Origin: an uncultured Acetobacteraceae bacterium
Lineage (GTDB): Bacteria > Pseudomonadota > Alphaproteobacteria > Acetobacterales > Acetobacteraceae
Assembly (NCBI GenBank): GCA_964247685.1
Contig: CAXTVZ010000001.1
Coordinates: 56,800-120,799 of the forward strand
DNA length: 64,000 nucleotides
Direction: 5' to 3'
The translations under genes were made by a program, and so were the position numbers. Numbering within the stretch: position 1 is the stretch's first letter; every line of letters begins with the position of its first letter. The notes beneath the pieces are model-generated. The model was not told the DNA's origin. It worked only from the letters and a program-made list of their open reading frames with translations, and did no database searches. This document shows, piece by piece, positions 1 through 64,000 of this stretch.

Positions 1-272
1 AGGGCATGAACATCCCCATGCCCGCTGGCACCAAGACGCCACCGATGCCCCGGCGCATGGACGCGATGTTTTGGCTCGGCCGAGACGGCGATGGTATTTG
101 CGCGACCGGCACCCGGCCGCTGCCACCAACGCCGGCGACCTTCATCGAGGGTATCCACAAGAAGGGCGGTCAGAACCTTCAGCCGACCGGCAGCCGGCCA
201 CCTCCACCAGCCTCGATGCCGTGCGGTGGCAGCCCGCCTGAGCCCCGCATGTTCACCGGTTTTGTCGGCTAG
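1..272 (+). CDS. hypothetical protein, 3' fragment (ORF open to window edge)
   Basis: Frame-3 ORF without stop from base 3 to TAG 270-272; G/C at most third positions; Pro-rich, no motif recognised. Confidence 0.3.
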   Translation, partial: GMNIPMPAGTKTPPMPRRMDAMFWLGRDGDGICATGTRPLPPTPATFIEGIHKKGGQNLQPTGSRPPPPASMPCGGSPPEPRMFTGFVG

Positions 273-337
273 TGCGCAGGCGCGCGCAGTCCTCGGCGAG
301 TAGAGCGCGCGCCTGGCGCAAGACTAGACGTGTGCCC

Positions 338-362
338 GTGTGGTATAGGTTTTTGACCACAT
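338..362. promoter_or_regulatory. AT-rich imperfect inverted repeat upstream of recombinase (candidate recombination site or promoter)
   Basis: GTGTGGT-ataggtttttg-ACCACAt in a locally AT-rich patch; contains TTGACC. Confidence 0.2.
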
Positions 363-420
363 TTGGTGCAACGGACGTTGAGGTTCGAAAGGGAGGGGAG
401 GGGCGCACCCCCCAAGTAGA

Positions 421-1203
421 GTGGCAAGAAAACGCCCACTAATAGTTGCCGACGCCTCGCCCGGCCTTCAGGGTTTCGTGGCGTACTACCGCGTCAGCAC
501 CGACCAGCAGGGCCGTAGCGGCCTTGGGTTGGAGGCGCAGCACGAAGCAATAAACCGTCGCATTACTATGCTCAACGGTGTAATAGTCGAGCGCTTCGAA
601 GAAATAGAGTCAGGCAGGAAGAGTGATCGGCCGAAACTTGCACAAGCGCTCGCAGTATGTCGAGCACGCCGCGCCGTTCTCATCATCGCGAAACTTGATC
701 GGCTCGCGCGCGACACCCGCTTTCTGCTCAACGTCGTGCACGGAACCGGCGAGGGCGGCGTTGTATTCTGCGATCTGCCCGACGTGCCGCCCGGCCCGGT
801 TGGCAAGTTCTTGCTGACTCAGATGGCGGCGGTGGCCGAGCTCGAGGCCGGGCTCATCTCCCAGCGCACCAAGGACGCGCTCGCGGCCGCCAAGGCGCGC
901 GGGGTCAAGCTGGGCGGTCCCCGCCGGCGCCGGTCCGACCTGGCACCCGCGCTGGCGACGGCCACCGCCGAGTGGACACGCCAGGCGGACCTCTACGCGC
1001 TGGACGTCATGCCCTTCATCGACGCCGCCCGCGGTGCCGGCGCCAGCTCGCTCGAAAAGCTGGCCGAGGCGCTGATGGCGCGCGGCGTGCGCGCGCCGCG
1101 CGGTGGCGAGCGCTGGTCCGCCGTGCAGGTCGGCCGCATCATTACCCGCGCGGCGGCCGTGCCGGCGGACCTGCGACGCGACCACGAGCGCGGCCGCGCC
1201 TGA
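421..1203 (+). CDS. small serine recombinase (resolvase/invertase family)
   Basis: FVAYYRVSTDQQ (catalytic Ser), IAKLDRLARD, GLISQRTKDALAAAKARGVKLGG, C-terminal HTH-like tail; GTG start from ORF track, alternative GTG 478. Confidence 0.85.
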   Translation: MARKRPLIVADASPGLQGFVAYYRVSTDQQGRSGLGLEAQHEAINRRITMLNGVIVERFEEIESGRKSDRPKLAQALAVCRARRAVLIIAKLDRLARDTRFLLNVVHGTGEGGVVFCDLPDVPPGPVGKFLLTQMAAVAELEAGLISQRTKDALAAAKARGVKLGGPRRRRSDLAPALATATAEWTRQADLYALDVMPFIDAARGAGASSLEKLAEALMARGVRAPRGGERWSAVQVGRIITRAAAVPADLRRDHERGRA

Positions 1204-1460
1204 TGGCCGAGCCGGAAACCCCACCGGCCGAAACGCTGGTGCGCATTCCGCTGACGCGTTTTGAGATCCGCGAGCTGTTGAAGGCACCGCCGCGGGCGGA
1301 GGACTACGTGCGCATGACCAAGGCCGACGCCGAGGCTCTGGTGTGCAAGTACTGCATCGAGGCCGGCCAGTCCGGCCGATGGCAGCATCTCTCGCGTCAC
1401 TTGATCTACCTCGGCGCGATCATCCGCGGCGTGCGCCGCACCGACAGAGGACGGGTATGA
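1203..1460 (+). CDS. hypothetical protein
   Basis: ATG shares a base with recombinase stop (TGATG); internal start of ORF 972..1460; high GC3. Confidence 0.5.
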   Translation: MAEPETPPAETLVRIPLTRFEIRELLKAPPRAEDYVRMTKADAEALVCKYCIEAGQSGRWQHLSRHLIYLGAIIRGVRRTDRGRV

Positions 1461-1828
1461 GCAGGATGGTCCGCCGCCGTCGGCGTGCCGGTGCAGCTGC
1501 GCCGGCGGAGAGCCCGGTAGCGACGCCGCTGCCAGGCCGGGTCGAGAGCGACGCCGGGTGGGAGGCTCTTGACCTGCTGCCGGAGCCGCTGCGCCGCGCG
1601 CTAAAGGAGACCGCTCGCCCGGTAAGCCCAGCGGCGGTGGCAAAGGGCCTGCAGGAGATGCGCGACGCCGGCCTGACCGACGCGGCCGCCTGCGCCCACC
1701 TGCTGCGCAGGTTGCAGATGCTCGAGCGCGGCGAGATTTCGGCATTCGCCGCGCATTACCGCGCCAGGCACGGCCACACCTACCCGCACGTCGAGGCCGG
1801 GGTGAGCGTCCTGCGCTACGACGACTAG
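1457..1828 (+). CDS. hypothetical protein
   Basis: ATGA overlap with previous CDS; internal start of ORF 1343..1828. Confidence 0.5.
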   Translation: MSRMVRRRRRAGAAAPAESPVATPLPGRVESDAGWEALDLLPEPLRRALKETARPVSPAAVAKGLQEMRDAGLTDAAACAHLLRRLQMLERGEISAFAAHYRARHGHTYPHVEAGVSVLRYDD

Positions 1829-2073
1829 CCCGGTCGGGCGCGATCTGCTCGGACGAACGTCACGAGTTGAACGTCGACCGCCTTGGCGCCGGCATCTGGC
1901 ATCCCGGTCCTAGCGGCCTCGCGAGCGAGACCCTCCATGCGCTCCGCCACTTGCCGCTTGCTTGTGACGAGCGGCGTTGATCCTAAGCCTGGTAGGATCG
2001 ACGCAATGATCCCCTCCGTTCCGTCCTCATGCGTTGCGAGCCACGCGTGCAGCTCGGAGATCTGCCCTGTCAT
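1825..2073 (-). CDS. hypothetical protein
   Basis: 82 aa ORF, AAGG upstream of ATG 2073; last gene of minus block 5241 to 1825. Confidence 0.5.
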   Translation of the reverse strand: MTGQISELHAWLATHEDGTEGIIASILPGLGSTPLVTSKRQVAERMEGLAREAARTGMPDAGAKAVDVQLVTFVRADRARPG

Positions 2074-2107
2074 TTCGACGCCTTGCTGTTTTGGCTGACT
2101 GCCGCCG

Positions 2108-2233
2108 TCATCGGCCCGGACTGTTGTTCGGCACCTGGTTGAGGCCGCGCCCCCAATCGTAAAGGTCGCGCACCTGCCACACCGCTACACCGGCAACGAC
2201 AAGAGCAAAGCCAACGATCAGCGCGCGCGTCAT
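2108..2233 (-). CDS. small single-pass membrane peptide
   Basis: 41 aa, LIVGFALVVAGVAVW hydrophobic helix; ATGA overlap with upstream CDS. Confidence 0.4.
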   Translation of the reverse strand: MTRALIVGFALVVAGVAVWQVRDLYDWGRGLNQVPNNSPGR

Positions 2234-2484
2234 CCCGCCGTCTCGGGCTGCGGGTGGCCAAGCTGCGCGTCGACAAAGGCGTCCAGCTCGGCCGGCGTTT
2301 CGGGCATGACCACGCTGCGGTGGTTGCGCAGCCATCGGTAGCGTTGCGCGTCGACCGTGTCGGCGGAGGCTTTCTCCCGCGCGGCCGCCTCCTCCTTTGC
2401 CGCCATGCCGACTAGGCTGCGCGCGAGGTAGTCGTTGAACTCCGCCTCGCTCAGCGGTCCGCCTGGCGCGTCACTGGGCGTCAC
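2230..2484 (-). CDS. hypothetical protein
   Basis: GTG 2484 overlaps upstream stop (GTGA); 84 aa. Confidence 0.5.
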   Translation of the reverse strand: MTPSDAPGGPLSEAEFNDYLARSLVGMAAKEEAAAREKASADTVDAQRYRWLRNHRSVVMPETPAELDAFVDAQLGHPQPETAG

Positions 2485-2912
2485 TTGATGAAGTCTTTTG
2501 CGACGAGAGCAATCACCAGTGTCGTCAGCAGCGCCATACCCCACTTCAAGACAGCAACGTCGACTTGGATGGTGTGCTGGATATCTTTGAGGTCGAGTAA
2601 AAACTTTCGCACCTCCTCCCGATGCTTGAGCATGCTACTGTCAAAGGAGACTAGCACCCGCTCAAATCCATCTTGCAGGTCGTTTTTGACTTCTTTCGGA
2701 AGCTTTTTTTCGAGGTAAAGCTGCGACACCTTCACTTCGTGAAGGCCTCGACTGAGGGAGTCGAACTGAAGCTTCAGGTTCCGAAGCTCGATCTGCAGCG
2801 CCGACGCGTCAACCTTCTGCTTGTTCAACGCTTCGGCTGCGGCAAGGGCTTCTGTCTCAGGCACCCCCGCCGCCTTGAAAGCTTTGTAGGTGGCCGTCTC
2901 CAATGTGCTCAC
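2481..2912 (-). CDS. DUF1640-like coiled-coil protein with C-terminal membrane anchor
   Basis: N-term FKAAGVPETEALAAAEAL, long heptad region, C-term LKWGMALLTTLVIALV; GC visibly lower than flanks. Confidence 0.6.
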   Translation of the reverse strand: MSTLETATYKAFKAAGVPETEALAAAEALNKQKVDASALQIELRNLKLQFDSLSRGLHEVKVSQLYLEKKLPKEVKNDLQDGFERVLVSFDSSMLKHREEVRKFLLDLKDIQHTIQVDVAVLKWGMALLTTLVIALVAKDFIK

Positions 2913-3163
2913 GCGGCCTGCCTCAGCGACCGCATCGCCTCCTGTTGCTTTTCGAGGAGGGTCAGAACCACCCCGAGCATTGCCGGCGCGCCCTTTTCGC
3001 CCTGCAGCCAGGACTGCGCCTTGCGCACCAGCGTCACTCGGTTGGTCTCGTCGCCGAGTTCGACCAGCTTGTCGGCCAACGCGATGGCGTGCTGCCGGTC
3101 GCTTGCGTCCGGCTTGGTGATCCCCAGCGCGGCGAGGCGCGCGAGCAGCTTATCCTTGTCCAC
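2909..3163 (-). CDS. hypothetical protein
   Basis: GTG 3163 preceded by GGAGG; sits behind promoter-like repeat and leader box. Confidence 0.5.
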   Translation of the reverse strand: MDKDKLLARLAALGITKPDASDRQHAIALADKLVELGDETNRVTLVRKAQSWLQGEKGAPAMLGVVLTLLEKQQEAMRSLRQAA

Positions 3164-3180
3164 CTGTGTGCCTCCGATGC

Positions 3181-3204
3181 GCCTGGGGACCAGCCCCCCT
3201 TGGC
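3181..3204 (-). promoter_or_regulatory. leader stem-loop box
   Basis: GCCAAGGGGGGCTGGTCCCCAGGC on coding strand, ends 17 nt before GTG 3163. Confidence 0.6.
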
Positions 3205-3212
3205 GAGTGTTG

Positions 3213-3241
3213 GTGCTACGCGCTTTCCGCGCGCATGGCAA
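3213..3241 (-). promoter_or_regulatory. promoter-like repeat with conserved spacer
   Basis: TTGCCA-tgcgcgcggaaagcgcg-TAGCAC (6+17+6), 8 nt upstream of leader box. Confidence 0.5.
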
Positions 3242-3416
3242 TCAAAGCCTCAGTGCGCGCCGCCCGGTCGATCGCCGCGGCGAGGTCATCCGGCGTGCTG
3301 AGCGTGCCGCTCTGCCACGCGGTCGCAATGCGTCGGCCTGGGCTCACCGGTGGGCTCGGCGCGTCAACGCTGGCGGGTACAAGCTGGGCGGTCTCGGGTG
3401 AAGCCAGGTCGAACAT
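3216..3416 (-). CDS. hypothetical protein
   Basis: 66 aa ORF; leader box 17 nt upstream. Confidence 0.5.
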   Translation of the reverse strand: MFDLASPETAQLVPASVDAPSPPVSPGRRIATAWQSGTLSTPDDLAAAIDRAARTEALIAMRAESA

Positions 3417-3433
3417 GGAAGCCTCGTCGTTGC

Positions 3434-3454
3434 GCCCGGGCTGATCCCCTCGGC
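3434..3454 (-). promoter_or_regulatory. leader stem-loop box
   Basis: GCCGAGGGGATCAGCCCGGGC, ends 17 nt before ATG 3416. Confidence 0.6.
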
Positions 3455-3502
3455 GTTTGCCAGTCGGACGCGCGGGCGAGCCCGCCCGCGCGTAAAGGAA
3501 GC

Positions 3503-3530
3503 GGCAGCCTGCCGGCCGCCGCAGGCCGCC
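3503..3530 (-). terminator. GC hairpin directly after CDS 3531..4277
   Basis: GGCGGCCTGC-N8-GCAGGCTGCC (one mismatch) followed by GCTTCCTTTA on minus strand. Confidence 0.4.
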
Positions 3531-4277
3531 TCACCCATGCGCAAGTCCGTATTTCTCGGCGCAGATCGGGCCGTAGCCCGCTTCGATGGAAGCCTTGTCG
3601 GTCAGCTCGCGCGCGCAAAAGCAGCAGGCCCCGAAGCGCTGGCCGTACGCCTTGGCCGCCGCCTCGGGGTCGGCCGCCAGGCAGGTGAGCGCCCGGCCGA
3701 CGCGCGCGGTAGTCGCCGGGTCGGCGTTGCGCGCCGGCTCGAACCGGCCGTCTGCCAGGATGCGGCCGAACCAGCTGCGATCCTCGAAAGCACGGTCGGC
3801 GCTGCAGACGTTGACGGTGCCTGGCGCGCGGGCGCCCTCGCCGGCGACGGTCAGGCGGAACTGCTGCTCGTCGGCTGCGCACAGCACCTTCGGGTTCTTC
3901 AACGTAGTGCTGGCGCGGCGCATCATGTCGACGATGCTGCCCAGGTTGGCGGTGGTGGTGGGCGCGGGCGTCGCCGGCCCGGCTGACGCGGTGGAAGCCA
4001 TCGCGCGCCGCACGGCGGCCTCCTGGTTGGGCGACAGCGTGCCGTAGCTGTCGAAGCCGACGCACACGTCGCGCAGGAAGTTGCTGCGGCCGGTGTTGGC
4101 GCGCAGCCAGTCGATCAGCGCGCCGCGGGTCTCGTCCTGCGCAAACCATATCGTCGACCGCGCGCTGCCGCCGGTCCGCGCCACTGGCCGAGGCGCCGGC
4201 GCGGGCTGGCCCGCCGGCTGCTGGCGAAACGCCGCAAAGTCGGAGGAGGAGAGGGCCATGTAGCGACCTTTTGCCAT
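3531..4277 (-). CDS. protein with DUF6011-like C-terminal zinc ribbon
   Basis: C-terminal CCFCARELTDKASIEAGYGPICAEKYG; ATG 4277 with AAGGAA upstream; internal start of ORF 3531..4544. Confidence 0.6.
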   Translation of the reverse strand: MAKGRYMALSSSDFAAFRQQPAGQPAPAPRPVARTGGSARSTIWFAQDETRGALIDWLRANTGRSNFLRDVCVGFDSYGTLSPNQEAAVRRAMASTASAGPATPAPTTTANLGSIVDMMRRASTTLKNPKVLCAADEQQFRLTVAGEGARAPGTVNVCSADRAFEDRSWFGRILADGRFEPARNADPATTARVGRALTCLAADPEAAAKAYGQRFGACCFCARELTDKASIEAGYGPICAEKYGLAHG

Positions 4278-4296
4278 GATGCTGTTCCTTCGCAGC

Positions 4297-4318
4297 GCCC
4301 CGGGACGACCCCTTGGGC
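4297..4318 (-). promoter_or_regulatory. leader stem-loop box
   Basis: GCCCAAGGGGTCGTCCCGGGGC, ends 19 nt before ATG 4277. Confidence 0.6.
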
Positions 4319-4327
4319 GTAACAGAA

Positions 4328-4356
4328 TGTTTGCGCGCTTTCCGCGCACAGAGCAA
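4328..4356 (-). promoter_or_regulatory. promoter-like repeat with conserved spacer
   Basis: TTGCTC-tgtgcgcggaaagcgcg-CAAACA, 9 nt upstream of leader box. Confidence 0.5.
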
Positions 4357-4378
4357 GCAGTATCTATGCGCCGAGCAG

Positions 4379-4576
4379 TCAGGCGTCGTCGTCTTTGGCG
4401 GCGAACTCGCCACACCAGTCCGACGCGCTGACGCGCGGCCAGCCGCGCTTGCTCTCGTTCTCCATCTGCACCGGCGGAAAGCGCCGGCAAATGAAGTCGA
4501 GGCTGCCCTTGGCGCCCGGCGTGCGATACTTGCAGTCCAGGCACGCGGGCTCGGCGTCGGCAAACCTCTTGCCCAC
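4379..4576 (-). CDS. small Cys-rich protein
   Basis: 65 aa, CLDC...C...WCGEF; GTG 4576 two nt after upstream stop. Confidence 0.5.
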   Translation of the reverse strand: MGKRFADAEPACLDCKYRTPGAKGSLDFICRRFPPVQMENESKRGWPRVSASDWCGEFAAKDDDA

Positions 4577-4578
4577 GA

Positions 4579-5241
4579 TCAGCCAGCTACGGCTTCCTCG
4601 GTCTCGAAGACCGCAAGCCCGGCAATCACGTCGGCCGCGGCGTCCGCGTCGAACAGCACGAACTCGCAGCCCCTCGTGCGCGCGACCGCAAACACGCCCG
4701 CCAGGTCCGCCGGCACGTCGCCGTAGAAGGACGGCCCGCTGTGCGTCGGCACGGACACGAACCAGCCGCGCGGCATGCCGCCGATGTTGACCACCCGATA
4801 GTCGGGTTCGAGCTCCAGTTGGTTGGCGAGCCAGGCTTGGGTTGCCAGCGACAGGTGATCGGTGGCGACGTCGAGCAGGGTGCGCACGGGGTAGGGCGCG
4901 GCCGCTTCGTCGCGCGTGTCCTGCGCTTGGACACAGATCTCGCCCATGTCGCGCGTGCCGGTGGCGACCTCCGGGTGCTTGGTCAGGATGCAGGCGTAGG
5001 CGCGCTGCTCTTCGGTGCGCTGCCACTCCCGCACGGCTTGCAGCCGCTCGTCTGACCCGGCCGGCAAATCGTCCAGATGCGCCGGGAGACGCCGCGTGCC
5101 GATGCGCCCCATGCGCACGCCGTCGATTGTCTGCTGCGTGCTGTGGTTGCCGCCGAGCATGTCGCCGGTGTGCGGCTCCCACGCCGTGTAGACGACGCAG
5201 CTGGTGCCGATGATCCTGGTGGCGGTGACGATGTTCCACAT
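4579..5241 (-). CDS. hypothetical protein
   Basis: 220 aa ORF, first gene of minus block; promoter-like repeat and leader box upstream. Confidence 0.6.
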   Translation of the reverse strand: MWNIVTATRIIGTSCVVYTAWEPHTGDMLGGNHSTQQTIDGVRMGRIGTRRLPAHLDDLPAGSDERLQAVREWQRTEEQRAYACILTKHPEVATGTRDMGEICVQAQDTRDEAAAPYPVRTLLDVATDHLSLATQAWLANQLELEPDYRVVNIGGMPRGWFVSVPTHSGPSFYGDVPADLAGVFAVARTRGCEFVLFDADAAADVIAGLAVFETEEAVAG

Positions 5242-5260
5242 GGGCGCGGGGCTCCGTTGC

Positions 5261-5281
5261 GCCCGGCATAATCGCCTCGGC
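5261..5281 (-). promoter_or_regulatory. leader stem-loop box (degenerate)
   Basis: GCCGAGGCGATTATGCCGGGC, ends 19 nt before ATG 5241. Confidence 0.45.
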
Positions 5282-5289
5282 GTCTCATT

Positions 5290-5318
5290 CGCTTACGCGC
5301 TTCCCGCGTAGAGAGCAA
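5290..5318 (-). promoter_or_regulatory. promoter-like repeat, fused to palindrome site
   Basis: TTGCTC-tctacgcgggaagcgcg-TAAGCG; -35 is the right arm of CAACAtaaTGTTG. Confidence 0.5.
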
Positions 5319-5328
5319 CATAATGTTG
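5316..5328. promoter_or_regulatory. CAACA-N3-TGTTG palindrome (operator-like)
   Basis: CAACAtaaTGTTG between divergent starts 5241(-) and 5472(+). Confidence 0.55.
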
Positions 5329-5471
5329 CGCCTCTCCCAACCGCTGGCGCAAAAAACGAACGCAGCTCGTTACTTGGTCCGAGCAATCTTGCAATTTCCG
5401 CCCAGTGTTCCACAAGGCAATAGCGCAGCACTTTCAGCACTGAGGCGTCGGCGCGCCGCCTGGAGCACCGT

Positions 5472-6383
5472 ATGTATGCGGCAAGAAGCCCCGTCACCAA
5501 GAGGTCGGGCGTGACGACTGACGCGCCCAAAGACAACAAAAAGTTGGGCCAGTCGCGCCCCGCAAAGCACGGCCTGCGCGCCGATGGTAGGCCGCGCAAG
5601 CGGCCGCGGCCTTACGCTGGCGAGAGCACGCTACCGCCCGATCCGTCCGCTGCGGATGAAGTGCAAGCCGCGTCGCGCGCCCGCTCGTCCGCCGGCGTGT
5701 TCATGGAGACCGAGGTCCGGGCGAGCAGGGTGGTCAAGGCGGAGACGGAGCACGGCCGCTCGGTTCGTCTGCTGGCGGACGACCGCGCCGACCACCGCGT
5801 GCCGTCGATCCGTCGCGAGGTCATCACCGGTGGGCTCGACGCCGACGGAGAGGCAATCACCCTGCGCGCGCCCAGCGTCGAGGACGGAAGCTGGCGAGAC
5901 CCTGACGACACTGTGCCGAACGCCAGCCGCGTGCCGCGCCGGGTGCGCGCCAACCGGCGCGCCAACAACCTGCGCTGGATGCAGAAGCGCGGAGTTGCCC
6001 TGAGCGACGACCACGTGACCGCCGGTGAGCTCTACGAGCAGGACTACGAGACGGCGCACATCGGCAGGTTTCCCGGCGCACCACCGCCGGAAATCCGGGG
6101 CACGCCGGGGCCTGGCGACTATTCGCGGTGCATCGACAAAAGCCGGATGTTCAACGAGGCGGAGGCTGCCGTTGGCCACTTCGGCGCCGACCTGCTGCGC
6201 CACGTCGTGCTCGGCCGCGAGGGATCCGCGCCAGGCGACATCAGCTCGTGGGCGGCCACCAAGCAGGTTGGCGGCAGACAGCTCGACCGCAAGGCGGCCG
6301 TCGGCGTGCTCATCGCCACGCTGGAAATCCTGGTTGGGCACTACGGACGCCGCATCCGCGACAAGCAGAAATCCGAGGCGTAG
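5472..6383 (+). CDS. hypothetical protein, possibly DNA-binding (DUF6456-like, unverified)
   Basis: 303 aa, GGAG 6 nt upstream of ATG, basic N-terminus; RWMQKRGVALSDDHVTAGELYEQDYE and C-terminal LIATLEILVGHYG recall DUF6456-type proteins. Confidence 0.5.
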   Translation: MYAARSPVTKRSGVTTDAPKDNKKLGQSRPAKHGLRADGRPRKRPRPYAGESTLPPDPSAADEVQAASRARSSAGVFMETEVRASRVVKAETEHGRSVRLLADDRADHRVPSIRREVITGGLDADGEAITLRAPSVEDGSWRDPDDTVPNASRVPRRVRANRRANNLRWMQKRGVALSDDHVTAGELYEQDYETAHIGRFPGAPPPEIRGTPGPGDYSRCIDKSRMFNEAEAAVGHFGADLLRHVVLGREGSAPGDISSWAATKQVGGRQLDRKAAVGVLIATLEILVGHYGRRIRDKQKSEA

Positions 6384-6499
6384 CCGGTCTCGCTAAGCGG
6401 CTTCGGTCGTTGCGTGAACTGATTTCTGGCAGGCAGCAACGCGCGCGCTCGCGTATACGCGCGCGAGAGGGGTGCGACTTGACCCGGCTCGCCGTCCAA

Positions 6500-6597
6500 C
6501 GCTTTGTTACGCTGTCGCCCGGCCCGGTGTGCCGGCGGCATGGTCGACGTTTCCTCCCTAAACTTGGCGCGGACCGGATCGGCCCGCGCTTTTTTTT
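6500..6597 (+). ncRNA. candidate sRNA or 3'UTR-derived RNA with anti-SD motif
   Basis: GC hairpin region, single-stranded UUUCCUCCCUAAA (6550-6562), then intrinsic terminator; no convincing ORF. Confidence 0.2.
6567..6597 (+). terminator. rho-independent terminator
   Basis: GCGCGG-accggatcggc-CCGCGC followed by T8 (6590-6597). Confidence 0.7.
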
Positions 6598-6850
6598 GCT
6601 CAGTGCATGCCGCCGCCAGACACGGGCGCGCCCACCGGCACGCCAGCGACACGCGCGGTGTTCCACTTGTGGGCGTAGTGGCCGTCGACCTTGATCGCGC
6701 CGTCCTGAACGCTCGGTCGACCGCCGCGACAACGCCTACGGATCGTATCGCTTCTTTCACCGCCCGGTGGCCGCCCAGCAGGCGTAGGTGCGCCTGACCG
6801 GCAGGCGGCGAGAGACAGCGAGGTATTTTGCGGTTTTCGCAAAGAACTGC

Positions 6851-6879
6851 TTGCAACGTGCGCGGAAAGCGCGTAAATC
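6851..6879 (+). promoter_or_regulatory. promoter-like repeat with conserved spacer
   Basis: TTGCAA-cgtgcgcggaaagcgcg-TAAATC, 8 nt upstream of leader box. Confidence 0.5.
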
Positions 6880-6887
6880 AATCTTAC

Positions 6888-6907
6888 GCCAGGGCGACGT
6901 GCCCGGC
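6888..6907 (+). promoter_or_regulatory. leader stem-loop box
   Basis: GCCAGGGCGACGTGCCCGGC, ends 21 nt before ATG 6929. Confidence 0.55.
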
Positions 6908-6928
6908 GGCAGCGCGGAGGCTCCGGCC

Positions 6929-7156
6929 ATGCAGATCACCTACGGCGACCGCTTCGTAGACGAGTGCAGCCCCGCTGCGGTGCGCGGCCGGTTCTGCTTC
7001 ACGGCGGACGGCACCAAGGCCGCCGGCGGCTTCGACGTCAACATGAAACTCAGCGCCGACCGCGCGGCTGACGCAACCAAAGCCGCAAAGATCGTCGCCA
7101 AGCGCGCCGGCACCGACCAAGTCGTGCTGCACCGCCTGACATCCCCCACCCGCTGA
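6929..7156 (+). CDS. hypothetical protein
   Basis: 75 aa, GGAGG upstream; internal start of ORF 6788..7156. Confidence 0.55.
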   Translation: MQITYGDRFVDECSPAAVRGRFCFTADGTKAAGGFDVNMKLSADRAADATKAAKIVAKRAGTDQVVLHRLTSPTR

Positions 7157-7163
7157 TCAACCC

Positions 7164-7183
7164 GGCAAGGGCACAGCCCGGCC
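7164..7183 (+). promoter_or_regulatory. leader stem-loop box (intercistronic)
   Basis: GGCAAGGGCACAGCCCGGCC, ends 18 nt before ATG 7202; no promoter motif upstream. Confidence 0.55.
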
Positions 7184-7201
7184 GCACCACTGGAGTCGTC
7201 G

Positions 7202-7546
7202 ATGACCTACCAAAGCCCAGTCCAGCTCACGCACGTGATCGCCGCGTTCCAGATGCACCCGACCTTGCACCGGATGGTTGACGCGACCTGCTACTGTTTC
7301 GACAGCGGCCAGCGCTTGTCGGTCTACCTGGCGGACGATGCGGTGTTCGCGGAAGCGGGAACCGGCCTGCTTCCAACCGATGCGGAGGCTGCGTTCATGC
7401 GCGAGGTCGCGGGGCGCACGACATTTCAGCAGCTGCCCGCTCAGCTGCGGCGAGGTAAGCCTGTCGGCCCGCGCGGCCTGGGGGCAATGACGTTTTCTGT
7501 TGCCGCCTCGCCGAAACTGCTTGCTCTGTGCGCGGAAAGCGCGTAG
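7202..7546 (+). CDS. hypothetical protein
   Basis: 114 aa ORF; 3' end reads through the next promoter-like repeat. Confidence 0.55.
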   Translation: MTYQSPVQLTHVIAAFQMHPTLHRMVDATCYCFDSGQRLSVYLADDAVFAEAGTGLLPTDAEAAFMREVAGRTTFQQLPAQLRRGKPVGPRGLGAMTFSVAASPKLLALCAESA

Positions 7547-7549
7547 AAC
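7521..7549 (+). promoter_or_regulatory. promoter-like repeat with conserved spacer
   Basis: TTGCTC-tgtgcgcggaaagcgcg-TAGAAC. Confidence 0.5.
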
Positions 7550-7557
7550 TGAATCAC

Positions 7558-7577
7558 GCCAAGGGAACCGCCCGGGC
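7558..7577 (+). promoter_or_regulatory. leader stem-loop box
   Basis: GCCAAGGGAACCGCCCGGGC, ends 18 nt before ATG 7596. Confidence 0.6.
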
Positions 7578-7595
7578 GTGCCGACGGAGAGACCC

Positions 7596-7937
7596 ATGAT
7601 CGTTCACACCGCCACTCTGACTGCCGAGCAGACCGCCAAGCTGACCCGCCTGGCCAACTACGGCACCCGCTACGAGGCAGCGATCGTGCGCGCCGACGGC
7701 ACCAAGGTGCTGCTCGGCTATCTTCGTCGTCACAGCTTTCTCGGCTTGGCCGCAGGAGTTGACGGCCGCGCCCTTCGTGTAGTCGACGCCCTCGGTGACG
7801 CCGGCGTTCTTGTCCGCCACCTTCGCAAAACCATGCGTGTGGCTTTCGTCACCGAGGCCGGGGCAGTGCTGGGCCACGCGGAATTCACCGGCCGCACCGA
7901 GCGCGACGCGATCCGCGAGGGCGAGTTGGTCAACTGA
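7596..7937 (+). CDS. hypothetical protein
   Basis: 113 aa; GGAGAG upstream; internal start of ORF 7500..7937. Confidence 0.6.
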   Translation: MIVHTATLTAEQTAKLTRLANYGTRYEAAIVRADGTKVLLGYLRRHSFLGLAAGVDGRALRVVDALGDAGVLVRHLRKTMRVAFVTEAGAVLGHAEFTGRTERDAIREGELVN

Positions 7938-7956
7938 TCAAAACCAGGAGGAAGAT

Positions 7957-8223
7957 GTGCAGCAACTCAGTAAAGACGCCCAGAGTGTCGCCGTTTGTTT
8001 CTTCGGCTTCATGCCGAAGGTAGAACTCGTTTTTCACCGACCGCGTATTATTCATCCGCGGATGCGGTCAGCGCTGGACGAACTGACCGAAGCTGGTTTG
8101 TTGACGACCGAAGACGATAAGCGCGGGCCAAAGGCGTGGAAGGCAACGCCTGAGCTAACCGCGCTGGCCAAGACGCTTCCGCGTCCTAGGGAGGAAGACA
8201 GCGTTCCCCTGACAACAAAGTAA
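7957..8223 (+). CDS. hypothetical protein
   Basis: GTG 7957 five nt after AGGAGG; lower-GC patch. Confidence 0.5.
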   Translation: MQQLSKDAQSVAVCFFGFMPKVELVFHRPRIIHPRMRSALDELTEAGLLTTEDDKRGPKAWKATPELTALAKTLPRPREEDSVPLTTK

Positions 8224-8275
8224 CCAGCGAGCACAAGCTTGCCTGCATTTGGCAAGCGGCATGGAGCTTCCAACG

Positions 8276-8494
8276 ATGAGCACCACGACAGCAAGTTACG
8301 ACAAAAGGTTTCTACCCTACGCGGAGGCTGCTCTTGGCGCTTACGCTCGGGCGGTCGGTTGGCACGCCGACGCCGGTCCGGACCAGGCCATCGTGGCGTG
8401 CGTCGCCTCGCTTCTTCATTACGCCGCAGCGAATGGCTGCGAGCCGTCGGACATGATCGAGCGAGCGAAGGAAATGTATGACACCGAGGCCTGA
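8276..8494 (+). CDS. hypothetical protein
   Basis: Start uncertain (ATG 8249, 8261 or 8276); GGAG 9 nt before 8276; begins ATGAGCACC like the 32.8-33.6 kb cassette genes. Confidence 0.45.
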   Translation: MSTTTASYDKRFLPYAEAALGAYARAVGWHADAGPDQAIVACVASLLHYAAANGCEPSDMIERAKEMYDTEA

Positions 8495-8507
8495 CCAGCG
8501 TCATCGC

Positions 8508-8536
8508 TTGCTCGGTGCGCGGAAAACGCGTAAGTC
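8508..8536 (+). promoter_or_regulatory. promoter-like repeat with conserved spacer
   Basis: TTGCTC-ggtgcgcggaaaacgcg-TAAGTC. Confidence 0.5.
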
Positions 8537-8544
8537 AATAACCG

Positions 8545-8564
8545 GCCGAGGGGACGTCCCAGGC
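8545..8564 (+). promoter_or_regulatory. leader stem-loop box
   Basis: GCCGAGGGGACGTCCCAGGC, ends 20 nt before ATG 8585. Confidence 0.6.
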
Positions 8565-8584
8565 CGCACCCAAGGACGAAGCTG

Positions 8585-8755
8585 ATGGCACGAGCCGCCC
8601 CAACCCTGCACGCCGAGTTGCGCAACAGACGACGCACGCCGCAGCCGTTCAACGTGTCGTATCGCCGCGTCGGCGGCCTGCGCCTGCTCAAGCTGGGACG
8701 ACTGACGATCAGCTTTTCCGTCTCGCGTTCGTTCAAGCCCATCAAGGGCACCTAG
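8585..8755 (+). CDS. small basic protein (below ORF-track cutoff)
   Basis: 56 aa MARAAPTLHAELRNRRRTPQPFNVSYRRVGGLRLLKLGRLTISFSV...; high GC3; positioned exactly behind promoter repeat and leader box. Confidence 0.45.
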   Translation: MARAAPTLHAELRNRRRTPQPFNVSYRRVGGLRLLKLGRLTISFSVSRSFKPIKGT

Positions 8756-8770
8756 AGCCAACCGCCACCG

Positions 8771-8791
8771 GCCAAGGGCGCTGTGCCCAGG
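8771..8791 (+). promoter_or_regulatory. leader stem-loop box (intercistronic)
   Basis: GCCAAGGGCGCTGTGCCCAGG, ends 20 nt before ATG 8812. Confidence 0.55.
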
Positions 8792-8811
8792 TCAAGCACC
8801 AGGATGCCGTC

Positions 8812-9195
8812 ATGAACCGCCACCGCTATATCCGCGCCACGCATGAAACCGAGGACAGCGAGACCGGCGCGGTCACCAGCTGCACCGAGACCCGGATCCA
8901 CTACACCTACCTCGCTGGCTGCGCCGCCCAGGTCTATGGGCCGGCCGAGCGCTGCCACCCGGCCGAGGCGGCCGAGGTCGAACTCGACTACGTCGAACGC
9001 GAGCAAGAGGGCAGGTGGGTGCGCCTGGACCTCAGCCGCGCCGAGGCGGCCTCGCCCGAAAGCATGCACGACCACGCCCTGCAGGTGTGGGCGGAGTACT
9101 ACCTCGCCGAGCACACCGACGAGGTGACCGAGCGTGAGGCTGACCTAGCCGCCGAAGCGCGGGAATACGCTGCGGAGTGCCGCGCCGACCGATAG
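8812..9195 (+). CDS. hypothetical acidic protein
   Basis: 127 aa ORF. Confidence 0.55.
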   Translation: MNRHRYIRATHETEDSETGAVTSCTETRIHYTYLAGCAAQVYGPAERCHPAEAAEVELDYVEREQEGRWVRLDLSRAEAASPESMHDHALQVWAEYYLAEHTDEVTEREADLAAEAREYAAECRADR

Positions 9196-9211
9196 CCGAC
9201 CAGCCAGCACG

Positions 9212-9231
9212 GCCAAGGGATCGTCCCGGGC
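9212..9231 (+). promoter_or_regulatory. leader stem-loop box (intercistronic)
   Basis: GCCAAGGGATCGTCCCGGGC, ends 19 nt before ATG 9251. Confidence 0.6.
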
Positions 9232-9250
9232 CGATCGACAGGAGCCTGCA

Positions 9251-9457
9251 ATGCAAAAACGACGCTACATCCCCGCTTGGCGCACGCCCCAAGCCCACAA
9301 GCCCACAGCCCGACACGTGCTACTCCGGGCCGCGGCGTTCGCCTGGCGTGCCTATCGCAGCAGCCGCGACGCTCAGGAGTGGGCGGCAATGCTAGGCCTA
9401 ATCGGCCTGCTGCCGCTGACCACCTTCGCCTGCCTCTACCTGTTCGGCTCGCCATGA
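9251..9457 (+). CDS. small protein with C-terminal hydrophobic helix
   Basis: 68 aa, AGGAG 6 nt upstream; MLGLIGLLPLTTFACLYLF. Confidence 0.5.
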   Translation: MQKRRYIPAWRTPQAHKPTARHVLLRAAAFAWRAYRSSRDAQEWAAMLGLIGLLPLTTFACLYLFGSP

Positions 9458-9675
9458 CCGCGCCGGTGAGCTCTGCCACCTACCGTGCGGCGGTGAACGC
9501 GTTCGCGGTGGCCCGCCTGCACCTCACGGTCGCCGAGGCCATGCACGCCGACGGATTGTTGCCAGCAGCCGACATGGAGCGAGCCCGCGGCGCCTGGGAC
9601 GACGCCGGCTTCACCTACCGCCACGCCGAGCTGCTCGAGGTGCTTCGGCTTGATGCCAGCTCGGGGGCCGCCTAG
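9454..9675 (+). CDS. hypothetical protein
   Basis: ATGA overlap with previous CDS. Confidence 0.5.
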   Translation: MTAPVSSATYRAAVNAFAVARLHLTVAEAMHADGLLPAADMERARGAWDDAGFTYRHAELLEVLRLDASSGAA

Positions 9676-9924
9676 GTGCGGTGGGGACCGTCGACGCCCA
9701 CACCCGCCGAGCGCCTGCGCGCCAGGTGCACGTATTGGGAGGCCCGCGGCCTGGCTTACTGGCAGGGCCGTCTTGCCGCGGCTGAGCGGTCGGTTGCCAA
9801 GGCAACGACGATGCAGGCGGTCCGCCGCACGATCGAGCGCCGTCAGGAGTGCGAGCACGCAGTTCACACCCTGCGCCAAGCGGCGGCCGATCCCGCGCCG
9901 AATTTGCCGGCCACTGCCCAATAA
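9676..9924 (+). CDS. hypothetical protein
   Basis: GTG immediately after previous stop; 82 aa. Confidence 0.5.
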   Translation: MRWGPSTPTPAERLRARCTYWEARGLAYWQGRLAAAERSVAKATTMQAVRRTIERRQECEHAVHTLRQAAADPAPNLPATAQ

Positions 9925-9927
9925 GCC

Positions 9928-9956
9928 TTGCTCCGTGCGTGGAAAGCGCGTAAACA
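9928..9956 (+). promoter_or_regulatory. promoter-like repeat with conserved spacer
   Basis: TTGCTC-cgtgcgtggaaagcgcg-TAAACA. Confidence 0.5.
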
Positions 9957-9965
9957 TGAGTCAGC

Positions 9966-9986
9966 GCCAAGGGGTGTGTCCCGGGC
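9966..9986 (+). promoter_or_regulatory. leader stem-loop box
   Basis: GCCAAGGGGTGTGTCCCGGGC, ends 18 nt before ATG 10005. Confidence 0.6.
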
Positions 9987-10004
9987 GTCTCGAAGGAGCC
10001 AGCC

Positions 10005-10328
10005 ATGTTCGCACTCGACGCCCGCATCGCCCGTGAGCCCGTTGGTTGCCCCGGCCACAACGCCGAGTTCTTTCCAGAGCGCATCGCGCTGGACGAGATC
10101 ACCCGCCTAGCGTGCCTGGTCGGCACCGCCCGCCGCGCTTTCGTGCTGGCGGTGGACAAGCTGCGCGGCGCAAACCGCCGGCGGACGTCCAAGGCTGCCA
10201 ATCACCCGACCGAGCGCCGCCTGCGGCAGTCCATCGCCATGCGCGCCCTCAACCGCGCCCGCACCACGCTGATCCGTGCGGAGAAAGCACTGGCCGACGC
10301 TCAGGCGCGGCTTGCCGCCGTTCACTAG
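10005..10328 (+). CDS. hypothetical protein
   Basis: 107 aa, AAGGAG upstream. Confidence 0.55.
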   Translation: MFALDARIAREPVGCPGHNAEFFPERIALDEITRLACLVGTARRAFVLAVDKLRGANRRRTSKAANHPTERRLRQSIAMRALNRARTTLIRAEKALADAQARLAAVH

Positions 10329-10381
10329 GCAGAACACACCGCTCGGTTGAGCCCAGCCGCCAGACAGCGTACGCTCACACC

Positions 10382-10394
10382 CAACAAAATGTTG
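10382..10394. promoter_or_regulatory. CAACA-N3-TGTTG palindrome (operator-like)
   Basis: CAACAaaaTGTTG; right arm starts TTGCCC-N18-TAGTCT. Confidence 0.55.
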
Positions 10395-10430
10395 CCCCAA
10401 GAAGGCACGCCGGCGTAGTCTCCCGGCCGG

Positions 10431-10450
10431 GCCGAGGGACGCACCCGGCC
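10431..10450 (+). promoter_or_regulatory. leader stem-loop box
   Basis: GCCGAGGGACGCACCCGGCC, ends 18 nt before TTG 10469. Confidence 0.55.
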
Positions 10451-10468
10451 GAACGAACGGAGGACTTG

Positions 10469-11011
10469 TTGGCTGATCCTGCTGCGAGCGTTCGCCCGTC
10501 GTCGCTAGAACGCATCGACCGGCTCTCCGCGCCGGCGGTGGTCGGCAAAATGTATTTGGTACCGACGGTGCACGGGAAATGGTTCAGCGAAATCAAAGAT
10601 TGGACGGTCATGGGCGACGCGCACCAGGACAGTCACTTCTTCAGCTTCGAGCCGTTGCACTACCACCTTGATCGCCGCTTTCTGCCGCACAAACACACGC
10701 TCGCTTTTGTAGCCGAGCGCTATCCTTTGTGCGGACCGCACGCGCGCGATGAGGCGCTGCTGCATCTTGGCCCGGTGATCTGGCGGCGGCGTATGTGCTT
10801 GCAAGAAATGTCGCCGTTTCCAGTTTGGCCGAATGCGGTCAAAGCAATGCAGGCCGCCATTTCCGGAACGCAGTGCCGCGTAGACAACGCCGGCTGGATC
10901 TGTCCGCACCGTCAGTTTTCCCTCGGCTCTATCGAGCCCGACGCAAGCGGCATCATTCGCTGCCCGTTGCACGGTCTGCAGGTCAACGCCGAAACGGGCG
11001 TGGTAATCTGA
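10469..11011 (+). CDS. Rieske [2Fe-2S] domain protein
   Basis: WICPHRQFSLGSIEPDASGIIRCPLHGL (CxH-N17-CxxH); TTG start inferred from GGAGG and leader-box spacing, ATG 10550 possible; lower GC. Confidence 0.6.
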   Translation: MADPAASVRPSSLERIDRLSAPAVVGKMYLVPTVHGKWFSEIKDWTVMGDAHQDSHFFSFEPLHYHLDRRFLPHKHTLAFVAERYPLCGPHARDEALLHLGPVIWRRRMCLQEMSPFPVWPNAVKAMQAAISGTQCRVDNAGWICPHRQFSLGSIEPDASGIIRCPLHGLQVNAETGVVI

Positions 11012-11241
11012 TGGCGCGCGCAGCCGCGAAGGCCGTGCGTGCGAGGCCGGCGCACCAGCACTCGACCTGCCAGGACGACCGCCGCAAGCGCGGCGCCGAC
11101 GGCACCTGGCGCACCGAACGTTGCAACGTGCCGCTGTTTGCCGAGGCGCACCGCGCCGCCGGGCGGTGCCAGTGGTGCATCGACGGGCACAACCACGCGG
11201 ACAACGAAGCGGTATCGGCGCTCAAAGGAGCGTTGCCTTGA
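11011..11241 (+). CDS. small Cys/His-rich protein
   Basis: TGATG overlap with Rieske CDS; 76 aa. Confidence 0.45.
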   Translation: MARAAAKAVRARPAHQHSTCQDDRRKRGADGTWRTERCNVPLFAEAHRAAGRCQWCIDGHNHADNEAVSALKGALP

Positions 11242-11606
11242 ACGTGCATTATCCGATCATGTGTGATTTTCAGTTGCTCACTGAGCCCGGTGATAAGCCG
11301 TTCGTGCTCGGCGTGCGGCGCTTCACACAGGGCGATTACGGTGCGGTCACACGGATGATCGTGTCGCAATCGTGTGAGGACAAACACGGCTTGCTGGACG
11401 TCGAAGCATCGCCGCGGATGCTGCGCAAGCTTGCCGCGTGGGCGGCGTCAGCCGCAGACGCGGTCGAGCGTCACGCTGTCGATACAGCGGAGCGTCGCAC
11501 GGCCGATGCGCGCGAAAGGCTGCTCCACGCTTCAGAAAAGCTTGCGCAAAGCGGGGGGCCGAACTGGGCGAGCGATTTTCTTCCAACTGACACAATCGAA
11601 AATTGA
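11238..11606 (+). CDS. hypothetical protein
   Basis: TTG 11238 overlaps previous stop, AGGAG 8 nt upstream; GTG 11244 or ATG 11262 possible. Confidence 0.5.
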   Translation: MNVHYPIMCDFQLLTEPGDKPFVLGVRRFTQGDYGAVTRMIVSQSCEDKHGLLDVEASPRMLRKLAAWAASAADAVERHAVDTAERRTADARERLLHASEKLAQSGGPNWASDFLPTDTIEN

Positions 11607-12025
11607 AAGACCAGCAAGTGCTCAAACCCATTGAAGGCATGTCGGCGTTCGGCGAGCGGCTACGCGGCGCTTGGCGCGTGCTGACCGGACAGTGCATGGC
11701 GCAAAGCGCCGCCGACGCGTGGCGCGACACCGAGGCCTACGGCCAAGTCATACGGCTGTCGTTCCAGCTGCGTGTGCACGAGGTAGCCTGGATGAAGGTG
11801 GCGCACATCACCAGCCAGACGCACCGCGGCAAGGAAAACGCCTGGGCGGCGCTGTCGCGAGTCAACGCCATCGCGCACGAATCACGCGGCGCGTTGGCTT
11901 TCAACGCGAAGCGGCCCGGCTTCCTACGCGACGCGTTGTCGCGCGCCGAAGCCGAAGTCAGAGAGATCGACGCGGCGGCGGCCAGCGTGCCGAACGCGCA
12001 GCTTAAGACGGCAGCGGCAACGTGA
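11603..12025 (+). CDS. hypothetical protein
   Basis: TTG overlaps previous stop; alternative ATG 11639. Confidence 0.5.
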   Translation: MKDQQVLKPIEGMSAFGERLRGAWRVLTGQCMAQSAADAWRDTEAYGQVIRLSFQLRVHEVAWMKVAHITSQTHRGKENAWAALSRVNAIAHESRGALAFNAKRPGFLRDALSRAEAEVREIDAAAASVPNAQLKTAAAT

Positions 12026-12462
12026 GCGGCCTCGGCATCCTCAGCGTCGGCGCCGGCGACACGAAGCTGACCTTCGACAAGTCGAACCCGGCTGAGCGCA
12101 TCCGCTCGGCGCGCATCGTCACCGACATGCTGCGCCGCGGCTACGCCCTGCTGATCGAGGAAGACGACGGCCAGGGCGGCAAGCGCACGCACCGCGTGCG
12201 CGAGTTCCGCGAGGACGTCTGCGAATACATCATCGCCGACCTCGACCCCGAGGCGGCCGCCAGGACGGATCGACAAGATGGGCAAGCCAGCGAAGGACCG
12301 ATCGAGGGTCCGGCACCTGAAGGAGTTGAAACGCGAGCAGCGGAAGCGCGAGAGGGAGCAGCACGAGAGGCAAGGAACGCTCCCCGCCGCAGCTACATCA
12401 CGCGGTCTATCCCGGCAGACGGCGTCCACGGGGTTGCGGTCGCCCGCAGCGCCGGCGGGTGA
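12022..12462 (+). CDS. hypothetical protein (3' third overlaps next ORF out of frame)
   Basis: GTGA overlap with previous CDS; N-terminal 85 aa look protein-like, tail is low complexity. Confidence 0.45.
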   Translation: MSGLGILSVGAGDTKLTFDKSNPAERIRSARIVTDMLRRGYALLIEEDDGQGGKRTHRVREFREDVCEYIIADLDPEAAARTDRQDGQASEGPIEGPAPEGVETRAAEAREGAAREARNAPRRSYITRSIPADGVHGVAVARSAGG

Positions 12463-13189
12463 TGTCGACTTCGAGCGCCTCCGGGCGGTCACGCTTTTTG
12501 AGCAGCTCGACGGCTACGCCGGCGTGCGCAACCAGCTGCATCGCCTGGCCACCGGCCGGCGCGACTGGTCCGGCTATCCAATGCCGCTCGACGACCTCAG
12601 CCTGGTCATTGAGCCGACTTTTCCGCGCGCCGACGCCATCATGGCGGTCGGTCGCAAGCCAGACCCGGACGCCGACGGCGTCGAGCGCAGGGTGCGCAAC
12701 GTTTTCTGGTCGTGGAAGTACCGCGCACCCGTCGCAGTGTGGGAGGAAGGCGGCAAAATCGAGTGGGGTCCTGTGGGCCGACCGCAGCAGACCGACCTGC
12801 TGCTCAACACGCTGGGCGCGGCCGATGCATGGGGCATCGAGCAGGAGGGCGCGGCCGTCGACACGCTTGGCAAGCTGCTGCGCCACCGGCAGTTCAAGCA
12901 ATACCTCATCACCGGCATGTTCATGGAGCGCAGCAAGCGCAGCGGCGTCAGCTACCTGTTCCGCAAGCTCCGCCCGACGGTGGCGATACGCGCGGATGAC
13001 GATGGCAGGATGCGCGTGCTGGCGGCGCTGTGCATGCACCCCATCGGCTACTACGAGCGCTCTTGGTCGGGTGCGATGACGCCAACGGACGACGTGATCG
13101 CGCACCTGATGCTGATGCGCGGCGACGAGCACATGTTCTGGCGCCGCTCGAACCAGCACCCGGCGTGGACGCCGGAAGCGGGTCTGTGA
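12278..13189 (+). CDS. hypothetical protein
   Basis: 303 aa; basic KRE-rich N-terminus then globular region; 185-nt out-of-frame overlap with 12022..12462. Confidence 0.55.
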   Translation: MGKPAKDRSRVRHLKELKREQRKREREQHERQGTLPAAATSRGLSRQTASTGLRSPAAPAGDVDFERLRAVTLFEQLDGYAGVRNQLHRLATGRRDWSGYPMPLDDLSLVIEPTFPRADAIMAVGRKPDPDADGVERRVRNVFWSWKYRAPVAVWEEGGKIEWGPVGRPQQTDLLLNTLGAADAWGIEQEGAAVDTLGKLLRHRQFKQYLITGMFMERSKRSGVSYLFRKLRPTVAIRADDDGRMRVLAALCMHPIGYYERSWSGAMTPTDDVIAHLMLMRGDEHMFWRRSNQHPAWTPEAGL

Positions 13190-13425
13190 TGGCGGACACC
13201 GACAACCGCCCGAGGCCCTACAACCTGGCCAACGCCGACGACCGCGCCCGCTTGCTGCGCGAGACGCTCGGCTATGCGCGCGTCAGCTTGCATCACGGCA
13301 CCGACACCAAGGGCCGGCGCTACGCCTACGACGCGCTGAAAGCGGCACTCGACGCGGGCGGGGTGCTCGAGCTTTCCGTCGACGCCGAGATGGCGGTCGA
13401 CACCGGCAAGCACGCCCGCAAATGA
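13189..13425 (+). CDS. hypothetical protein
   Basis: TGATG overlap; 78 aa. Confidence 0.5.
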   Translation: MADTDNRPRPYNLANADDRARLLRETLGYARVSLHHGTDTKGRRYAYDALKAALDAGGVLELSVDAEMAVDTGKHARK

Positions 13426-14225
13426 CCATCCAGCACATCGTCATGTTTTCAGGAGGAATCGGATCGTGGGCCTGCGCTGATCGCGTAAAGGCGAGATTTG
13501 GGGCGCGAGACATGACACTGCTTTTTACCGACACGTTGTCCGAACACCAGGACCTTTATCGGTTTCTGAGTGATGCGGCGGCAAACATCGGTGCTCCGCT
13601 TATCCAGATCAGTGAGGGTCGCACACCATTTCAGGTGTTTCGAGACGAACGCTTCCTTGGCAACAGCAGCGTTGATCCATGCAGCAAGATACTGAAAAGG
13701 CGGCTGGCTGACCGCTGGCTCAAGAGCAACTGCGACCCGACAAACACCGTCATCTATGTCGGCATAGACTGGTCCGAATCTCATCGGTTCGATGACGGCA
13801 AGGGTCACGGCCTGAGAGTGCGCCGCGCAGAAGACGGGTGGCGGTATGAAGCGCCGCTAACCGAGCCGCCTTATTTGACTAAGCGTGAAATGTTAGCTCA
13901 TGCCAGCGGGCTCGGGTTGCAGCCAAGCAGCTCCTATGCTGACGGTTTTGCCCACGATAACTGTCGCGGCCTCTGCTGTAAGGCCGGGCAAGGGCAGTTC
14001 GCTCATCTGCTGCGCGTGCGCCCCGACGTCTATGCGGAAGGCGAGCGCGAGGAGAACTCCTTACGAGATTTGTTGGGTGACGTCTCGATGATGACCGACC
14101 GCACAGGCGACGGAAAAAAGAAGCCGCTCACCATGACAGCCTTGCGACAGCGAATAGAGGCCGGAGGGCAGATCGACATGTTCGACATCGGCGGCTGCGG
14201 CTGCTTCGTTGATGATGATGCGTAG
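13422..14225 (+). CDS. PAPS-reductase-like PP-loop ATP pyrophosphatase family protein
   Basis: N-terminal VMFSGGIGSWA PP-loop; ATGA overlap; GC clearly lower than neighbours. Confidence 0.65.
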   Translation: MTIQHIVMFSGGIGSWACADRVKARFGARDMTLLFTDTLSEHQDLYRFLSDAAANIGAPLIQISEGRTPFQVFRDERFLGNSSVDPCSKILKRRLADRWLKSNCDPTNTVIYVGIDWSESHRFDDGKGHGLRVRRAEDGWRYEAPLTEPPYLTKREMLAHASGLGLQPSSSYADGFAHDNCRGLCCKAGQGQFAHLLRVRPDVYAEGEREENSLRDLLGDVSMMTDRTGDGKKKPLTMTALRQRIEAGGQIDMFDIGGCGCFVDDDA

Positions 14226-14237
14226 CGGCCGCGTCGT

Positions 14238-15557
14238 ATGACAGTGCGCGTGCTCGTCGGATCGGCGCTAGAGTTGCTGCGCGGCCTGCCGTCGGACAGC
14301 GTGCACGCCTGCGTCACCAGCCCGCCCTACTACGGCCTGCGCTCATACCTGCCGGACGGGCACCCGGACAAGGCGCTCGAGCTGGGGCTCGAGGACACGC
14401 CCGACGCCTACGTGGCGCGCATGGTAGAGGTGTTTCGCGAGGTGCGCCGCGTGCTGCGCCCGGACGGCGTGTGCTGGCTCAACCTGGGCGACAGCTACGC
14501 CGGCGGTGGAAACGGCGGCGGTGGGTCGTTTGCAATCGATGACGAGCGAGCCGCCGACCTTGGCATCGACAAGAACGTCGCCGGCCGGTCGGGCCGGCGC
14601 GGATGCGGTGCCGGCATCAAGCCGAAAGATCTCATGATGATGCCGGCGCAGGTCGCCATCGCGCTGCGCGCCGACGGCTGGTGGCTTCGGTCGGAGACGA
14701 TCTGGCACAAGCCGAGTCCGCTGACCGAGAGCTGCAACGACCGGCCGACGTCAGCGCACGAGAAGGTCTACCTGCTCACGAAGTCGGAGCGCTACGCCTA
14801 CGACGCCGAAGCGATAGCCGAGCCGATCGTCGAGTCCTCCGCGAAGCGGCTGAGCCAGAACGTCCAGGCGCAGCTTGGAAGTTCGCGCGCGAACGACGGC
14901 CTGCGAAGGACCGGCAACATGAAGGCGGTGGGCTACGCGACGCGCAATGCTCGCAACGTGTGGACCATCGCTCGCCAGCCGTTCGACGGCCCGCATTTCG
15001 CGACGATGCCGCCGAGGCTGGCCGAGCTCTGCGTCAAGTCGGGCACCAGCGAGCACGGTGCCTGCGCACATTGCGGCGCGCCCTTCGAACGCATGATCGA
15101 GAAAGGCGAGCCGGACCTCGAAGCCGCTCGCCGCTGCGGTGCCAACTCGTTCGGCGGCTACCACGGCACGGCCACGAAGCACTACGCCGGCGCCGGCGTG
15201 CAAGTGCCAGGCGACGTCAAGGCGCGCATCCTGGCGGGCATGCGACCGAAGATCACGGTCGGCTGGCAGAGGCCCTGCGGCTGTCCTGACGCGCCGCCGG
15301 TGCCGTGCACCGTGCTCGACCCGTTCGGCGGCGCCGGTACCACCGGCCTCGTCGCCGACCGGCTCGGCCGCAACGCCATCCTGATCGAGCTCAACCCGGA
15401 GTCCGCCGAACTGGCGCGCGCGCGTATTCGCGGCGACGCGCCGCTGTTCACCGACGTCACGGCCGCGCACCCGCCGCGACAGGATGACCTCGCCGCCGAT
15501 GTCGGCGGCGCGATGTGCCAAACCCTCGATACCGAAAAGGAACCGCAATGCGCGTAG
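14238..15557 (+). CDS. DNA methyltransferase, beta class (N4-C or N6-A), SPPY type
   Basis: VTSPPYYGLRSY catalytic motif near N-terminus, VLDPFGGAGTTGLVA SAM motif near C-terminus, Cys-rich insert CAHCG...CGC. Confidence 0.85.
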   Translation: MTVRVLVGSALELLRGLPSDSVHACVTSPPYYGLRSYLPDGHPDKALELGLEDTPDAYVARMVEVFREVRRVLRPDGVCWLNLGDSYAGGGNGGGGSFAIDDERAADLGIDKNVAGRSGRRGCGAGIKPKDLMMMPAQVAIALRADGWWLRSETIWHKPSPLTESCNDRPTSAHEKVYLLTKSERYAYDAEAIAEPIVESSAKRLSQNVQAQLGSSRANDGLRRTGNMKAVGYATRNARNVWTIARQPFDGPHFATMPPRLAELCVKSGTSEHGACAHCGAPFERMIEKGEPDLEAARRCGANSFGGYHGTATKHYAGAGVQVPGDVKARILAGMRPKITVGWQRPCGCPDAPPVPCTVLDPFGGAGTTGLVADRLGRNAILIELNPESAELARARIRGDAPLFTDVTAAHPPRQDDLAADVGGAMCQTLDTEKEPQCA

Positions 15558-15874
15558 TCATCGTCGCCGCCGGAGCGTTCTTCGCCCTGGCGCTGCTCAT
15601 CCTGGTCAGCAACGTGCTCGGGCTCATCCCCGACAGCGTCCAGCTCGCCTGGATGCCATACCGCGTCCACCAGGAATCGCGGATCGTCACCAACAGCCAG
15701 GGCTACATCGCCGCGCAGACTCAGCAACTGCGCATGCTGCAGGTGCAATACCTCTCTCCCGACACCGTGCCAGCGCAGAAGGCGGCCATCGTCAACCAGA
15801 TGCACGGCGTCGCTGACCGTCTGCACGGCGACGACCTGCCGGACGACATTCGCACCTTCCTCGCAACGCACTGA
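15548..15874 (+). CDS. membrane-anchored protein
   Basis: MRVVIVAAGAFFALALLILV N-terminal helix; AAGGA upstream; overlaps methylase 3' end. Confidence 0.5.
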   Translation: MRVVIVAAGAFFALALLILVSNVLGLIPDSVQLAWMPYRVHQESRIVTNSQGYIAAQTQQLRMLQVQYLSPDTVPAQKAAIVNQMHGVADRLHGDDLPDDIRTFLATH

Positions 15875-15887
15875 TCCGGAGGCTCCC

Positions 15888-16508
15888 ATGCGCCGCAACC
15901 TCAAAATTGCTTTCGGCTTGCTCGCACTCGTTGCCTGCACCGCCGACGACTGCACGAACACGCCGCCGCCCACCGCCAACCAGCACGAGTCCGCACAGCA
16001 GAACGCCGGGCTCGAGCAGGTGCACCGCAACCAGCCGGCTCCGACGGTAGACTGGTCGTTCGACAGGGAGGTTGTCGTGCAGATGTTTCTCGCGCGACAG
16101 CACGGCGTGGCCACCTACTCGGTGGTCTATGACCAGCTCGCAGCACCCGGCAGCCGGGTGGAGTTCGCCTGCCCGTCGCTGGGCTACCCGGTGCCCTACT
16201 CGACGCAAATCACCAACCCGCACGTCGCTGAGAAGCTCGTGCTCGGCCAGCGCCAGGACGAGCCAGGCGCGGCACGCACCGAGGCGGTGGTGGTCGACCA
16301 GGCCGAGCCGAACGGCCTGTTTCCGCCCGGCTCGTCGGAGGCCACCTGGGTGCCCTGCGTGGGCGACAACGGCCAGCTGCAGCCGCAATACATCGAAGAT
16401 CACGTCTCCACCTTCGCCTACCCGGTTCAGGAGGACGCGCATGGCCGGCTGGTCAAGGTGCCTGGTGCGAAGTCCTCGGTGAACATCGACCCGACGCCCG
16501 CCAGGTAG
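15888..16508 (+). CDS. lipoprotein
   Basis: Signal peptide with lipobox LLALVAC; GGAGG upstream. Confidence 0.6.
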   Translation: MRRNLKIAFGLLALVACTADDCTNTPPPTANQHESAQQNAGLEQVHRNQPAPTVDWSFDREVVVQMFLARQHGVATYSVVYDQLAAPGSRVEFACPSLGYPVPYSTQITNPHVAEKLVLGQRQDEPGAARTEAVVVDQAEPNGLFPPGSSEATWVPCVGDNGQLQPQYIEDHVSTFAYPVQEDAHGRLVKVPGAKSSVNIDPTPAR

Positions 16509-16514
16509 CAGCAG

Positions 16515-16928
16515 GTGGATCTGCCGCGCGTCATCCAGCACCGGTGGCTGCTCGTCGCAGACGACGGGCTGCCCGCGCGCCGGCAATGCCAGAACTGCTC
16601 GCTGTTCAACCTTGTCGGCTACGACGGGCCGACCGTCGTCTGCAACCCTCGGACCTGGCACGGCCGCAACCCGCCGCCGCTGACGGTCGAAGCCCTGACC
16701 GGGCTTCTCGCACACGGCGAGCCACCCGAAATCCTGCTCGCCACCGACCCGCGCCTGAGCGGGGACGGGCGAGCCGAGAAAACGGCGTTCGCGCGCTGCC
16801 CAGGATGCGACGCGCGCGCCGTCACAATTTTTCGCGGGCGTTTGTTCGCAGAAGCGATTTGCGAAGGATGCCGCACACTTAGGAGAGCAGCAAAACCAGT
16901 CGTGAGGGAGGTCGCCGAATCATGGTGA
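16515..16928 (+). CDS. Cys-rich protein
   Basis: CQNC...C...CPGC...CEGC; GTG start. Confidence 0.5.
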   Translation: MDLPRVIQHRWLLVADDGLPARRQCQNCSLFNLVGYDGPTVVCNPRTWHGRNPPPLTVEALTGLLAHGEPPEILLATDPRLSGDGRAEKTAFARCPGCDARAVTIFRGRLFAEAICEGCRTLRRAAKPVVREVAESW

Positions 16929-17401
16929 AGCCTTTTGCGTTCAGCGTGCTTTTGCTTGCCGCGCTCGCCGGCGGAGCTCGCGCAGCTGCACCGCCATCGC
17001 AGGCGGCTTATGTCCTGCAGAAAGACGGGCGCGGCAACGCCGTGTTCATCTATCCGCGCCTATTCGATTTTCTCGACGAGACTGACACCACGGGCGCACC
17101 GATCGGAACGCCGCATCCGATTTCTCAGCATGAGCCGCTGCCCACGCAAGACATCGGCAACAAGGGCTACAACTTTGCCGGCGTACCCGCGCCGATGACG
17201 CCGGGCACTCTCTACAGCCCGAGCGCCGGCCTGGGCCTAGTCTGCACGCAGGCCGGCAACATTTCGCTGGTGACCGGCGGCTACACCTGGGTGATTCCGA
17301 TAGGCATCACCACCAACGGGCCGATCCTGCTCGGACTGTCGGTGACCGAAATCAATGTCGCCGGCACGACCGCAGCCTGCACTTACCTGGCGCTCAACTG
17401 A
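16922..17401 (+). CDS. secreted protein
   Basis: MVKPFAFSVLLLAALAGGARAAAP signal peptide. Confidence 0.55.
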   Translation: MVKPFAFSVLLLAALAGGARAAAPPSQAAYVLQKDGRGNAVFIYPRLFDFLDETDTTGAPIGTPHPISQHEPLPTQDIGNKGYNFAGVPAPMTPGTLYSPSAGLGLVCTQAGNISLVTGGYTWVIPIGITTNGPILLGLSVTEINVAGTTAACTYLALN

Positions 17402-19899
17402 TGCGCGCCCGTCGGTTGGTCCTGGTCGTCGGCTCCGTAAGCCTGACGGCCGCGAGCACGAGCTTCATACCGCCTCCAAAAGCGGTCACCTCGGTCACTC
17501 AGGATCCGCGCGGCCACACGATGGTCACGTTCGACAACGGAGCGGCCTACGACGCGGGGGTCTTCAACACTCGGGGCAGCGTCAGCTTCACGACACTCGG
17601 CACCACCGGCGTGCAGGCCATGCCGGTGGGCGCAAGCTACGGCCTGCTCAGCGGTTCGGGAACGTTCGCGAGCCTGATCGTCAGGCTGCCGCCAAACCCG
17701 CAAGCGAACGACCTTGTCCGCATCGGCGGCAACGTGACCGTCACCACCCTGACCGTCCAGGACGCCTCCGGCAACGCGGTGGCGGTGGGCTTCATGCCGG
17801 CCTTCACGCAAATGTCTTTCGCCTACCTCTACGGGGCGTGGACGCCGTTGATCCTGCCTGCGGCCGCCTACACCCTCACCACCGCCGCCATCACCTCGGC
17901 TCTGGGTTACACGCCTTACGATGCCGCCAACCCGGCGGGCTACGTCACGCAAAACGCCTTGGCCGGCATGGGCTTCGGATCGGCTGCCTACCAGCCCGCC
18001 GCGGCGTTCGACGCGGCAGGCGCAGCGGCCGCGGAGGCCGCCCGCGCCGAGCAGGTGGAGGAAAACCTCTACCCCGCCAACAACCCGGCCGGCTTCATCA
18101 CGCTCGCGCAGGTGCCGACGTACACCCTACCTGCGGCGGATCCCAACACGCTCGGCGGTGTCAAGATTGGGGCCAACCTCTCGATCAGTAAGGACGGAAC
18201 GATTTCCGTCGCCGCGCCCTACGTGCTGACGAGCGCCGGCATCGCCGCGGCCCTCGGTTACGCCCCTTACAGCGCGGCCAACCCGTCCGGCTTCATCACG
18301 CAGGCCGCCATCGACGCGTTGAAGCTCGGCTCGGCCGCGTCGCAATCCACCACCGCGTTCGACGCTGCGGGCCTTGCGGCGGCCGAGGCCAGCCGAGCAG
18401 AATCCGCCGAGGCGGGTTTCTACCCGGCAAGCAACCCCGCTGGCTTCATCACCGCCTCTCAGGTTCCGGCTTACGTCCTCGCGCCGGCGACGAGCAGCGC
18501 GTTGGGCGGCGTCAGGATCGGCAGCAACATCACGCTGGCCAACGACGGCACCATCTCGGTGGCCGCCCCCTACAACCTGACCAGCGCCGCCATCGCGTCC
18601 GTTCTCGGGTTCACGCCCTACAGCTCGGCCAACCCGGCCGGCTACATCACACAGACTGCCATCACCGCGCTCAACCTGGGGTCGGCCGCCAGCCAGGCGT
18701 CCTCGGCCTTTGACGCTGCCGGCCTGGCGGCCGCAGAGACGGCTCGGGCCGAAACCGTGGAGGCCGCGCTCTACCCGGCCAACAACCCGGCCGGCTACAT
18801 TACCCAGGCGGCCATCACGGCGCTCGGCCTGGGGTCGGCTGCCTACCAGCCGGCGTCTGCGTTCGACGCCGCGGGCCTGGCCTCTGCGGAGGCCACACGC
18901 GCCAAGACGGCCGAAGCCGGACTGTACCCGGCCAGTAACCCCTCGGGGTTCATCACCCAGTCAGCGATCACGGCGCTGAACCTGCAGTCGGCGGCGTCTC
19001 AACCGAGCTCGGCTTTCGACGCGTCCGGGCTGGCGGCAACGGAGGCCGCCAGAGCAAAGGCTGCGGAGGCGAACCTCTACCCTGCCAGCAACCCGTCCGG
19101 GTTCATCACCGCGGCTCAGGTGCCCGCCTACAGTCTAGCGCCGGCCAGCAGCAGCGCGCTCGGCGGCGTGAAGATCGGCGCCAACATCTCGGTCTCGGGC
19201 GGTGTCATCTCGGTGGCGGCGCCGTACAGCCTCACAAGCGCCGCCATCGCTGCCGCGCTCGGCTTCGCGCCGATCGCTGCCAGCGGCGCGCCGGTCCTCT
19301 CGGTGGCGGGGCTGACGGGCGCCATCACCGTGACGCAGCTGCAAAGCGGGCTGGGGCTTGCCTCGGCGGCCTACCAGGCGGCCACCGCCTTCGACGCGGC
19401 AGGGCTTGCCGCCGCCGAAACGGCCCGCGCGAAGACAGCCGAGGCCTTGCTCTACCCGACGACCAACCCCTCGGGCTTCATCACCACCGCGCAGGCGCCC
19501 GTACAGAGCGTTGCCAGCCTAACCGGCACGATCACGCTCGCGGCGCTGCAAAGCGCTCTCGGGCTGCCCTACGTGCTGCCGGTGGCGACGTCGACGACGA
19601 TCGGCGGCGTGACCTCCGGCCTGACGTATTTCAACCGCACGACGACGCCGATTAGCGTGTCCCTAGCGGCAATTTCGCTGGTGCAGGCCGGCTTTCTGCC
19701 ATCCGTCACAGTCACCGTGCCGGGCGTGTCGAAAGGCGACTTCGTGCTGGCGTCCTATGCCGCAACACCGCCGGCCAATCTCACGATCAGCGGCGTACAG
19801 GCAACCGCGGCAAACACCGTCGTGGTGACGCCCGTCGCAACCGCAGCGCTGAACATTGCGACGCAGAACATCTCATTTAACTTCACCTGGATGCACTAG
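17401..19899 (+). CDS. fibre-like repeat protein (tail-fibre / adhesin type)
   Basis: 832 aa, Ala/Gly/Ser/Thr rich; six AFDA(A/S)GLAAAE...YPA(S/N)NP(A/S)GFIT units; TGATG overlap with previous CDS. Confidence 0.7.
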   Translation: MRARRLVLVVGSVSLTAASTSFIPPPKAVTSVTQDPRGHTMVTFDNGAAYDAGVFNTRGSVSFTTLGTTGVQAMPVGASYGLLSGSGTFASLIVRLPPNPQANDLVRIGGNVTVTTLTVQDASGNAVAVGFMPAFTQMSFAYLYGAWTPLILPAAAYTLTTAAITSALGYTPYDAANPAGYVTQNALAGMGFGSAAYQPAAAFDAAGAAAAEAARAEQVEENLYPANNPAGFITLAQVPTYTLPAADPNTLGGVKIGANLSISKDGTISVAAPYVLTSAGIAAALGYAPYSAANPSGFITQAAIDALKLGSAASQSTTAFDAAGLAAAEASRAESAEAGFYPASNPAGFITASQVPAYVLAPATSSALGGVRIGSNITLANDGTISVAAPYNLTSAAIASVLGFTPYSSANPAGYITQTAITALNLGSAASQASSAFDAAGLAAAETARAETVEAALYPANNPAGYITQAAITALGLGSAAYQPASAFDAAGLASAEATRAKTAEAGLYPASNPSGFITQSAITALNLQSAASQPSSAFDASGLAATEAARAKAAEANLYPASNPSGFITAAQVPAYSLAPASSSALGGVKIGANISVSGGVISVAAPYSLTSAAIAAALGFAPIAASGAPVLSVAGLTGAITVTQLQSGLGLASAAYQAATAFDAAGLAAAETARAKTAEALLYPTTNPSGFITTAQAPVQSVASLTGTITLAALQSALGLPYVLPVATSTTIGGVTSGLTYFNRTTTPISVSLAAISLVQAGFLPSVTVTVPGVSKGDFVLASYAATPPANLTISGVQATAANTVVVTPVATAALNIATQNISFNFTWMH
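17890..19560 (+). repeat. in-frame tandem repeats inside fibre gene
   Basis: TTCGACGC(N)GC(N)GG cores near 18007, 18358, 18709, 18862, 19015, 19390: spacings 351, 351, 153, 153, 375 nt, i.e. 51-aa short and 117-aa long units. Confidence 0.7.
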
Positions 19900-19954
19900 G
19901 TTCGCCGAAAGCCGCGAGTCAGGGCGCGCGTTGATCAACCACGAGGATGCCAAG

Positions 19955-20431
19955 ATGCCCGAGTCATACATCAACTTTTACGAGCGCGAGTTTTATCCGC
20001 TGTCGAACTTCTCGGCTTTCAAACTGCGTATGGCCGGCATTACGTTCGACACGGCCGAGGCGGCTTATCACTGGCGCAAGTTTCCCAGCTACCGGGCGAT
20101 TCAGGTCGCGATCATTGGCGCGGACTCCGCGCACGACGCGTTCAAGCTGGCCGAAATGTGGCGCGAGCATCGCCGCGCGGACTGGGATCAGGTCAAAGTC
20201 GAGTTCATGCTGGAGATACTGCGGCTGAAGGTTGAGCAGCACGAATACGTCCGCCGCAAATTGCTGGAAACCGGCGACCTCGAACTGATCGAGTGCTCCT
20301 GGCGCGACGACTTCTGGGGCTGGGGCGCCAAGAAGGACGGCAAGAACATGCTCGGCAAATTGTGGATGCAGGTGCGCGGCGAGCTGCGCGCCGAGCTCGC
20401 GCCGGCGCAGGCCGAGCCGGCCGGCGCGTAG
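19955..20431 (+). CDS. NADAR (YbiA/DUF1768) family protein
   Basis: FYPLSNFSAF, AEAAYHWRKF, DDFWGWG...GKNMLGKLWMQVR; GAGGA upstream. Confidence 0.75.
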   Translation: MPESYINFYEREFYPLSNFSAFKLRMAGITFDTAEAAYHWRKFPSYRAIQVAIIGADSAHDAFKLAEMWREHRRADWDQVKVEFMLEILRLKVEQHEYVRRKLLETGDLELIECSWRDDFWGWGAKKDGKNMLGKLWMQVRGELRAELAPAQAEPAGA

Positions 20432-20441
20432 GACGAGCGAC

Positions 20442-21029
20442 GTGGACGCGGCAACCTTGCCCGAACGCTTGGCGGAGCAAACGCCGAGTTGGACCGTGAC
20501 CGGGCCACCGGTGCGTGGCCGGTCTTGCGGCGCCTGCAAGGCCTGTTGCGTCCTGGTGCCGGTCCATCTCTCGGCGGACGACTACAAGGCGGCCAACGAG
20601 CGCTGCCGGCACGCCTGCTCGAAGGGGTGCGCGGTCTACGCCAAGCGGCCTGAGCCCTGCCAGGTCTGGTCGTGCGCCTGGCTGATCCAGCGGGAAACCG
20701 CTGGCTTGCGACGGCCGGACCTGGCCGGCTACGTCATCGACCCAATGCTTGATCAGGTGCAGGCGGGCGAGGAGATGCTCGACGCCGTGCAGGTTTGGGC
20801 GGACCCGGCCCGCCCGGACGCGCATCGCGACCCGGCGCTGCGCGCTTGGCTGCGGCAGGTCGGCATGCCAGCGATCGTGCGCTACTCCGAGACAGACGCT
20901 TTCGTGCTGGTGCCGCCGCACCGCGCGCGGCAGGAGTGGCTGGAAATCGGCGCGGTGTTGAACACGAGCATCGGGAATTTCGCCAGGCTGACCGAGACGG
21001 AGCGCGCGGCGGCAGCCGGCGTCCTCTGA
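20442..21029 (+). CDS. YkgJ-type CxxCxxCC cysteine-cluster protein
   Basis: CGACKACC followed by CRHAC, CAVY, CQVWSC. Confidence 0.6.
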   Translation: MDAATLPERLAEQTPSWTVTGPPVRGRSCGACKACCVLVPVHLSADDYKAANERCRHACSKGCAVYAKRPEPCQVWSCAWLIQRETAGLRRPDLAGYVIDPMLDQVQAGEEMLDAVQVWADPARPDAHRDPALRAWLRQVGMPAIVRYSETDAFVLVPPHRARQEWLEIGAVLNTSIGNFARLTETERAAAAGVL

Positions 21030-21039
21030 TCCGCAGCGG

Positions 21040-21285
21040 TCAGTCGTCCACTAGCGCGAGCGCTGGCACTGGCGGCCGCGGCTTCGGCGCGGGCTCGACA
21101 GGGCAGGCTCCGGCCGAGGGCCGGCGCGGACGGCCAAACGGTGGCGTGCGCAACGCGGTGGTCTGCGGCGCGGTCAGGGCGCGGCCGGTTCGCACCTCCA
21201 CCCTGACAGCCTTGCCGCGCACGCGCGTTGCATCGTTCTCGTCCGTCATGCCGCGCACCATACAGCGCGCAAAGGCGGTGCGCAT
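21040..21285 (-). CDS. hypothetical protein
   Basis: 81 aa ORF, start uncertain (ATG 21285, 21261 or 21249); faces AT-rich divergent control region. Confidence 0.35.
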   Translation of the reverse strand: MRTAFARCMVRGMTDENDATRVRGKAVRVEVRTGRALTAPQTTALRTPPFGRPRRPSAGACPVEPAPKPRPPVPALALVDD

Positions 21286-21319
21286 CTGCCAAAAAACGTC
21301 AAAACGACGTAGTTTTCGC

Positions 21320-21349
21320 TTGCTCGCCTATGTTATTCTGACGTATTCT
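21320..21349 (+). promoter_or_regulatory. sigma70-like promoter
   Basis: TTGCTC-N18-TATTCT in AT-rich gap; ACGTC-aaaac-GACGT inverted repeat just upstream. Confidence 0.45.
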
Positions 21350-21396
21350 TCTTATGCGCTCGGCGATGGTGTCGAGGGCAGAGGAGGCGAAAGCCC

Positions 21397-21600
21397 ATGA
21401 GCGATCAACCCGACAACCTAGTTCTGGTCCACCTGCGTCGGATCGACGCCAACGTCCAGCGGATCGCTGACGACATGAGCGACATCAAGGTGCGCGTCAC
21501 GAACATGGAGGCCGGCGTTGCCGGTGTGAACCGCCGCCTCGACCGGGTGGAGGCTGACGTCGATACGATCAAACGACGCCTGGATCTGGTCCAGGCATAG
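21397..21600 (+). CDS. coiled-coil protein
   Basis: 67 aa, AGAGGAGG upstream. Confidence 0.55.
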   Translation: MSDQPDNLVLVHLRRIDANVQRIADDMSDIKVRVTNMEAGVAGVNRRLDRVEADVDTIKRRLDLVQA

Positions 21601-21606
21601 GGGCAG

Positions 21607-21631
21607 GGCGGCGGCATCTGCCGCCGCCTTT
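21607..21631 (+). terminator. GC hairpin with short T run
   Basis: GGCGGCGGCA-tc-TGCCGCCGCC then TTT. Confidence 0.45.
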
Positions 21632-21653
21632 CCCGCAACGGGGTAGTGCCAGC

Positions 21654-21875
21654 ATGACGCAGGAAGGACAGCAGTTTCGCGCTCGCATCGTAGCACTCGG
21701 CCTGACACAAAGCGGCCTTGCGCGGCGTATGAAGCAGCTTGGCGACGACCGCGACGAGAAAAACATCCTGCGCTCGATCCAGCGCATGATCGCCGGCGAC
21801 GCTCGCGTGTCCGGCGAGATGCGCGCGCTGCTCGGCCTGATGGAAGAGGCCGACGGCACGCGGCAGGCCGCATGA
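21654..21875 (+). CDS. HTH (XRE-like) DNA-binding protein
   Basis: FRARIVALGLTQSGLARRM helix-turn-helix pattern. Confidence 0.55.
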   Translation: MTQEGQQFRARIVALGLTQSGLARRMKQLGDDRDEKNILRSIQRMIAGDARVSGEMRALLGLMEEADGTRQAA

Positions 21876-22441
21876 GCGGGACAGCACCGCTGCCGCTGTC
21901 GGACCGGGCGGAGATCCTTGCCGACGGCTTGGGCATCGACACCGGCAGCTACGCCGGGCGCGAGGCCGACGCGGTAGTCGCTATGACGCTGGTTGCGGGC
22001 TACCGGCAGATGAGCCCAGCCGACCGCAACCAGGTCCTCTACGTCATCCGGGACGAGATGCGTTTTGGCGCGACCAACCCGGCCTTCTTCTGGCAGTGCC
22101 AGCAGGCGGTCGGGCTTGAGGTCGTCAACCCGGCCTGGGTGCCTGGCAGCCTGGGCGTCGGCGAACTCGAGGACGAGGTGCGGTTCTGGCGAACGGCGGC
22201 GTACTACCTCCGCAAGGCCGGGTTCGCCCCGCTCGGCGACGTCGCACTCAGCCAGGGGCGAAAGATGCTTGAACAGGCCAAGGGCGCCCGCATCGCCGCC
22301 CGCACGCTGGGGCTCGGCGTCTTCGGCAACGGGGCGGCGTCGATCGCCTATCACTCGCTGCAGGACTTGCAGGCCGAGGTGAAACGCCGCGGCCTCGCCG
22401 GCACCATGACGCCGATGCAGGTCCAGGAGTACGGCCAATGA
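21872..22441 (+). CDS. hypothetical protein
   Basis: ATGA overlap; 189 aa. Confidence 0.55.
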   Translation: MSGTAPLPLSDRAEILADGLGIDTGSYAGREADAVVAMTLVAGYRQMSPADRNQVLYVIRDEMRFGATNPAFFWQCQQAVGLEVVNPAWVPGSLGVGELEDEVRFWRTAAYYLRKAGFAPLGDVALSQGRKMLEQAKGARIAARTLGLGVFGNGAASIAYHSLQDLQAEVKRRGLAGTMTPMQVQEYGQ

Positions 22442-22569
22442 TGCGCAAACTGATACCGCTGGTGCTGGGCGTGCTGGTGCTGATCGGTGGCGTGGTGGTC
22501 ATCGTCACGCAGGCCAACAACACGTTCACCGCCGAGCAGGCGCGGCGCGCTAGGCTGAACGCGCCCTGA
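22438..22569 (+). CDS. small membrane peptide (below ORF-track cutoff)
   Basis: 43 aa MMRKLIPLVLGVLVLIGGVVVIVTQ...; ATGA overlap. Confidence 0.5.
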   Translation: MMRKLIPLVLGVLVLIGGVVVIVTQANNTFTAEQARRARLNAP

Positions 22570-22592
22570 CCCCCTCCGCCACGGTCGGCAGA

Positions 22593-22727
22593 TGGGCCGG
22601 GCTCTGGGCGTGCTGGGCGCTGGTCGTCTTGCCGCTCATGCTGCGCGAGCTGGTGCGCGTCAGGCGCCGGCACGCGCGGTGGCGCGCCGACGAGCAAGCC
22701 CGGCGCGCGTGGTCGAACGCGCGCTAA
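22593..22727 (+). CDS. membrane/basic peptide ORF lacking an in-frame canonical start
   Basis: WAGLWACWALVVLPLMLRELVRVRRRHARWRADEQARRAWSNAR with G/C at almost every third position; nearest ATG (22592) is one nt out of frame. Confidence 0.3.
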   Translation, partial: WAGLWACWALVVLPLMLRELVRVRRRHARWRADEQARRAWSNAR

Positions 22728-23293
22728 CCTGGAACCACGTGCGAAGCGCGCTTAAAACCGAAATCGCGCAGCTTGATCTTCGCCATGCGGCCGTCCGGAT
22801 GATGGAACACGATGCCTTCGATGTTCCGCCCGGCTAACCACACACGAAGACCGGCAAACGTCCTGGGCGCGTCATCCAGAGTGTGAGCCAGCGAGTGCCG
22901 GATGAGCAGGTGCTGGCTGGCACCTTCCGGGTTGCCCTGGACCTTCGGCCCGATCAGCTCGTACGTTCCGTCGGGCAGCCGCAGTTCCCGCACCAAAGCT
23001 TGCCTGTGCGCGGCATCTTCCGGGCCGTCTCCTATGGGCAGCCACCCGACGGTCTTACCGGTTTCCGCGTCGGTGCCCTCGCTGATGAACTCGGGCGGCG
23101 TGTGCGCACCCGCCTTCAGCTCCCGACGCTTGAACAGCTTGCCGTCGCGCATCAGGCACGAGGTGCCGTCCAGCTTGCGTGTTGCGACACCCTCGCCGGC
23201 AAACACCCAGGCGCAATCCGCGTGCGGCTGATCGACCACGCGGCTGCGGTCGCCGTTCCAATCGCGTTCAAAGATCGTTGGTATTTTCTTCAA
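22724..23293 (-). CDS. minimal ATP-dependent nucleic-acid ligase-like nucleotidyltransferase
   Basis: ATRKLDGTSCLM (KxDG motif I), YELIGPKVQGNPEG, EGIVFHH, AKIKLRDFG; only 189 aa. Confidence 0.55.
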   Translation of the reverse strand: MKKIPTIFERDWNGDRSRVVDQPHADCAWVFAGEGVATRKLDGTSCLMRDGKLFKRRELKAGAHTPPEFISEGTDAETGKTVGWLPIGDGPEDAAHRQALVRELRLPDGTYELIGPKVQGNPEGASQHLLIRHSLAHTLDDAPRTFAGLRVWLAGRNIEGIVFHHPDGRMAKIKLRDFGFKRASHVVPG

Positions 23294-23311
23294 GGTTCGG
23301 GTGTCCAGGGC

Positions 23312-23500
23312 CTAGTGGGTGGTCTTCGGCGTAAGCCGCTCGAGCTCCTCGACGGCGCATTCCAAAGTGTTGCGGCCGAGCGGCCAGCCTCTTCGGCTGA
23401 CCAGTTTCTGTAGGCGATCCAGCAGCGGTGCCATTTCGCGATACACCGCCGCCTGCTGCCGAATGAGGTTCAAGTCTTCTTCGATGACACGGCACTCCAC
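23312..23500 (-). CDS. hypothetical protein
   Basis: 62 aa ORF in minus block. Confidence 0.5.
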   Translation of the reverse strand: MECRVIEEDLNLIRQQAAVYREMAPLLDRLQKLVSRRGWPLGRNTLECAVEELERLTPKTTH

Positions 23501-23521
23501 AAATAGGCTGAACGCGAAACG

Positions 23522-23713
23522 TCAGCTTTGTTTTGCCGGCGGCGGAGCGCGCAGAAAAGCCGCTTCGCCCTCGGTCAGTTCGTGCGCTTTTTTCGCCATC
23601 ATCAGCCGGCCCTTCTGCACCGCCTGGGCGAACGAGCCCGGGCCATGCGTGGCCTCATGGTTGCTCCGCAGCCTTGCAAGCAGGTCGCCCAAGCCTTGCT
23701 CGATCGGGTCCAT
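23522..23713 (-). CDS. hypothetical protein
   Basis: 63 aa ORF in minus block. Confidence 0.5.
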   Translation of the reverse strand: MDPIEQGLGDLLARLRSNHEATHGPGSFAQAVQKGRLMMAKKAHELTEGEAAFLRAPPPAKQS

Positions 23714-23716
23714 GTC

Positions 23717-24145
23717 TCATGCCTCCGGGTCTGCGCCGGCGTCGCCCCGGATTTCTTGATAGTTTAGCTCGACGCAGCGCCGAGCGTCCTCGGCGGTCGC
23801 CGTGCAGCAGTCGAAGATCCATGCCTCCCCGCTCCATAGGTCAACGTCGCGCCCGTCGCCGTAGGGGTCGACGCGCCAGGCCCTGCCGGCTGGCGGGGGC
23901 GCTGGTGGGGCGGGTAGGGGCGTCCAGTGCGTGTGGTAGCCGGGCCAGCCGCCGACGTAACAGCGTGCTGCAACGCGCGGGCGAACGCTGTCTTGGGTGT
24001 GAACCTCGACCGTGTGCCCCAAGCTGAGCGGCGTGCCGACCCAGGGAGCCTCGGTTATCGGAAACGCCCACCATAGGACGTCGCCCATGTCTTCGGTCCA
24101 CTCGTGCAGCGGGCGCGCGACGACCCGCTCCGGCGTCACTGTCAC
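23717..24145 (-). CDS. hypothetical protein (DUF551-like C-terminal pattern)
   Basis: GTG start overlapping upstream stop; GGWPGYHTHWTPLPAPP. Confidence 0.5.
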   Translation of the reverse strand: MTVTPERVVARPLHEWTEDMGDVLWWAFPITEAPWVGTPLSLGHTVEVHTQDSVRPRVAARCYVGGWPGYHTHWTPLPAPPAPPPAGRAWRVDPYGDGRDVDLWSGEAWIFDCCTATAEDARRCVELNYQEIRGDAGADPEA

Positions 24146-24354
24146 ACCCGCTCCCCGCGTTTCCAGGCCTGTTCCCGGCGCCGATTTTCCTCGCCGCGCA
24201 GTTCATTCTGCCGCTGCCACTCGTCAGGCGTCCATTTCTCACCTTTTGCGGCGCAGGCTGCCATGGTGCGAAACTGAATGATCGCACCGTCCAGGCGCGG
24301 CGGCGGCTCGGGCTTGAACAGCGCGCGCCATAACGCGCGAAGTCTCGGCGTCAT
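24142..24354 (-). CDS. hypothetical protein
   Basis: 70 aa; ATGA overlap. Confidence 0.5.
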   Translation of the reverse strand: MTPRLRALWRALFKPEPPPRLDGAIIQFRTMAACAAKGEKWTPDEWQRQNELRGEENRRREQAWKRGERV

Positions 24355-24572
24355 CGAGCGTTCTCGACAGTCAGCAACGCCAGGTCTCCCGAAACAAGAT
24401 CAAGCTCACGTTGCATCATGTAAATTTCGCTCTGCAATCGCGCTATCCTCTGACGACGCGCTTTGATTCTTCCGATTAGCGATCGACGGCGTTGCGTGAG
24501 CAGACGTTTTCCGACTGCGGCGTCGGCTACCGGCGCGTCAGGCGCGGGCGGTAGAGGGAACCTCTGGCTCAC
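24351..24572 (-). CDS. hypothetical coiled-coil protein
   Basis: GTG 24572 with AAGGA 8 nt upstream; internal start of ORF 24351..24662. Confidence 0.5.
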   Translation of the reverse strand: MSQRFPLPPAPDAPVADAAVGKRLLTQRRRSLIGRIKARRQRIARLQSEIYMMQRELDLVSGDLALLTVENAR

Positions 24573-24625
24573 CGGTTGGATTCCTTCAGAAAGCCGCCTT
24601 TCTTCGCCTACGCAGCGCCGAAAGA

Positions 24626-24638
24626 CAACAAAATGTTT
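24626..24638. promoter_or_regulatory. CAACA-N3-TGTTG palindrome (one mismatch)
   Basis: CAACAaaaTGTTT between divergent starts 24572(-) and 24705(+); TTGACG-N17-CAACTT on plus strand. Confidence 0.5.
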
Positions 24639-24704
24639 GACGCGCAACAGCAAGGAGGGCAACTTGCCGCCGCATACGCTGGTAAAGCGCGAGCAGGAGC
24701 ACGC

Positions 24705-25052
24705 ATGGCTGACGTGGTGATCTCAATGCAGGCGGCGCACGACATCTGGATGGCGCACCGCGAAATCATAGCCGGCGAGAAGCTACTGTTGGACATTCGC
24801 GCGGCGTTGGATCGGCGCGACGACGCGACCCCGCTGGATAGTTTTGGCCGGCGTCGCCCCTACCAGCTTGGCGCACCGTCGGGTGAGAACTCGCACAAAC
24901 TCATGAACGTCAGCCCGCAGCTCGCTGTCTACGTGATCGAAGCGCACATAGCTGCGACACGAAAGGAGCTCGTCGAGGCGAGCCTGCGAGCACGCATGGA
25001 ACTAGACGGCGTGATGCCGCCGGAAGGGGTTGCAGCGGAGAAATCGGCCTAG
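24705..25052 (+). CDS. hypothetical protein
   Basis: AGGAG upstream of ATG; internal start of ORF 24576..25052. Confidence 0.55.
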   Translation: MADVVISMQAAHDIWMAHREIIAGEKLLLDIRAALDRRDDATPLDSFGRRRPYQLGAPSGENSHKLMNVSPQLAVYVIEAHIAATRKELVEASLRARMELDGVMPPEGVAAEKSA

Positions 25053-25282
25053 TGTTAGCCGAGAAGAAGCTGACCGAAGCGGCGCGGTGGCGCGCTGTCG
25101 TTCACTACCGCACCGACAACGGGCCGGTGGACGTGGAGCTATGGCTTTTGGAGTTGCACGAGCTGCACAGCCACGTGGAGTTAGGTCCGCACTGGGACAC
25201 GATCGAACGCATCGAAGTGTTCCGGGTGAACCACACGAGCGATGGCGCGAACCTCACAGTGGAGCAGGCGGCTGGACGATGA
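25052..25282 (+). CDS. hypothetical protein
   Basis: GTG overlaps previous stop. Confidence 0.5.
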   Translation: MLAEKKLTEAARWRAVVHYRTDNGPVDVELWLLELHELHSHVELGPHWDTIERIEVFRVNHTSDGANLTVEQAAGR

Positions 25283-25605
25283 TGCGGGAGTATCGCGTCT
25301 TCATCTACTACCGAACGAAGCGCGGTAGGACGAGATGTGGCATGACGCTCAAAGCGGAGAACGCCGACGCCGCCGACAAGGCCGGGCGCAAGCTGCTGCT
25401 CAGCGGTCGTCCGGCGCGGGTGTGGCAGAGCACAGAGGTGCTTCTCGACGGCGTTCCGCAGGCGCTGACCTGCGCCATGACACAACCTCAACTGCGCGAG
25501 CGCCTGGACGCGTTGCTGGCCGAAGCAAGCGCCGGTGGCCTGACAAACGGCTACATCCTGCCGGTGCTCGAGGACGCAGTCGAGCGTGTCGGCGACATGC
25601 TTTAG
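25279..25605 (+). CDS. hypothetical protein
   Basis: ATGA overlap. Confidence 0.5.
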   Translation: MMREYRVFIYYRTKRGRTRCGMTLKAENADAADKAGRKLLLSGRPARVWQSTEVLLDGVPQALTCAMTQPQLRERLDALLAEASAGGLTNGYILPVLEDAVERVGDML

Positions 25606-25618
25606 GAGTCATAAGAAA

Positions 25619-26002
25619 ATGCCTACCGATGCAGCGCGTTCGCTTTCCGCGATTGACGACATCGCCGCCGAACGCCGCCGCCAAGTCGAAGGTGAAGGAT
25701 GGACGATTGAGCACGACGACGGGCACAGCGATGGAGAGCTGGCCCAAGCCGCCGGATGTTACGCTCTCTACTCCGGCGGGTATCGGTCCTTTACCATGCG
25801 CTTCGGCAGCGGTGGTGACGCGAAAACGCCCGGCGTCGTTCCGCGCGGTTGGCCGTTCGGATGGGCGGCAGAGTCGTGGAAACCTTCAGGCGCACGCCGA
25901 GACCTTGTCAAAGCCGGCGCATTGATCGTAGCCGAAATCGAACGCCTCGACCGCGCGGAAGCGGCTAAACAGGCGGCCGACGGCGCGGGGCTCGTAGCCT
26001 GA
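25619..26002 (+). CDS. hypothetical protein
   Basis: AGGAG upstream; AERRRQVEGEGWTIEHDDGHSDGELAQAAGCYA pattern seen in many phage proteins. Confidence 0.55.
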   Translation: MPTDAARSLSAIDDIAAERRRQVEGEGWTIEHDDGHSDGELAQAAGCYALYSGGYRSFTMRFGSGGDAKTPGVVPRGWPFGWAAESWKPSGARRDLVKAGALIVAEIERLDRAEAAKQAADGAGLVA

Positions 26003-26295
26003 TGCCCCCGCGCATCGACACCGGCATGGACCCGATCATGCAGCAGCATCGGGAGAACATGCAGGTCACGATGGAGGCGCTGACGCGCTGCTTCCCCGGC
26101 GTTGGGCTATGCCTGTTCCTGTTCGACCAGCAGGCCGGCCAGCCGCGGGCAAATTACATCAGCAACACGGACCGCAAGCGGACGGTCGAGGCCGTCCGGG
26201 AATGGGTAGCGCGCCAAGATGCCGCTACCATGGCCGACGCAGTCGCCCGAGCGGCGGCGAAGCCCGACAGCCAGCCGGGCGGGGCAGGGGCATGA
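26002..26295 (+). CDS. hypothetical protein
   Basis: TGATG overlap. Confidence 0.5.
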   Translation: MPPRIDTGMDPIMQQHRENMQVTMEALTRCFPGVGLCLFLFDQQAGQPRANYISNTDRKRTVEAVREWVARQDAATMADAVARAAAKPDSQPGGAGA

Positions 26296-26681
26296 CCATC
26301 TTCTACTTCGGCTGCATGGACCGTGCCGGCCATTACATGCACGCGCCGTTGCGTGCGTCCCAAGACGCGCGGCTGAAAGTGCGCGACCTGCTGCGAACCA
26401 ACCCATGGGGCACCAGCGTAGACGGCGGTCTATGCTTGGGCGGTCCTCAGGTGGAGGGGATTGCGTTGCTGCATAGGCGTGCCGGTTGGACGGCGGTGGC
26501 CTTTTGGGACCGCAGCGTCGACCATCGAGGCAACAGCTGCAGCGTCTTCCTTGCCGAGGGCGAGCACGACTTCGACGGCGTGCTCGGCCTGGCCCGCGAG
26601 TTCTTCCCCAAAGTCATGGGCCGGTTCAGCTTCCCGATCGTGTCTGGAGAGGCGTTGACGCAAGGCGAGGCGCCAAGGTGA
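26292..26681 (+). CDS. hypothetical protein
   Basis: ATGA overlap; 129 aa. Confidence 0.55.
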   Translation: MTIFYFGCMDRAGHYMHAPLRASQDARLKVRDLLRTNPWGTSVDGGLCLGGPQVEGIALLHRRAGWTAVAFWDRSVDHRGNSCSVFLAEGEHDFDGVLGLAREFFPKVMGRFSFPIVSGEALTQGEAPR

Positions 26682-26747
26682 CCGACTCGGCGGCGCCGAC
26701 CGCGCGCCCGAGTCGCGCGGCGTCTTGTTCTCGGCCTGTTCCCCTGC

Positions 26748-27056
26748 TTGGGTGCCGCAGTGGGCCACACCGTCTCTGCCAGCCGCCGCGCCAGCAACGC
26801 CATGCGCACCCGCGTGGCCGATCTGGCCGGCTGGCACCTTGCGGTGGACTGCGGCACGTCGCAGTGCGCCCGAGGCCGCGTCTACGACCTGCGGGCGCTG
26901 GAGCGCGCCCACCCGGGCCTCCTGCTGGGCGAGGCCGTCAGGCGCATGCGCTGCCAGGCCTGCGGCCGGTGGCCGGCCAGCGCCGCGCTGGTGCCGTGGG
27001 ATCAGGAGCTAAAGCGGCGCGGCCGCGTGCCGGTCGTCGGACCCGGCAGCTGTTGA
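26748..27056 (+). CDS. Cys-rich protein
   Basis: Start uncertain (TTG 26748 or ATG 26802); CGTSQC...CQACG. Confidence 0.45.
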   Translation: MGAAVGHTVSASRRASNAMRTRVADLAGWHLAVDCGTSQCARGRVYDLRALERAHPGLLLGEAVRRMRCQACGRWPASAALVPWDQELKRRGRVPVVGPGSC

Positions 27057-27078
27057 GGCCTGCAAAAGGTGCGGACCG

Positions 27079-28719
27079 GTGGTGACCACGGCGATAACCG
27101 TCCTGACCGATGGCATGCTCGACGACCGCTTCGCGACGGTCGGCACGTCCGGCAGCGGCAAGACCTATGCGATGAAAGGGTTGGCGGAGCGCAAGCTGGC
27201 CGAGGGCGCCCGCGTCTGCGTCGTCGACCCCCTCGGGGTTTGGTGGGGGTTGCGCTCAAACAGGGCCGGCAACGGGCCTGGCTACCCGGTGGTGGTCTTC
27301 GGCGGCCGCTACGCCGACGTGGCGCTGACCGACGCGATGGGCGCGCAGCTCGGCAGGATCGTCGGCACGACCCACATACAATGCGTCATCGACCTGTCCG
27401 GCCTGGGCAGCGGCGCGGCTGTCCGCCGCCTGATGACGGCGTTCTGCGAGGCGCTCTACGAGGTCAACACGCAGCCGCTGCACCTCGTCTTTGATGAAGC
27501 CGACCTGTTTGCGCCCCAGAAGCCCATGCCGGAGGCGCGCCGCCTGCTCGGCCTGGTGGACGAGATCGTGCGCCGCGGCCGCGTGCGCGGGTTCATTCCC
27601 TGGCTCATTTCGCAACGCCCTGCGGTGCTCAACAAGGACGTACTGTCGATGGCCGACGTCCTGATCGCCATGCGGTTGACGTCCAGCCAGGACCGCAAAG
27701 CCATCGGCGGCTGGATCGAAGGCCAAGCGGACCGCGAGGACGGCAAGCGCATCCTGGCGACCCTGCCGCGGCTTCAGCAGGGGGAGGGCTACGTGTGGGC
27801 GCCGGCGGTGCCGAAGCTGGAGCGGGTCTACTTCGACTGGATCCGGACGTTCGATAGCTCGAAGACGCCGAAGCGGGGCGAAAAGGGGACGGCGCCGACC
27901 GGTCTCGCCGAGGTGGACATCTCGGCGATCGTCGCCGCTTTGGCTATCCCGCCTGTCATCGCGCGTGCTCCCGAAAAGTCTGGCGCGCCGGACCAGTCGG
28001 CGCGAATTGCCGACCTCGAGCAGCACCTTGCGGCCGAGCGCGCGAAGGTCCGAGACCTCGAGGCGCGCCTTGGCCGGCTGACCGCCTGGCAGGCGGATCT
28101 CGGCGGCCTAGTTGCGAAGTTTGACTCTCTCGCGGGCGCCGCCGGCGATAGGCAAGCGGCCTTGCCTATCGCCCAGCCGCCTCAACCGCGGCAGTACACG
28201 CCCGCTGCTGCCGTAGCCGAGCGGCGCCAGCCAGCGCGCCAGCTGGCTGGCCTGCACCCGGCCGCGCGCAAGCTGCTGGCCGTGCTCGCCCAGCTCACGC
28301 CGGCGCGGTTCACCTGGGGGCAGGCGGCCACCCTGGCCAGCCTCAAGCCCAGCGGCGGCCACTTCAACGCCGGCCGCAAGGATCTGCGCGACCGCTCCTA
28401 CGTCGCCGAGGACGGCGACCTAGTCGCCGCCTCCGAGATCGGTCTGTCGGCCGCGGGCGAGGTGCCACCCGCACCGGCGAACGCGGCCGAGCGTCTCGAG
28501 ATGTGGTGCGCCCGGCTGCCTAGCCCGGCGCCTGACATCTTGCGCCGATTGGTGGCCAACGGTGGGGCGGCGGCGTCAGCCTTCGCCCTCGCCGAGCAGC
28601 TCGGCAAGAAACCAAGCGGCGGACACTGGAACTCAGGGGTGGCCATGCTGCGCAACAACGGCTTGATCGAGGTGCTTGGGCACGGCGAGATGCGGGCTGC
28701 CGAGGCGCTGCGCTCGTGA
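27079..28719 (+). CDS. HerA/FtsK-like P-loop ATPase with two C-terminal wHTH-like repeats
   Basis: GTSGSGKTYAM Walker A, LVFDEADLFAP Walker B, repeats KPSGGHFNAGRKDLRDRSYV and KPSGGHWNSGVAMLRNNGLI. Confidence 0.7.
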   Translation: MVTTAITVLTDGMLDDRFATVGTSGSGKTYAMKGLAERKLAEGARVCVVDPLGVWWGLRSNRAGNGPGYPVVVFGGRYADVALTDAMGAQLGRIVGTTHIQCVIDLSGLGSGAAVRRLMTAFCEALYEVNTQPLHLVFDEADLFAPQKPMPEARRLLGLVDEIVRRGRVRGFIPWLISQRPAVLNKDVLSMADVLIAMRLTSSQDRKAIGGWIEGQADREDGKRILATLPRLQQGEGYVWAPAVPKLERVYFDWIRTFDSSKTPKRGEKGTAPTGLAEVDISAIVAALAIPPVIARAPEKSGAPDQSARIADLEQHLAAERAKVRDLEARLGRLTAWQADLGGLVAKFDSLAGAAGDRQAALPIAQPPQPRQYTPAAAVAERRQPARQLAGLHPAARKLLAVLAQLTPARFTWGQAATLASLKPSGGHFNAGRKDLRDRSYVAEDGDLVAASEIGLSAAGEVPPAPANAAERLEMWCARLPSPAPDILRRLVANGGAAASAFALAEQLGKKPSGGHWNSGVAMLRNNGLIEVLGHGEMRAAEALRS

Positions 28720-28997
28720 GCGCGCCCCCGGTCGTCGTCTCCACGGACTACATGGCCAAGGCGCAACATCGCCTGCGCGGGCGATTGCCAATGTGGGTCG
28801 TATATCGGCCGACCACCCGCGAGTATCCCGGCTTCTGGGTGGCTCGCATGCACGTCACCCTGCCTGCGCCGCGGCCGACGCGCTTCGTCATCACGCATGA
28901 CACTTTGGCGGACCTTCGGGGTCTCCTGCCGGTCGGCTTGGCGAACTTCGGCCGGCAGGCCGGCGACGGTGCGGAAATTGAGGAAGTTTGGTTCTAG
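28716..28997 (+). CDS. hypothetical protein
   Basis: GTGA overlap. Confidence 0.5.
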   Translation: MSAPPVVVSTDYMAKAQHRLRGRLPMWVVYRPTTREYPGFWVARMHVTLPAPRPTRFVITHDTLADLRGLLPVGLANFGRQAGDGAEIEEVWF

Positions 28998-29006
28998 GAG
29001 CGGGAC

Positions 29007-29231
29007 TTGGACCGAATGTTTGAGAGCAACACAACGGCCGGCTTAACTGTGCGCGAGGGTGCAAGCCGAGGGCTTGCGCTCGGCCTTCTTGGCGCCGGGC
29101 TACTTGGGCGTCGTGACGAGGGCGGGGCGCGCTACCGGCCACCACCGAAGGTGAAAGGCGACAACGCGAAACGAAGGAAGCAGCGCGCGCAGCGCGCCGC
29201 ACGGAAGATCACCCGACGGCACGCAAAGTAG
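29007..29231 (+). CDS. small basic protein
   Basis: TTG 6 nt after AGGAG; ATG 29016 possible. Confidence 0.4.
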   Translation: MDRMFESNTTAGLTVREGASRGLALGLLGAGLLGRRDEGGARYRPPPKVKGDNAKRRKQRAQRAARKITRRHAK

Positions 29232-29250
29232 ACAGCAGGGGAGCACCGCT

Positions 29251-29499
29251 TTGTCGAGACTCGTTATCAAAAACATCAACACCCCGGACGGTCGCTCGAG
29301 CATGCGGCTGGAGGAGACCTTTTGGGACGCCGCACGCGACATCTGCCTTCGCGAGAACATCGACTTGACCGAGCTGATAGTGCGGGCCGACCCGAAAGGG
29401 GCAAAGGGCGAGCGCACCAGCAGGGTTCGCGACTACGTGCTGCGGTATTACCGCAAAGCCGCCAAGCTGCCGGCCGTCAACGTCGCTGAGGCGGCCTAG
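29251..29499 (+). CDS. ribbon-helix-helix protein (RHH_4-like)
   Basis: RSSMRLEETFWDAARDICLRENIDLTELI...VRDYVLRYY. Confidence 0.6.
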   Translation: MSRLVIKNINTPDGRSSMRLEETFWDAARDICLRENIDLTELIVRADPKGAKGERTSRVRDYVLRYYRKAAKLPAVNVAEAA

Positions 29500-29501
29500 G
29501 G

Positions 29502-30014
29502 GTGCCGGAGAACAGGAAGCACAAAGAGGCGTTCGCGCTCATGTGGTATGGGTGCGCCTGCGGCCACCGCGAGCGCATCTGGAACAGCCGCGACGGCGTA
29601 ACGCCGTTCTGCTGCGAGTGCCCCTCGTGCGGTGAACTCAACTTGCACCACGTCAACTTTGGCCTGGACCTGCCGGCAGAGGATCATGTCCCGCACAGGG
29701 GTCAACGCGTGTGGCGGAACGGTTCACCGGACGATGCTGGCGACATCATGGCGAGGCGCATTGCGTCTTCCCGAAACGCCGGGTTCGAAATTGACCAGGC
29801 GCATGCCGAGCGTCTGATCAGCGACGCGCGTGGGGGCAGGCTCGGTTTCGATCCGGGGTTTAGGTCAGTTCAAACGCCGTGTTCCAGGCATGCACCGCAA
29901 CTTCCGCACGGCGTTGATCCTCGCGCGTCGGGCCGACATGCACACAGATCGTCGGCGCCGGCAGGCTGTCATTGTGGTAGTCCATGGGAGCCGGACGCGG
30001 CGGAACGTCGATGA
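29502..30014 (+). CDS. zinc-ribbon protein (3' end doubtful)
   Basis: CACGH...CCECPSCG; last about 155 nt run antisense through CDS 29860..30126. Confidence 0.45.
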   Translation: MPENRKHKEAFALMWYGCACGHRERIWNSRDGVTPFCCECPSCGELNLHHVNFGLDLPAEDHVPHRGQRVWRNGSPDDAGDIMARRIASSRNAGFEIDQAHAERLISDARGGRLGFDPGFRSVQTPCSRHAPQLPHGVDPRASGRHAHRSSAPAGCHCGSPWEPDAAERR

Positions 30015-30126
30015 TGAAGCAGGTGTCGTTCATCGCGCCGACGTAGAGCTTAGGGATGCGTGGCGGCTTGTAGGCAAAATTGCCCGGCGTCTTTTCGTCG
30101 GCGTAGGGAAAGCCATCGTGCGGCAT
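29860..30126 (-). CDS. hypothetical protein
   Basis: AGGAG 6 nt upstream of ATG 30126; start of low-GC island. Confidence 0.5.
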   Translation of the reverse strand: MPHDGFPYADEKTPGNFAYKPPRIPKLYVGAMNDTCFIIDVPPRPAPMDYHNDSLPAPTICVHVGPTREDQRRAEVAVHAWNTAFELT

Positions 30127-30230
30127 GTTAGGTCTCCTGTCTGGGGGTTTGTCGTTGCCCCGATCCGACGCGCGCACGCTCGGGGCCACACATGTTCGTA
30201 GACGTTAGGTCATCGCCCGCGCGACGGAAG

Positions 30231-30491
30231 TCACGCAGCCTCTTGAAGGCTGATCCAAGTGCCTTGATTGCCCATCACATAAGGAAACGGGCCGAACTCG
30301 CTGGTGTAGCATTGCACCGGAAGCATTTCGCCCAGAACCATGAAACGCATCATCGTTTCAGCGGCATGGTTCCAGTCCTCTTCGTTCCAGCGCGTGCGTC
30401 CAGCTTTGCGCATCTGCGCATTACCAGCGTCTTGTCCGGAAGCGCGAGCCAGGGATTCAGTCAGAACCACACCAGTGCTGTGTTTCGCCAT
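30231..30491 (-). CDS. hypothetical protein
   Basis: 86 aa, GGAGG upstream. Confidence 0.5.
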   Translation of the reverse strand: MAKHSTGVVLTESLARASGQDAGNAQMRKAGRTRWNEEDWNHAAETMMRFMVLGEMLPVQCYTSEFGPFPYVMGNQGTWISLQEAA

Positions 30492-30512
30492 GTTGTCCTC
30501 CGTTCGTGCTTG

Positions 30513-30746
30513 CTAACGTTTCGGCGTCCACCCAGTCGGCGCTTCTGGCCGAGGAATCGGCGCCCACAAAACAGGATCAGATATCGCTTCATCGGCCGCA
30601 TCTCGCCATTCTTTTTCGCCAAACCCATTCTCGGAAAACCAAGCAATCGTCGTAAAGCCCATAGCCCAAGGATGCTTTTCGTCGCACCGATAGACCAGAA
30701 CTTCCTCGCCTTCCGGCGCACATTCGATTGGCTTCCACTCAACCAT
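30513..30746 (-). CDS. DUF551-like protein
   Basis: MVEWKPIECAPEGEEVLVY...VLWAPIPRP. Confidence 0.5.
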   Translation of the reverse strand: MVEWKPIECAPEGEEVLVYRCDEKHPWAMGFTTIAWFSENGFGEKEWRDAADEAISDPVLWAPIPRPEAPTGWTPKR

Positions 30747-30772
30747 TGCGGCTCTCTTTATGGGATCGGGGT

Positions 30773-30937
30773 TTAGAGGTTGCGCAAAAATGGACGCGCC
30801 TGCTGAGCCTGAAATACCCAATCATCATCCCAAAGCTCATGCTCAAAGGATCCAGGCTTGTGCGGATTTTCATCGCGCGTGGCGCCTCCGATGTAGGCCC
30901 ATATGCCATTCAAAAGTCTTTGCGCGTCGCTTGCCAT
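30773..30937 (-). CDS. hypothetical protein
   Basis: 54 aa, GGAGG upstream of ATG 30937. Confidence 0.4.
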   Translation of the reverse strand: MASDAQRLLNGIWAYIGGATRDENPHKPGSFEHELWDDDWVFQAQQARPFLRNL

Positions 30938-30972
30938 GAGTGCCTCCAGTCTCGGAGTTAGCGAGGCGGCGC

Positions 30973-31305
30973 CTAAGCCGCCATTGACACACATTCGAAC
31001 CGGCCTCTGCCGTGGTTCTTGCCGCCGCATGAGCACTCGCAATTCATCACGCGGCCCTGAGCGTTGATGCAGCGAGCATCGCACTCGTGCTTACTGGGGT
31101 TCGACTTGTAGGTTACGGAACGCGTCACTGGCAGAGGCTCACGGCTTCCGGCCGCGTAGCCCACCATCATGCTCCAGCCATCGTAGCGGCGCCCCTGGGT
31201 GCCAGGGAAGAGGGCCGCGAACTCGGCATTTCGCATCCCAGTCAAGTTGCCCACCAGAAGGACCGTCTCGCCGCCAAAATCGCTGTAGCTCTTCACGTTG
31301 GCCAT
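30973..31305 (-). CDS. hypothetical protein with C-terminal Cys cluster
   Basis: KHECDARCINAQGRVMNCECSCGGKNHG. Confidence 0.55.
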   Translation of the reverse strand: MANVKSYSDFGGETVLLVGNLTGMRNAEFAALFPGTQGRRYDGWSMMVGYAAGSREPLPVTRSVTYKSNPSKHECDARCINAQGRVMNCECSCGGKNHGRGRFECVSMAA

Positions 31306-31338
31306 TTGGTGTCTCCGTCTCGATGACTCCTTTATGAC

Positions 31339-31393
31339 ACCACAATGTTAAACGGTCAACAACAATCTTGCACACCGTGAACGCTTGTGTCAT
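31339..31393. promoter_or_regulatory. divergent control region with long-range inverted repeat
   Basis: TTATGACAC ... GTGTCATAA arms about 35 nt apart, enclosing CAACAacaaTCTTGCA. Confidence 0.35.
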
Positions 31394-31402
31394 AAGGTGG
31401 CC

Positions 31403-31573
31403 ATGCCCTACGACGCAGCAGTGACCAAAGATGTCTTCCTCGGGATGCGGTTGGAGTCGGACGAGAGCGCAGCCCTCAAGGCGGCTGCGAAAGACGACGA
31501 CCGGGCCATGAGCGCGATGGCGCGGAAGATCATCGTGGATTGGCTCAAGGCGAACGGGCGGCTGCCGAAGTGA
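31403..31573 (+). CDS. ribbon-helix-helix (CopG/Arc-like) protein
   Basis: FLGMRLESDESAALKAAAKDDDRAMSAMARKIIVDWL; AAGGTGG upstream. Confidence 0.55.
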   Translation: MPYDAAVTKDVFLGMRLESDESAALKAAAKDDDRAMSAMARKIIVDWLKANGRLPK

Positions 31574-31641
31574 GCAGAGTCACCGAAACCTGTCCCGTAA
31601 CCTCTGACTCGGCTGTAAACGGGCGAGAGGGAAAACACAAC

Positions 31642-32256
31642 GTGCAAGCGCCGCAGGAACCTCGCCAGCACCTAGTCGGCTACGCGCGGGTCTCAATGAG
31701 CGATCAGAACACCCAGCGCCAGATAGACGAGCTGAAGGCTTTCGGGGTGGCCGAGAGCGACATTTTCCAGGACACGAAATCCGGCAAGACGATGAACCGG
31801 CCGGGCTGGAAGAACCTCTGGCGGGACGTGCGCGAGGGCGACCTGCTCGTGGTCCATGCGCTCGACCGCCTCGGCCGCGACATGCTGGAGGTGATGGCGA
31901 TCCTGGACGAGCTGGATCGCCGCAAGGTCCAGGTGAAGATACTCACCTTCGGGCTCGACACCCGCACGCCGATGGGCCGGTTCGTCCTGAGCATCTTGCT
32001 TTCTGTGGCCGAACTGGAGCGCAACATGATCGTGGAACGCACCCGGCACGGCCTGGCGAAGGCGCGGGAGCGCGGGCGGATCGGCGGGCGGCCCGAACGG
32101 CTAAGCGAGGCGAAGGTGCTGGAGGCCATCCGGCGCGAGAAGGCCGGCGAGTTTCTAAGCGACATCGCCAAGGAGTTCGGGGTGGGCCGGAACACTCTCT
32201 ACAAGCGGCGGAAAGACACGATGGACGCGCAGCGAGCCAAGGAGAAAGCAAAGTGA
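31642..32256 (+). CDS. serine recombinase, invertase/resolvase type with C-terminal HTH
   Basis: LVGYARVSMSDQNTQRQ, VVHALDRLGRD, ERNMIVERTRHGLAKARERGRIGGRP, SDIAKEFGVGRNTLYKRR; GTG start after GAGAGGGA. Confidence 0.9.
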   Translation: MQAPQEPRQHLVGYARVSMSDQNTQRQIDELKAFGVAESDIFQDTKSGKTMNRPGWKNLWRDVREGDLLVVHALDRLGRDMLEVMAILDELDRRKVQVKILTFGLDTRTPMGRFVLSILLSVAELERNMIVERTRHGLAKARERGRIGGRPERLSEAKVLEAIRREKAGEFLSDIAKEFGVGRNTLYKRRKDTMDAQRAKEKAK

Positions 32257-32531
32257 GCACCGAACCCACTGCCCAGCAAACCCAAGTTGACCCGCCTAGA
32301 GTCGTTGCCGACTGGCGTCCGTTTCCTGAAACGGCTCCAAGAGATCGCCGCATTTTAGTTCGAGGTCGTTGGCGTCCGCATGATTTCCGGGCGGGTGGAG
32401 AGACCTGCATCGAAATCGCAAGCTGGTCTACCGTCATGTCGGACGGTAGTGGCTACCATTGGATGCTTGGCCTAGGCAGCTTGGACCGCTGGAACGTTGA
32501 TTTTACTGAGTGGACGGACTTGCCATCATGA
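32253..32531 (+). CDS. DUF551-like protein, leader-family member a
   Basis: GTGA overlap with recombinase stop; VSTEPTAQQTQ leader; WRPFPETAP...FTEWTDLP. Confidence 0.55.
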   Translation: MSTEPTAQQTQVDPPRVVADWRPFPETAPRDRRILVRGRWRPHDFRAGGETCIEIASWSTVMSDGSGYHWMLGLGSLDRWNVDFTEWTDLPS

Positions 32532-32804
32532 CCGGACCTACTGCCCAACAAACCCCCATTAGCTGCCGATCGCCTGCGGCTAGACTACATTAACAGTCTT
32601 CCGCAACCATTTACTCTCCGCCAATACGGCGACAAGCAAACATGGCCGCTCGAATCAATCGACGTTCAAACCGGAATACTTCGGTTCGACGTGTGCGGCA
32701 AACTTCAGGCCGGGCACATAGGCGACGTTGCCGAGTTCATCGACGCAGAGGGTGTAAGCCACGAACCCGATACCTTCTATTCTGACTACGAGGCTGCACC
32801 ATGA
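32528..32804 (+). pseudogene. leader-family member b, interrupted by a +1 frame change
   Basis: MTGPTAQQTP then stop after 21 codons; the +1 frame continues LAADRLRLDYINSLPQPF...SDYEAAP to TGA 32802-32804; junction at AACCCCCA. Confidence 0.4.
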
Positions 32805-33025
32805 GCACCGAACCGCAAACCCAGATCTTACACCGCCTGCGCGATTGGCCGGATGGCCTTACAGTTGAGGCGGATCAGAAGCGTGCCAAGCTTGCTCAGC
32901 AAGCGGCAGACGAGATTAAGCGACTGCGCGAAGCTTTGACCGAGATAGCGACAGGCAAAGACCGCGAGGGACTTATTGCTGACTTCCCCCGTAAGCGTGC
33001 TCAGGATGCACTAGATGGCCGATGA
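32801..33025 (+). CDS. leader-family member c
   Basis: MSTEPQTQILHRLRDW; ATGA overlap. Confidence 0.5.
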   Translation: MSTEPQTQILHRLRDWPDGLTVEADQKRAKLAQQAADEIKRLREALTEIATGKDREGLIADFPRKRAQDALDGR

Positions 33026-33257
33026 TCTGCCGTCACCGCAAACCCAGATCAGCGACCGTTTGGTGACTTGGACAATAGGAATTGGCCGGGACGGTTCTGT
33101 CTTTGACGACACACAGACGCACGGCAACAGTTTTGCTGATGTATATCGAGGCTTTTTTGCGATTAAAGATGAGCTTGAACGACAGATAAGCGACCGTCGC
33201 AATTGCCCTTATAACCCTATCAATCCGCAACCACCATCGTTCGAGAGGATGACATGA
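33015..33257 (+). CDS. leader-family member d
   Basis: MADDLPSPQTQISDRLVTW. Confidence 0.5.
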   Translation: MADDLPSPQTQISDRLVTWTIGIGRDGSVFDDTQTHGNSFADVYRGFFAIKDELERQISDRRNCPYNPINPQPPSFERMT

Positions 33258-33472
33258 GCACCGAGGGGGAAAACCACGACTGGCGTGCGGCTATAGCTAC
33301 GCCAGAAGCCGCAGAGGCGCGCCGAATAAACGACGGCGCGCTCCGCGGTAGAAGCCCAACCGCAGAAGAGGCTTCGCACGCGGTTCGATGGATGGGCGAA
33401 GTCGGAATACCCGCAGTGCAAACAGCGATGGCCGAAGCCGAAAGCAGAGGGTGCAGCATCTATGAGCTTTGA
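33254..33472 (+). CDS. leader-family member e
   Basis: MSTEGENHDW; ATGA overlap. Confidence 0.5.
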   Translation: MSTEGENHDWRAAIATPEAAEARRINDGALRGRSPTAEEASHAVRWMGEVGIPAVQTAMAEAESRGCSIYEL

Positions 33473-33617
33473 GAAAAACCAGACCGAGCGCGCCAGCACG
33501 TATCTGGAGATCACCTTTTTCTCTCGCACATGGCGCTGGACCGGCTGGGCAGCAACGTGGCTAGTTTGCGCGGTGCCGCTCGGGGTTGCGTTGGTTGTGG
33601 TGAAGTTCGCATCATGA
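33462..33617 (+). CDS. small membrane peptide (below ORF-track cutoff)
   Basis: 51 aa, WTGWAATWLVCAVPLGVALVVV; ATGA overlap with next gene. Confidence 0.45.
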   Translation: MSFEKNQTERASTYLEITFFSRTWRWTGWAATWLVCAVPLGVALVVVKFAS

Positions 33618-33838
33618 GCACCGAACCGCAAACCCAGACCGACGCTATCAACGCCGCCGTCTTGGCTGAGAGAGAACGTATTGCTCAGGCTCTCGAGGAA
33701 GAAGCTAGGACTACACCGTGCCACGAAGACGCTGTTGTCGTCTTAGATTGCGCGCGGTTGGTAAGAGCCAATTTCTCGTATGACGAAGCCGAACGGCTGC
33801 AAAATGCGGCAGAAAAGGAAGCGGCCGATGCCATCTGA
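33614..33838 (+). CDS. leader-family member g
   Basis: MSTEPQTQTDAIN; first 25 nt identical to 32801-32825. Confidence 0.5.
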   Translation: MSTEPQTQTDAINAAVLAERERIAQALEEEARTTPCHEDAVVVLDCARLVRANFSYDEAERLQNAAEKEAADAI

Positions 33839-34076
33839 TCCAATACCGCAACCCCACCTCGAAACGGAGCGGATCACAAACGGCACGCTTAACGCGATTC
33901 TCCTAACCGAGTCTCACGGTCCACCTGAGCCGCCAATGCCGTGGAAGATTTTCGTGCAGGCTTTTGATGAACCTGAGGGCGTGCGGTTCCAATTAAGTGG
34001 ATCGCGCTGGATGACTGCACGTGAGCTGCGAAAGTTTTGTGTTGCCGGAATGGTTTTGTCAGAGCACTACAAATGA
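33828..34076 (+). CDS. leader-family member h
   Basis: MPSDPIPQPHLE. Confidence 0.5.
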   Translation: MPSDPIPQPHLETERITNGTLNAILLTESHGPPEPPMPWKIFVQAFDEPEGVRFQLSGSRWMTARELRKFCVAGMVLSEHYK

Positions 34077-34495
34077 CGATACCGCAAACCCAGAAAACGT
34101 ACTCGCTAGGCGACCTTCGACTGGCCGCCGAGCATGCCGTTGCGGCCGGCGACGATTGCGTGAGCGTAGACGCGAAGGCTTTGCTGGCCCTGTGTCGAAG
34201 CGAAGCATGGGCTCACTCCGCTGTGCTCACGGAGCGCGCACCCATCGCGGCGGTTGAGCCCGCCGGGATGCGCTTGGAGAGCAGCGGCAAGCCCTCTGCG
34301 ACCTTGACCACCAAGGAGAACGCCACCTTTGAAGAGTGGTGCGCCGAGCTGGACCGGGAGAACGCCAAGAACCCTGACAGCCCATACGGTACGGGCAGCT
34401 GCGTCGAAATATGCGGCGCGGAATCGTGGCGCGACTATTACGACATTGGCTACTGTCCCGCCGACGCGCTGTCGGATGACGCCGCACATGCCTGA
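34073..34495 (+). CDS. leader-family member i
   Basis: MTIPQTQKTYSL; ATGA overlap. Confidence 0.5.
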   Translation: MTIPQTQKTYSLGDLRLAAEHAVAAGDDCVSVDAKALLALCRSEAWAHSAVLTERAPIAAVEPAGMRLESSGKPSATLTTKENATFEEWCAELDRENAKNPDSPYGTGSCVEICGAESWRDYYDIGYCPADALSDDAAHA

Positions 34496-34952
34496 CGCGG
34501 CGAAACATTGGATCATCATCCTAGAACCTCATTGTGTTCCGGAGCGCAAAGGGCCGTTTCCGGTAGATATGCTGGCAGCTTTTGTTCGGGAGGTGGGTGT
34601 CTATCGACCGTTCGACACGCGAACCATCGTACTTAGGGCGGACGCCGACTGCGACATTCTACCGCAAGACGGCCAGGAGTTTTTAGATATGCTCGGGCGT
34701 CGCCGGCGTACTGTCGTTCGCCGCCGCCTCGAAAGCGTCACGCGCAAAGGCGGCGAGAAGGTGGCTGCTAGGTTGTCCGGCCGGCTAGTTCGAATTTGGT
34801 CTGGAGAACATGGTGCCTACTGGCGCAAAAACGGCTGCGGTTACACAGACGGAAAGCGCGTGTGGGCCTGGGCGCTGCCGTTTGAGCAGGCGTTCGACAA
34901 GACGAGACATTGCGGGCCGGAGAAGAAGATCGTCTTTGAGGTGGCGCTGTGA
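34488..34952 (+). CDS. hypothetical protein
   Basis: Start ATG 34488 or 34476; 154 aa. Confidence 0.5.
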   Translation: MPDAAKHWIIILEPHCVPERKGPFPVDMLAAFVREVGVYRPFDTRTIVLRADADCDILPQDGQEFLDMLGRRRRTVVRRRLESVTRKGGEKVAARLSGRLVRIWSGEHGAYWRKNGCGYTDGKRVWAWALPFEQAFDKTRHCGPEKKIVFEVAL

Positions 34953-34989
34953 CGAACCGTCGACCGATCAAGCATGTTCTGTCAGGCCT

Positions 34990-35190
34990 ATGACCAAATT
35001 CCTCACTCCCGCGCCTCGCAAGCGCCGCAAGCTGGCAAGCGCCACCCCGCTGGAGCTGTCAGCCTGTACGTTCGTCGCCGCTCTGGCGCGCAACGTGGAC
35101 GAGCAGCGCGGCATTGAAACGGAAAGCGGGACGCCAGAGACGCGGGCGAAGATCGCGGCCGACGTGAAAAAGAGGTTCTTCGATGAGTGA
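34990..35190 (+). CDS. hypothetical protein
   Basis: 66 aa; internal start of ORF 34810..35190. Confidence 0.45.
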   Translation: MTKFLTPAPRKRRKLASATPLELSACTFVAALARNVDEQRGIETESGTPETRAKIAADVKKRFFDE

Positions 35191-35395
35191 TCAACCGAAC
35201 CCGCCCGCTGAGAGCGGACGCCCGGCTTACCAGTTCCGCTGGAGCAACATCGACCTTGAGGACTTTGTCGCGCAGCGGCGATTTGCAGCTGAAGTGTTGC
35301 GCCGGGACGCCGCCATTCTCACGCGGCGCGCTGAACAGATTGAGGAGGAAGCTCGGACTTGGGAAGCGGCGTTCGAGCTAGCCGATGCCCGCTGA
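35183..35395 (+). CDS. hypothetical protein
   Basis: 70 aa; begins MSDQPN like CDS 21397. Confidence 0.5.
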   Translation: MSDQPNPPAESGRPAYQFRWSNIDLEDFVAQRRFAAEVLRRDAAILTRRAEQIEEEARTWEAAFELADAR

Positions 35396-35849
35396 TCACG
35401 ACCGGGGGTGCGAGTCGAACACCCGCGCGGCCGCCGCCGTGCGCACCCTGGAGCACTACGGTTTCACGCATACCGGCGGCGCGTTCTGGCGCCCGCCACT
35501 CGGCGCCATGCCCGCCAGGTTTGACCCCGAGCGGCAGCCGTATGCCTCCGGCCTCGCGACCGCAGTGATGCCGCCCGTGTTCCATGCCCAGGCGCCTGGC
35601 GAGCTGTTTGCGCCAAGCCGCGGCACCGGGAGGTGGTTTGATGCGGCGTGCCTCGTGTTGCTTTCGCACATGCTTGGACCGGTCACCCACGCCGAGGACG
35701 ACAAGGTGGCCGCGTTTGTCAGGCTCAGCGAGCTTGGCCTGGTCGAGAAGATACGGTCCAGTCTGTCAGGTCCGGCGGGTTGGCAGGTCACGCAGCAGGG
35801 CGCAGTTGCGGCTCGTGCCTTAGAGGCTGTGATGGGGATCTGCGCATGA
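35385..35849 (+). CDS. hypothetical protein
   Basis: 154 aa ORF. Confidence 0.5.
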   Translation: MPADHDRGCESNTRAAAAVRTLEHYGFTHTGGAFWRPPLGAMPARFDPERQPYASGLATAVMPPVFHAQAPGELFAPSRGTGRWFDAACLVLLSHMLGPVTHAEDDKVAAFVRLSELGLVEKIRSSLSGPAGWQVTQQGAVAARALEAVMGICA

Positions 35850-36058
35850 CAGCGCTTGCGCAAGCCAAGGACGAGGAAGTCGACACCGACAGGTTTCGGG
35901 TCTCGATGGACAACACGGTGGACCGGTCGGTTTTCCGCTACAGCTTCCTTGATCATGGTGTCGCCATTGAGAGCGGGTCTGCACCGCATCCGCGCATCGT
36001 TGGGCAGCGGTTCGACGCCTTCAAGGCTCAACGCCGCTGGGCCGACGGAGGCGGTTGA
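35846..36058 (+). CDS. hypothetical protein
   Basis: ATGA overlap. Confidence 0.5.
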   Translation: MTALAQAKDEEVDTDRFRVSMDNTVDRSVFRYSFLDHGVAIESGSAPHPRIVGQRFDAFKAQRRWADGGG

Positions 36059-36064
36059 TCCTAG

Positions 36065-36382
36065 TCAGCCGCGGGGCCGGCGCCGACTCGCCACCCCGAC
36101 CAGGCCAGTGCCCCAGTCCCAGCCCTGCATGCCAAGCCCGAGCGCGCTGGTCAGCAGGATTACCACACCCAACCAGTTGGGCATCAGCAAGCGGCCGCCC
36201 GTCAGCGCCGCCGCTAGGGCGGCTAGAATGTGAGCAGCAAGGTAGCCGCAGAGCAGCCCTATCAGCACGCCAACCAGCCCGAAAATCAGCCCAACGAAGG
36301 TGCGCATGCCGGCAGTCCGAGTCAATTTTGCAACAATCTCCGGTGATGCCGGACCGCTAGCAAGATGAACAAAGCAAGACAT
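36065..36382 (-). CDS. multi-pass small membrane protein
   Basis: Gly/Leu-rich helices FVGLIFGLVGVLIGLLCGYLAAHILAALAAAL and NWLGVVILLTSALGLG. Confidence 0.55.
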   Translation of the reverse strand: MSCFVHLASGPASPEIVAKLTRTAGMRTFVGLIFGLVGVLIGLLCGYLAAHILAALAAALTGGRLLMPNWLGVVILLTSALGLGMQGWDWGTGLVGVASRRRPRG

Positions 36383-36389
36383 CGTCTCA

Positions 36390-36414
36390 CACGCTGACTT
36401 GGCTTGACAGCGTG
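36390..36414. promoter_or_regulatory. inverted repeat overlapping TTGACA in divergent gap
   Basis: CACGCTG-N11-CAGCGTG; TTGACA at 36404-36409. Confidence 0.3.
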
Positions 36415-36460
36415 TTAAGAAGGATACTCGAAACATCGCGAGTCGGAGCCGCCTAGGCTG

Positions 36461-36907
36461 ATGAACGTCACCCCGCCGTCGGTCCAGCCCGACACTGAGC
36501 CCGAAGTCATTGCTGTCGAGAACAGCCCTAAACTCCTGCGGCCGAGTTGCGACTGCGTCGAGCGGGTCAACGACTACCTTCGCCCGCTCAACGGCAGGGT
36601 CGGCACCAGGGGCACCGGAATCGGCGCAACGCCCATCGTCTTCGTGCGCCGCCTAGCGTTCGGCGGCATAGATCCGCCTGTCCTCCTGCCGCGGTTCTGC
36701 CCGTTTTGTGGCGACCCCTTCGAAGGCCAGGCGCCCCGCGCGGCCAGGCCCGCCGCCAAGTTCGACTTCGCCGACGCGCCGCCCGACTTCAACCCGGTCG
36801 AGGCTGCCGTCTTCACCCTGCTGCGCACCCAGCAGCGCACGGCCCTTGAAGCGCGCGCCATGGTCCGCCAGGCAAAGGACACCGACCAGTTTTCTGACGC
36901 CTCCTGA
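36461..36907 (+). CDS. zinc-ribbon-like protein
   Basis: CDC...CPFCG. Confidence 0.5.
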   Translation: MNVTPPSVQPDTEPEVIAVENSPKLLRPSCDCVERVNDYLRPLNGRVGTRGTGIGATPIVFVRRLAFGGIDPPVLLPRFCPFCGDPFEGQAPRAARPAAKFDFADAPPDFNPVEAAVFTLLRTQQRTALEARAMVRQAKDTDQFSDAS

Positions 36908-36909
36908 CA

Positions 36910-36922
36910 CAACAAAATGTTG
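36910..36922. promoter_or_regulatory. CAACA-N3-TGTTG palindrome
   Basis: gacaCAACAaaaTGTTGcg; TTGCGC-N17-CAGAGT. Confidence 0.5.
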
Positions 36923-37039
36923 CGCGTAATTTCGGATCACGGCAGAGTGTGCTCCGGCCCGGCGCGAGATGATTCCGGCGAGCGTCTCGCGTTCGTGGGG
37001 CGCGCTAGGTGAAAGCCAGCGCGCCCGTGCCCGCCACCG

Positions 37040-37429
37040 GTGAGAAGGGTTCGCTTGGCACGCTTCGAGAGCAGGTTCCAACCCCGCGACCGCGTCGCCA
37101 TCGACGGCGCGGAGGGGACCGCCGGCGTCATCACCGGGTTCATGTGGGACGAATGCGGTGGCGCTCAGGTGCGCGTCGCCTGGATCGACGACGGCGCGTC
37201 GAGGGCGGAGTGGCTTCAGGACTGGCGCCTGACCCTCGTTGCCGGCGCCACATCGGGAGTGGGCTTCATGCCAGCGCAGGACCGCAAACCCTCGGACGCC
37301 GAGGAAATCGCAAGCCTGAAGTCGCGCGTGTCGACGCTCGAACGCCAGCAGAGCGCCAACGACGCCGGCGAGGTACCCGCGCAGCCCGACAAGGCTGCAC
37401 GCACCGGGCCACACGCCCTCCACGGCTGA
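37040..37429 (+). CDS. hypothetical protein
   Basis: GTG start (TTG 37055 possible); 129 aa. Confidence 0.5.
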   Translation: MRRVRLARFESRFQPRDRVAIDGAEGTAGVITGFMWDECGGAQVRVAWIDDGASRAEWLQDWRLTLVAGATSGVGFMPAQDRKPSDAEEIASLKSRVSTLERQQSANDAGEVPAQPDKAARTGPHALHG

Positions 37430-37445
37430 TAAGGGGAACCATGTA

Positions 37446-38363
37446 ATGACGTATGCGACGCCGTTCTTTGCCGACCATTTTCCTGAGAGCGGCGCGGAGG
37501 GCGTGGACGATGCGACGCGCTTCTTCGACCTGCTGCCGGGCGCGAGCTGCTGGCCACCGAACCCGCCCACGTCGGCGGGGCGCTTTGCGCGCTGCCTGCA
37601 GCAGGGCTGGCCGGCATCTACGGGCAGCGGCGTCGACACCTCGGCGCGCTCGCAACCCGGCAATGATGAGCTCGGATGCTACGAAAACAGTGGCGTAACC
37701 CTGGTTCCGGGCACCGGCCTCGTTCTGTCCGCCAGCACGACGCCCGGCAGTCACTTCCCGCAGCTTCCCTACACGACCGGCTGTATCAGCCAGAACCGCT
37801 ACTATGCGATAGCAGGCGGGTACTTCGAGCTCGTCTGCCGGCTGCCGCAGGAACCCGGCCTGCTGCCCGCTTGGTGGATGATGCCAGCGGACGGCACCTG
37901 GGATTTTGAGATCGACAACTTCGAGCAGTCTGGCATCAACGGCGAGAACATCGCCTCGCCGAGTTCCTACCGCCTAGGCGCGAACAACGCGAACAACTCG
38001 ACCTCGATGGGTCAGTACGTGGACAACATTGACACCGCGGCATGGCACAAGATCGGCCTGCTGTGGCAGCCGGGCGGGGCGCTGACGCAATTTCGCGATG
38101 ACGTGCAGGTGGCGCAGATCCCGTGCCCGCCCAACGCTACGAAGCCAGCCTACATGATCGTCAACCTGGCTGTTGGCGGAAAGTGGCCTGGCGCTCCCAA
38201 GCCTGGGTTCGTCGGGGCGGCCATGTCGATCCGCTCCATATCAAGCTACAAGCTGGGGAGCTGGGGGAGCTCGCTGATCCCGTTGACGGCGCCGGCGCCT
38301 GGGCAGCAGGCGGTGACGCCCCCTGTGGCCAAGCCGCTGCCCGAAAACTTCGCCTGGAGCTAG
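37446..38363 (+). CDS. glycoside hydrolase family 16-like (beta-glucanase fold)
   Basis: GTWDFEIDNFEQ matches GH16 catalytic E-x-D-x-x-E; NLAVGGKWPG downstream. Confidence 0.7.
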   Translation: MTYATPFFADHFPESGAEGVDDATRFFDLLPGASCWPPNPPTSAGRFARCLQQGWPASTGSGVDTSARSQPGNDELGCYENSGVTLVPGTGLVLSASTTPGSHFPQLPYTTGCISQNRYYAIAGGYFELVCRLPQEPGLLPAWWMMPADGTWDFEIDNFEQSGINGENIASPSSYRLGANNANNSTSMGQYVDNIDTAAWHKIGLLWQPGGALTQFRDDVQVAQIPCPPNATKPAYMIVNLAVGGKWPGAPKPGFVGAAMSIRSISSYKLGSWGSSLIPLTAPAPGQQAVTPPVAKPLPENFAWS

Positions 38364-38456
38364 CGGCGGGCAACAGGCGCGGCGTGCTCACCCCCTCGAC
38401 ATACGGCTGTTCCGCCGTCATTGCCTAGCCGGCGTCGCGCTTGCGCAGCGCCGGCT

Positions 38457-38476
38457 GACACAACAAGAAAGTGGTT
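38457..38476. promoter_or_regulatory. half-site of the palindrome family
   Basis: gacaCAACAagaaagTGGTT; left arm and flank conserved, right arm degenerate. Confidence 0.2.
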
Positions 38477-38662
38477 CCGATGGCAGATATGGAAAAGGAC
38501 CCGAGCGCCCTCACGGTTGAGGACCGGCTTCAGAGGATGGAGGACCGGATGCAATCGGCTGAGAACAGGCTTGCGGCTGTCGAAGGCAAGCCCTCAAGCG
38601 GGCCGAGCGCGCCGGGCGGCATTCCGCCGAGCGGGCTGGTCGGCAGCCACCGCTTTCGCTAG
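38471..38662 (+). CDS. small coiled-coil protein
   Basis: Start GTG 38471 or ATG 38480. Confidence 0.45.
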   Translation: MVPMADMEKDPSALTVEDRLQRMEDRMQSAENRLAAVEGKPSSGPSAPGGIPPSGLVGSHRFR

Positions 38663-38761
38663 GCGCGTGCCATCGGCCGGGCCGCTGCGTCCACCGCCGG
38701 AGCCCGCGCGCCGGCCGCCAGGCTGAAGGCGCCGGCCGGCAAGCAGCGCCCACCGCCCAGC

Positions 38762-39040
38762 GTGGCGTATCGCCTCGTGCTGGTCGAGTGGCGCGACAGC
38801 GCGCAGCCGATCCCGGTCTGGCAGTGGGCCGACGACTTCACCTCTGCCGACACGCCCCTGTGCGTGTCCGTTGGCTACCTCATCGCCGAGACGGCCGACG
38901 CGCTGGCCTTGGCACCCAACCTAGGCGACGTGCACGGCGGCAGCGATCGCCTGCAGGTCAGCGGCGTCATTCGCATTCCGGTGAGCAGCGTCTGCCTGGT
39001 CCGCGAGCTCACACCGGTGGTGGCTACCGCCAAGGCCTAA
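38762..39040 (+). CDS. hypothetical protein
   Basis: GTG start; 92 aa. Confidence 0.5.
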   Translation: MAYRLVLVEWRDSAQPIPVWQWADDFTSADTPLCVSVGYLIAETADALALAPNLGDVHGGSDRLQVSGVIRIPVSSVCLVRELTPVVATAKA

Positions 39041-39067
39041 CTGCCTGAAATTATCTGCGTGTTAGCC

Positions 39068-39080
39068 CAACAAAATGTTG
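39068..39080. promoter_or_regulatory. CAACA-N3-TGTTG palindrome
   Basis: CAACAaaaTGTTG; TTGCGT-N16-TAATTC. Confidence 0.55.
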
Positions 39081-39112
39081 CGTATAAAAAGCCGTCGGGT
39101 AATTCTCCTCTT

Positions 39113-39133
39113 GCCGAGGGCGAGGTGTCCCGG
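39113..39133 (+). promoter_or_regulatory. leader stem-loop box
   Basis: GCCGAGGGCGAGGTGTCCCGG, ends 24 nt before ATG 39158. Confidence 0.5.
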
Positions 39134-39157
39134 TGCAGCAACAGGGACGACACCCGC

Positions 39158-39466
39158 ATGAACGCCATCTCCGGGAGCGTAGCCGGAAAATCCAAAATCG
39201 CTGGGCTGTCGAACTCGGCAGACATCCGCCTGCTCGGGCGCATGAACCGCCGGCTTGCCGACACGCTGCGCCGCCACGCGGCCGACGATCCGGCTTGGCG
39301 CGCCGAGTTGGAGGCCTCAATCGCCGCAAAAGAAAACCTTGCTGCAGCCTGCGAGAGAGTTGCCGACGACATGGACGGGCCGCGTGACCCGTGCCGATCG
39401 TTGGGACAGGTCCTCAGCGCGATGTGGCCGCCCGGTCACCCGCTGCACGGCTTGATCGTGGCTTGA
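39158..39466 (+). CDS. hypothetical protein
   Basis: Internal start of ORF 39059..39466 fixed by promoter/box layout. Confidence 0.5.
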   Translation: MNAISGSVAGKSKIAGLSNSADIRLLGRMNRRLADTLRRHAADDPAWRAELEASIAAKENLAAACERVADDMDGPRDPCRSLGQVLSAMWPPGHPLHGLIVA

Positions 39467-39472
39467 GCGGCT

Positions 39473-39826
39473 ATGGACATGAACACGCCGAGCGAATTTG
39501 CCGGGGCATCGCCAAGGAATAGCGCCACGCGCGACGCCGAAAGCCTGACGATGCGCCGCCTGAAGATCGCGCTGCAGATTACAACCGGTTTTACCGTGAA
39601 CTGCAAAGTCAGCAGCGACCGCCAGCGCACACGGTTTCTGCCATCGGAAGCCGACCAGGCTTTCCGGTTTGCGCAGCGGTGGGCGAGCATGCCGAGCTGT
39701 GCCAGTGTCGAAATCTTCGTCTGCACGCCGCACAGCCTAGTGCTCGTGCCGGCGGAGTTGTGGGCCGAGTTCGTCAACCTGTGCCTGAGCGGCGGCGGGA
39801 GCATGGATTTCGGAGACGGGTTTTGA
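39473..39826 (+). CDS. hypothetical protein
   Basis: 117 aa ORF. Confidence 0.5.
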   Translation: MDMNTPSEFAGASPRNSATRDAESLTMRRLKIALQITTGFTVNCKVSSDRQRTRFLPSEADQAFRFAQRWASMPSCASVEIFVCTPHSLVLVPAELWAEFVNLCLSGGGSMDFGDGF

Positions 39827-40338
39827 CCAAGCGGCGCCTGGTTTCGCCGCACGTGTGCGGCTGCGGCCGCGACTTCGCCACCGCCCCTGCGCTGATCGAT
39901 CACATCAAGGGCAAGCACGGTGGCCACGAGCCGGGCGGCGCGGCTTGCCCCTACTGCGGCCAGGCGTCGCGCTTCCTGTTCAGCTCGGCGCAGCTCTATC
40001 ACGGCGCTGACTACGGGCCGGCCTGGGCCTGCGTATCGTGCCAGGCGTGGGTCGGGTGCCACCCTGGCACGGCGATGCCTCTGGGCCGGCTTGCCGACAA
40101 GGCGCTACGCCTGAAAAAAAGCGAGGTGCACCGAGAGTTCGACCCCATTTGGCAGCGTGGCTATGCGACGCGGCGAGACGCCTACGCGGAATTGGCGGTG
40201 ATGCTCGGCATCCATGTGACCCAGTGTCACGTCGGCATGTTCGACATTGAGACGTGCGAGCGCGCCGTTGCGGCGTGCCAGATACTCGGCCCCCGACTTC
40301 GCGACGCGCATCTTGCCGCTTCAGGCAAAGAAGGATGA
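39823..40338 (+). CDS. zinc-finger protein (DUF3268-like)
   Basis: CPYCGQ...WACVSCQAWVGCHPGTAMPLGRLADKALRLKKSEVHREFDPIW; TTG overlaps previous stop. Confidence 0.55.
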   Translation: MTKRRLVSPHVCGCGRDFATAPALIDHIKGKHGGHEPGGAACPYCGQASRFLFSSAQLYHGADYGPAWACVSCQAWVGCHPGTAMPLGRLADKALRLKKSEVHREFDPIWQRGYATRRDAYAELAVMLGIHVTQCHVGMFDIETCERAVAACQILGPRLRDAHLAASGKEG

Positions 40339-40378
40339 GCGGCGTGCTCCCGTCGCTCAGCTCGGCGCCCGCGGCGGC

Positions 40379-40888
40379 TTAGATCGGACGCCTGAGCGCC
40401 CCGAGCAAGTTGCGCGCTTGCGTCAAGCTCATCTGGCTTGCGGCGATCTGCGTGAGGCCAGTCGACAGGTTCCACACGACCCCGATGAACTGCAGCAGGA
40501 CCTGCACCGCAATCACGTAGGGACTGTCGGGGAAATACTGCGCGAGCACCGAAACCGCGTCCTTGAGGTCGGCGAACAAGGCGGCCGCGCTCGTTGCCGG
40601 GATGGCCGCGCCGATGAAGGTCTTGAGCCCGGATAAAGCCTGCGTGGCCTTGTCAATGTCGGCCGAGACCGCCGCCGCCGCCGCCTCGATCGTGCTCCAC
40701 GCGGGCAACTCGCTGACGTGAATCGCGCCCGCGAGGACGTTGCTCAGATCCGAGAAGTTCAGCTTGGTCAAAGCGACCTTCTGCACCGGCGTGGTCTGGC
40801 AGGCGGCCAGGCCAGTCAGCAACGACGCTGCGACGCTGCTGAGCAGCACGGCCCGGCGGCTGACGCCGCGCTCGCGAAATCCACGCAT
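40379..40888 (-). CDS. lipoprotein
   Basis: RRAVLLSSVAASLLTGLAAC lipobox; AAGGGGA upstream of ATG 40888. Confidence 0.55.
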   Translation of the reverse strand: MRGFRERGVSRRAVLLSSVAASLLTGLAACQTTPVQKVALTKLNFSDLSNVLAGAIHVSELPAWSTIEAAAAAVSADIDKATQALSGLKTFIGAAIPATSAAALFADLKDAVSVLAQYFPDSPYVIAVQVLLQFIGVVWNLSTGLTQIAASQMSLTQARNLLGALRRPI

Positions 40889-40964
40889 CGGCTTCCCCTT
40901 CTTCGACGTGCCGACCTGAGGTGCGGCGCGTGGGCAATGTTGCACGAGAGAAGGGGCTCCGACA

Positions 40965-40978
40965 CAACAAAACGTTTG
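40965..40978. promoter_or_regulatory. palindrome family, degenerate
   Basis: gacaCAACAaaacGTTTG midway between divergent starts 40888(-) and 41052(+); TTGCCA-N17-TAATCG. Confidence 0.4.
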
Positions 40979-41051
40979 CCATACTCCTGTGCTCGGAGTA
41001 ATCGTTGCGCACGGCGAGGATGAGTTCCGGCCGCAGCAACAGGGGGATGCA

Positions 41052-41951
41052 GTGACATCGACCAAATCGGCTCCCGTGGCCTGGCACATCGCCGTCTATT
41101 GCCAAAACGAGGATGACCGGCTCGCCGCCTGCCTGGCGGGGATTTACCACGCCACCGAGGGCATCCGAGTCGCCGTCACCGTCCTGGTGAACGGCTCGAC
41201 CGACGGCAGCGCCGCCATTGCCCACGCCTGGACCGAGCGAGACCGCACGGGCGCGTTCGACGTCTCCGTCGTCGAGACGGCGCACGCCGACAAGTCCGAG
41301 GCGATCAACCGCTTTTTCTACGAGTTGCGCCGCCCTGCCGAGTTCTATTTCGGCATCGATGGCTTCACCATCGTTGAGCCCGACGCGCTCAAGACGATGG
41401 TCGTCGCGCTGCGCGAAGACGGGCACGCGCACGCGGCCTCCGGCTATTGCACGAACGGGCGCACCGAGTTGGGTGTCGGTGGCCCAGGCGCCCTACGCGG
41501 GTGCTTCTACGCCCTGCGCGGCAGCTTCGTGCAGATGATCGTCAGCCGCAACATCCGGCTTCCCCTCGGCCTTTACCGCGGTGACGGGCTGCTCGGCTCC
41601 ATGGTGGCCCACAGCCTGGACCCCGTTCGCAAGCGTTGGGACAACGCCCGCGCCCTGCAGGTGGCCGGCGCCCGCTACTCGATCCGGCAACTCTCAGTCG
41701 TCAAGCCGAGCGACCTCCGCCGTCAGTTCCGTCGGCGGGTGCGCCAGGCGCGGGGCGTACTTGAGAACGCCGCCATCAAGGAAATCATCTATCGGCGCGG
41801 CTTTGAAGGGCTGCCGTCGAACGCCGACGTGATGATCGACCAGTATCTGTTGATCCTCCCGGTGCCGAAGGTCGGCCTGGCGCAGCTACCCTTCATGGCG
41901 CTGGCGGTCAGCCACGTCAGGCGCGCCATCGCCCGCATGCGGGCGGCATGA
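41052..41951 (+). CDS. glycosyltransferase family 2-like protein
   Basis: AVTVLVNGSTDGS and FGIDGFT resemble GT-A nucleotide-binding/DxD regions; GTG after AGGGGGA. Confidence 0.5.
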   Translation: MTSTKSAPVAWHIAVYCQNEDDRLAACLAGIYHATEGIRVAVTVLVNGSTDGSAAIAHAWTERDRTGAFDVSVVETAHADKSEAINRFFYELRRPAEFYFGIDGFTIVEPDALKTMVVALREDGHAHAASGYCTNGRTELGVGGPGALRGCFYALRGSFVQMIVSRNIRLPLGLYRGDGLLGSMVAHSLDPVRKRWDNARALQVAGARYSIRQLSVVKPSDLRRQFRRRVRQARGVLENAAIKEIIYRRGFEGLPSNADVMIDQYLLILPVPKVGLAQLPFMALAVSHVRRAIARMRAA

Positions 41952-42418
41952 TGACTCCGCGGCTTGCGCTGCCGGGCTGCCTGTTGACCGCCTGCGTCGT
42001 CGGCTGCGCCGTCCTGCTCGGCCCGCCGGAAGCGCCGGCCGCCGCCGCGGTGACGCCCAATGCGCAGCTGACGCCGGGGGCGGTGTCCAGCGACCCTGTG
42101 GAGGCTGTGTGCCGGCCAGGCTACGCGGCCGCGAGGCGGGCTGAACTGCCCCGGGTCGCGCGGGCCGAAGTCTACGCGCGCTACGGCATGGCAGAGCACA
42201 GCCGAGGCTTTGTCATCGACCACCGCGTGCCGCTCAGCCTGGGCGGCCTCAACCTAGTGGAGAACCTATGGCCGGAGCCAAAGGCCGGCCGGGAGAGTGC
42301 GCACGCCAAGGACGAGCTCGAGCGCGCGCTGCACAGCAGAGTATGCCGTTACCATACGATGACGCTGCGGGCGGCGCAGGACGTCTTCCTCGGCGACTGG
42401 CGCGCCGGCGCGCCGTAG
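41948..42418 (+). CDS. HNH-motif nuclease-like lipoprotein
   Basis: Lipobox CLLTAC; VIDHRVPLSLGGLNLVENLWPE. Confidence 0.6.
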   Translation: MMTPRLALPGCLLTACVVGCAVLLGPPEAPAAAAVTPNAQLTPGAVSSDPVEAVCRPGYAAARRAELPRVARAEVYARYGMAEHSRGFVIDHRVPLSLGGLNLVENLWPEPKAGRESAHAKDELERALHSRVCRYHTMTLRAAQDVFLGDWRAGAP

Positions 42419-42464
42419 GCCGCCATCGCCGGCCTCGGCGGCGATCTTCGCTTGCGATAGCGCC

Positions 42465-42477
42465 CAACATATTGTTG
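42465..42477. promoter_or_regulatory. CAACA-N3-TGTTG palindrome, inverted flank orientation
   Basis: CAACAtatTGTTGtgtc, only 30 nt before ATG 42508. Confidence 0.45.
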
Positions 42478-42507
42478 TGTCGGACGAGCAACCCAGCCTG
42501 GCGAACC

Positions 42508-43515
42508 ATGACGTCCACTAAGGTCTACTTTGCAACGAACCGCGTGGCCTCGCTTGGCGATTACGGGTTCAGCGACGAAATCATAGCCGCCGACGCGCCG
42601 CTGACCTGGGCGGTGGCGGACGTGTCCGGCATCGACATCGCCAATCCCGATTCAGGCGGGGTGGACCGCTACGCGGTTGAATCGGCCGATAAGCTGGCGG
42701 GCATGATCCGCGACGACGTCGTGCTCGGAAAGCGCAACTTGCTGATTTTCGTCCACGGCTTCGACAACAGCTTCGACGATGCAATCGAGCGCGCAGCCTA
42801 CGTGCGCGAGTTCTACGCCCAGTCCGGGGTGCAAGGTGCAGACTGCGTGGTCGTGACCTTCACCTGGCCGTCGTCGGGTCTCGTGCTGGAGAAGCTACCC
42901 GCCCCACCGCAAGCGGCTTACCTGCGCGACCAGGCGATTGCGGCACAGAGCGGTGAGCATCTGGCCACATTCCTCAAGGCGATGGCTGCGCTGCTGCCCA
43001 GCATGCCAGCCGACAGACGGGCAACCCTGCTGGTGCACAGCATGGGCAACGTGGCCTTTGCCCAGGCCGTCTACACGGTCGGCGGCACCTGGAACGCGCC
43101 CCCGTTCGACGACGTCGTCCTGGCGGCGCCCGACGTGGCGAACACGGTGCTGGACCTGCCGGTCGACCCGATGTTTCGGCTGCCTGTGCTGGCCAAGTGC
43201 GTGTCGGTCTACTTCAGCAGGCGCGACCTGATCCTCGACGTCAGCTCCGGCATCAACGGCAACGCACGGCTCGGTCAACATGGGCCGAGCCATGCCGACC
43301 GGGCAAGTTTTCCGGCCGACAAGTTTCGCATGGTCGACTGCACGGAAGCGCGAGACTTTCCCAGCCTCACCCCGATCGATGCGACGCACCAGTATTACCG
43401 GCGCTCGCGCCTAGTGCGCGACGACCTTGCGCGCGTGATTGCGGGCTTGCCGGTGCTAGGTGGCGAGACCGCGATTGGGCATCAGCCGTTGCCGGCGGCG
43501 CGGACCGTTGCGTGA
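42508..43515 (+). CDS. alpha/beta hydrolase, DUF900-like
   Basis: LLIFVHGFDNSFDDA and nucleophile elbow LLVHSMGNVA. Confidence 0.65.
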   Translation: MTSTKVYFATNRVASLGDYGFSDEIIAADAPLTWAVADVSGIDIANPDSGGVDRYAVESADKLAGMIRDDVVLGKRNLLIFVHGFDNSFDDAIERAAYVREFYAQSGVQGADCVVVTFTWPSSGLVLEKLPAPPQAAYLRDQAIAAQSGEHLATFLKAMAALLPSMPADRRATLLVHSMGNVAFAQAVYTVGGTWNAPPFDDVVLAAPDVANTVLDLPVDPMFRLPVLAKCVSVYFSRRDLILDVSSGINGNARLGQHGPSHADRASFPADKFRMVDCTEARDFPSLTPIDATHQYYRRSRLVRDDLARVIAGLPVLGGETAIGHQPLPAARTVA

Positions 43516-43525
43516 TCAAGGTGCG

Positions 43526-43885
43526 GTGCCGCTCGGCGTTCGCCGCGCTGCCGAGCGGTTCGCGCGGCGCTGGCCGCAGTTTGGCACGCCGGAGGGCGCC
43601 TACTACGCCTGCGAGGACGCGAGCCGCTTGTTCGCGATGCACACGCGCGGCGCGGTCGTCGTGCACGCGCTCGGCAGCCGCCGGCCGTTTCCGCGCGCCT
43701 ACGCTGAGTGGCGGGAATACGGCACGCTGGACCGCAACCTCTATCACGTCGTCTGCCGGATCGGCCGCTGGTATGTCGACGTGACGCGCAGGCAGATGGA
43801 GCCGAATGCTGCATACCCATTCATCCAGCACGAGCGGCAATTTCGGCGCGAGTGGCGTCAGATCAGCACAGAGGCACTTGTATGA
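43526..43885 (+). CDS. hypothetical protein
   Basis: GTG 43526 after AAGG; internal start of ORF 43460..43885. Confidence 0.5.
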   Translation: MPLGVRRAAERFARRWPQFGTPEGAYYACEDASRLFAMHTRGAVVVHALGSRRPFPRAYAEWREYGTLDRNLYHVVCRIGRWYVDVTRRQMEPNAAYPFIQHERQFRREWRQISTEALV

Positions 43886-44232
43886 GCGAGAACGACAACT
43901 CGGCAGACGCCGACAATAAGGTCTTCGACCTGATGGCCGAGATCTATCCGGAGCCGGCAAAGTACCGCCTAGGCAAGTTTACGGTGTCGCTTCACCTGAT
44001 CGAAAAACGCTTGGACCTCGTCAAAGCCATGGTCGAGGGCTGCGTGGTCGTCAGCGCTAAAGTCTGCTGGCACCGCAACGCCATCGAATACGTGGCCCTG
44101 CACGACGATTTCGACTTGTGCACAAAAGTCGAGACAACACCTTATTACTCCGCCGCTATGGCGTGCCTAGAAGGCCGAACGTTCAAGCGCGAGTGGAGGC
44201 GCGAGGCCGGCTCCGTCTGGCTTCCGCTGTAA
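43882..44232 (+). CDS. hypothetical protein
   Basis: ATGA overlap. Confidence 0.5.
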   Translation: MSENDNSADADNKVFDLMAEIYPEPAKYRLGKFTVSLHLIEKRLDLVKAMVEGCVVVSAKVCWHRNAIEYVALHDDFDLCTKVETTPYYSAAMACLEGRTFKREWRREAGSVWLPL

Positions 44233-44238
44233 CGAAGC

Positions 44239-44267
44239 TTGCAAGCGCGGTGACTTTGCGCGAACGT
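44239..44267 (+). promoter_or_regulatory. promoter-like repeat, variant spacer
   Basis: TTGCAA-gcgcggtgactttgcgc-GAACGT, 6 nt upstream of leader box. Confidence 0.4.
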
Positions 44268-44273
44268 AACGCC

Positions 44274-44295
44274 GCCAGGGGCGCCGTGCCCGGGC
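44274..44295 (+). promoter_or_regulatory. leader stem-loop box
   Basis: GCCAGGGGCGCCGTGCCCGGGC, ends 18 nt before GTG 44314. Confidence 0.55.
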
Positions 44296-44313
44296 GAAGC
44301 CGAGGACCTGCCC

Positions 44314-47300
44314 GTGCAGCAACTTAACTTTTTTGAGGTGCAGGCGCCGCGCGTCAGCGCCGCAACGCCGCCGGCGGAAAACTTTTCCCTACTCGACTCA
44401 GCCGAGCAAGGCCGCGGCCTGGCAAAGACGTGGAAGGAGCGCGCGGCCGACAACATCGCCGCCATCCGGCTTGCGCAACGCATAGAGGCCGAGTTCCGGC
44501 CCGCAACGCTGGCCGAGTGTGCCCAGCTCATCCGCTTCGTCGGCTTCGGCGCGTCGGACTTGGCAAACAGCCTGTTTCCCACAAAGGCCGGCGCTTTCGG
44601 TCAGGGATGGGAACAGCTGGGCCAGGCGTTGCACGCAGTGGCCGGCCGCGAGGTGACGGCGCTCGCGCGCGCAACGCAGTACGCGCACTTCACCCCGGAA
44701 TACATCGTCACGGCCATGTGGGATGCGGTGCGCCGCTTCGGCTTCGATGGCGGCCGCGTGCTCGAACCAGGCTGCGGCACCGGCCTGTTCCTGGCGCTGG
44801 CGCCAAAAGCCATCGCGCAGGCGTCGGTCTTCGTGGGCATCGAGCGTGATCCGATAACCGCTCGCATCGCGCGGTTGCTGCATCCTTTGGCGCACATCGA
44901 GACGGCTGATTTCGGGCAACGTCACCTGCCGCGCTGCGCCGAGCCGTTCGACCTGGTGATTGGCAACCCGCCGTTCTCCGACCGGACGGTAACGGCCGAC
45001 GACGCCGAGGGTGCCGGCAAGCTCGGGCTGTCGCTGCACGAGTTCTTCATCCTGCGCGCCGTGCGCATGCTGCGGCCTGGCGGGCTCGGTGCCTTTGTCA
45101 CCAGCCGCTACCTCATGGACAAGGGGTCGGATCTTGCCCGCGCGGTGCTGGCCGCCGATGCCGAGCTGCTCGGCGCGATCCGGCTGCCGCGCGGCAGCAT
45201 GCGCGCCGCAGCGGGCACCGACGTGGTGGTCGACCTGCTGTTCCTTCGCCGGCGCGATAAGCGGGGCGCGCACCCGCTGAGCAAGCCCTGGGTCGCGCTT
45301 GGCAGCGTTGCCTGCACCGGCCTGGCGACGAGTTGCACCGTCAACAGCTTCTTCGCCGAGACGCCCGAGGCGGTGCTCGGCAACCATGCCTTTGTCAGCA
45401 GCCAGCACGGGCCGGCCTACACGTGCGCGCCGGAGCCTGGCCTGGACCTGCCGGGCGAGCTCGCGGCCGCTGCCGAGCGTCTAGCGTCCGAGCAGGCGTT
45501 CTGGCCAGCGGACGCCGTGCTGGACGCCGACGAGGCCGACCCCGTGCCCGACGTGAACGTGCGCAGCGTGGCCGACGGAGGCACCCTGCGCGAAGGCTCC
45601 TACTTCGTGGACACGGATCGGCTCTGGCAGATCGTGGACGGCCGCGCGGTGGCGGTGGCGGTCAAGGCGGGCCGCGGCACCGAGGGCATCTTCCAGAGCC
45701 ACGCGGCCATCATCCGCGGCCTCATCCCGATCCGCGACGCGGTGCGCGACGTGCTGCGGGCGCAGGTGCGCAACTCGGCGTCATGGGCGGCCGAAGCGGC
45801 GCGCCTTCGGGGCGCCTACGACGCCTTTGTCAAGAAGCACGGGCCGATCAACCACACAGTGCTGTCCACCACCACGGTCGACGACGTGGTGCGGGTGACA
45901 GACCCGGAGACCGGGGAGGTGCTCAGCGAGACGCTGGAGCAACGCGAGCGCACCACCGCGCGGCGGCCGAACCTCGCGCCGTTTCTCGACGACCCTGACG
46001 TCTGGCTGGTGTCCTCGATTGAGAGCTACGACGTCGACACCGGCATCGCCAAGCCGGGCGCGGTGTTTACCGAGCGGGTCATTCGCCAGCCCACCGAGCC
46101 GGTCATCGCCAGCGCCGCCGACGCCCTGGCGGTGGTGCTCAACGAGGTGGGCCGGGTCGACATCCCGCGCATCGGCGGGCTCATCTTCAAGCCGCCGGCG
46201 GAGGTCATACGCGAGCTCGGCGCCGCCATCTTCGAGGACCCGGAGACGGAGCAGTGGGTCACTGCGGACGCCTATCTGTCCGGCGCGGTGCGCGGCAAGC
46301 TGAAGACCGCGCAACGCGCGGCGGCGGAGGCCGGCGCCCGCTACCAGCGCAACGTCGAGGCGTTGGAGGCCGTGCAGCCGACCGACCTCAAGCCGTCGGA
46401 AATTACCGCTAGGCTGGGCGCGCCGTGGGTGCCCGTGCCGGTCGTCGAGCGCTTCATTCTCGAGGTCATGCGGGTGCGCACGACCGTCCACCACACGCCC
46501 GCCGTGGCGTCGTGGACCGTCGAGCAGCCGCCGTTCAAAGGCAACGCAGCCAGCACGTCGGAGTGGGGCACGCAGCGCCGGCACGCCGGCGACCTGCTGG
46601 AGGACGCGCTGAACGCGTCCATCCCACGAATTTACGACGTCGAGCGCGACAGTTCCGGCAAGGAGATCCGCACTTTCAACGCGGCTGCCACCGAGGCGGC
46701 AAAGGAGAAGCTCGAAAAGATCAAGCGGGCCTTTGAGGCTTGGGTCTGGAAAGAGCCGTCGCGCGCCGACAGGCTGGTTCGGATCTACAACGACGACTAC
46801 AACAACTTGGTGCCGCGCCACTTCGACGGCGCGCACCTGCAGTTGCCCGACGCCAGCGGCATCATCGAGATGCGGCCGCACCAGAAGCGCGGCGTCTGGC
46901 GCGTCATCACTGCGGGGTCCACCTACCTTGCGCACGCCGTGGGTGCCGGCAAAACCTTCCTGATGGCCGCGGCGCTGATGGAGCAGAAGCGGCTCGGCCT
47001 TGTCAGCAAGCCCATGATGGTCGTGCCCGGGCACTGCCTGGCGCAAGCCGCGCGCGAGTTCCTGATGCTCTACCCGACGGCGCGCATCCTGGTCGCCGAC
47101 GAGACCAACTTCGTCAAGGAAAAGCGCCAGCGCTTCATCGCGCGCGCGGCCACCGGCAACTGGGACTGCATCATCCTGACGCACTCCGCCTTCAAGTTCA
47201 TCCCCGCGCCCGGCGCGTTCGAACGCAGCATGATCAACGAGCAGCTGGCCAACTACGAGGAGCTCCTGCTGTCGGTCGACGAAAACGACCGCGTGGGCCG

Positions 47301-49374
47301 CAAGCGGTTGGAGCGGCTGAAAGAGGGCTTCGAGGAACGCCTTGACCGGCTGTCCTCGCGCAAGGACGACGTGGTCACCATTGCCGAAATCGGCGTGGAT
47401 CAGATCGTCGTCGACGAGGCGCAGGAGTTCCGCAAGCTCTCGTTCGCAACCAACATGGGCACGCTGCGCGGCATCGATCCGGACGGCTCGCAGCGCGCTT
47501 GGGACCTCTACGTCAAGGTCAAGTTCATCGCCCAGTCGAACCCGACGCGGCCGCTGATCATGGCGTCCGGCACGCCTATCACGAACACCATGGGCGAGCT
47601 GTTCACCCTCATGCGCTTCATGCACGAGGTAGGGCTGATCGACCGGCTGGTGCACCAGTTCGACGCCTGGGCGTCGACCTTCGGCGAGACGCGCACCGAT
47701 CTCGAGCTGCAGCCATCGGGCCTCTACAAGCCGGCCACCAGGTTCAGCCAGTTCGTCAATGTGGCAGAGCTGATCGCGATGTTCCGCGCGGTGGCCGACG
47801 TCGTGCTGAAAGACGACCTGCGCGGCTACATGAAGCTGCCGCGCATCAAAGGCGGCAAGCGGCAAATCCTGACGTTCAAGCCGACGCCCGCCTTCCGCGC
47901 CTACCAGAAGGAACTCGCGCACCGCATCGCCCTGATCGAGCAGCGCAAGGGGATGCCGAAAAAAGGCCAGGACATCATCCTGTCGGTCATCGGCGACGGC
48001 CGGCACGCGGCGCTGGACATGCGCTTCACCGGCCCGGACGCCGAGAACGAGCCCGAAAACAAGCTGAACGGGCTCATCGCGAACGCCTTTAAAATTTGGC
48101 AGGAGACCAGCGGCTACCGCTACACAAACCCGGCAACCGGGGAAGCCTATCCGCTGCCCGGTGCCACGCAGATGATCTTTTCCGACCTCGGCACTCTGAA
48201 CGCCGTGGCAACGCGTGGCTTCTCCGCCTACGCGTGGATCCGCACCGAGCTGATCCGGCTCGGCGTGCCGGCGGAGCAGATCGCCATCATCCACCACTAC
48301 AAGCGCGCGGCCGAGAAGCTGGCGCTTTTTGCCGACCTTAACAGCGGTCGAAAGCGCTTCGTCATCGGTTCGAGCGAAAAGATGGGCACCGGCGTCAACG
48401 CGCAGCAACGTCTGATCGCGATGCACCACCTTGACGTTCCCTGGCTGCCGTCCTGGATCGAACAGCGGGAAGGGCGCATCGACCGGCAGGGCAACCAGAA
48501 CGACGAAATCGGCCTGTTTGCCTATGCGACGACTGGCAGCATGGACGCGCCAATGTGGCAGTTCAACGAGAGAAAGGCGCGTTTCATTGCCGCGGCGCTG
48601 TCGGGCGACCGCTCCATCCGCCGGCTCGACGACGTCGGCGACACCGTCGACCAGTTTGCTTTTGCCAAGGCGCTATCGAGCGGCGACGCGCGCCTGATGC
48701 AGAAGGCCGGGCTCGAAGCTGAGCTTGCCCGCCTGCATCGGCTGAAGGACTCGCACTTCGACGACCAATACAACGTGCGTCAGCGCGTCGACGGCGCGCG
48801 CGGCACGATCGTGCGCTGTCAAAAGCGCATTCCGCTGCTGGAGATGGACCTCGACAATCGCGTGGACACCCGCGCGGACCTGTTCCAGATGACGGTTGAC
48901 GGCAAGGCCTACACCGAGCGCAAGGCGGCCGGCGCCGCCTTGCTGGCGTTCGCGCGCGCCCGCAAAGCCGGCATGCAGGACGGCGAGTGGACTATCGCGC
49001 AGCTGGGCGGGTTCGCCGTGAAGCTGGACAGCGAAGTCCTTGTCGAGCGGTCGCGCGGCAAGGAGGTCGCCCGGTCGTGGTTCGCCCACCTTTGGATCAT
49101 GTTTAGCGCCGAGCCGACGAGGGTATCGGCGGACGTGGCGGCCCTAGAGCCGCTCGGCTTGGTCGCGCGGCTGGAGAACGCCGTGCGTGCTCTCGACTAC
49201 GACCTGACAACGACGCAGACGCGCCTGGCGGACGCCGAGAAGGACCTCCGGGAGTTCGAGGCGATGCTGCAGGACACCTTCGAGTTTCAGGACGAACTCG
49301 ATGCCAAAACCGACGAGCTGTTGACCCTCAACGAGTCCCTGGCGCGCAACACGGAAGCCCCTGTTTTGCTCTAG
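44314..49374 (+). CDS. N6-adenine DNA methyltransferase fused to SNF2-family helicase (DarB-like giant protein)
   Basis: LEPGCGTGLFLA, VIGNPPFSD; AVGAGKTFLM, VVDEAQEFRK, MASGTPITNTMGELF, QREGRIDRQGN; 1686 aa. Confidence 0.9.
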   Translation: MQQLNFFEVQAPRVSAATPPAENFSLLDSAEQGRGLAKTWKERAADNIAAIRLAQRIEAEFRPATLAECAQLIRFVGFGASDLANSLFPTKAGAFGQGWEQLGQALHAVAGREVTALARATQYAHFTPEYIVTAMWDAVRRFGFDGGRVLEPGCGTGLFLALAPKAIAQASVFVGIERDPITARIARLLHPLAHIETADFGQRHLPRCAEPFDLVIGNPPFSDRTVTADDAEGAGKLGLSLHEFFILRAVRMLRPGGLGAFVTSRYLMDKGSDLARAVLAADAELLGAIRLPRGSMRAAAGTDVVVDLLFLRRRDKRGAHPLSKPWVALGSVACTGLATSCTVNSFFAETPEAVLGNHAFVSSQHGPAYTCAPEPGLDLPGELAAAAERLASEQAFWPADAVLDADEADPVPDVNVRSVADGGTLREGSYFVDTDRLWQIVDGRAVAVAVKAGRGTEGIFQSHAAIIRGLIPIRDAVRDVLRAQVRNSASWAAEAARLRGAYDAFVKKHGPINHTVLSTTTVDDVVRVTDPETGEVLSETLEQRERTTARRPNLAPFLDDPDVWLVSSIESYDVDTGIAKPGAVFTERVIRQPTEPVIASAADALAVVLNEVGRVDIPRIGGLIFKPPAEVIRELGAAIFEDPETEQWVTADAYLSGAVRGKLKTAQRAAAEAGARYQRNVEALEAVQPTDLKPSEITARLGAPWVPVPVVERFILEVMRVRTTVHHTPAVASWTVEQPPFKGNAASTSEWGTQRRHAGDLLEDALNASIPRIYDVERDSSGKEIRTFNAAATEAAKEKLEKIKRAFEAWVWKEPSRADRLVRIYNDDYNNLVPRHFDGAHLQLPDASGIIEMRPHQKRGVWRVITAGSTYLAHAVGAGKTFLMAAALMEQKRLGLVSKPMMVVPGHCLAQAAREFLMLYPTARILVADETNFVKEKRQRFIARAATGNWDCIILTHSAFKFIPAPGAFERSMINEQLANYEELLLSVDENDRVGRKRLERLKEGFEERLDRLSSRKDDVVTIAEIGVDQIVVDEAQEFRKLSFATNMGTLRGIDPDGSQRAWDLYVKVKFIAQSNPTRPLIMASGTPITNTMGELFTLMRFMHEVGLIDRLVHQFDAWASTFGETRTDLELQPSGLYKPATRFSQFVNVAELIAMFRAVADVVLKDDLRGYMKLPRIKGGKRQILTFKPTPAFRAYQKELAHRIALIEQRKGMPKKGQDIILSVIGDGRHAALDMRFTGPDAENEPENKLNGLIANAFKIWQETSGYRYTNPATGEAYPLPGATQMIFSDLGTLNAVATRGFSAYAWIRTELIRLGVPAEQIAIIHHYKRAAEKLALFADLNSGRKRFVIGSSEKMGTGVNAQQRLIAMHHLDVPWLPSWIEQREGRIDRQGNQNDEIGLFAYATTGSMDAPMWQFNERKARFIAAALSGDRSIRRLDDVGDTVDQFAFAKALSSGDARLMQKAGLEAELARLHRLKDSHFDDQYNVRQRVDGARGTIVRCQKRIPLLEMDLDNRVDTRADLFQMTVDGKAYTERKAAGAALLAFARARKAGMQDGEWTIAQLGGFAVKLDSEVLVERSRGKEVARSWFAHLWIMFSAEPTRVSADVAALEPLGLVARLENAVRALDYDLTTTQTRLADAEKDLREFEAMLQDTFEFQDELDAKTDELLTLNESLARNTEAPVLL

Positions 49375-49379
49375 TGACA

Positions 49380-49392
49380 CAACAAAATGTTG
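49380..49392. promoter_or_regulatory. CAACA-N3-TGTTG palindrome
   Basis: gacaCAACAaaaTGTTGcg; TTGCGT-N17-CATATT with spacer CTCGCCC-ggt-GGGCGAG. Confidence 0.55.
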
Positions 49393-49461
49393 CGTCTCGC
49401 CCGGTGGGCGAGCATATTATCGACACACCGAGGCAACATCGCCAGGTGCAGCGCGGAGCGA

Positions 49462-49584
49462 ATGATGACGGCAGGATCCCCCGGCGAAAACCCCAATCCC
49501 CCGTATCAGGACGACCCGGTGAGGGTGCTGCTGCGCGTCGCCTTCATCTTCACCGTCTGCAACTACATCTGGCTGCACCTCTGA
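49462..49584 (+). CDS. small hydrophobic-tail peptide
   Basis: 40 aa; GGAG upstream; stop overlaps next start (TGATG). Confidence 0.35.
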   Translation: MMTAGSPGENPNPPYQDDPVRVLLRVAFIFTVCNYIWLHL

Positions 49585-50480
49585 TGGCGGCAGGCCTGTT
49601 GGCACACCGAAGCGGTGCGCAGGCGTCGTTGCTCGGGCCGGTCGCGTCGTCGCGCCGCCCGTCAGCCGAGGGCACCGCCGGCGCGGGCCTGAACCCGGAT
49701 CTTGACCAGTACTTCACCCCGACATGGGTGGCCGAGGCGCTGGTTGAGCAGTTTTTCCCAACGCTGGCGACCGATTTCGTTGTGGACGCCGGGTGCGGGC
49801 ACGGCGCGTTTTTGGGCGCCCTTCCGGCCAGCGTGGACGCGCTCGGGGTTGAGATCGACCCCGAGGCCGCCGCCATCGCTAGGCGCAACACCGGGCGACT
49901 GGTCCTGACGGGCGACTTTTTGGACGTCGAGCTCACGCGCCAGCCCACCATGATCATCGGCAACCCGCCGTTCCGCGAGGCGATCCTCGACGCGATGCTG
50001 GCGCGCGCGCACCTGCTGCTGCCGCGGGGCGGCCAGGTCGGGTGGGTGCTGCCGGCCTACGTCTTTCAGACGCCGTCGCGCGTGCTGGCGATGGCCGAAC
50101 GGTGGAGCATCGAGAGCAAGGCCATGCTGCCGCGCACGCTCTACCGCGGGCTGAAGGAGCCGCTCGCCTTCATGGTGTTCACCAAGGACGGCCGCAGGCT
50201 GCTGCAGGGCTTCGCCCTCTATCGGGAGGCGGCCGAGGTGGCCGCGCTGAGCGAGGCCTACCGGGTGGTGCTGTCTCGCGCGCCGCGCTCGGCGTGGGTG
50301 CGGTGCGTGGCCGATGCGGTGCGCACGATGGGCGGCACGGCGACGCTGCCCCAGATCTACGCCGAGATCGGCGGCCGCCGGCCGTCGCAGACGACCTGGT
50401 GGCGCGAGAAGGTCCGGCAGGTCGCGCAGGCACACCTCGTCCGGCTCGACAGCGGCACTTACGGGTTGGCGGCGAGGTGA
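49584..50480 (+). CDS. N6-adenine DNA methyltransferase (NPPF type) with C-terminal wHTH-like tail
   Basis: DQYFTPTWVA, VVDAGCGHGAF, IIGNPPFRE. Confidence 0.75.
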   Translation: MAAGLLAHRSGAQASLLGPVASSRRPSAEGTAGAGLNPDLDQYFTPTWVAEALVEQFFPTLATDFVVDAGCGHGAFLGALPASVDALGVEIDPEAAAIARRNTGRLVLTGDFLDVELTRQPTMIIGNPPFREAILDAMLARAHLLLPRGGQVGWVLPAYVFQTPSRVLAMAERWSIESKAMLPRTLYRGLKEPLAFMVFTKDGRRLLQGFALYREAAEVAALSEAYRVVLSRAPRSAWVRCVADAVRTMGGTATLPQIYAEIGGRRPSQTTWWREKVRQVAQAHLVRLDSGTYGLAAR

Positions 50481-51802
50481 CTCGGGTGGCGGCGGATTTG
50501 CCTTTTGCGGAGTTGCTGCGGGCCGAGGCGGCCAAGGTCGCCTTGCGGCTGCAGGAGTTGGACCGGCAGGCGCAGGCGATCCGCGCAGAGGCGACAGGCC
50601 TGATCGCCAAACAGGAGGCTATGCGACCGCTGCTCGACGCCTACCAGGGCGAGTTCGAGACGACGCCGCCCGTGCGGCTGCTGACCGTCGACCCGGGTGT
50701 TTCGGCGCCGCAGGCGGCGCGCAGAAGCGGCCCGCCGGCGCGCATGTGGACGGAAGAGCGAAAGACGCTGCTGGCCGAGCTCTGGCCAAAGGGGGCTTCG
50801 TCACGCGCGGTGGCGGACGCGCTGAACAGGCTGCCGGGTACCGCCATCGAGCCCAAGCGGGTGGGTCCCAAGGCAGCCATTCTGCGGATCTACCGGAGCC
50901 CGGATGGGGGGCACCCCGGCCGGCGACCCGCGCTGACCGCGCCGGGCGGCGTCACGCCGGTGCCGGCGACGCGCCGGCCTGCTGGTCGAGTAGCGCGCTT
51001 TGCCAACAAGACGAGTCACCCAGCCAACCGCGAAGCCGCCTGCCTGCCGGCCGACCACTGGGCGATACAGGCGAGCGCATCGCAGTTCCGGACGCGGGTG
51101 TTCGCGCCCGCAGACGTGCCGCGCGTGCTGATTTCCGGGGAGAACTCGGCCAAGGTCGGCAAGCGCGTCACCAAGGGCCCGTGGGCGGGCATGCAACTCC
51201 ACACGCTCACGCTTGAGGAGCGGGCGACGTGCCCGAGCAGCTGCGGCCTGCTGCGCGAGTGCTACGGCAACGCCATGCCGTTCGCCCGTCGGCTGAAGCA
51301 CGGCCAGGCGCTGGTCGATCGGCTGGACCAGGAGCTGCGACTCAAGGCCGCCGAATATCCGGCGGGCTTTGTCGTGCGCCTGCACGTGCTGGGCGATTTC
51401 TACTCCGAAGACTACGTCTCGACCTGGGGCGGCTGGCTGGCGGACATCCCGCAGCTGCGCGTCTTCGGCTACACCGCCCACCAGGCGCGAACGCCGATCG
51501 GCGCGATGCTGCTGCGTCTCAACGAGGTATTCGCTGGCAGGTGCGCAATTCGCACCAGCGTCGAGCCCGACGCCGACCCCGAACCGATGCAGGCCACAAC
51601 GATCTGGCGTCAGCCGGAGGGCCGCGTCGTGCCGGAGGGCACCATCTGCCCGGCGATGACCGGCGGCACGGAGGCCTGCGCCACCTGTGGGCTTTGCTGG
51701 CACCCTGTGGCGGCCGCGCGGCGCATCGTCTTCATCGGCCACGGCATGACTCGCCGGTCGAGCGACGCGCAGCCTTTGGACGGCCAGGAGCAAGCGGCGT
51801 GA
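50477..51802 (+). CDS. GcrA-like DNA-binding domain fused to Cys-rich C-terminal domain
   Basis: GTGA overlap; MWTEERKTLLAELWPKGASSRAVADALN matches GcrA N-terminus (SWTDERVSTLKKLWLDGLSASQIAKQLG); CPSSCGLLRECYGN and CPAMTGGTEACATCGLCWH. Confidence 0.6.
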   Translation: MTRVAADLPFAELLRAEAAKVALRLQELDRQAQAIRAEATGLIAKQEAMRPLLDAYQGEFETTPPVRLLTVDPGVSAPQAARRSGPPARMWTEERKTLLAELWPKGASSRAVADALNRLPGTAIEPKRVGPKAAILRIYRSPDGGHPGRRPALTAPGGVTPVPATRRPAGRVARFANKTSHPANREAACLPADHWAIQASASQFRTRVFAPADVPRVLISGENSAKVGKRVTKGPWAGMQLHTLTLEERATCPSSCGLLRECYGNAMPFARRLKHGQALVDRLDQELRLKAAEYPAGFVVRLHVLGDFYSEDYVSTWGGWLADIPQLRVFGYTAHQARTPIGAMLLRLNEVFAGRCAIRTSVEPDADPEPMQATTIWRQPEGRVVPEGTICPAMTGGTEACATCGLCWHPVAAARRIVFIGHGMTRRSSDAQPLDGQEQAA

Positions 51803-52071
51803 GAGCGGTCCAGGCGCTTAGTGCGCAAGCGGCGCGGTGCCAGCCTGGCAGGCCGGCCGTGCTCACGGCCGATCAGGTCGCCGTCGGCGACATGCTGATG
51901 CGCGACGGCTACCCGGTCGAGGTGCGGCAGAAAATGTTGAGCCCGGACGGCCAGGTTTGCACGCTCGCCTGGGGCGAGGCGCGGGGCGAAATGATCATCG
52001 TGCTAACGGCCACGCCGCTCAGCGTGGTGGTTGGCGTCTGTTACGCGGGGGCTGTCTGGCATGAGCGTTGA
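51799..52071 (+). CDS. hypothetical protein
   Basis: GTGA overlap. Confidence 0.45.
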   Translation: MRAVQALSAQAARCQPGRPAVLTADQVAVGDMLMRDGYPVEVRQKMLSPDGQVCTLAWGEARGEMIIVLTATPLSVVVGVCYAGAVWHER

Positions 52072-52606
52072 AGACCTGCTGCCGACGGTGCCGGTGAGGT
52101 TCGACCTAGCGGCGGCCGAGCACGCGGCCGACGCCTGGGGCTGCAACTGCGGACCTGGTGCGCTTGCGGCGATGACTGGGCTGACGCTTGACGAGGTGCG
52201 CCCTTGTCTCGGCGACTTCGAGGTGAAGCGCTACACGAACCCCACCCTGATGTTCGAGACGCTGCGGCGGCTCGGGGTGTCCTACACCGTAGAGCGTCGC
52301 CTGCCGCTTGACTGGCCGCGGCACGGCTTGGTCCGGATTCAATGGGGCGGCCCATGGATGGCCGACGGCGTGCCTATCGGCGCGCGCTATCGGCAGACGC
52401 ACTGGGTGGGCGCCCGTCACACTCGCGGTCGGGCGGAGGTGTTCGACATCAACTGCATCAACGTCGGCGGCTGGGTGCCGATGGACACCTGGACGGCCGT
52501 GGTAGTGCCCTGGCTGCTACGCGAAGCCGTGCCGAGAGCCGACGGCTCGTTCTCGCTAACGCACGTCGTCGAGGTGAGCACCGCGCTGGCCGGTCGCGAG
52601 CATTGA
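52061..52606 (+). CDS. papain-fold (C39-like) cysteine peptidase-like protein
   Basis: AWGCNCGPGALAAMTG candidate Cys, QTHWVGA candidate His. Confidence 0.45.
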   Translation: MSVEDLLPTVPVRFDLAAAEHAADAWGCNCGPGALAAMTGLTLDEVRPCLGDFEVKRYTNPTLMFETLRRLGVSYTVERRLPLDWPRHGLVRIQWGGPWMADGVPIGARYRQTHWVGARHTRGRAEVFDINCINVGGWVPMDTWTAVVVPWLLREAVPRADGSFSLTHVVEVSTALAGREH

Positions 52607-52668
52607 GCGTGTCCGCTGGCTTAGGTATGCCTTGCGCCGGCACGGGTGCATCTGCACAACTGGATACC

Positions 52669-53448
52669 ATGGCAGATCAACCGCAAGGCGACAGGGCCAG
52701 CGGGCGCGACATATCGATGAGTTCGACGCGCCTTCGGGAAATCCTGCACAATCTGAGCTGGTCGCAGAACGAGCTGTCCGTCGTGCTCGACTTTCGCGAC
52801 ACCGCGTCGATCCGGGCGATGGCGCGCGGCAAGAAGCGAGTCTGGCCCGTCATCGCCGCGTGGCTTGAACGACTGGACGCGTTCCAGGCGGCAAGCGGCT
52901 TCCCGGTCGGTATCCTCTGGTGGAGCGAAGAGTACCCGGAGGCTTTCGCACGCGCGGCCGACACGGCGCCAGACGAGGGCGTGAGGGCTTGGCTGGCCAG
53001 CGTCGTCGCGTTCCACGCCGCGCACCGGTGGCCGTCGGAGGACTGGAAGGTGGACGAGGAGGCGATGGCCGACGGCAGCCAGGCCGTGGCGGATCTTCGC
53101 ACGCTGGGCTTGCGCCTCTACGGCGACATCGGGCGGGCGCTGCGGCTCGACATGCGCTACGCGAAAGCCTGGCAGCGGCGTCCGCGCAACATGGTCAGCG
53201 AGGTGCTAGACTGGCTCAACGAGCTCGCCGAATACAAGCGGCACACGGGCTTCCCGATGGAGCTGCTAGTCCTGAACTGGAATCTGTCTGCCACGTTCGC
53301 CGGCGCGTTGTCGGCTGGAACTGCAGTGCCGGCTCAAGCGGGCGCCTGGATTGGCGATGCCCTCGAGTTCTACCAACGCAACAACGTGCCGGTCGGCTTC
53401 GAGCCCGAGCAGGACGCTGAAGAAGGGTTTCAAGCAACCGACGCGTAG
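52669..53448 (+). CDS. hypothetical protein with internal duplication
   Basis: Two similar modules (...VIAAWLERLDAFQAASGFPVGILWW / ...VLDWLNELAEYKRHTGFPMELLVLNW). Confidence 0.5.
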   Translation: MADQPQGDRASGRDISMSSTRLREILHNLSWSQNELSVVLDFRDTASIRAMARGKKRVWPVIAAWLERLDAFQAASGFPVGILWWSEEYPEAFARAADTAPDEGVRAWLASVVAFHAAHRWPSEDWKVDEEAMADGSQAVADLRTLGLRLYGDIGRALRLDMRYAKAWQRRPRNMVSEVLDWLNELAEYKRHTGFPMELLVLNWNLSATFAGALSAGTAVPAQAGAWIGDALEFYQRNNVPVGFEPEQDAEEGFQATDA

Positions 53449-53474
53449 CCAAGCGGGTGCTGACCGGCCGCTGC

Positions 53475-53487
53475 CAACAAAATGTTG
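53475..53487. promoter_or_regulatory. CAACA-N3-TGTTG palindrome
   Basis: CAACAaaaTGTTG; TTGCGA-N17-TAACGC. Confidence 0.55.
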
Positions 53488-53520
53488 CGACCGCTTGCGG
53501 ATGCGAGTAACGCTCACTTA

Positions 53521-53542
53521 GCCGAGGGGGCCGTCCCCGGGC
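53521..53542 (+). promoter_or_regulatory. leader stem-loop box
   Basis: GCCGAGGGGGCCGTCCCCGGGC, ends 17 nt before ATG 53560. Confidence 0.6.
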
Positions 53543-53559
53543 GAACCGGAGAGCGTGCC

Positions 53560-53730
53560 ATGCACAGCAGCGCAAAGCTTCAGCCTTTTCCGCGTCGAGA
53601 CTCGCAGGTGCGTGCCACCCGCGGCCGTCACCGCAAGCACCTCGCACTTTGGTCGCGCATCGAGGCGCGCTGCAGGCGCAGACGCGCTCGGCGCGCTTGG
53701 CGAGCGGCTGCTCGACGCATCGTTCGCTGA
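53560..53730 (+). CDS. small Arg-rich protein
   Basis: 56 aa, 17 Arg and 3 Lys (20 of 56 basic); position fixed by promoter/box layout. Confidence 0.4.
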   Translation: MHSSAKLQPFPRRDSQVRATRGRHRKHLALWSRIEARCRRRRARRAWRAAARRIVR

Positions 53731-54098
53731 TGGTGTTTCGGGCAAGATACAGGTGGCGGCAGGCCGGAACCGTTCTCACGATCATCGATGAGAACGGCCC
53801 GGTGTCCGTCACCAACGACATCGAGCGCGTGCTTGCCGACTTGAGCGAGCGCGGCGTAAGCGCACTGGACGAGCTCGTCATCCTCTACCGGGACAGCATG
53901 GGGTCGTGGTGCGGGGTCGGCACGATGGGCGGTCGGTTTACCGACTTCGTCTCCGTCGGTCCCTTTTGGGGCTGTGAGCGTGCGTCAGTTGTCGAACTGC
54001 TAAAGCAACGCGGGCGTCAATCGACGTCGGCCGTGCTCAGTCTTTGCTCGGCTTGCCAACTTCGCTCCTCTTCCTGCGGTTGCGCTCACGACGGCTGA
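53730..54098 (+). CDS. hypothetical protein
   Basis: TGATG overlap; VLTIIDENGPVSVTNDIERVLADL; 3' end overlaps convergent CDS by 62 nt. Confidence 0.5.
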   Translation: MVFRARYRWRQAGTVLTIIDENGPVSVTNDIERVLADLSERGVSALDELVILYRDSMGSWCGVGTMGGRFTDFVSVGPFWGCERASVVELLKQRGRQSTSAVLSLCSACQLRSSSCGCAHDG

Positions 54099-54369
54099 TT
54101 TCTTTCTGCACGGCGTTCCTGACGAAATCAGTCCTGTCTTCGTGCGGCATCAATACCTCCGCAATCTTCGCGAACGTTCCCTCGGCGAACCGCGCAGTCA
54201 TGTCCTCGGCCCACTTCTTCTTGCGTCCCACAGAACGGGGGCTAGCTGATACGAGAAACTCCGTCAAAATCGCCCCATATGTCATACGACTTATTGCAGC
54301 CTTATCACATATGAGGTATCGCGACAAATACCAGCGCGTTTCTGCGCTTAATGTAGGCTGCTTGTTCAT
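54037..54369 (-). CDS. ribbon-helix-helix-like DNA-binding protein
   Basis: MTARFAEGTFAKIAEVLMPHEDRTDFVRNAVQKEISRRE; low GC. Confidence 0.5.
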   Translation of the reverse strand: MNKQPTLSAETRWYLSRYLICDKAAISRMTYGAILTEFLVSASPRSVGRKKKWAEDMTARFAEGTFAKIAEVLMPHEDRTDFVRNAVQKEISRRERNRRKRSEVGKPSKD

Positions 54370-54389
54370 TTCAGTTGAAGGTAGGGCCG

Positions 54390-54752
54390 ATGGCTTCCAC
54401 CGAGGGTTTCGCTGACGAGACAGAGGCCGTTCTCCACGCGCTCTGGGCCGAGCACGAGCGCACGTCCCGCGCGATCGACGACTACGAGGTCGACAGCCCC
54501 GACGACCTGGACGCGATCCGGGTGCTGTCGCGTGAGCGCATGCTGCTGCGCTTGCGGGCAATGCAGATCCCAGCCTCGACAAACGGGCAGATGCGTTTCA
54601 AGGTCGGCATTATCCGGCGCTACCTGCCGCCACCGACCGAGGACAACCCGGACTTGCTAGCGGCGCACAGCATCCTTGACGATGTCGACCGCATTTGCGG
54701 GGGTCTTCGCAAGCTGCCCGAGCTCGACAGCATCCCGGAGCACATGCCGTGA
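54390..54752 (+). CDS. hypothetical protein
   Basis: ATG 54390 (TTG 54375 possible). Confidence 0.5.
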   Translation: MASTEGFADETEAVLHALWAEHERTSRAIDDYEVDSPDDLDAIRVLSRERMLLRLRAMQIPASTNGQMRFKVGIIRRYLPPPTEDNPDLLAAHSILDDVDRICGGLRKLPELDSIPEHMP

Positions 54753-55006
54753 GCCGTCACGAAGCCGAGGCGCTAAACCCTGACCATTTTGTCCGCGTTG
54801 GTTGGGACCCGCCGCTGCAAACCTTCTTCATCCAGGTGCACGACAGCAGGGTGCCTCACGACGAGGAGTCGGTCGTGCACTGGCAGGGCTGCGGCTACGC
54901 CGAGCTGCCGACGATCGAGAGCCTGGCCGAAGCGGGCAGGGGCTATACGACGGTGCCCGAACAGCTGCACCTCACACTGCAAGAGGACAAGCTGCTGAAT
55001 CGATGA
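54749..55006 (+). CDS. hypothetical protein
   Basis: GTGA overlap. Confidence 0.5.
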   Translation: MSRHEAEALNPDHFVRVGWDPPLQTFFIQVHDSRVPHDEESVVHWQGCGYAELPTIESLAEAGRGYTTVPEQLHLTLQEDKLLNR

Positions 55007-55605
55007 GCCACAGCTTGGCCGACCTGCTGACCGGCATAGAGCCGCCCCGGCACGACACCGGGTGCAAGCGCCTGCTGCGCTGGCCGGCCGACACGCGCAC
55101 GACAGCCGTGTTCGACGGTCCGGGCGACTGCTACCGCTATGCTCTGACTCAGACTTGGGATCCGGCGCGGCCGTTGGCGATGTTCGCGCTGATGAACCCG
55201 AGCGGCGCCAGCATAGATTTCGGTGATTCGACGCTGCTGCGCACCGGCTGGTTCGCCCGCCGCTGGGGTTACGGCGGCCAGCTCATCGCCAACGCGTGCG
55301 CCTGGCGGCGCACTGACAACGAGGATCTGCTGGCGGTGCCCGACCCTGCCGGCCCGCAAAACCTGCACTGGGTCTGCCGGCTGGCGGCCCAGGCGCAGCT
55401 TGTCGTCATCGGCCACGGTCAGCTGCCCGCCAAGTTGCAGCACCATGCGGACGGCATGGTCGCGGCGTTGCGCGCCGCCGGGCACGACCTGCACGTGTTC
55501 GGCCTGTCGAAAGCCGGTGTCCCGGTGCATCCCCTGGCGCGCGGTAAGCACAGGCTTTCCGACGAGACGAAGCCGATCCGGTGGGCGCTCGACGCGCCCC
55601 TATGA
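55003..55605 (+). CDS. DUF1643-like protein
   Basis: YRYALTQTWD, MFALMNPSGAS, DSTLLRTGWFARRWGYGG, GVPVHPLA. Confidence 0.65.
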   Translation: MSHSLADLLTGIEPPRHDTGCKRLLRWPADTRTTAVFDGPGDCYRYALTQTWDPARPLAMFALMNPSGASIDFGDSTLLRTGWFARRWGYGGQLIANACAWRRTDNEDLLAVPDPAGPQNLHWVCRLAAQAQLVVIGHGQLPAKLQHHADGMVAALRAAGHDLHVFGLSKAGVPVHPLARGKHRLSDETKPIRWALDAPL

Positions 55606-55627
55606 GAGCAGCAGAAGGGCGAGAGGC

Positions 55628-55942
55628 ATGACGCGAACCTACACGGAAGCGCTGGCTGCGGCTGACCTGAGCACCGAGGGCGAGGTGACCACCGTCTTCG
55701 TGCAAGATTTCAGTTCTCGGCCTGCGGAACCCGACCCGGCAGTCATTGAGCGTTTGGGCGACACCTACCGCCAATTCGACACGCTCAGGGAAGCGGCCGA
55801 GTGGCTGCACTCCGTCGGCGCGATAATGGCCCGCATGATGATCCTACCCCGGCCCATCATAAGCATGCCGGCGGACCGCCGGCCGCCGTCGGCCGAGCAG
55901 GAGACGCGTTCAGACGGGCGTGGCATGAGCACCGCCCTATAA
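55628..55942 (+). CDS. hypothetical protein
   Basis: GAGAGG upstream. Confidence 0.5.
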   Translation: MTRTYTEALAAADLSTEGEVTTVFVQDFSSRPAEPDPAVIERLGDTYRQFDTLREAAEWLHSVGAIMARMMILPRPIISMPADRRPPSAEQETRSDGRGMSTAL

Positions 55943-55950
55943 TGCCGCTC

Positions 55951-56376
55951 TCAGCAGGCTAGCGGAAGGTCGTGCGACACGTAGGTCTGTGCGGCCTCGG
56001 CCACGCGGAGCCAGGGAACCTGCAGGCGCTCCGGCAGGCGGGAGAAGGGCACCACGACGGCGTAGTTCTGTGAGGCCGCGTAGAGTGACGCGGCGATGTC
56101 CGTGCGGGACATCGTCAGCTTCGGTTCGCTTGCCATGTCCGTAGCCAACGGCCGCAAGCTGGTCCTGCCGGGATTGGACCTGAGCTCGGTCAGGCGCTCA
56201 ATTGGGACACCGAGCGAGCGCAGCACGGTCTCCGCAATGAGTTCGCCCAGCCCGCCAGGCTCCGGGGTTTCGGCCAGCAGCTCGGTCAGTTCGTCCTTGC
56301 TCATGCAGGTCGCCTTGACGACCCGGCATATTGCCCGGGCGGCTTCACGGTACATCCGGTGCTCGGTAGGAGCCAT
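55951..56376 (-). CDS. hypothetical protein
   Basis: Start uncertain (ATG 56376 or 56460). Confidence 0.45.
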   Translation of the reverse strand: MAPTEHRMYREAARAICRVVKATCMSKDELTELLAETPEPGGLGELIAETVLRSLGVPIERLTELRSNPGRTSLRPLATDMASEPKLTMSRTDIAASLYAASQNYAVVVPFSRLPERLQVPWLRVAEAAQTYVSHDLPLAC

Positions 56377-56679
56377 CACCCAGTTCCCCTGCGCGGCCGA
56401 CTCGGCCGTGTGGATTAACGGCCACGTGCAACAGGATTTGCAGAAATCGCGAGTGCACACGCATTAACTTCGGCGCGATCACAGCCTGTTGTATAGCCGA
56501 ACCTGTCGTCGCGCTCGGCAACCGCAGCCGCTAGCGCTGAGCTTTCCTGCATAACCCGGCGCTAAAACCGCCCGCGTCAGTGAAAAACGATCAAAAATAG
56601 AACAGCTTTCACTGGATTGTAGCAAAAGTTAGAGCTTTCGTCGGCCCGTTACTGGTATCGTTGCACGGTTAGAGGGCGT

Positions 56680-56952
56680 GTGATGTCGAGAGATACTTCG
56701 CAGATCGGCGAGGCGGAGGCGGTTGTAGACCTAATGCTGGCGGGTGATTTGCTGGCGCGCTGCAACTGCGGGTGGCGACTGGTGCTCGACGGCCGCGCGG
56801 TTGAGGAGACGGTCGTGGAGCGGCTGAAAACAGGCTCTGGCCTTGGCGGCCGGCTGCTGCCGATGAACGACCAGCTACCCGGCATGTCCGCGCAGCTGGC
56901 GCAGACCTGGCGTTGGGCTCGCGCGCGCGTTCGCCGGAGGGTGGCCGCATGA
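56680..56952 (+). CDS. hypothetical protein
   Basis: AGAGGG upstream of GTGATG. Confidence 0.4.
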   Translation: MMSRDTSQIGEAEAVVDLMLAGDLLARCNCGWRLVLDGRAVEETVVERLKTGSGLGGRLLPMNDQLPGMSAQLAQTWRWARARVRRRVAA

Positions 56953-57164
56953 TGCTCGGTGCGCGGCGGCGCTGGTGGCGCATCAGTCTCGTTCCGCTGG
57001 TCGCAGCCGCACCGCGGCCGAACCGCACCGCCGGCGGGCCGGTGCCCGCGCAGGCGGCCTTCGGGTTCGTGTCCACGCAGGAGGCTGGCCGTGTCGTCGA
57101 CTTCAGCCAGGACGCCGGATTGATCGACCGGATGTGCCCCTTCGAGCGCGACAACACGGCCTGA
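56949..57164 (+). CDS. hypothetical protein
   Basis: ATGA overlap; weak. Confidence 0.3.
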   Translation: MMLGARRRWWRISLVPLVAAAPRPNRTAGGPVPAQAAFGFVSTQEAGRVVDFSQDAGLIDRMCPFERDNTA

Positions 57165-57243
57165 GTTGGCATAAGATTCATTCTGCGACCGAGGAGCGCG
57201 TCGGTCTACCTCGGCACTCGCCTCCCCCGAGAGCACCGCCGCA

Positions 57244-57257
57244 CAACAAAATTGCGG
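57244..57257. promoter_or_regulatory. palindrome family, degenerate
   Basis: caCAACAaaaTTGCGG, right arm lacks TG. Confidence 0.3.
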
Positions 57258-57416
57258 CCGGATACCGAAACAAAGCGTCGGCGATCACTTTTTGCGGTAC
57301 TTACGCTCAACTTTCTGTTGACGCCACGGCCCGTCAAAATGTAGGAAATTTCCACGCTGGCAGAGCGCGCCCCGGACGCCCGGACGCCCACAGTTGCCAC
57401 CCTTGCCGGAACGATC

Positions 57417-58085
57417 ATGGCGACGAAATCCACGGCCAAGTCCCCGGCGCCGCGCGCTCAGAAGCTTTTCGACACCGAGGCCAAGCCGCTCGTTGTCACC
57501 TACCTGCCGCTGAAGTCGCTGATCCCTTACGCGCGCAACTCGCGGACGCACAGCCGCTCAAACATCCAGAAGATCAAGGCCAGCCTTGTCGAGTATGGGT
57601 GGGCGACGTCGATGGGCATCGCCGACGGCGGCATGCTCTACGGCCACGGCCGCTTGTCTGCCGCACTCGAGCTTGCCGACGAAGGCGTGCCGATTCCGTT
57701 CAATCCGGACCCGCTGCTCGGCCCGACGGTCGACCTGTCGCACCTCAACGAGATGCAGCGCCGCGCCTACGTCATCCAGGACAACCGCTCGGCGCTCGAC
57801 GCCGGCTGGGACGAGGACCTGCTGCGCTTCGAAATGGGCGAGCTGAAGAACGCCGGCTTCGACCTCAGCTTAACCGGCTTCGACTTGCCCGAGCTCACGA
57901 ACATCCTCACCGGTCAGTCGGCCGAGCCAGCGAAGGACGAGGAGGAAGAAGCCTCCCCCGCCGACGCCGGCAACTACAAGGAGCAGTATGGCGTGATCGT
58001 CATGTGCACCGGCGAGGATCACCAGAAGGTGGTCTTCGAGAAGCTGAAGGACATGGGCATGGACGTTCGGATCGTCGCCACCTGA
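57417..58085 (+). CDS. ParB-like nuclease (ParB/Srx) domain protein
   Basis: LIPYARNSRTHS and MLYGHGRLSAA. Confidence 0.8.
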   Translation: MATKSTAKSPAPRAQKLFDTEAKPLVVTYLPLKSLIPYARNSRTHSRSNIQKIKASLVEYGWATSMGIADGGMLYGHGRLSAALELADEGVPIPFNPDPLLGPTVDLSHLNEMQRRAYVIQDNRSALDAGWDEDLLRFEMGELKNAGFDLSLTGFDLPELTNILTGQSAEPAKDEEEEASPADAGNYKEQYGVIVMCTGEDHQKVVFEKLKDMGMDVRIVAT

Positions 58086-59239
58086 TGCGTATCGAGGTCC
58101 GCAACCGCTGCTCCGACTTCGACAGCTACCGCGCAGCGCGCGTCAAGTCGCTGTTCAACGCTGAGACCGGCTGCAACTTTACGCTCGACGCAGACATGCC
58201 GGTCGAGGACCGACCGTGGACGATCGGCGTGGTGGTCGGGCCGTCCGGGTCGGGCAAGACCAGCATCGGCCGGCGGATCTTTGGCGGCGAGGCGTTCTAC
58301 GAACCCGGCTGGCGCGACGACGCGCCGGTTGTCGACTGCATCGCCCCCGACGGCGACTTCAACGAGGTGACGGCCGCGCTGGCGGCGGTGGGCCTGGGCG
58401 ACGTGCCGTCCTGGTTGCGCCCCTACGCGGTGCTGTCGAACGGCGAGAAGTTCCGCGCCGACCTGGCGCGCATCGTCGCGGAGAAGCCCGAGCACGTGGT
58501 CATCGACGAGTTCACCTCAGTCGTGGACCGGCAGATTGCCAAGATCGGCGCGCTCGCGTTTCAGAAGTCCTGGCGCCGCACCAAGGGTCAGGCCGTGCTG
58601 CTGTCCTGTCACTATGACGTCTTGGAATGGGTGCAGCCGGATTGGGTGTTCGACACCCAGCGGCGAGAGTTCGATTGGGTGCGTCTTCAACGGCCCAGAA
58701 TCGAGCTGGAAATTAGGCAGACAGACGGAAGTTACTGGCCGCTCTTTGCTCCACATCACTATCTGAAGCTGCCGCGCATGGTCGCCGCAACGTATTACGT
58801 TGGAGTGATCAACGGCGAGCCAGTGGCGCACCTTGGCGTGGCGCCCAAGCTGGAAAGCAACGGCATGCGGGCGAGCCGGCTGGTCATCATGCCGGAGTGG
58901 CAGGGCGCCGGCGTCGGGCTTCGCTTCCTCAACGCCATTTCCGAGATCCACTTGCGCGGCGAAGGGAAGTACGGCGACCGCGTTAAGACGATGTTCTTTG
59001 GCACGTCGCATCCAGGCCTGTGCTCGGCTCTCCGCCGCGACCCTCGCTGGGAGCAGACGGCCTGCGAGCTCTACGGTCAGAACAAGCTGAGATCCGTGGC
59101 GTCGGTCCAAAAGAGTGCACGCCAGGCGGGGCGCGGCCTCATACAGGCCGGTTTTGGCGGACATTTCCGCGCGGTTCAGGGGTTCGCCTACCGTCGGTCG
59201 ACGATGCGCTACCTAGAACAGCAAAAGGCCGCCGCGTGA
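58085..59239 (+). CDS. ABC-type ATPase fused to GNAT acetyltransferase-like domain
   Basis: VVGPSGSGKTS, LSNGEKFRADLAR, VVIDEFTSVVD; C-terminal RLVIMPEWQGAGVGLRFL (GNAT motif A); TGATG overlap. Confidence 0.7.
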   Translation: MRIEVRNRCSDFDSYRAARVKSLFNAETGCNFTLDADMPVEDRPWTIGVVVGPSGSGKTSIGRRIFGGEAFYEPGWRDDAPVVDCIAPDGDFNEVTAALAAVGLGDVPSWLRPYAVLSNGEKFRADLARIVAEKPEHVVIDEFTSVVDRQIAKIGALAFQKSWRRTKGQAVLLSCHYDVLEWVQPDWVFDTQRREFDWVRLQRPRIELEIRQTDGSYWPLFAPHHYLKLPRMVAATYYVGVINGEPVAHLGVAPKLESNGMRASRLVIMPEWQGAGVGLRFLNAISEIHLRGEGKYGDRVKTMFFGTSHPGLCSALRRDPRWEQTACELYGQNKLRSVASVQKSARQAGRGLIQAGFGGHFRAVQGFAYRRSTMRYLEQQKAAA

Positions 59240-59934
59240 CGCCGCTGCGCATCATCTTCTGCGGTCAGCGCTCGTTCGGCGCAGCCGCGCTCGAGGCGCT
59301 GCTCAAGGCCGGCCACCAGGTGCTCGCCGCCTACGTGCCGGAACCGGGTGCCGACCAGCGCGGGCTCGACCGGGCGCTGATGGCCGCCGACCGGCTGCGG
59401 GTGCCCATCAGGCACGGCCTGCGGGCCGCCACGATGCCCGCCGACGCCGACCTCGTCGTCTGCGCGCACAGCCACGACTTCGTCTCCGCGCCGACGCTGC
59501 GGAAGACCCGCTTGGGCGGCATCGGCTACCACCCTTCCCTGTTGCCGCGGCATCGCGGCCGCGACGCCGTGGAGTGGACGGTGCGCATGGGTGACCGGGT
59601 GACCGGCGGTTCCGTCTACTGGCTGTCCGACACCGTCGACGCTGGCCCGCTGGCGGCGCAGCGCCACGTCATGGTGCGCCCGGCCGACACCGCCTCGGAG
59701 CTCTGGCGGCGCGAGCTATTCCCCCTCGGCGTCCGGCTGCTCGCCAGCGCGTGCCGCGACATCGCCGCCGGCAGGCTGGTCACCGTGCCACAAGACGAAG
59801 CGTGCGCGACGTGGGAGCCGTCGATCGGACGCGCGCCACTGTTCCGGCCGGACCTGCCGATGCTGGCCGCACCTGGCAGCGCCGGCATGGCCCACATCGT
59901 GTCGTGGGACGCGGCCTCAGACCAGGCCGCGTAG
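59236..59934 (+). CDS. formyltransferase (Fmt/PurN-like)
   Basis: IIFCGQRSFG and GYHPSLLPRHRGRDAVEW; GTGA overlap. Confidence 0.8.
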   Translation: MTPLRIIFCGQRSFGAAALEALLKAGHQVLAAYVPEPGADQRGLDRALMAADRLRVPIRHGLRAATMPADADLVVCAHSHDFVSAPTLRKTRLGGIGYHPSLLPRHRGRDAVEWTVRMGDRVTGGSVYWLSDTVDAGPLAAQRHVMVRPADTASELWRRELFPLGVRLLASACRDIAAGRLVTVPQDEACATWEPSIGRAPLFRPDLPMLAAPGSAGMAHIVSWDAASDQAA

Positions 59935-60330
59935 CGACTCAAGAACGAGATCTGGCGCGGCAAAGAAGCCCAGCTGTCCAAGGGCCGGGACGAACGGCAG
60001 CGCGCGCGCGTGGGCGAGCACGAAGCCGTAAGGCCCGAAAAACCAGGGGCTGTCCGAGGCGGTCACGCAGTCGGTGATTTCCGCGTAGCCGACGATACCC
60101 GCAAACGCGGGCTCGTTGGTCGGCATGCGCGCTGCGTATCGAGCGAGGTCGGGCCGGCGCATGTCGGAACGCGACGCGCCCGAATGAATCAGGATGGGCC
60201 CGCGGTAGGACGTCGGCCACTTCCGGTTCTCGACGTCCTTGCCGATGTCGGGCGTCACGATCATGAACGCCCACGGCTGCTTAATGCTCAGGCACGGCAG
60301 GGTGACACCAGGCGGACAGGATCGAAACAT
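59917..60330 (-). CDS. ASCH domain protein
   Basis: LSIKQPWAFMIV...KDVENRKW...GPILIHSG; start ATG 60330 or GTG 60345; 3' end overlaps formyltransferase by 18 nt. Confidence 0.7.
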   Translation of the reverse strand: MFRSCPPGVTLPCLSIKQPWAFMIVTPDIGKDVENRKWPTSYRGPILIHSGASRSDMRRPDLARYAARMPTNEPAFAGIVGYAEITDCVTASDSPWFFGPYGFVLAHARALPFVPALGQLGFFAAPDLVLESLRGLV

Positions 60331-60336
60331 GCTCAC

Positions 60337-60359
60337 GGGGGGCACTACACATGCCCCCC
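60337..60359 (-). terminator. perfect 8-bp GC hairpin after CDS 60376..61266
   Basis: GGGGGGCA-N7-TGCCCCCC; followed on minus strand by GUGAGCAUGUUUCG. Confidence 0.4.
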
Positions 60360-60375
60360 GCCGGCGGTCAATCCG

Positions 60376-61266
60376 TTACGCTGTGGCCTGTTCGCCCAGC
60401 GCGTAGCACGGCTCCTTTCCGATTTTCGTTGTCACCAGCGGCCGACCTTGCGAGGCGGCCACTTTCTTGAGGTAGAAGCTGCTCGGCTTGGTGTTCCAGC
60501 CCGCCGCGCGCTGTAGCTGCGAGATGGTCGCGCCGCCGGGTGCGTCGAGCAGGGCCACGATCTTGTCGCGCACGCCGCCCTTGCGCGGTGCCTGACCCTG
60601 GCCCTCGGCCTTGCCGCGTTGCGCCTTCACATTCCGGCTCTCGACGACCTGCACAATGTCGAGCGTCTCGCCCTTGCGGATGGTGACCGGCAGCTTGAGC
60701 TGCTTGGACAGCTTGCTCGCCCACATCACCGACCCCTGCGCCGGGAAGGCTATGCAGAGGAACACCTCGCCCTGCGGCACCGCGGCGGTCTCGACGTCGG
60801 CAGTATGCACGACCTCGCCGTTGCTGGCGGTGGCCACGATCGTCAGGCCGTTGGCATTGGCGACGTCGTTGGCCGCAGCAGCGGCCAAGGTGTGCTCGGT
60901 CACAGCCCACGTGTTGCTGTCGAGGTCGCTCAGCGTGACGGTGCCGCCTGCGTCCACGGTGGCGTCGAGCACCGGCGCGGTGCCCTCGCTGGCCGCGCTG
61001 CCGACAACGGTGGTGGCGGCATCGTCGGCGAACAGCTCGTCGGCCGTCAGCGCGCGCGCTGGGGCGCCGGCCTCGACGGACGCAACCGCTGCGTCGTCGG
61101 TGGCCTCCGCGTCGTCGTCCCCGCCGTTGGCGATGATGTAGACGTAGCCTGCGGCCTCAAGCTTGATGTCGATGTCGGCCTGGGTGAGCTTGCCGCCGCT
61201 CTTTTCGATTTCCTTGCGAGCCGCGCGGGCGCAGTTGGAACGGTTCGTAAAGGGCTTGCTGATCAT
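60376..61266 (-). CDS. acidic protein with DUF3489-like C-terminal wHTH
   Basis: AAGGA upstream of ATG 61266; C-terminal GATISQLQRAAGWNTKPSSFYLKK. Confidence 0.5.
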   Translation of the reverse strand: MISKPFTNRSNCARAARKEIEKSGGKLTQADIDIKLEAAGYVYIIANGGDDDAEATDDAAVASVEAGAPARALTADELFADDAATTVVGSAASEGTAPVLDATVDAGGTVTLSDLDSNTWAVTEHTLAAAAANDVANANGLTIVATASNGEVVHTADVETAAVPQGEVFLCIAFPAQGSVMWASKLSKQLKLPVTIRKGETLDIVQVVESRNVKAQRGKAEGQGQAPRKGGVRDKIVALLDAPGGATISQLQRAAGWNTKPSSFYLKKVAASQGRPLVTTKIGKEPCYALGEQATA

Positions 61267-61326
61267 CGTCGGTGTCCTTGCTTGCGCTGGGTCAGTCCCT
61301 CGCGCTGAAACAACGATTGCTCGCTC

Positions 61327-61355
61327 TTTTTTACCCGAGCAAGCAGATTTCATGC
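61327..61355 (+). promoter_or_regulatory. candidate promoter of packaging operon
   Basis: CAACgaTTGCTC-N17-CAAGCA in AT-rich gap; TTGCTCG/CGAGCAA inverted repeat. Confidence 0.3.
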
Positions 61356-61448
61356 GATCACAAAAAATATTCTGCGGCTGACCCGTCATCCACTTGTGCG
61401 ACGGGTGCCGCTTTTTCGGGAGCGATGGCATTAGCCGCGCTGTGACAC

Positions 61449-61889
61449 ATGGACGAAACACCGGAAACGCTGCCCGCCAGAAAGCCGCGACGCGGACGAC
61501 CGAAGTTCGAGCCCACCCCGGCGCAACGAGTGACAGCGCTCGCGTTGAAAGCCGCTGGCTCGCCGCACGCCGTGATCGCGTCGATCATGGAAATTCCGCT
61601 GCGGACCTTCGACCGCCATTTCAAGCGGGAGATCGCGCAAGGCCACGAGGAGGTCACCGCGCGCATTGCGCACGGCCTGATTGGACGGGCGCTAGGCGGA
61701 GACAACGACGCGGCCAAGTTCTTCCTGCGAACCCGTGCCGGCTGGACGACGCGCACGGAGGTGACAGGCGCCGAGGGCGGTCCGATTGACATCCGCAACA
61801 TCTCCACTGATCAGCTCACTGCAGCGCTTATCGCCTTCGCAGAGAGCGACGGTGCTGGCGAGGATGGCGCAGGAGCTGAGGAGGCGTAA
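61449..61889 (+). CDS. terminase small subunit-like protein
   Basis: RGRPKFEPTPAQR, HTH segment, AAKFFLRTRAGW; directly upstream of large terminase. Confidence 0.6.
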   Translation: MDETPETLPARKPRRGRPKFEPTPAQRVTALALKAAGSPHAVIASIMEIPLRTFDRHFKREIAQGHEEVTARIAHGLIGRALGGDNDAAKFFLRTRAGWTTRTEVTGAEGGPIDIRNISTDQLTAALIAFAESDGAGEDGAGAEEA

Positions 61890-63294
61890 GACCTGGACGC
61901 CCTTCGCCGGCCCGCAGACGGCGGCGCTCAACAGCGCCGCGGACATCCTGTTCTACGGCGGGGCCGCCGGCGGCGGTAAGACCGACCTCATCTGCGGCGC
62001 GGCCATTACGCGGCATCACAAGTCGATCATCTTCCGGCGCGAGTACGGCGAGCTTGCCGGCATCATGGACCGCGCCGCCGAGCTGCTCGAGGGCCGTGGC
62101 TCCTACAACGGGCAGCGCCGGCTCTGGAAGATCGACGACCAGCAGCGCCGCATGGAATTTGGCGCGGTCCAGTTCGAACAGGACGTGCGCAAGTTTCAGG
62201 GCCGCCCGCACGACCTCAAAGCCTTCGACGAAATCACCAATTTTACCGAGTCGCAGTTCCGCTTCCTGATGGGCTGGAATCGAAGTGCCCGCCCCGGGCA
62301 GCGCTCGCGCGTGATCTGCACCGGCAACCCACCGACCACGGCCGAGGGCGACTGGGTCATCGAGTTCTGGGGGCCCTGGCTTAACAAGACACACCCCAAT
62401 CCGGCGGTTCAGGGCGAGCTGCGCTGGTTCGCGACGGTCGCTGGCAAAGACGTCGAGGTTGCGGATTCGACGCCCTTCAAGGTCAAGGGTGAGGAAGACC
62501 TGATCACGCCGAAGTCGCGGACGTTCATCCGCGCTCGCGTGCAGGACAACCCGGTCTACATGGCGTCGGGTTACCTGGCGACCTTGCAGGCGCTGCCCGA
62601 GCCGCTGCGCTCGCAGATGCTGTTTGGCGACTTCTCCGCCGGCCAGGACGACGCGCCGCGCCAGGTCATTCCGACGGCGTGGGTGCTCGCGGCACAGGCG
62701 CGGTGGACGGAGAAGCCGCCTGCCCCGATTTCTGCGCTGGGCGTCGACGTGGCCCGCGGCGGTGCCGACAAGACCGTCATCACGCCCCGCCACGGCGTCT
62801 GGTTCGGCAAGCAGCTGTCGCATCCCGGCAGCACCACCCCGGACGGTCGCGTGGTCGCGCAGATGTGCCTGGAGGCCATCCCAACCGGCACCGCACCGTC
62901 GGTGCAAATCGACATCACCGGCGTCGGGTCGAGCCCCTACGACATGGCGCTGATGCTTGGCATGCGCGCGGCGGCCATGAACGGCTCCGCCCGCAGCGAT
63001 GCCACCGACAAGAGCGGGCGGTTGGGCTTTTTAAACGCCCGCGCCGAATGGTGGTGGCTGCTGCGCGAGGCGCTCGACCCTGACGTGGGCGAGGACCTCG
63101 CCATTCCGCCGGACCGCGAACTGCTGGCCGACCTGACCGCGCCGCGCTGGCAGCCCTGCACTAAGGGCATCCAGATCGAGAGCAAGGACGACATCAAGTC
63201 GCGCATCGGCAGGTCGCCCGATAAGGGCGAGAGCCTTGTCTACGCTTTCGGGCGCGCGACCCAGGCCTACGACGATACGATGAGCTGGGTCTGA
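61864..63294 (+). CDS. terL: terminase large subunit
   Basis: Walker A LFYGGAAGGGKTD, KAFDEITNF Walker B-like, C-terminal nuclease-sized domain; start ATG 61864 inside ORF 61786..63294. Confidence 0.9.
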   Translation: MAQELRRRKTWTPFAGPQTAALNSAADILFYGGAAGGGKTDLICGAAITRHHKSIIFRREYGELAGIMDRAAELLEGRGSYNGQRRLWKIDDQQRRMEFGAVQFEQDVRKFQGRPHDLKAFDEITNFTESQFRFLMGWNRSARPGQRSRVICTGNPPTTAEGDWVIEFWGPWLNKTHPNPAVQGELRWFATVAGKDVEVADSTPFKVKGEEDLITPKSRTFIRARVQDNPVYMASGYLATLQALPEPLRSQMLFGDFSAGQDDAPRQVIPTAWVLAAQARWTEKPPAPISALGVDVARGGADKTVITPRHGVWFGKQLSHPGSTTPDGRVVAQMCLEAIPTGTAPSVQIDITGVGSSPYDMALMLGMRAAAMNGSARSDATDKSGRLGFLNARAEWWWLLREALDPDVGEDLAIPPDRELLADLTAPRWQPCTKGIQIESKDDIKSRIGRSPDKGESLVYAFGRATQAYDDTMSWV

Positions 63295-63324
63295 CGCCGC
63301 AGAACCACGAGTAAGAGGCTGCCT

Positions 63325-64000
63325 ATGTCGGGATCGGGATCGAATATCGGCCCCGCGCTCAACGCGCGCTCGGTCACGATCCCGATTCACGCAGGCACGC
63401 CCTTCGACTACAACTGGGCCGTCTACCCGCCGAAGGATCCGGAAGACGTCCTGCAGTTCAGGATCAACGCGAACAATTTTCTGACCGACGCCGGCACAAC
63501 CTTTGCCGGAACGCCCTCCATTATTCCGAACTCGCCCGACCTCACCGTCAGCGGCATCACCGTCGTCGGTAACGCGGTGATGTTCACCGTCGCCGGCGGT
63601 GTCGTCGCAGCACGCTACGCCTTGGTGATGACCGCGGCGCTCGCCAACGGCGACGTCCTGTCGCGCACGGTGTTCCTGCCGGTTATTCCGCAGTACACGG
63701 TTGGCTATCCGCCACAGACCGTCATCGCCACCGGCGCGCCAGGCCGCGGCATCGCCGTCATCACGCAGCCGGACGACGAGCCCGGCAGCCTGCTGGTCAC
63801 CTACACCGACGGCACCTCGCAGCTGATCGCCCTACCCGGCGGTGATGCCGCGCTGTCGGTCGCCTCGGTCGAGGCGCTGAGCACCGCCGACCAAGCCGAG
63901 ATCATCAACCTGCTGCTGTCCAGCCTGCCGACGACTTCGGCCGGTCTCGCTGACGGCGCCTGGTGGAACGACGGCGGCAGCATCGTCCAGTTCGAAGGCG
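63325..64000 (+). CDS. hypothetical protein, 5' fragment (runs off window)
   Basis: ATG after AAGAGG; frame stays open for 225 codons to the window end; high GC3. Confidence 0.5.
   Translation, partial: MSGSGSNIGPALNARSVTIPIHAGTPFDYNWAVYPPKDPEDVLQFRINANNFLTDAGTTFAGTPSIIPNSPDLTVSGITVVGNAVMFTVAGGVVAARYALVMTAALANGDVLSRTVFLPVIPQYTVGYPPQTVIATGAPGRGIAVITQPDDEPGSLLVTYTDGTSQLIALPGGDAALSVASVEALSTADQAEIINLLLSSLPTTSAGLADGAWWNDGGSIVQFEG

Follow-up and report, generated by a model that had tools for sequence, protein, structure and literature searches.

The window, a 64,000-nt stretch of phage DNA, is 84.6% coding on the gene map made in this analysis, and its intergenic spaces carry two classes of promoters (Table 1). 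One class is marked by a 13-base palindrome with the consensus CAACA-N3-TGTTG, which lies on the −35 region of approximately ten promoters. The exact sequence CAACANNNTGTTG occurs seven times in the window versus none expected, and it was absent from all 100 dinucleotide-preserving shuffles of the window. When one mismatch was allowed, 11 matches were found versus 0.94 expected, the added copies being those at 24626, 5534, 46800 and 57308. A weight matrix scan of the window yielded ten strong sites (score ≥24.8), with the remainder scoring ≤16.3, and nine of the ten were intergenic, although intergenic DNA makes up ~15% of the window. Thus, the family proposed in the preliminary description is real and enriched over shuffled sequence. 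Its listed full and degenerate members were recovered, including the copies at 40965 and 57244, whose degenerate form is itself conserved in a sister phage. However, the copies at 5534 and 57308 had been missed, and the former, which falls within ORF 5472–6383, is an exception to the claim that all copies are intergenic. Judged by its sequence, 57308 rather than 57244 is the better promoter-associated member before gene 57417. Two half-sites that had been included are unsupported (38461 is not conserved in the sister phage and 31357 is situated in a low-GC insertion) and are probably chance occurrences.

Table 1. Palindrome copies, class A promoters and leader hairpins in the window (SD, Shine-Dalgarno sequence; L071 and L072, sister sequences)
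Feature	Position	Strand	Promoter (−35, spacer, −10)	Context and downstream features	Sister site
Exact palindrome, CAACATAATGTTG	5316–5328	−	Hybrid: TTGCTC, spacer with CGCGGGAAGCGCG, TAAGCG (5290–5295)	Hairpin 5260–5282, SD, ATG of gene 4579–5241(−)	L071 9802(−)
Near-perfect copy, CAACAAAAAGTTG	5534–5546	+	Looked for, none found	62 nt within ORF 5472–6383	L071 10033, CAACGAAACGTTG
Exact palindrome	10382–10394	+	TTGCCC, 18 nt, TAGTCT (10416–10421)	Hairpin 10429–10450, SD GGAGGA, TTG start ~10469 of Rieske-like gene	L071 15261
One-mismatch copy, CAACAAAATGTTT	24626–24638	+	TTGACG, 17 nt, CAACTT	AGGAG, ATG 24705; no leader hairpin	
Exact palindrome	36910–36922	+	TTGCGC, 17 nt, CAGAGT (weak −10)	3 nt past stop of gene 36461–36907; heads genes 37055–39040	L072 4761, CAACAATCTGTTG
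Exact palindrome	39068–39080	+	TTGCGT, 16 nt, TAATTC (39100–39105)	Hairpin 39112–39137, SD, ATG 39158	L072 5547; entire region 94/121 identical
Degenerate copy (2 mismatches), CAACAAAACGTTT	40965–40977	+	TTGCCA, 17 nt, TAATCG (40999–41004)	Hairpin 41012–41033, SD, GTG ~41053 of GT2 gene	CAACAAAACCTTTGCT
Exact palindrome, CAACATATTGTTG, inverted flank (TGTC)	42465–42477			31 nt before ATG 42508	L072 9477, identical 16-mer CAACATATTGTTGTGT
Exact palindrome	49380–49392	+	TTGCGT, 17 nt, CATATT (49413–49418)	6 nt past stop of 1686-aa methylase/helicase gene; hairpin 49426–49448, SD, ATG 49462	L072 15100, CAACATTCTGTTG; arms identical, spacer different
Exact palindrome	53475–53487	+	TTGCGA, 17 nt, TAACGC (53508–53513)	After gene 52717–53448; hairpin 53521–53542, SD GGAGAG, ATG 53560	L072 17923, CAATAAACTATTG; symmetric double substitution
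Degenerate element, CAACAAAATTGCGG (left arm plus A-tract, then TTGCGG)	57244–57257	+		CAACAAAATTGCG, i.e. left arm plus TTGCG	L072, CAACAAAAGTGCGG
One-mismatch copy, CAACTTTCTGTTG	57308–57320	+	CAACTTTCTGTTGACG; TTGACG, 18 nt, TAGGAA (57342–57347)	Promoter of operon 57417–59934	Conserved in L072
Class A example	6851–6908	+	TTGCAA, spacer with GTGCGCGGAAAGCGCG, TAAATC	Hairpin 6887–6908	
Class A, further anchors	7521, 8508, 9928	+			
Class A, further anchors	4356, 3241	−			
Class A variant	44239–44296				
Leader hairpins	3180, 3433, 4296, 5260	−			
Leader hairpins	6887, 7555, 8543, 8770, 9210, 9964, 10429, 39112, 41012, 44273, 49426, 53521	+		Form (53521–53542): GCC-RA-GGG-loop-CCC-R-GGC	

In each typical copy, the final three bases of the right arm (TTG) are also the TTG of the −35 hexamer. 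The promoters have the form TTGCGN, 16–18 nt, TAAnnn, which is sigma-70-type with an alphaproteobacterial flavour, and are followed at fixed distances by a conserved 5' leader hairpin, a Shine-Dalgarno sequence (GGAG) and the start codon. The stem-loop, of which 16 intergenic copies occur in the window, begins 5–9 nt past the −10. A TA-initial hexamer was found 16–18 nt after TTGnnn at 6 of the 12 oriented sites versus 4% of all TTG in the window (p ~3e-6), and a leader hairpin 25–60 nt downstream at 6 of 12 versus a background of 0.9% (p ~6e-10). The remaining oriented sites had CAnnnT-like hexamers or no recognizable −10, and several members (5316 on the plus strand, 24626, 36910 and 42465) had a weak or absent one. 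The geometry previously ascribed to every copy (TTGCnn, 16–18 nt, TAAnnn or CAnAnT) describes part of the family; it fails at 42465, where neither strand has a recognizable −10 or leader. A scan with an E. coli-type consensus called none of the palindrome promoters, and therefore the promoter assignment rests on internal consistency together with the leader.

The other class (class A) shares the core and the leader, with CGCGGAAAGCGCG in the spacer in place of the palindrome, and aligns base for base with palindrome promoters on TTGC, −10, hairpin, SD and ATG. Its −35 and −10 hexamers are as good without the dyad, which suggests that the dyad is dispensable for making a promoter. Directly upstream of the −35 TTG, class A has GC, whereas the palindrome class has TG (part of the dyad); the dyad's TG is thus not a core-promoter requirement. 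The palindrome marks out a cis-regulatory class separate from the CGCGGAAAGCGCG class, as had been suggested, but class A is not limited to the 3–10 kb region, as a class A-like promoter recurs at 44239–44267. Nor is the palindrome class confined to accessory and anti-defence modules, as had been thought: promoters of this class also lie in front of the long operon that begins at 10.4 kb, the early leftward operon and the 57.4 kb operon. The two repeat families are indeed fused at 5316, on the minus strand, and in the sister homologue, too, a single promoter holds both the palindrome and the spacer element of class A.

Three palindromes had been placed between divergent genes, and their distances to the two starts were about as described: 75 and 144 nt at 5316, ~53 and ~67 nt at 24626 (where a possible minus-strand ORF starts at ~24573), and ~77 (gene 40379–40888, minus strand) and ~76 nt at 40965. 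However, a good case for control in both directions exists only at 5316, which has a complete minus-strand promoter; the minus-strand −10s at 24626 and 40965 are poor. The plus-strand gene 5472–6383 appears to use a separate promoter ~70 nt downstream of 5316 (TTGCAA, 17 nt, ACAAGG), which sits between the dyads at 5316 and 5534, 218 bp apart in this phage and 231 bp in the sister. The 5534 region shares 21 of 23 nt with the 24626 flank, and its sister site is a perfect dyad although the encoded residues differ. This copy is a probable auxiliary operator, and 42465 would be an operator-only site.

The only close relative, ENA NODE_106 (118 kb), is syntenic, with proteins 40–93% identical. The sister sequence L072 contains four exact copies versus none expected, and L071 contains two exact and two one-mismatch copies versus 0.33 expected; sister palindromes occupy positions homologous to 5316, 5534, 10382, 36910, 39068, 42465, 49380 and 53475. 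This is a single pairwise comparison, as only one relative carries the motif, and in it the arms are conserved and the spacer is variable (AAA, TAT, TTC, ATC, AAC), with AAA replaced by TTC in the 49380 homologue, ATC in the 36910 homologue and AAC in the 53475 homologue. Of the four sites whose arms differ at exactly two positions, two remain perfect palindromes (CAATA..TATTG and CAACG..CGTTG). Together, these observations support recognition by a two-fold symmetric protein, and selection on the dyad fits the dimeric regulator proposed earlier. At 40965, 57244 and their sister homologues, CAACAAAA is kept and the right arm has decayed, and the AAA spacer reads AAA on the transcribed strand in all eight AAA-type sites of the window; it is therefore possible that the left half has an orientation-dependent, monomeric or UP-like role.

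We consider it probable that the palindromes are operators in one promoter class, bound by a two-fold symmetric protein that most likely represses. If the base of the leader hairpin marks the transcription start, the dyad centre, which is 39–44 nt from the hairpin CCRAGG in both phages, would lie at ~−40. A sequence-specific protein occupying the dyad would co-regulate at least nine transcription units, and its binding may serve temporal shut-off or silencing in a carrier or lysogenic state. Repression is suggested by the right arm, which overlaps the −35 TTG needed for contact by sigma region 4, by class A, which shows that the dyad is not needed for a promoter, by the conservation in the sister of 42465 and 5534, which have no promoter features, and by the probable 5472–6383 promoter between two dyads, a layout typical of looping repressors.

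Several of these observations bear on class-II-type activation, which is less likely than repression and which we regard as unlikely overall. In this case, a middle or late phage activator dimer at ~−40 would contact sigma region 4 or the alpha subunit and switch on the palindrome operons after the class A (early) promoters. The dyad lies near −41.5 to −43.5, where CRP/FNR bind at class II sites, as do lambda cI at PRM and Mu Mor and C; the −35 is only TTG plus C, the non-canonical −10s were rejected by the E. coli consensus scan, and the distinct class A set could be an earlier class. As in the class II systems (CRP/FNR at −41.5, Mu Mor and C at ~−43.5), a dyad over the −35 and near −40 is common to a set of phage promoters. 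However, the phage dyad centre is 1–3 bp closer to the start, class A hexamers are equally weak without a dyad, so that the core is not specifically defective, an activator would have to take the very TTG that sigma reads, and the conserved promoterless copies are hard to explain.

An extended promoter module without a dedicated regulator, in which an A-rich UP-like proximal element and the −35 were spread by cassette duplication and the palindromy is incidental, is improbable. ACAAAA spans approximately −43 to −38, the place of the proximal UP subsite, and both the strand bias of the AAA spacer and the retention of CAACAAAA at decayed sites would fit. However, sister sites combine perfect arms with non-A spacers (TTC, ATC, TAT), symmetric double substitutions preserve the dyad, the invariant C1, C4 and TG before the −35 play no role in UP or −35 recognition, and perfect copies are conserved where no promoter exists (42465, 5534). 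It is very improbable that the binder is a factor of the host or of plasmid maintenance instead of a phage transcription regulator, such as IHF or a partition protein of the ParB/KorB type whose centromere-like sites are dispersed. In favour, CAACAAAATGTTG fits most of the IHF core (WATCAA-N4-TTR), a plasmid-like lifestyle is possible (~120 kb, resolvase, nearest homologues of the large methylase/helicase on Roseomonas and Methylocapsa plasmids) and KorB of RK2 offers a parallel, with 12 bound copies of a 13-bp palindrome of which some adjoin a −35. Against this, the IHF match requires the spacer to begin with A, whereas five sites have T there, and leaves the invariant C1, C4 and G10 unexplained, no partition protein, of the ParB family or otherwise, was detected (Pfam gave nothing for 57417–58085), and an 18-mer scan of 185,579 genomes returned matches at about the chance number and no multi-copy host.

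An operator of the kind we favour resembles several known systems. Like those of P1 C1 and RK2 KorB, it is a short site present in about 10–12 copies across a mobile genome of roughly 100 kb, placed on or next to the −35 of numerous operons that are otherwise unrelated, and the KorB OB site, too, is an odd-centred 13-bp palindrome. However, OB (TTTAGCSGCTAAA) and the asymmetric P1 17-mer are unrelated to it in sequence, and the phage copies are nearly all fused to a promoter in one fixed register. In the 13-bp pseudosymmetric operator of CopG (pMV158) and those of lambdoid Cro/CI, a short dyad likewise contains the −35 hexamer, and a small dimer bound there keeps RNA polymerase out, but each of those systems has one to three operators, all at a single locus, rather than ~ten promoters. 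Stoperators of mycobacteriophage L5 are likewise 13-bp sites that recur many times in short gaps between genes and favour one orientation relative to the direction of transcription, and one copy overlaps a −35; they are, however, asymmetric, monomer-bound and mostly within transcription units, where they block elongation, whereas the phage dyad is nearly always in a promoter.

The binding protein is probably phage-encoded and may be encoded in the half of the 126-kb contig that the window does not cover; within the window, no C1-like or ParB/KorB-like protein was detected. The ribbon-helix-helix (RHH) candidates previously named (29251, 31403, 54037) are at best weakly supported; in a further difference from the CopG case, they lie in segments without counterpart in the syntenic regions of the sister, which keeps the motif. 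The GcrA-like label of 50486–51802 was not upheld, since Pfam gave only GP88 and DUF7227 and there was no PDB match. The same dyad was also seen in an unrelated temperate viral contig, as one exact and two near copies in the region next to an integrase and an HTH_31/HTH_3 repressor-like gene; no homologue of this repressor-like protein was found in the window. Most likely, the palindrome is the site of one putative regulator that would switch approximately ten operons together. Such a system is a real but fairly ordinary sort of phage control element, in an alphaproteobacterial phage that is itself undescribed.

The exact palindrome CAACANNNTGTTG occurs seven times in the window (5316, 10382, 36910, 39068, 42465, 49380 and 53475; G+C content 67%) and not once in 100 dinucleotide-preserving shuffles of it, and the operator family proposed in the preliminary description is thus enriched over shuffled sequence. 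With one mismatch allowed, 11 matches were detected versus 0.94 expected, the additional members being 24626, 5534, 46800 and 57308. A weight matrix built from the sites gave ten strong members scores of at least 24.8, and everything else scored 16.3 or less. On a gene map derived from self-trained codon scoring (coding share 84.6%), nine of these ten are intergenic. The exception, 5534, is inside a coding region and had not been listed before, so that the earlier statement that all copies are intergenic stands for the remaining strong members only. The copies at 40965 and 57244 had been called degenerate, and this was confirmed. For the operon starting at 57417, 57244 had been listed and 57308 had not; the latter (CAACTTTCTGTTGACG, 18 nt, TAGGAA) fits the 57417 promoter better.

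The window belongs to a 125,943-bp contig, and the window proteins that were checked are singletons in a 15-billion-protein collection. The nearest relatives of its TerL are 60–69% identical, and the named ones belong to prophages of Aliidongia, Stellaceae and Kiloniellales; thus, an alphaproteobacterial host within or close to Rhodospirillales is probable. The orphan protein encoded at 5472–6383 has exactly one homologue (P0127, 59% identity), located on ENA contig NODE_106_length_118131, and the best match of the large methylase/helicase (P0129, 70% identity) is on the same contig, here called the sister phage. Two stretches of it, L071 and L072 (together 46 kb), show synteny with the window, their proteins being 40–93% identical, and the sister phage has all three elements described here: palindrome, spacer element and leader hairpin. 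L072 contains four exact palindromes (0 expected), and L071 contains two exact copies (~0 expected), which together with two one-mismatch copies compare with 0.33 expected. The elements at 40965, 57244 and 57308 are kept in the sister phage in their degenerate forms. Two proposed half-sites were not accepted: 38461 is not conserved in the sister phage, and 31357 sits in a low-GC segment that is missing from it.

When the right-arm TTG was used to align the sites, the palindrome proved to be the upstream part of a promoter cassette (class B), which has the order [CAACA-AAA-TG]TTGCGN, 16–18 nt, TAAnnn or less often CAnnnT, 5–9 nt, a stem-loop, 5–9 nt, GGAG or AGGA, 5–9 nt and the start codon. 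Using all TTG trinucleotides in the window as background, a TA-initial hexamer 16–18 nt past the TTG was present at 6 of 12 oriented palindrome sites versus 4% (p ~3e-6), and a leader hairpin 25–60 nt downstream was present at 6 of 12 versus 0.9% (p ~6e-10). The sites therefore show a sigma-70-type core, that is, TTGnnn and a TA-initial hexamer 16–18 nt apart, and the same core is seen in the alignment of class A, the second promoter family of the window. A scan of 36000–55000 for the E. coli TTGACA/TATAAT consensus (at least 9/12, with A2 and T6 required) called none of the seven palindrome sites there, because their -10 hexamers are TAAnnn and the final T (T6) is missing; for the same reason, the promoter assignment is based on internal consistency and not on the E. 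coli consensus. Since the hairpin follows the end of the -10 by 5–9 nt, the transcript is predicted to start where the hairpin begins, and the dyad would be centred at about -40. In both phages, the dyad centre is 39–44 nt upstream of the hairpin CCRAGG, or approximately -38 to -42 relative to this predicted start. The cassette also led us to correct three start codons and to add a small ORF.

Coordinates of palindromes, class A promoters, leader hairpins and revised genes (counterparts refer to stretches L071 and L072 of the sister phage)
Feature	Position in window	Strand	Sister-phage counterpart	Remark
Palindrome	5316	-	L071 9802	hybrid promoter again in sister phage
Palindrome	5534		L071 10033	within ORF in both phages
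Palindrome	10382		L071 15261	
Palindrome	36910		L072 4761	
Palindrome	39068		L072 5547	
Palindrome	42465		L072 9477	identical 16-mer; promoter features absent there too
Palindrome	49380		L072 15100	
Palindrome	53475		L072 17923	
Class A promoter	3206-3241	-		anchored at 3241; repeat families D4/D5
Class A promoter	4321-4356	-		anchored at 4356; D4/D5
Class A promoter	6851-6886	+		anchored at 6851; D4/D5
Class A promoter	7521-7556	+		anchored at 7521; D4/D5
Class A promoter	8508-8543	+		anchored at 8508; D4/D5
Class A promoter	9928-9963	+		anchored at 9928; D4/D5
Class-A-like variant	44239-44296			promoter part 44239-44267; heads 1686-aa gene
Leader hairpin	3180-3205	-		
Leader hairpin	3433-3455	-		
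Leader hairpin	4296-4319	-		
Leader hairpin	5260-5282	-		
Leader hairpin	6887-6908	+		
Leader hairpin	7555-7580	+		
Leader hairpin	8543-8566	+		
Leader hairpin	8770-8793	+		
Leader hairpin	9210-9233	+		
Leader hairpin	9964-9988	+		
Leader hairpin	10429-10450	+		
Leader hairpin	39112-39137	+		
Leader hairpin	41012-41033	+		
Leader hairpin	44273-44296	+		
Leader hairpin	49426-49448	+		
Leader hairpin	53521-53542	+		
Corrected start codon	~10469			not 10538; from cassette
Corrected start codon	39158			not 39125; from cassette
Corrected start codon	~41053			not 40989; from cassette
Small ORF added	from 53560			from cassette

Class A promoters share TTGC, the -10, the hairpin, SD and ATG with class B, and their spacing is 17 nt. 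They have no palindrome and carry GTGCGCGGAAAGCGCG in the spacer instead. A 13-nt element, CGCGGAAAGCGCG (CGCGGAAACCGCG in the sister phage), fills the spacer just upstream of the -10 and is probably a second operator. Both this element and the palindrome are found at 5316, where the minus strand reads palindrome, TTGCTC, CGCGGGAAGCGCG, TAAGCG, hairpin, SD and the ATG of gene 4579–5241; the fusion of two repeat families reported at this site is therefore real and lies on the minus strand. The leader hairpin, GCC-RA-GGG-loop(3-6)-CCC-R-GGC, has 16 intergenic copies in the window, serving 16 genes, and about 14 further copies in the sister phage. All window copies adopt one bulged two-stem shape (predicted energy -10 to -15.5 kcal/mol), located 5–9 nt after the -10 and the same distance before the SD, and loop lengths vary. 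Three copies (8770, 9210 and 3433) are within operons and have no obvious promoter. Conservation of the bulge sequence suggests more than a plain hairpin: the leader may be a protein-binding 5' element with a role in translational control, processing or stability.

If the palindrome is the site of a regulator, we lean somewhat towards occupancy causing repression rather than activation. The -35 TTG and the right arm have bases in common, class A shows that the core works without a dyad, the conserved copies at 42465 and 5534 have no promoter, and two dyads bracket one promoter, as in looping repressors. The perfect dyad at 42465 has its flanks inverted, and neither strand shows a -10 or a leader. 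The bracketed promoter is that of the rightward gene 5472–6383, which has a good SD and an ATG at 5472; the conserved candidate (TTGCAA, 17 nt, ACAAGG; in the sister phage TTGAAA, 18 nt, CAAGAT) is ~70 nt downstream of the 5316 palindrome, between dyads 5316 and 5534, themselves separated by 218 bp. Class II activation is a serious rival, since the dyad would be centred near -40 (about -38 to -42 from the predicted start); class II sites overlap the -35 and have their centre near -41.5. However, the core does not look defective without the dyad, as its hexamers are as good as those of dyad-free class A promoters. Divergent control had also been proposed for 24626 and 40965; plausible plus-strand promoters were found at both, whereas minus-strand readings yielded only poor -10 candidates. 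The control region at 39068 is unusually conserved as a whole (94/121 versus the sister phage), and an AT-rich block, CTGAAATTATCTGCGT, is located ~10–25 nt upstream of its palindrome (39040–39067), with a near-identical block at L072 5515–5546.

Several observations bear on what reads the dyad. Spacers AAA, TAA, TAT, ATC, TTC and AAC were seen with intact arms, although the sample is small; for example, the homologues of 49380, 36910 and 53475 are CAACA-TTC-TGTTG, CAACA-ATC-TGTTG and CAATA-AAC-TATTG, respectively. Exactly two arm substitutions were present at four sites (again a small sample), and two of these are still perfect palindromes, CAATA/TATTG and CAACG/CGTTG, with the chance of each dyad-preserving double substitution estimated by us at ~0.04. 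The CAACG/CGTTG site is within a coding region, and the two phages encode different residues there (DNKKL versus NNETL), which indicates that selection acts on the DNA. In addition, the TG preceding the -35 TTG consists of dyad bases; class A promoters have GC there, so TG is not a requirement of the core promoter. Together, the varied spacers, the symmetric substitutions and the non-core TG favour recognition of the arms by a two-fold symmetric protein over a purely UP-like A-tract or a palindrome that arose incidentally. A counter-indication is that in both phages 40965 and 57244 retain the left arm and the A-tract while the right arm has decayed. Since, moreover, the AAA spacer is always on the transcribed strand in the window, the left half may have an additional, orientation-dependent role. 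An IHF site is unlikely: the AAA-spacer copies match the WATCAA-N4-TTR core in part, and the TAT, TTC and TAA spacers break its CAA. NrdR, LexA, CtrA, parS and LacI-type boxes differ in register or half-sites, ECF or sigma-54 promoters would require an AAC/CGT or GG/GC pattern that is absent, and recombinase or restriction sites found no support.

Searches of ~70 window proteins against Pfam and PHROGs revealed few DNA-binding proteins and no clear HTH regulator, and PDB sequence searches were empty. Three RHH proteins, 29251–29499 (Pfam RHH_4) and 31397–31573 and 54037–54231 (RHH-like by sequence reading, with no Pfam match), became less attractive as binders, as they are encoded in segments without a counterpart in the syntenic regions of the motif-bearing sister phage. 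Upstream of 54037–54231 (minus strand), an AT-rich divergent region contains an 11-bp inverted repeat, CATATGTCATA ... TATCACATATG (54276–54286 and 54303–54313), which is likely this gene's own operator and unrelated to the CAACA dyad. The GcrA-like label given to 50486–51802 was not upheld, as this protein matches only GP88 and DUF7227 in Pfam, has a phrog_2554 match and has no PDB chain below E = 0.49. A KorB/ParB-type global operator is unlikely, as no ParB, ParBc or KorB domain was detected among the ~70 window proteins scanned, which represent this half of the contig; the regulator may be encoded in the other half.

Four candidate binders, all weak leads, are conserved in both phages. The first is the 303-aa orphan 5472–6383 (L071 10001–10885); in each phage, one dyad lies on either side of its gene start. 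Among 5.8 billion clustered proteins, its family comprises just two, one from each motif-bearing genome; it has a weak DUF6456 match (E = 0.039). The second, 21654–21875 (73 aa), gave a four-helix model (pLDDT 76), whose top Foldseek matches are lambda-repressor-like HTH proteins at a non-significant E >1. The others are 52717–53448, a protein with internal repeats encoded directly upstream of 53475, whose AlphaFold (AF2) model is unusable (pLDDT 40), and 39853–40338, a zinc-finger DUF3268 protein.

Beyond the sister phage, no relative was found by a nucleotide search of annotated phage records, and the large methylase/helicase had no match in genome_contigs. The motif was absent from TerL- or methylase-related IMG/VR loci (L002–L018), from L046 and the syntenic, more distant L047, and from two plasmid-type regions with ArdC/ParB_N/SSB genes and 57–59% identical methylase/helicase homologues (L073 and L074). 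The 18-mer ACACAACAAAATGTTGCG had 23 genome and 23 metagenome matches, close to the chance expectation, and the dyad combined with GCCGAGGG had no metagenome match; in the full-text literature, the half-sites turned up only in primers and other incidental contexts. Nearly all ACACAACAAAATGTTGCG matches are single copies in unrelated, mostly low-GC DNA. The exception is an unrelated 5.7-kb temperate viral contig (L001, IMGVR_UViG_3300010364_000030), in which one exact dyad, ACACAACAAAATGTTGCG, and two near copies, GACACAACAAGATGTTTG and CACCAAGTTGTTG, occur within 160 bp (2162–2326); neighbouring genes encode an integrase, an HTH_17 protein and a repressor-like HTH_31/HTH_3 protein. This arrangement looks like an operator cluster, and its context suggests that the same dyad can serve an XRE-type repressor as operator; no window protein is homologous to the repressor-like one of L001. 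Six CAACA-N3-TGTTG-like palindromes within 450 bp of Alkalibacillus silvisoli DNA (L043, 896–1349), an unrelated low-GC Firmicute, may be another operator array or a low-complexity repeat.

Other features of the element were also observed. The region ~29000–36400 includes the lowest G+C stretch of the window (58–63% across 30–36 kb) and carries the RHH gene 31397–31573, a serine recombinase (31642–32256) and many small ORFs, and the gene caller performs poorly across it. It has no counterpart between the sister homologues of 28997 and 36461 and is therefore probably an insertion. An 827-aa tail-fibre-like gene (17416–19899) contains nested direct repeats (17850–19550, periods 351 and 153 nt; families D1–D3 and D6). 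The product of 57417–58085 is ParB-N-like by eye, with no Pfam match; its operon partner 58085–59239 is phrog_11143 (ATPase plus acetyltransferase-like protein), and 59236–59934 has a formyltransferase homologue. The gene 44314–49374 encodes a 1686-aa N6-methylase/SNF2-helicase fusion (WH_1, DUF8437, Helicase_dom), 57–59% identical to Roseomonas and Methylocapsa plasmid proteins and to proteins encoded in ArdC/SSB leading-region-like contexts. These plasmid homologues, together with a resolvase at 478–1203, are a hint that the element may be a phage-plasmid.

Judged from sequence comparison, the dyad system is a real, conserved, lineage-specific promoter-operator family. In function it resembles P1 C1 and RK2 KorB, whose dispersed operators serve global repressors in large mobile genomes, and the KorB OB is likewise a 13-bp palindrome; CopG and Cro/CI are similar as small-dimer operators that include the -35. 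However, the sequences of all of these differ from the dyad and no cognate protein family was detected among the ~70 window proteins, so we do not file it under any of them. Multi-copy operators overlapping the -35 are an established feature of phages and plasmids, and no new principle is involved. A broader proposal, which we consider improbable, is that a modular control code operates in this lineage of ~120-kb alphaproteobacterial phages or phage-plasmids. Its three parts would be a dyad at -40, CGCGGAAAGCGCG in the spacer and, on nearly every early or accessory transcript, a bulged 5' leader hairpin; a new family of DNA-binding protein (candidate 5472–6383) would recognize the dyad and act as a P1-C1/KorB-like global regulator. 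The elements form a small cis-element set that can be used to find the regulator, and they offer high-GC alphaproteobacteria a portable promoter/operator pair. Their main value is as a regulatory map of an undescribed, uncultured phage lineage that has no other annotation and is most closely related to Rhodospirillales prophages and plasmids. The map comprises at least 12 class B and 7–8 class A promoters, together with their predicted starts, their leaders and the corrections to start codons.

Follow-up and report, generated by a model that had tools for sequence, protein, structure and literature searches.

Positions 32253-34495 of the window (the whole 64,000-nucleotide stretch of DNA analysed here) are occupied by nine overlapping small genes located 3′ of a ribbon-helix-helix (RHH) gene and a small serine recombinase gene, and most of the nine open with variants of one leader. 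This leader lies outside the folded bodies of the proteins, is joined to unrelated bodies and is specific to this operon. The array is best read as a hypervariable accessory-gene operon 3′ of a Pin-like small serine recombinase, within a clade of alphaproteobacterial-type phage and plasmid elements, in which the recombinase is a conserved neighbour and not a demonstrated actor. We tentatively explain the leader as a portable in-frame translation start module that may also provide frame-preserving crossover points.

Organization of the operon

The features of the region are listed in Table 1. The array genes are joined by a GTGA overlap at 32253, by ATGA overlaps at 32528, 32801, 33254, 33614 and 34073, and by 11-nt overlaps at 33015, 33462 and 33828. 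No promoter-like sites were found inside the array and terminator-like sites occurred there at chance level; judging from its sequence, the divergent intergenic region likely serves as promoter and operator of the operon. An alternative GTG start of the recombinase at 31570 overlaps the RHH stop codon and would extend the protein by a T-rich N-terminus (VSRVTETCPVTSD). The initial annotation had assigned the whole segment to a low-GC island, which holds for genes a-h (GC3 0.49-0.59) but not for the RHH gene or the compositionally native recombinase gene (GC3 0.84).

Table 1. Features of the recombinase-array region, in window positions.
Feature	Position	Strand	Description
Divergent intergenic region	31306..31402	.	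Inverted repeat TTATGACAC...GTGTCATAA, arms 31323-31340 and 31387-31404
RHH (ribbon-helix-helix, Arc-like) gene	31403..31573	+	First gene of the operon; phrog_3431, E=2e-4; GC3 0.84
Small serine recombinase	31642..32256	+	Resolvase + HTH_7; 204 aa from GTG 31642, per source annotation; P0052 100% identical, 204 aa
Gene a	32253..32531	+	92 aa; GTG start in GTGA overlap with recombinase stop; leader VSTEPTAQQTQ
Gene b	32528..32804	+	Leader frame MTGPTAQQTP; frameshifted
Junction/leader repeat copy 1	32796..32825	+	GCACCATGAGCACCGAACCGCAAACCCAGA; covers b stop and c start
Gene c	32801..33025	+	74 aa; leader MSTEPQTQ
Gene d	33015..33257	+	80 aa; leader MADDLPSPQTQ; 14-mer core 33035-33048
Gene e	33254..33472	+	72 aa; degenerate leader MSTEGENH (ATGAGCACCGA shared, GAAAACCAC core)
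Gene f	33462..33617	+	51 aa; C-terminal half hydrophobic; weak leader MSFEKNQTE (AAAAACCAGACCGA)
Junction/leader repeat copy 2	33609..33638	+	GCATCATGAGCACCGAACCGCAAACCCAGA; 29/30 identity with copy 1
Gene g	33614..33838	+	74 aa; leader MSTEPQTQ
Gene h	33828..34076	+	82 aa; degenerate leader MPSDPIPQPH (ATACCGCAACCCCA)
Gene i	34073..34495	+	140 aa; leader MTIPQTQ; 14-mer core 34081-34094
Gene j	34488..34952	+	154 aa; next cistron, 8-nt overlap; without leader; leader-bearing run ends here
Small downstream gene	35183..35395	+	Starts MSDQPNPP, leader-like

Bodies of the array genes and their homologues

Alignment of the array protein bodies gave Smith-Waterman z-scores below 2 for all pairs except h-i (3.3), and the bodies displayed no DNA or cross-frame similarity, in agreement with the initial proposal of one leader heading otherwise unrelated, translationally coupled mini-genes. 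Gene a has a single homologue, P0007 (71% identity), which begins with another N-terminus; DNA homology between gene a and locus L029 begins just past the leader and ends at the stop codon. Among 5.8 billion proteins, gene c matched only itself. Two widespread small-protein families are fused in gene i (residues 6-54 and 78-140), and homologues of both halves begin with other N-termini. Residues 1-11 of gene i, which include the leader, form a coil preceding the first helix, and no PDB entry matched the fold of this protein. Neither gene j nor the 546-aa ATPase had a match in viral contigs.

Gene b had been taken as an intact leader-bearing gene, a view which does not stand: the frame opened by ATG 32528 ends after 21 codons (TAA 32591-32593) and the gene is frameshifted, since its body lies in the +1 frame, starting from a C5 run at 32553-32557. 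The frameshift may reflect a pseudogene, a homopolymer error or slippage. Neither this frameshift, nor the fusion in gene i, nor the native composition of the recombinase had been noticed in the initial annotation.

Leader repeats at the gene starts

Re-reading of the window reproduced the eight leaders originally listed, with their sequences and coordinates, and the 25-nt identity between 32801-32825 and 33614-33638, which extends to 29 of 30 nt (32796-32825 versus 33609-33638). The leaders differ in strength, e and f carrying weak versions only and j none. The 14-mer ACCGCAAACCCAGA occurs four times in the window (32812, 33035, 33625 and 34081), always on the + strand and in frame; of the two further core positions given earlier, 34081 was correct and 33036 was off by one. 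Allowing up to 2 mismatches, 0.43 matches to it are expected by chance, and four were reached in none of 100 shuffles. The longest exact run common to positions +4 to +39 of the array genes is 22 nt, versus about 8 nt in shuffled and interior controls (0/500). Exact repeats are confined to gene starts, on the + strand and in frame. The core follows the start codon at a variable distance, +6 to +27. Gene interiors showed no significant avoidance of the motif, and similarity searches of phage and plasmid DNA gave no match.

The conservation of the leader extends below the level of the peptide. The four 14-mers share CCG CAA ACC CAG together with a flanking third-position A that follows three different amino acids (GAA, TCA and ATA). 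Of 13 genes in the related locus L121, 12 use ACC as the first Thr codon of the motif, versus 28% in gene interiors, and the flanks there are unrelated. Such conserved synonymous sites within diverged flanks point to a nucleotide-level element. Positions +4 to +36 contain 29% A, 38% C, 21% G and 11.5% T, as compared with 21.5, 27, 32 and 20% inside genes. AAACC was found in 18 of 42 starts and in 3 of 315 interior windows, or, with duplicates removed, in 12 starts against 3.4 expected. Gln, Glu and Lys codons preferred NAA to NAG (p=0.002, inflated as p-values here are because leader copies within an element are not independent).

The initial annotation had offered a translation-initiation or downstream element as one meaning of the leader. 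Synonymous conservation, the location at +6 to +27 and the A/C-rich, G/U-poor composition support it, and two corollaries failed. Gene starts of the window are weakly structured (-10.6 versus -16 to -17 kcal/mol), but at related loci the array starts matched other gene starts in structure (-12.4 versus -13.1 kcal/mol, p=0.31); their openness is thus normal and not special, and the idea that the leader makes the initiation region unusually open was rejected. Compensation for gene overlap was likewise rejected, since other overlapping genes of the window have neither the leader nor an A/C-rich start.

Related elements

The leader pattern recurs in L121, L038, L039, L035, L122 and L123, whose recombinases are 50-69% identical. 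Within residues 2-12, [Q/E/N/K]-T-[T/Q/S] was present in 32 of 49 array genes versus 4 of 76 other genes of the same loci, a pattern defined after the data had been seen and counted over leader copies that are not independent within an element. The core that codes for this motif is CCGCAAACCCAGA in the window and A(A/T)TACCACGGCC, GAAACCACGGCC or GACAACCA(A/G)ACGA in the relatives. Each element carries its own nucleotide version, homogenised within the element. Shared gene-start runs measured 15-22 nt in the window, L038 and L039, and 5-9 nt in 28 control loci with distant recombinases, which were drawn from a metagenome scan with a recombinase profile and comprise relatives all of at most 47% identity.

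Arrays of different elements have almost no bodies in common. Comparison of L039 with L040 and of L035 with L036 for cassette gain or loss found identical sequences within each pair, which leaves gene a and L029 as the one informative case for changes that end in the repeats. The RHH gene is missing from L035, L038 and L122, and the small gene of L121 is unrelated to it. RecT and Gp157 are encoded about 0.5-3 kb from the recombinase in L038 and L122; the latter also encodes a T4 Rnl1-type RNA ligase with the leader. A divergent operon of L121, which includes Tad3, is without the motif. The start of the small gene at 35183..35395 of the window is comparable with that of P0012 (MSDQPQTT), encoded immediately 3′ of a recombinase in L031.

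A proposed portable start module and its alternatives

Under the explanation that we tentatively favour, every cistron starts at a stop-start overlap followed by a short in-frame A/C-rich, G/U-poor stretch with a conserved core. This module would work in cis, via the mRNA or its first codons, and would provide each coupled cistron, irrespective of its body, with a working context for initiation and early elongation. Short-homology recombination inside the leader could then delete, duplicate or exchange bodies with reading frames intact, because an identical in-frame stretch stands at every gene start. RecT-type annealing is a candidate process; two relatives encode RecT no more than about 3 kb from the recombinase. 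Such recombination would account for similar leaders within an element and for hypervariable arrays across elements. The earlier notion of homology blocks for cassette swapping fits the 30-nt junction identity, the element-specific homogenised leaders and the gene a homology that runs from the leader end. Speaking against a start module, the openness of array starts is ordinary in the related loci, the distance between core and start codon varies, and a generic ribosome-level need fails to explain restriction to one operon, because other overlapping genes of the window lack A/C-rich leaders and the divergent operon of L121 lacks the motif. Against the crossover role, homologous recombination could not maintain cores as short as the 6-12 nt of L121.

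That the leader is instead an N-terminal peptide tag, giving diverse accessory or anti-defence proteins a common fate (capsid packaging as in T4 internal proteins, rapid turnover, or binding of one shared partner), is rather unlikely. The motif is invariably in frame and N-terminal, an unstructured tail precedes the fold, and specificity for one operon is expected of a class tag. The [QENK]-T-[TQS] theme is kept across elements despite Thr codons that read ACC ACG, ACG ACC, ACG ACG or ACC ACC. Neighbours are anti-defence-like, namely Tad3 and the leader-bearing RNA ligase, and T4 internal proteins are diverse defence inhibitors with only the capsid targeting sequence in common (PMC3012670). 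A need for the peptide, however, does not predict conserved synonymous sites and a conserved flanking third position amid diverged flanks. Furthermore, the conserved peptide amounts to 3-4 low-complexity residues at a variable distance from Met1, orthologous bodies elsewhere have unrelated N-termini, no consistent protease motif (including one of T4 type) follows the leader, and the operon is part of an early or accessory region, with the terminase gene about 27 kb away. Nucleotide conservation, strand specificity, the location in the initiation region, the restriction to one operon and the element-specific versions would also fit a co-evolving operator-factor pair, with the leader as a cis operator for an element- or host-encoded trans factor which switches all cistrons of the operon together. 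Such a factor would be either a small RNA or an RNA-binding protein of the T4 RegA type that represses or activates translation, and C/A-rich elements are known small-RNA targets (PMC3879156). We regard an operator as distinctly unlikely: beyond the trivial antisense strand, the 64-kb window holds no complementary partner; Rfam gave no match; no candidate RNA-binding protein is conserved across elements; and strict in-frame placement is unpredicted, save through common descent.

A very unlikely alternative is that the adjacent serine recombinase uses the leaders as sites to excise, insert or reshuffle cassettes. The array would then be a previously unknown integron-like system built on a serine recombinase, in which the Pin-like enzyme would capture, excise or reorder accessory (anti-defence) genes by in-frame crossovers within leaders. 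The arrays are hypervariable, and the closest recombinase pairs (window-L035 and L039-L123) also have the closest leaders. The order of recombinase then array is kept in L035, L038, L039, L121, L122, L123 and L031, and shared leaders were observed only where recombinases are at least 54% identical, an association partly built in because sampling was anchored on the recombinase. Nevertheless, the leaders have neither dyad symmetry nor an inverted partner in the window or L121, which leaves the earlier suggestion of help from the recombinase unsupported; searches for recombinase-type sites, including hix/gix-like palindromes (AAACCNNGGTTT-like site), found none. At 6-14 nt, the conserved cores fall short of the length of a serine-recombinase site, and the codon composition is native in the recombinase and not in the array. 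Leader-like starts also occur away from a recombinase (in L029, at 514, 1448 and 1684 of L038, and at window position 21397), and L125 has a recombinase of the clade and no array. Least credible of all, and largely refuted, is the reading of the leaders as functionless, whether ordinary diverged paralogues or compositional coincidence. Polar, T/S/Q/P-rich N-termini are reputedly common in high-GC bacteria, and the MSTEPQTQ pattern gave 6 single matches, in unrelated proteins, among 185,579 genomes, about the number expected by chance, while its degenerate form had no match in viral contigs. Against this reading, bodies devoid of any similarity carry 25-30 identical nucleotides, the repeats exceed shuffled and interior controls, and the pattern is found again in independent elements but not in neighbouring operons or control loci. 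We attach no claim to resemblances of the leader to ClpX N-terminal degrons (lambda O, Dps), the N-x-T glycosylation sequon, Chi sites, a parS half-site and the downstream box.

Taken together, the initial interpretation is partly supported, and its three proposed meanings (tag, swap homology and initiation element) are conceivable. Turnover is very fast in the accessory and anti-defence regions of phages, and little is understood of the way in which new genes are inserted and expressed there. Here none of the genes is as well conserved as the short in-frame start module that heads them, which differs between elements, is uniform within each, and marks one operon behind one recombinase clade. 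A portable translation and recombination module, if that is its nature, would account for the swapping of unrelated genes into a coupled operon with expression intact, and would offer a sequence handle for locating hypervariable islands. A peptide tag would represent a new targeting signal, and a recombinase site a new cassette system, the functional counterpart of integrons in alphaproteobacterial phages and plasmids.

Comparison with known systems

At the end of the T4 tag, the prohead protease cleaves at (L/I)-x-E. No leader here contains that motif; S-T-E is present in four copies only, at residues 2-4. T4 internal proteins are diverse accessory or anti-defence proteins that evolve fast, are encoded next to one another and have only a short N-terminal sequence in common (PMC3012670). 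Unrelated neighbouring proteins likewise share a short N-terminal sequence in the array, and in both cases the shared 5′ sequence could double as a crossover point for shuffling. The leader, however, has no sequence relation to the T4 tag, its conservation reaches synonymous sites, and its genes are translationally coupled in an operon that follows a serine recombinase and is remote from head genes. The PeSLs of T4-type hyperplastic regions are intergenic promoter and terminator units, short repeats flanking ORFan genes which were proposed to mediate gain, loss and exchange by recombination (PMC2839356, PMC4122927). The present repeats also flank ORFan genes in a hypervariable region, but lie inside coding starts, in frame, without a sigma-70 promoter or stem-loop terminator.

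Like Hin, Gin and Pin, the recombinase has a resolvase catalytic domain and a C-terminal HTH, and, as with these invertases and integrons, a site-specific recombinase gene adjoins variable coding segments, the array consisting of promoterless ORFs. Unlike the invertases, it is accompanied neither by a site of about 26 bp with two inverted half-sites around a 2-bp core nor by an inverted site pair bracketing a segment, all copies in the window and L121 being on the + strand. Integrons use the tyrosine integrase IntI and attC hairpin sites at cassette ends, whereas here the recombinase is of the serine type, the gene ends carry no inverted repeats or attC-like hairpins, and cassettes overlap by ATGA. 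Translational enhancement by C/A-rich elements close to ribosome-binding sites is documented (PMC3879156), and the leader resembles these ACA-type enhancers in being short, C/A-rich, G-poor, adjacent to the start codon and conserved as nucleotides. Known examples are mostly upstream of the start codon of single enterobacterial genes (PMC3879156), whereas the putative element described here is downstream and in frame, heads many cistrons of one operon and is element-specific.

Organization of the array in the window

Genes a-j follow an Arc-like RHH gene and a small serine recombinase, joined by a GTGA junction at 32253, by ATGA junctions at 32528, 32801, 33254, 33614 and 34073, and by overlaps of 8-11 nt at the remaining junctions. 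The initial annotation listed eight of these genes as opening with variants of a short leader, all in direct orientation, and both observations were upheld. ACCGCAAACCCAGA occurs four times in the window (32812, 33035, 33625 and 34081), every copy on the + strand; with up to two mismatches 0.43 matches are expected, and four were never reached in shuffles. ATGAGCACCGAACC is present three times. The long DNA identity reported between two leaders holds over 32796-32825 and 33609-33638 (29/30 nt), and the longest run common to positions +4 to +39 of the array genes is 22 nt, compared with ~8 nt in shuffled and interior controls (0/500). This confirms the shared leader as real and far above chance level. 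The proposed low-GC island applies to genes a-h (GC3 0.49-0.59) and not to the RHH gene and recombinase (0.84, as in the remaining window); given this difference, the recombinase and the array do not look like a single recent import.

Positions of features in the window
Feature	Position (nt)	Strand	Basis or remark
Second serine recombinase	421-1203		A few kb from the GCGCGCTTTCCGCGCAC...GAGCAAGC repeats
GCGCGCTTTCCGCGCAC...GAGCAAGC repeats, 30-48 nt	3197-3244, 4330-4364, 6846-6894, 7513-7565, 8506-8533	Both	Pair 4334-4364 / 7513-7543 97% complementary
Small gene opening MSDQPDNL	21397-21600
Gene opening MVEWKPIECAPEGEEVLV	30513-30746	-	No leader ahead
Gene with homologue in L121	30973-31305	-	53% identity
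Inverted repeat TTATGACAC...GTGTCATAA	31323-31340 / 31387-31404		Ends at RHH start codon
Arc-like RHH gene	31403-31573	+	Profile match
Alternative recombinase GTG start	31570-31641		Overlaps RHH stop (GTGA)
Small serine recombinase, Resolvase + HTH_7 domains	From GTG 31642 (204 aa, as in source annotation)	+	Domain search
Overlapping small genes a-j	32253-34952	+	Behind recombinase
Gene b	32528-32804	+	Broken
Gene i	34073-34495	+	Fusion
Small gene opening MSDQPNPP	35183-35395
1686-aa ORF	44314-49374		N6-adenine methylase (Eco57I-like) + SNF2/ResIII helicase domains
Methylase-like gene	49374-50480		Next to 1686-aa ORF
Large terminase subunit	61786-63294

The alternative recombinase start would add VSRVTETCPVTSD, coded by GTGAGCA...CACCGAAACC, which resembles the gene a leader (GTGAGCACCGAACCC). 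The inverted repeat lies in the divergent intergenic region and probably serves the RHH protein as its operator. The window as a whole is phage-like, containing DNA methylases, many small genes and a large terminase subunit that shares ~50% identity with its counterparts in Limnohabitans, Caulobacter and Bordetella BPP-1 phages. The GCGCGCTTTCCGCGCAC...GAGCAAGC repeats could be operators or inversion sites.

The leader is grafted onto unrelated bodies

Following the alignment suggested in the initial annotation, we compared the array proteins after removing their leaders. Smith-Waterman z-scores were below 2 for all pairs except h-i (3.3), and no similarity among the array bodies was found at the DNA level or across reading frames. 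Similarity ends with the leader, so ordinary paralogues, with similarity along the proteins, were rejected. In a set of ~15 billion proteins, each of genes c, e, f, g, h and i forms a singleton cluster, and all of them are on one 125,943-bp contig. The sole homologue of gene a (P0007, 71% identity, on the JGI contig L029) carries MADITSTAPVRIKAQW in place of VSTEPTAQQTQVDPPRVVADW at its N-terminus; DNA homology starts at 32313, directly past the leader, and runs up to the stop codon, and every neighbouring gene is different in L029. For homologues of the two halves of gene i, the alignment likewise begins directly past the leader and the N-termini differ. Some of these N-termini look alike, among them those of P0012 (MSDQPQTTIT, contig L031), whose gene overlaps the serine recombinase gene immediately ahead of it by ATGA, and of P0022 (MSDEPTITHH, contig L032). 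The leader is thus grafted onto the bodies and is no part of them.

Two small genes elsewhere in the window open MSDQP, comparable to the P0012 leader MSDQPQTT. The minus-strand gene opening MVEWKPIECAPEGEEVLV shows a weak likeness to the body start of gene a, W-x-P-x-x-E-x-AP...ILV (E=0.015, from a single comparison).

Gene b is not intact: the frame that carries its leader reaches a stop after 21 codons (TAA 32591-32593). From a C5 run (32553-32557) onward its body is in the +1 frame, which is the frame of gene a and is open directly past the gene a TGA; this could reflect a pseudogene, a homopolymer assembly error, +1 slippage, or readthrough of the gene a stop. In gene i, two widespread small-protein families are fused (residues 6-54, YSLGDLR...LLALCRSEAWAH; residues 78-140, F.EWC.ELD...YG...TG..CWR.YY.DGYSP.DAL.ED, phrog_519) that occur elsewhere as separate genes of 57-107 aa, and an ATG inside gene i, at residue 66, may be left over from the point where the second gene once began. 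The AlphaFold model of gene i consists of two helical domains, with leader residues 1-11 forming a coil before helix 1, and has no fold match in the PDB.

Recurrence in related elements

Relatives were sampled by a recombinase search, and contigs of the nearest ones (50-69% recombinase identity) were fetched. Most of them carry the recombinase followed by overlapping small genes with an element-specific leader in common.

Related loci and their leaders
Locus	Recombinase identity to window	Leaders
L038	56% (60% in search)	ATGAGTGAAACCACGGCC x2, MPRPETTA, MPNPEITA, MSDPQTT
L039	51%	GACAACCAAACGAG in three genes (M-T/N-D-N-Q-T-S)
L121	52%	A(A/T)T/GAA-ACCACG(GCC)-type
L035	64%	MQADPEKQTSQ, MTDKTTT, VTDQTT
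L122	50%	ENTTQ, SQTTK (379-aa T4-type RNA ligase), NQTTR
L123 (Asaia)	50%	VTDNQTTT, VTDTKTTD

The ATGAGTGAAACCACGGCC pair of L038 (MSETTA) heads two 69-aa proteins with unrelated bodies. L121 is syntenic with the window, its divergent operon holding the homologue listed in the first table, and has 16 overlapping genes behind the recombinase; 14 carry its motif, exact or slightly altered, at +6, +12 or +15, and one more opens MTTP. ACCACGGC occurs eight times in L121 (0.76 expected), always on the + strand and within the array. Shared start runs reach 15 nt each in L038 and L039, whereas chained gene starts at 28 control loci (Pin-like recombinases, identity <=45%) share 5-9 nt, the level of interior controls. 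The pattern [QENK]-T-[TQS], set post hoc from the same data, is found in residues 2-12 of 32/49 array genes, compared with 4/76 other genes of the same loci and 0/375 interior windows. L125 has a recombinase of the same clade, yet no array. Arrays of different elements have almost no bodies in common. Scans of viral and genome collections with leader patterns returned chance matches only, and phage and plasmid DNA similarity searches found no relatives.

A Tad3 (anti-Thoeris) family gene lies in the divergent operon of L121 (5363-5674, -), and a T4 Rnl1-type RNA ligase gene of L122 (7763-8902) bears the leader MSDSQTTKH; both are recognisable as counter-defence genes, beside or within the arrays.

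Nucleotide- or peptide-level constraint

The four 14-mers use the same codons (CCG CAA ACC CAG). The third-position A just before them is kept even though its codon varies between GAA, TCA and ATA, which encode different amino acids, and the A that comes next is kept as well. The first Thr codon of the L121 motif is ACC in 12/13 genes, compared with 28% in gene interiors, with unrelated flanks. Across codons 2-12, G and T are depleted at all three positions, and Gln, Glu and Lys prefer NAA over NAG (p=0.002). AAACC exceeds its composition expectation (12 vs 3.4, duplicates removed). All of this is evidence for a nucleotide-level constraint. The motif is in frame without exception and the T-T theme is kept between elements despite changed Thr codons, which is evidence for constraint on the codons or the peptide. 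If grafted modules descend from one ancestor, however, they would likewise be expected in frame, since surviving indels are multiples of three. Avoidance of the motif within genes was not significant.

Possible roles of the leader

The anatomy, statistics, grafting, recurrence and operon specificity are observed, and an effect on translation and a role in recombination are inferred. We tentatively favour a portable cis-acting start module that also supplies frame-preserving crossover points. The module would act on the mRNA or the first codons of every coupled cistron; the crossover points would be its by-product, with leaders homogenised inside one element and bodies free to turn over. A translation-initiation element had been proposed before, and array starts in the window are weakly structured (-10.6 kcal/mol; other starts, -17.2; interior windows, -16.0). 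In the relatives, however, they equal other gene starts (-12.4 vs -13.1 kcal/mol, p=0.31; both more open than interiors); the leader therefore yields a normal rather than exceptional initiation region. Other overlapping genes of the window lack A/C-rich starts, so restriction to a single operon calls for an additional reason. The earlier idea of homology blocks for cassette swapping fits the 30-nt junction identity and the uniformity of leaders within, and difference between, elements, which show copying or conversion at gene starts. Cores of 6-12 nt with diverged flanks, as those of L121, must be maintained by selection instead of homology-driven exchange. RecT and Gp157 genes lie ~0.5-3 kb from the recombinase in L038 and L122.

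That the leader is a peptide tag on diverse proteins, also suggested earlier, is compatible with its in-frame, N-terminal, unstructured and operon-confined character and with the anti-defence flavour nearby (Tad3 in L121, RNA ligase in L122); we consider it unlikely. It leaves synonymous-site conservation unexplained, and a cleavage motif is absent. An operator for a trans-acting factor is a poorer candidate, as neither an antisense partner in the window nor a matching Rfam family was found. The assistance from the adjacent recombinase once suggested as possible finds no support: the leaders have neither dyad symmetry nor inverted copies, and recombinase and array differ in composition. A recombinase-driven cassette platform is very improbable: the most similar recombinase pairs do have the most similar leader pairs, but shared ancestry predicts this equally, and leader-like N-terminal starts occur remote from any recombinase (L029; L038 at 514, 1448 and 1684; window 21397 and 35183). 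We give hardly any credence to a leader without function.

Comparison with known systems

Invertase-site and integron families were rejected, as their defining features were tested and found lacking, and we found no description of the leader or of this type of recombinase-headed array. The nearest analogy in logic is the T4 internal proteins, diverse defence inhibitors with only an N-terminal capsid targeting sequence in common (PMC3012670); its cleavage motif is missing from the array leaders, and any packaging of array products would be hypothetical. For repeat-mediated ORFan shuffling the closest counterpart is the PeSL cassettes, which are intergenic promoter-terminator units (PMC2839356), unlike the array repeats. 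At the RNA level, the nearest analogy is C/A-rich enhancers (PMC3879156).
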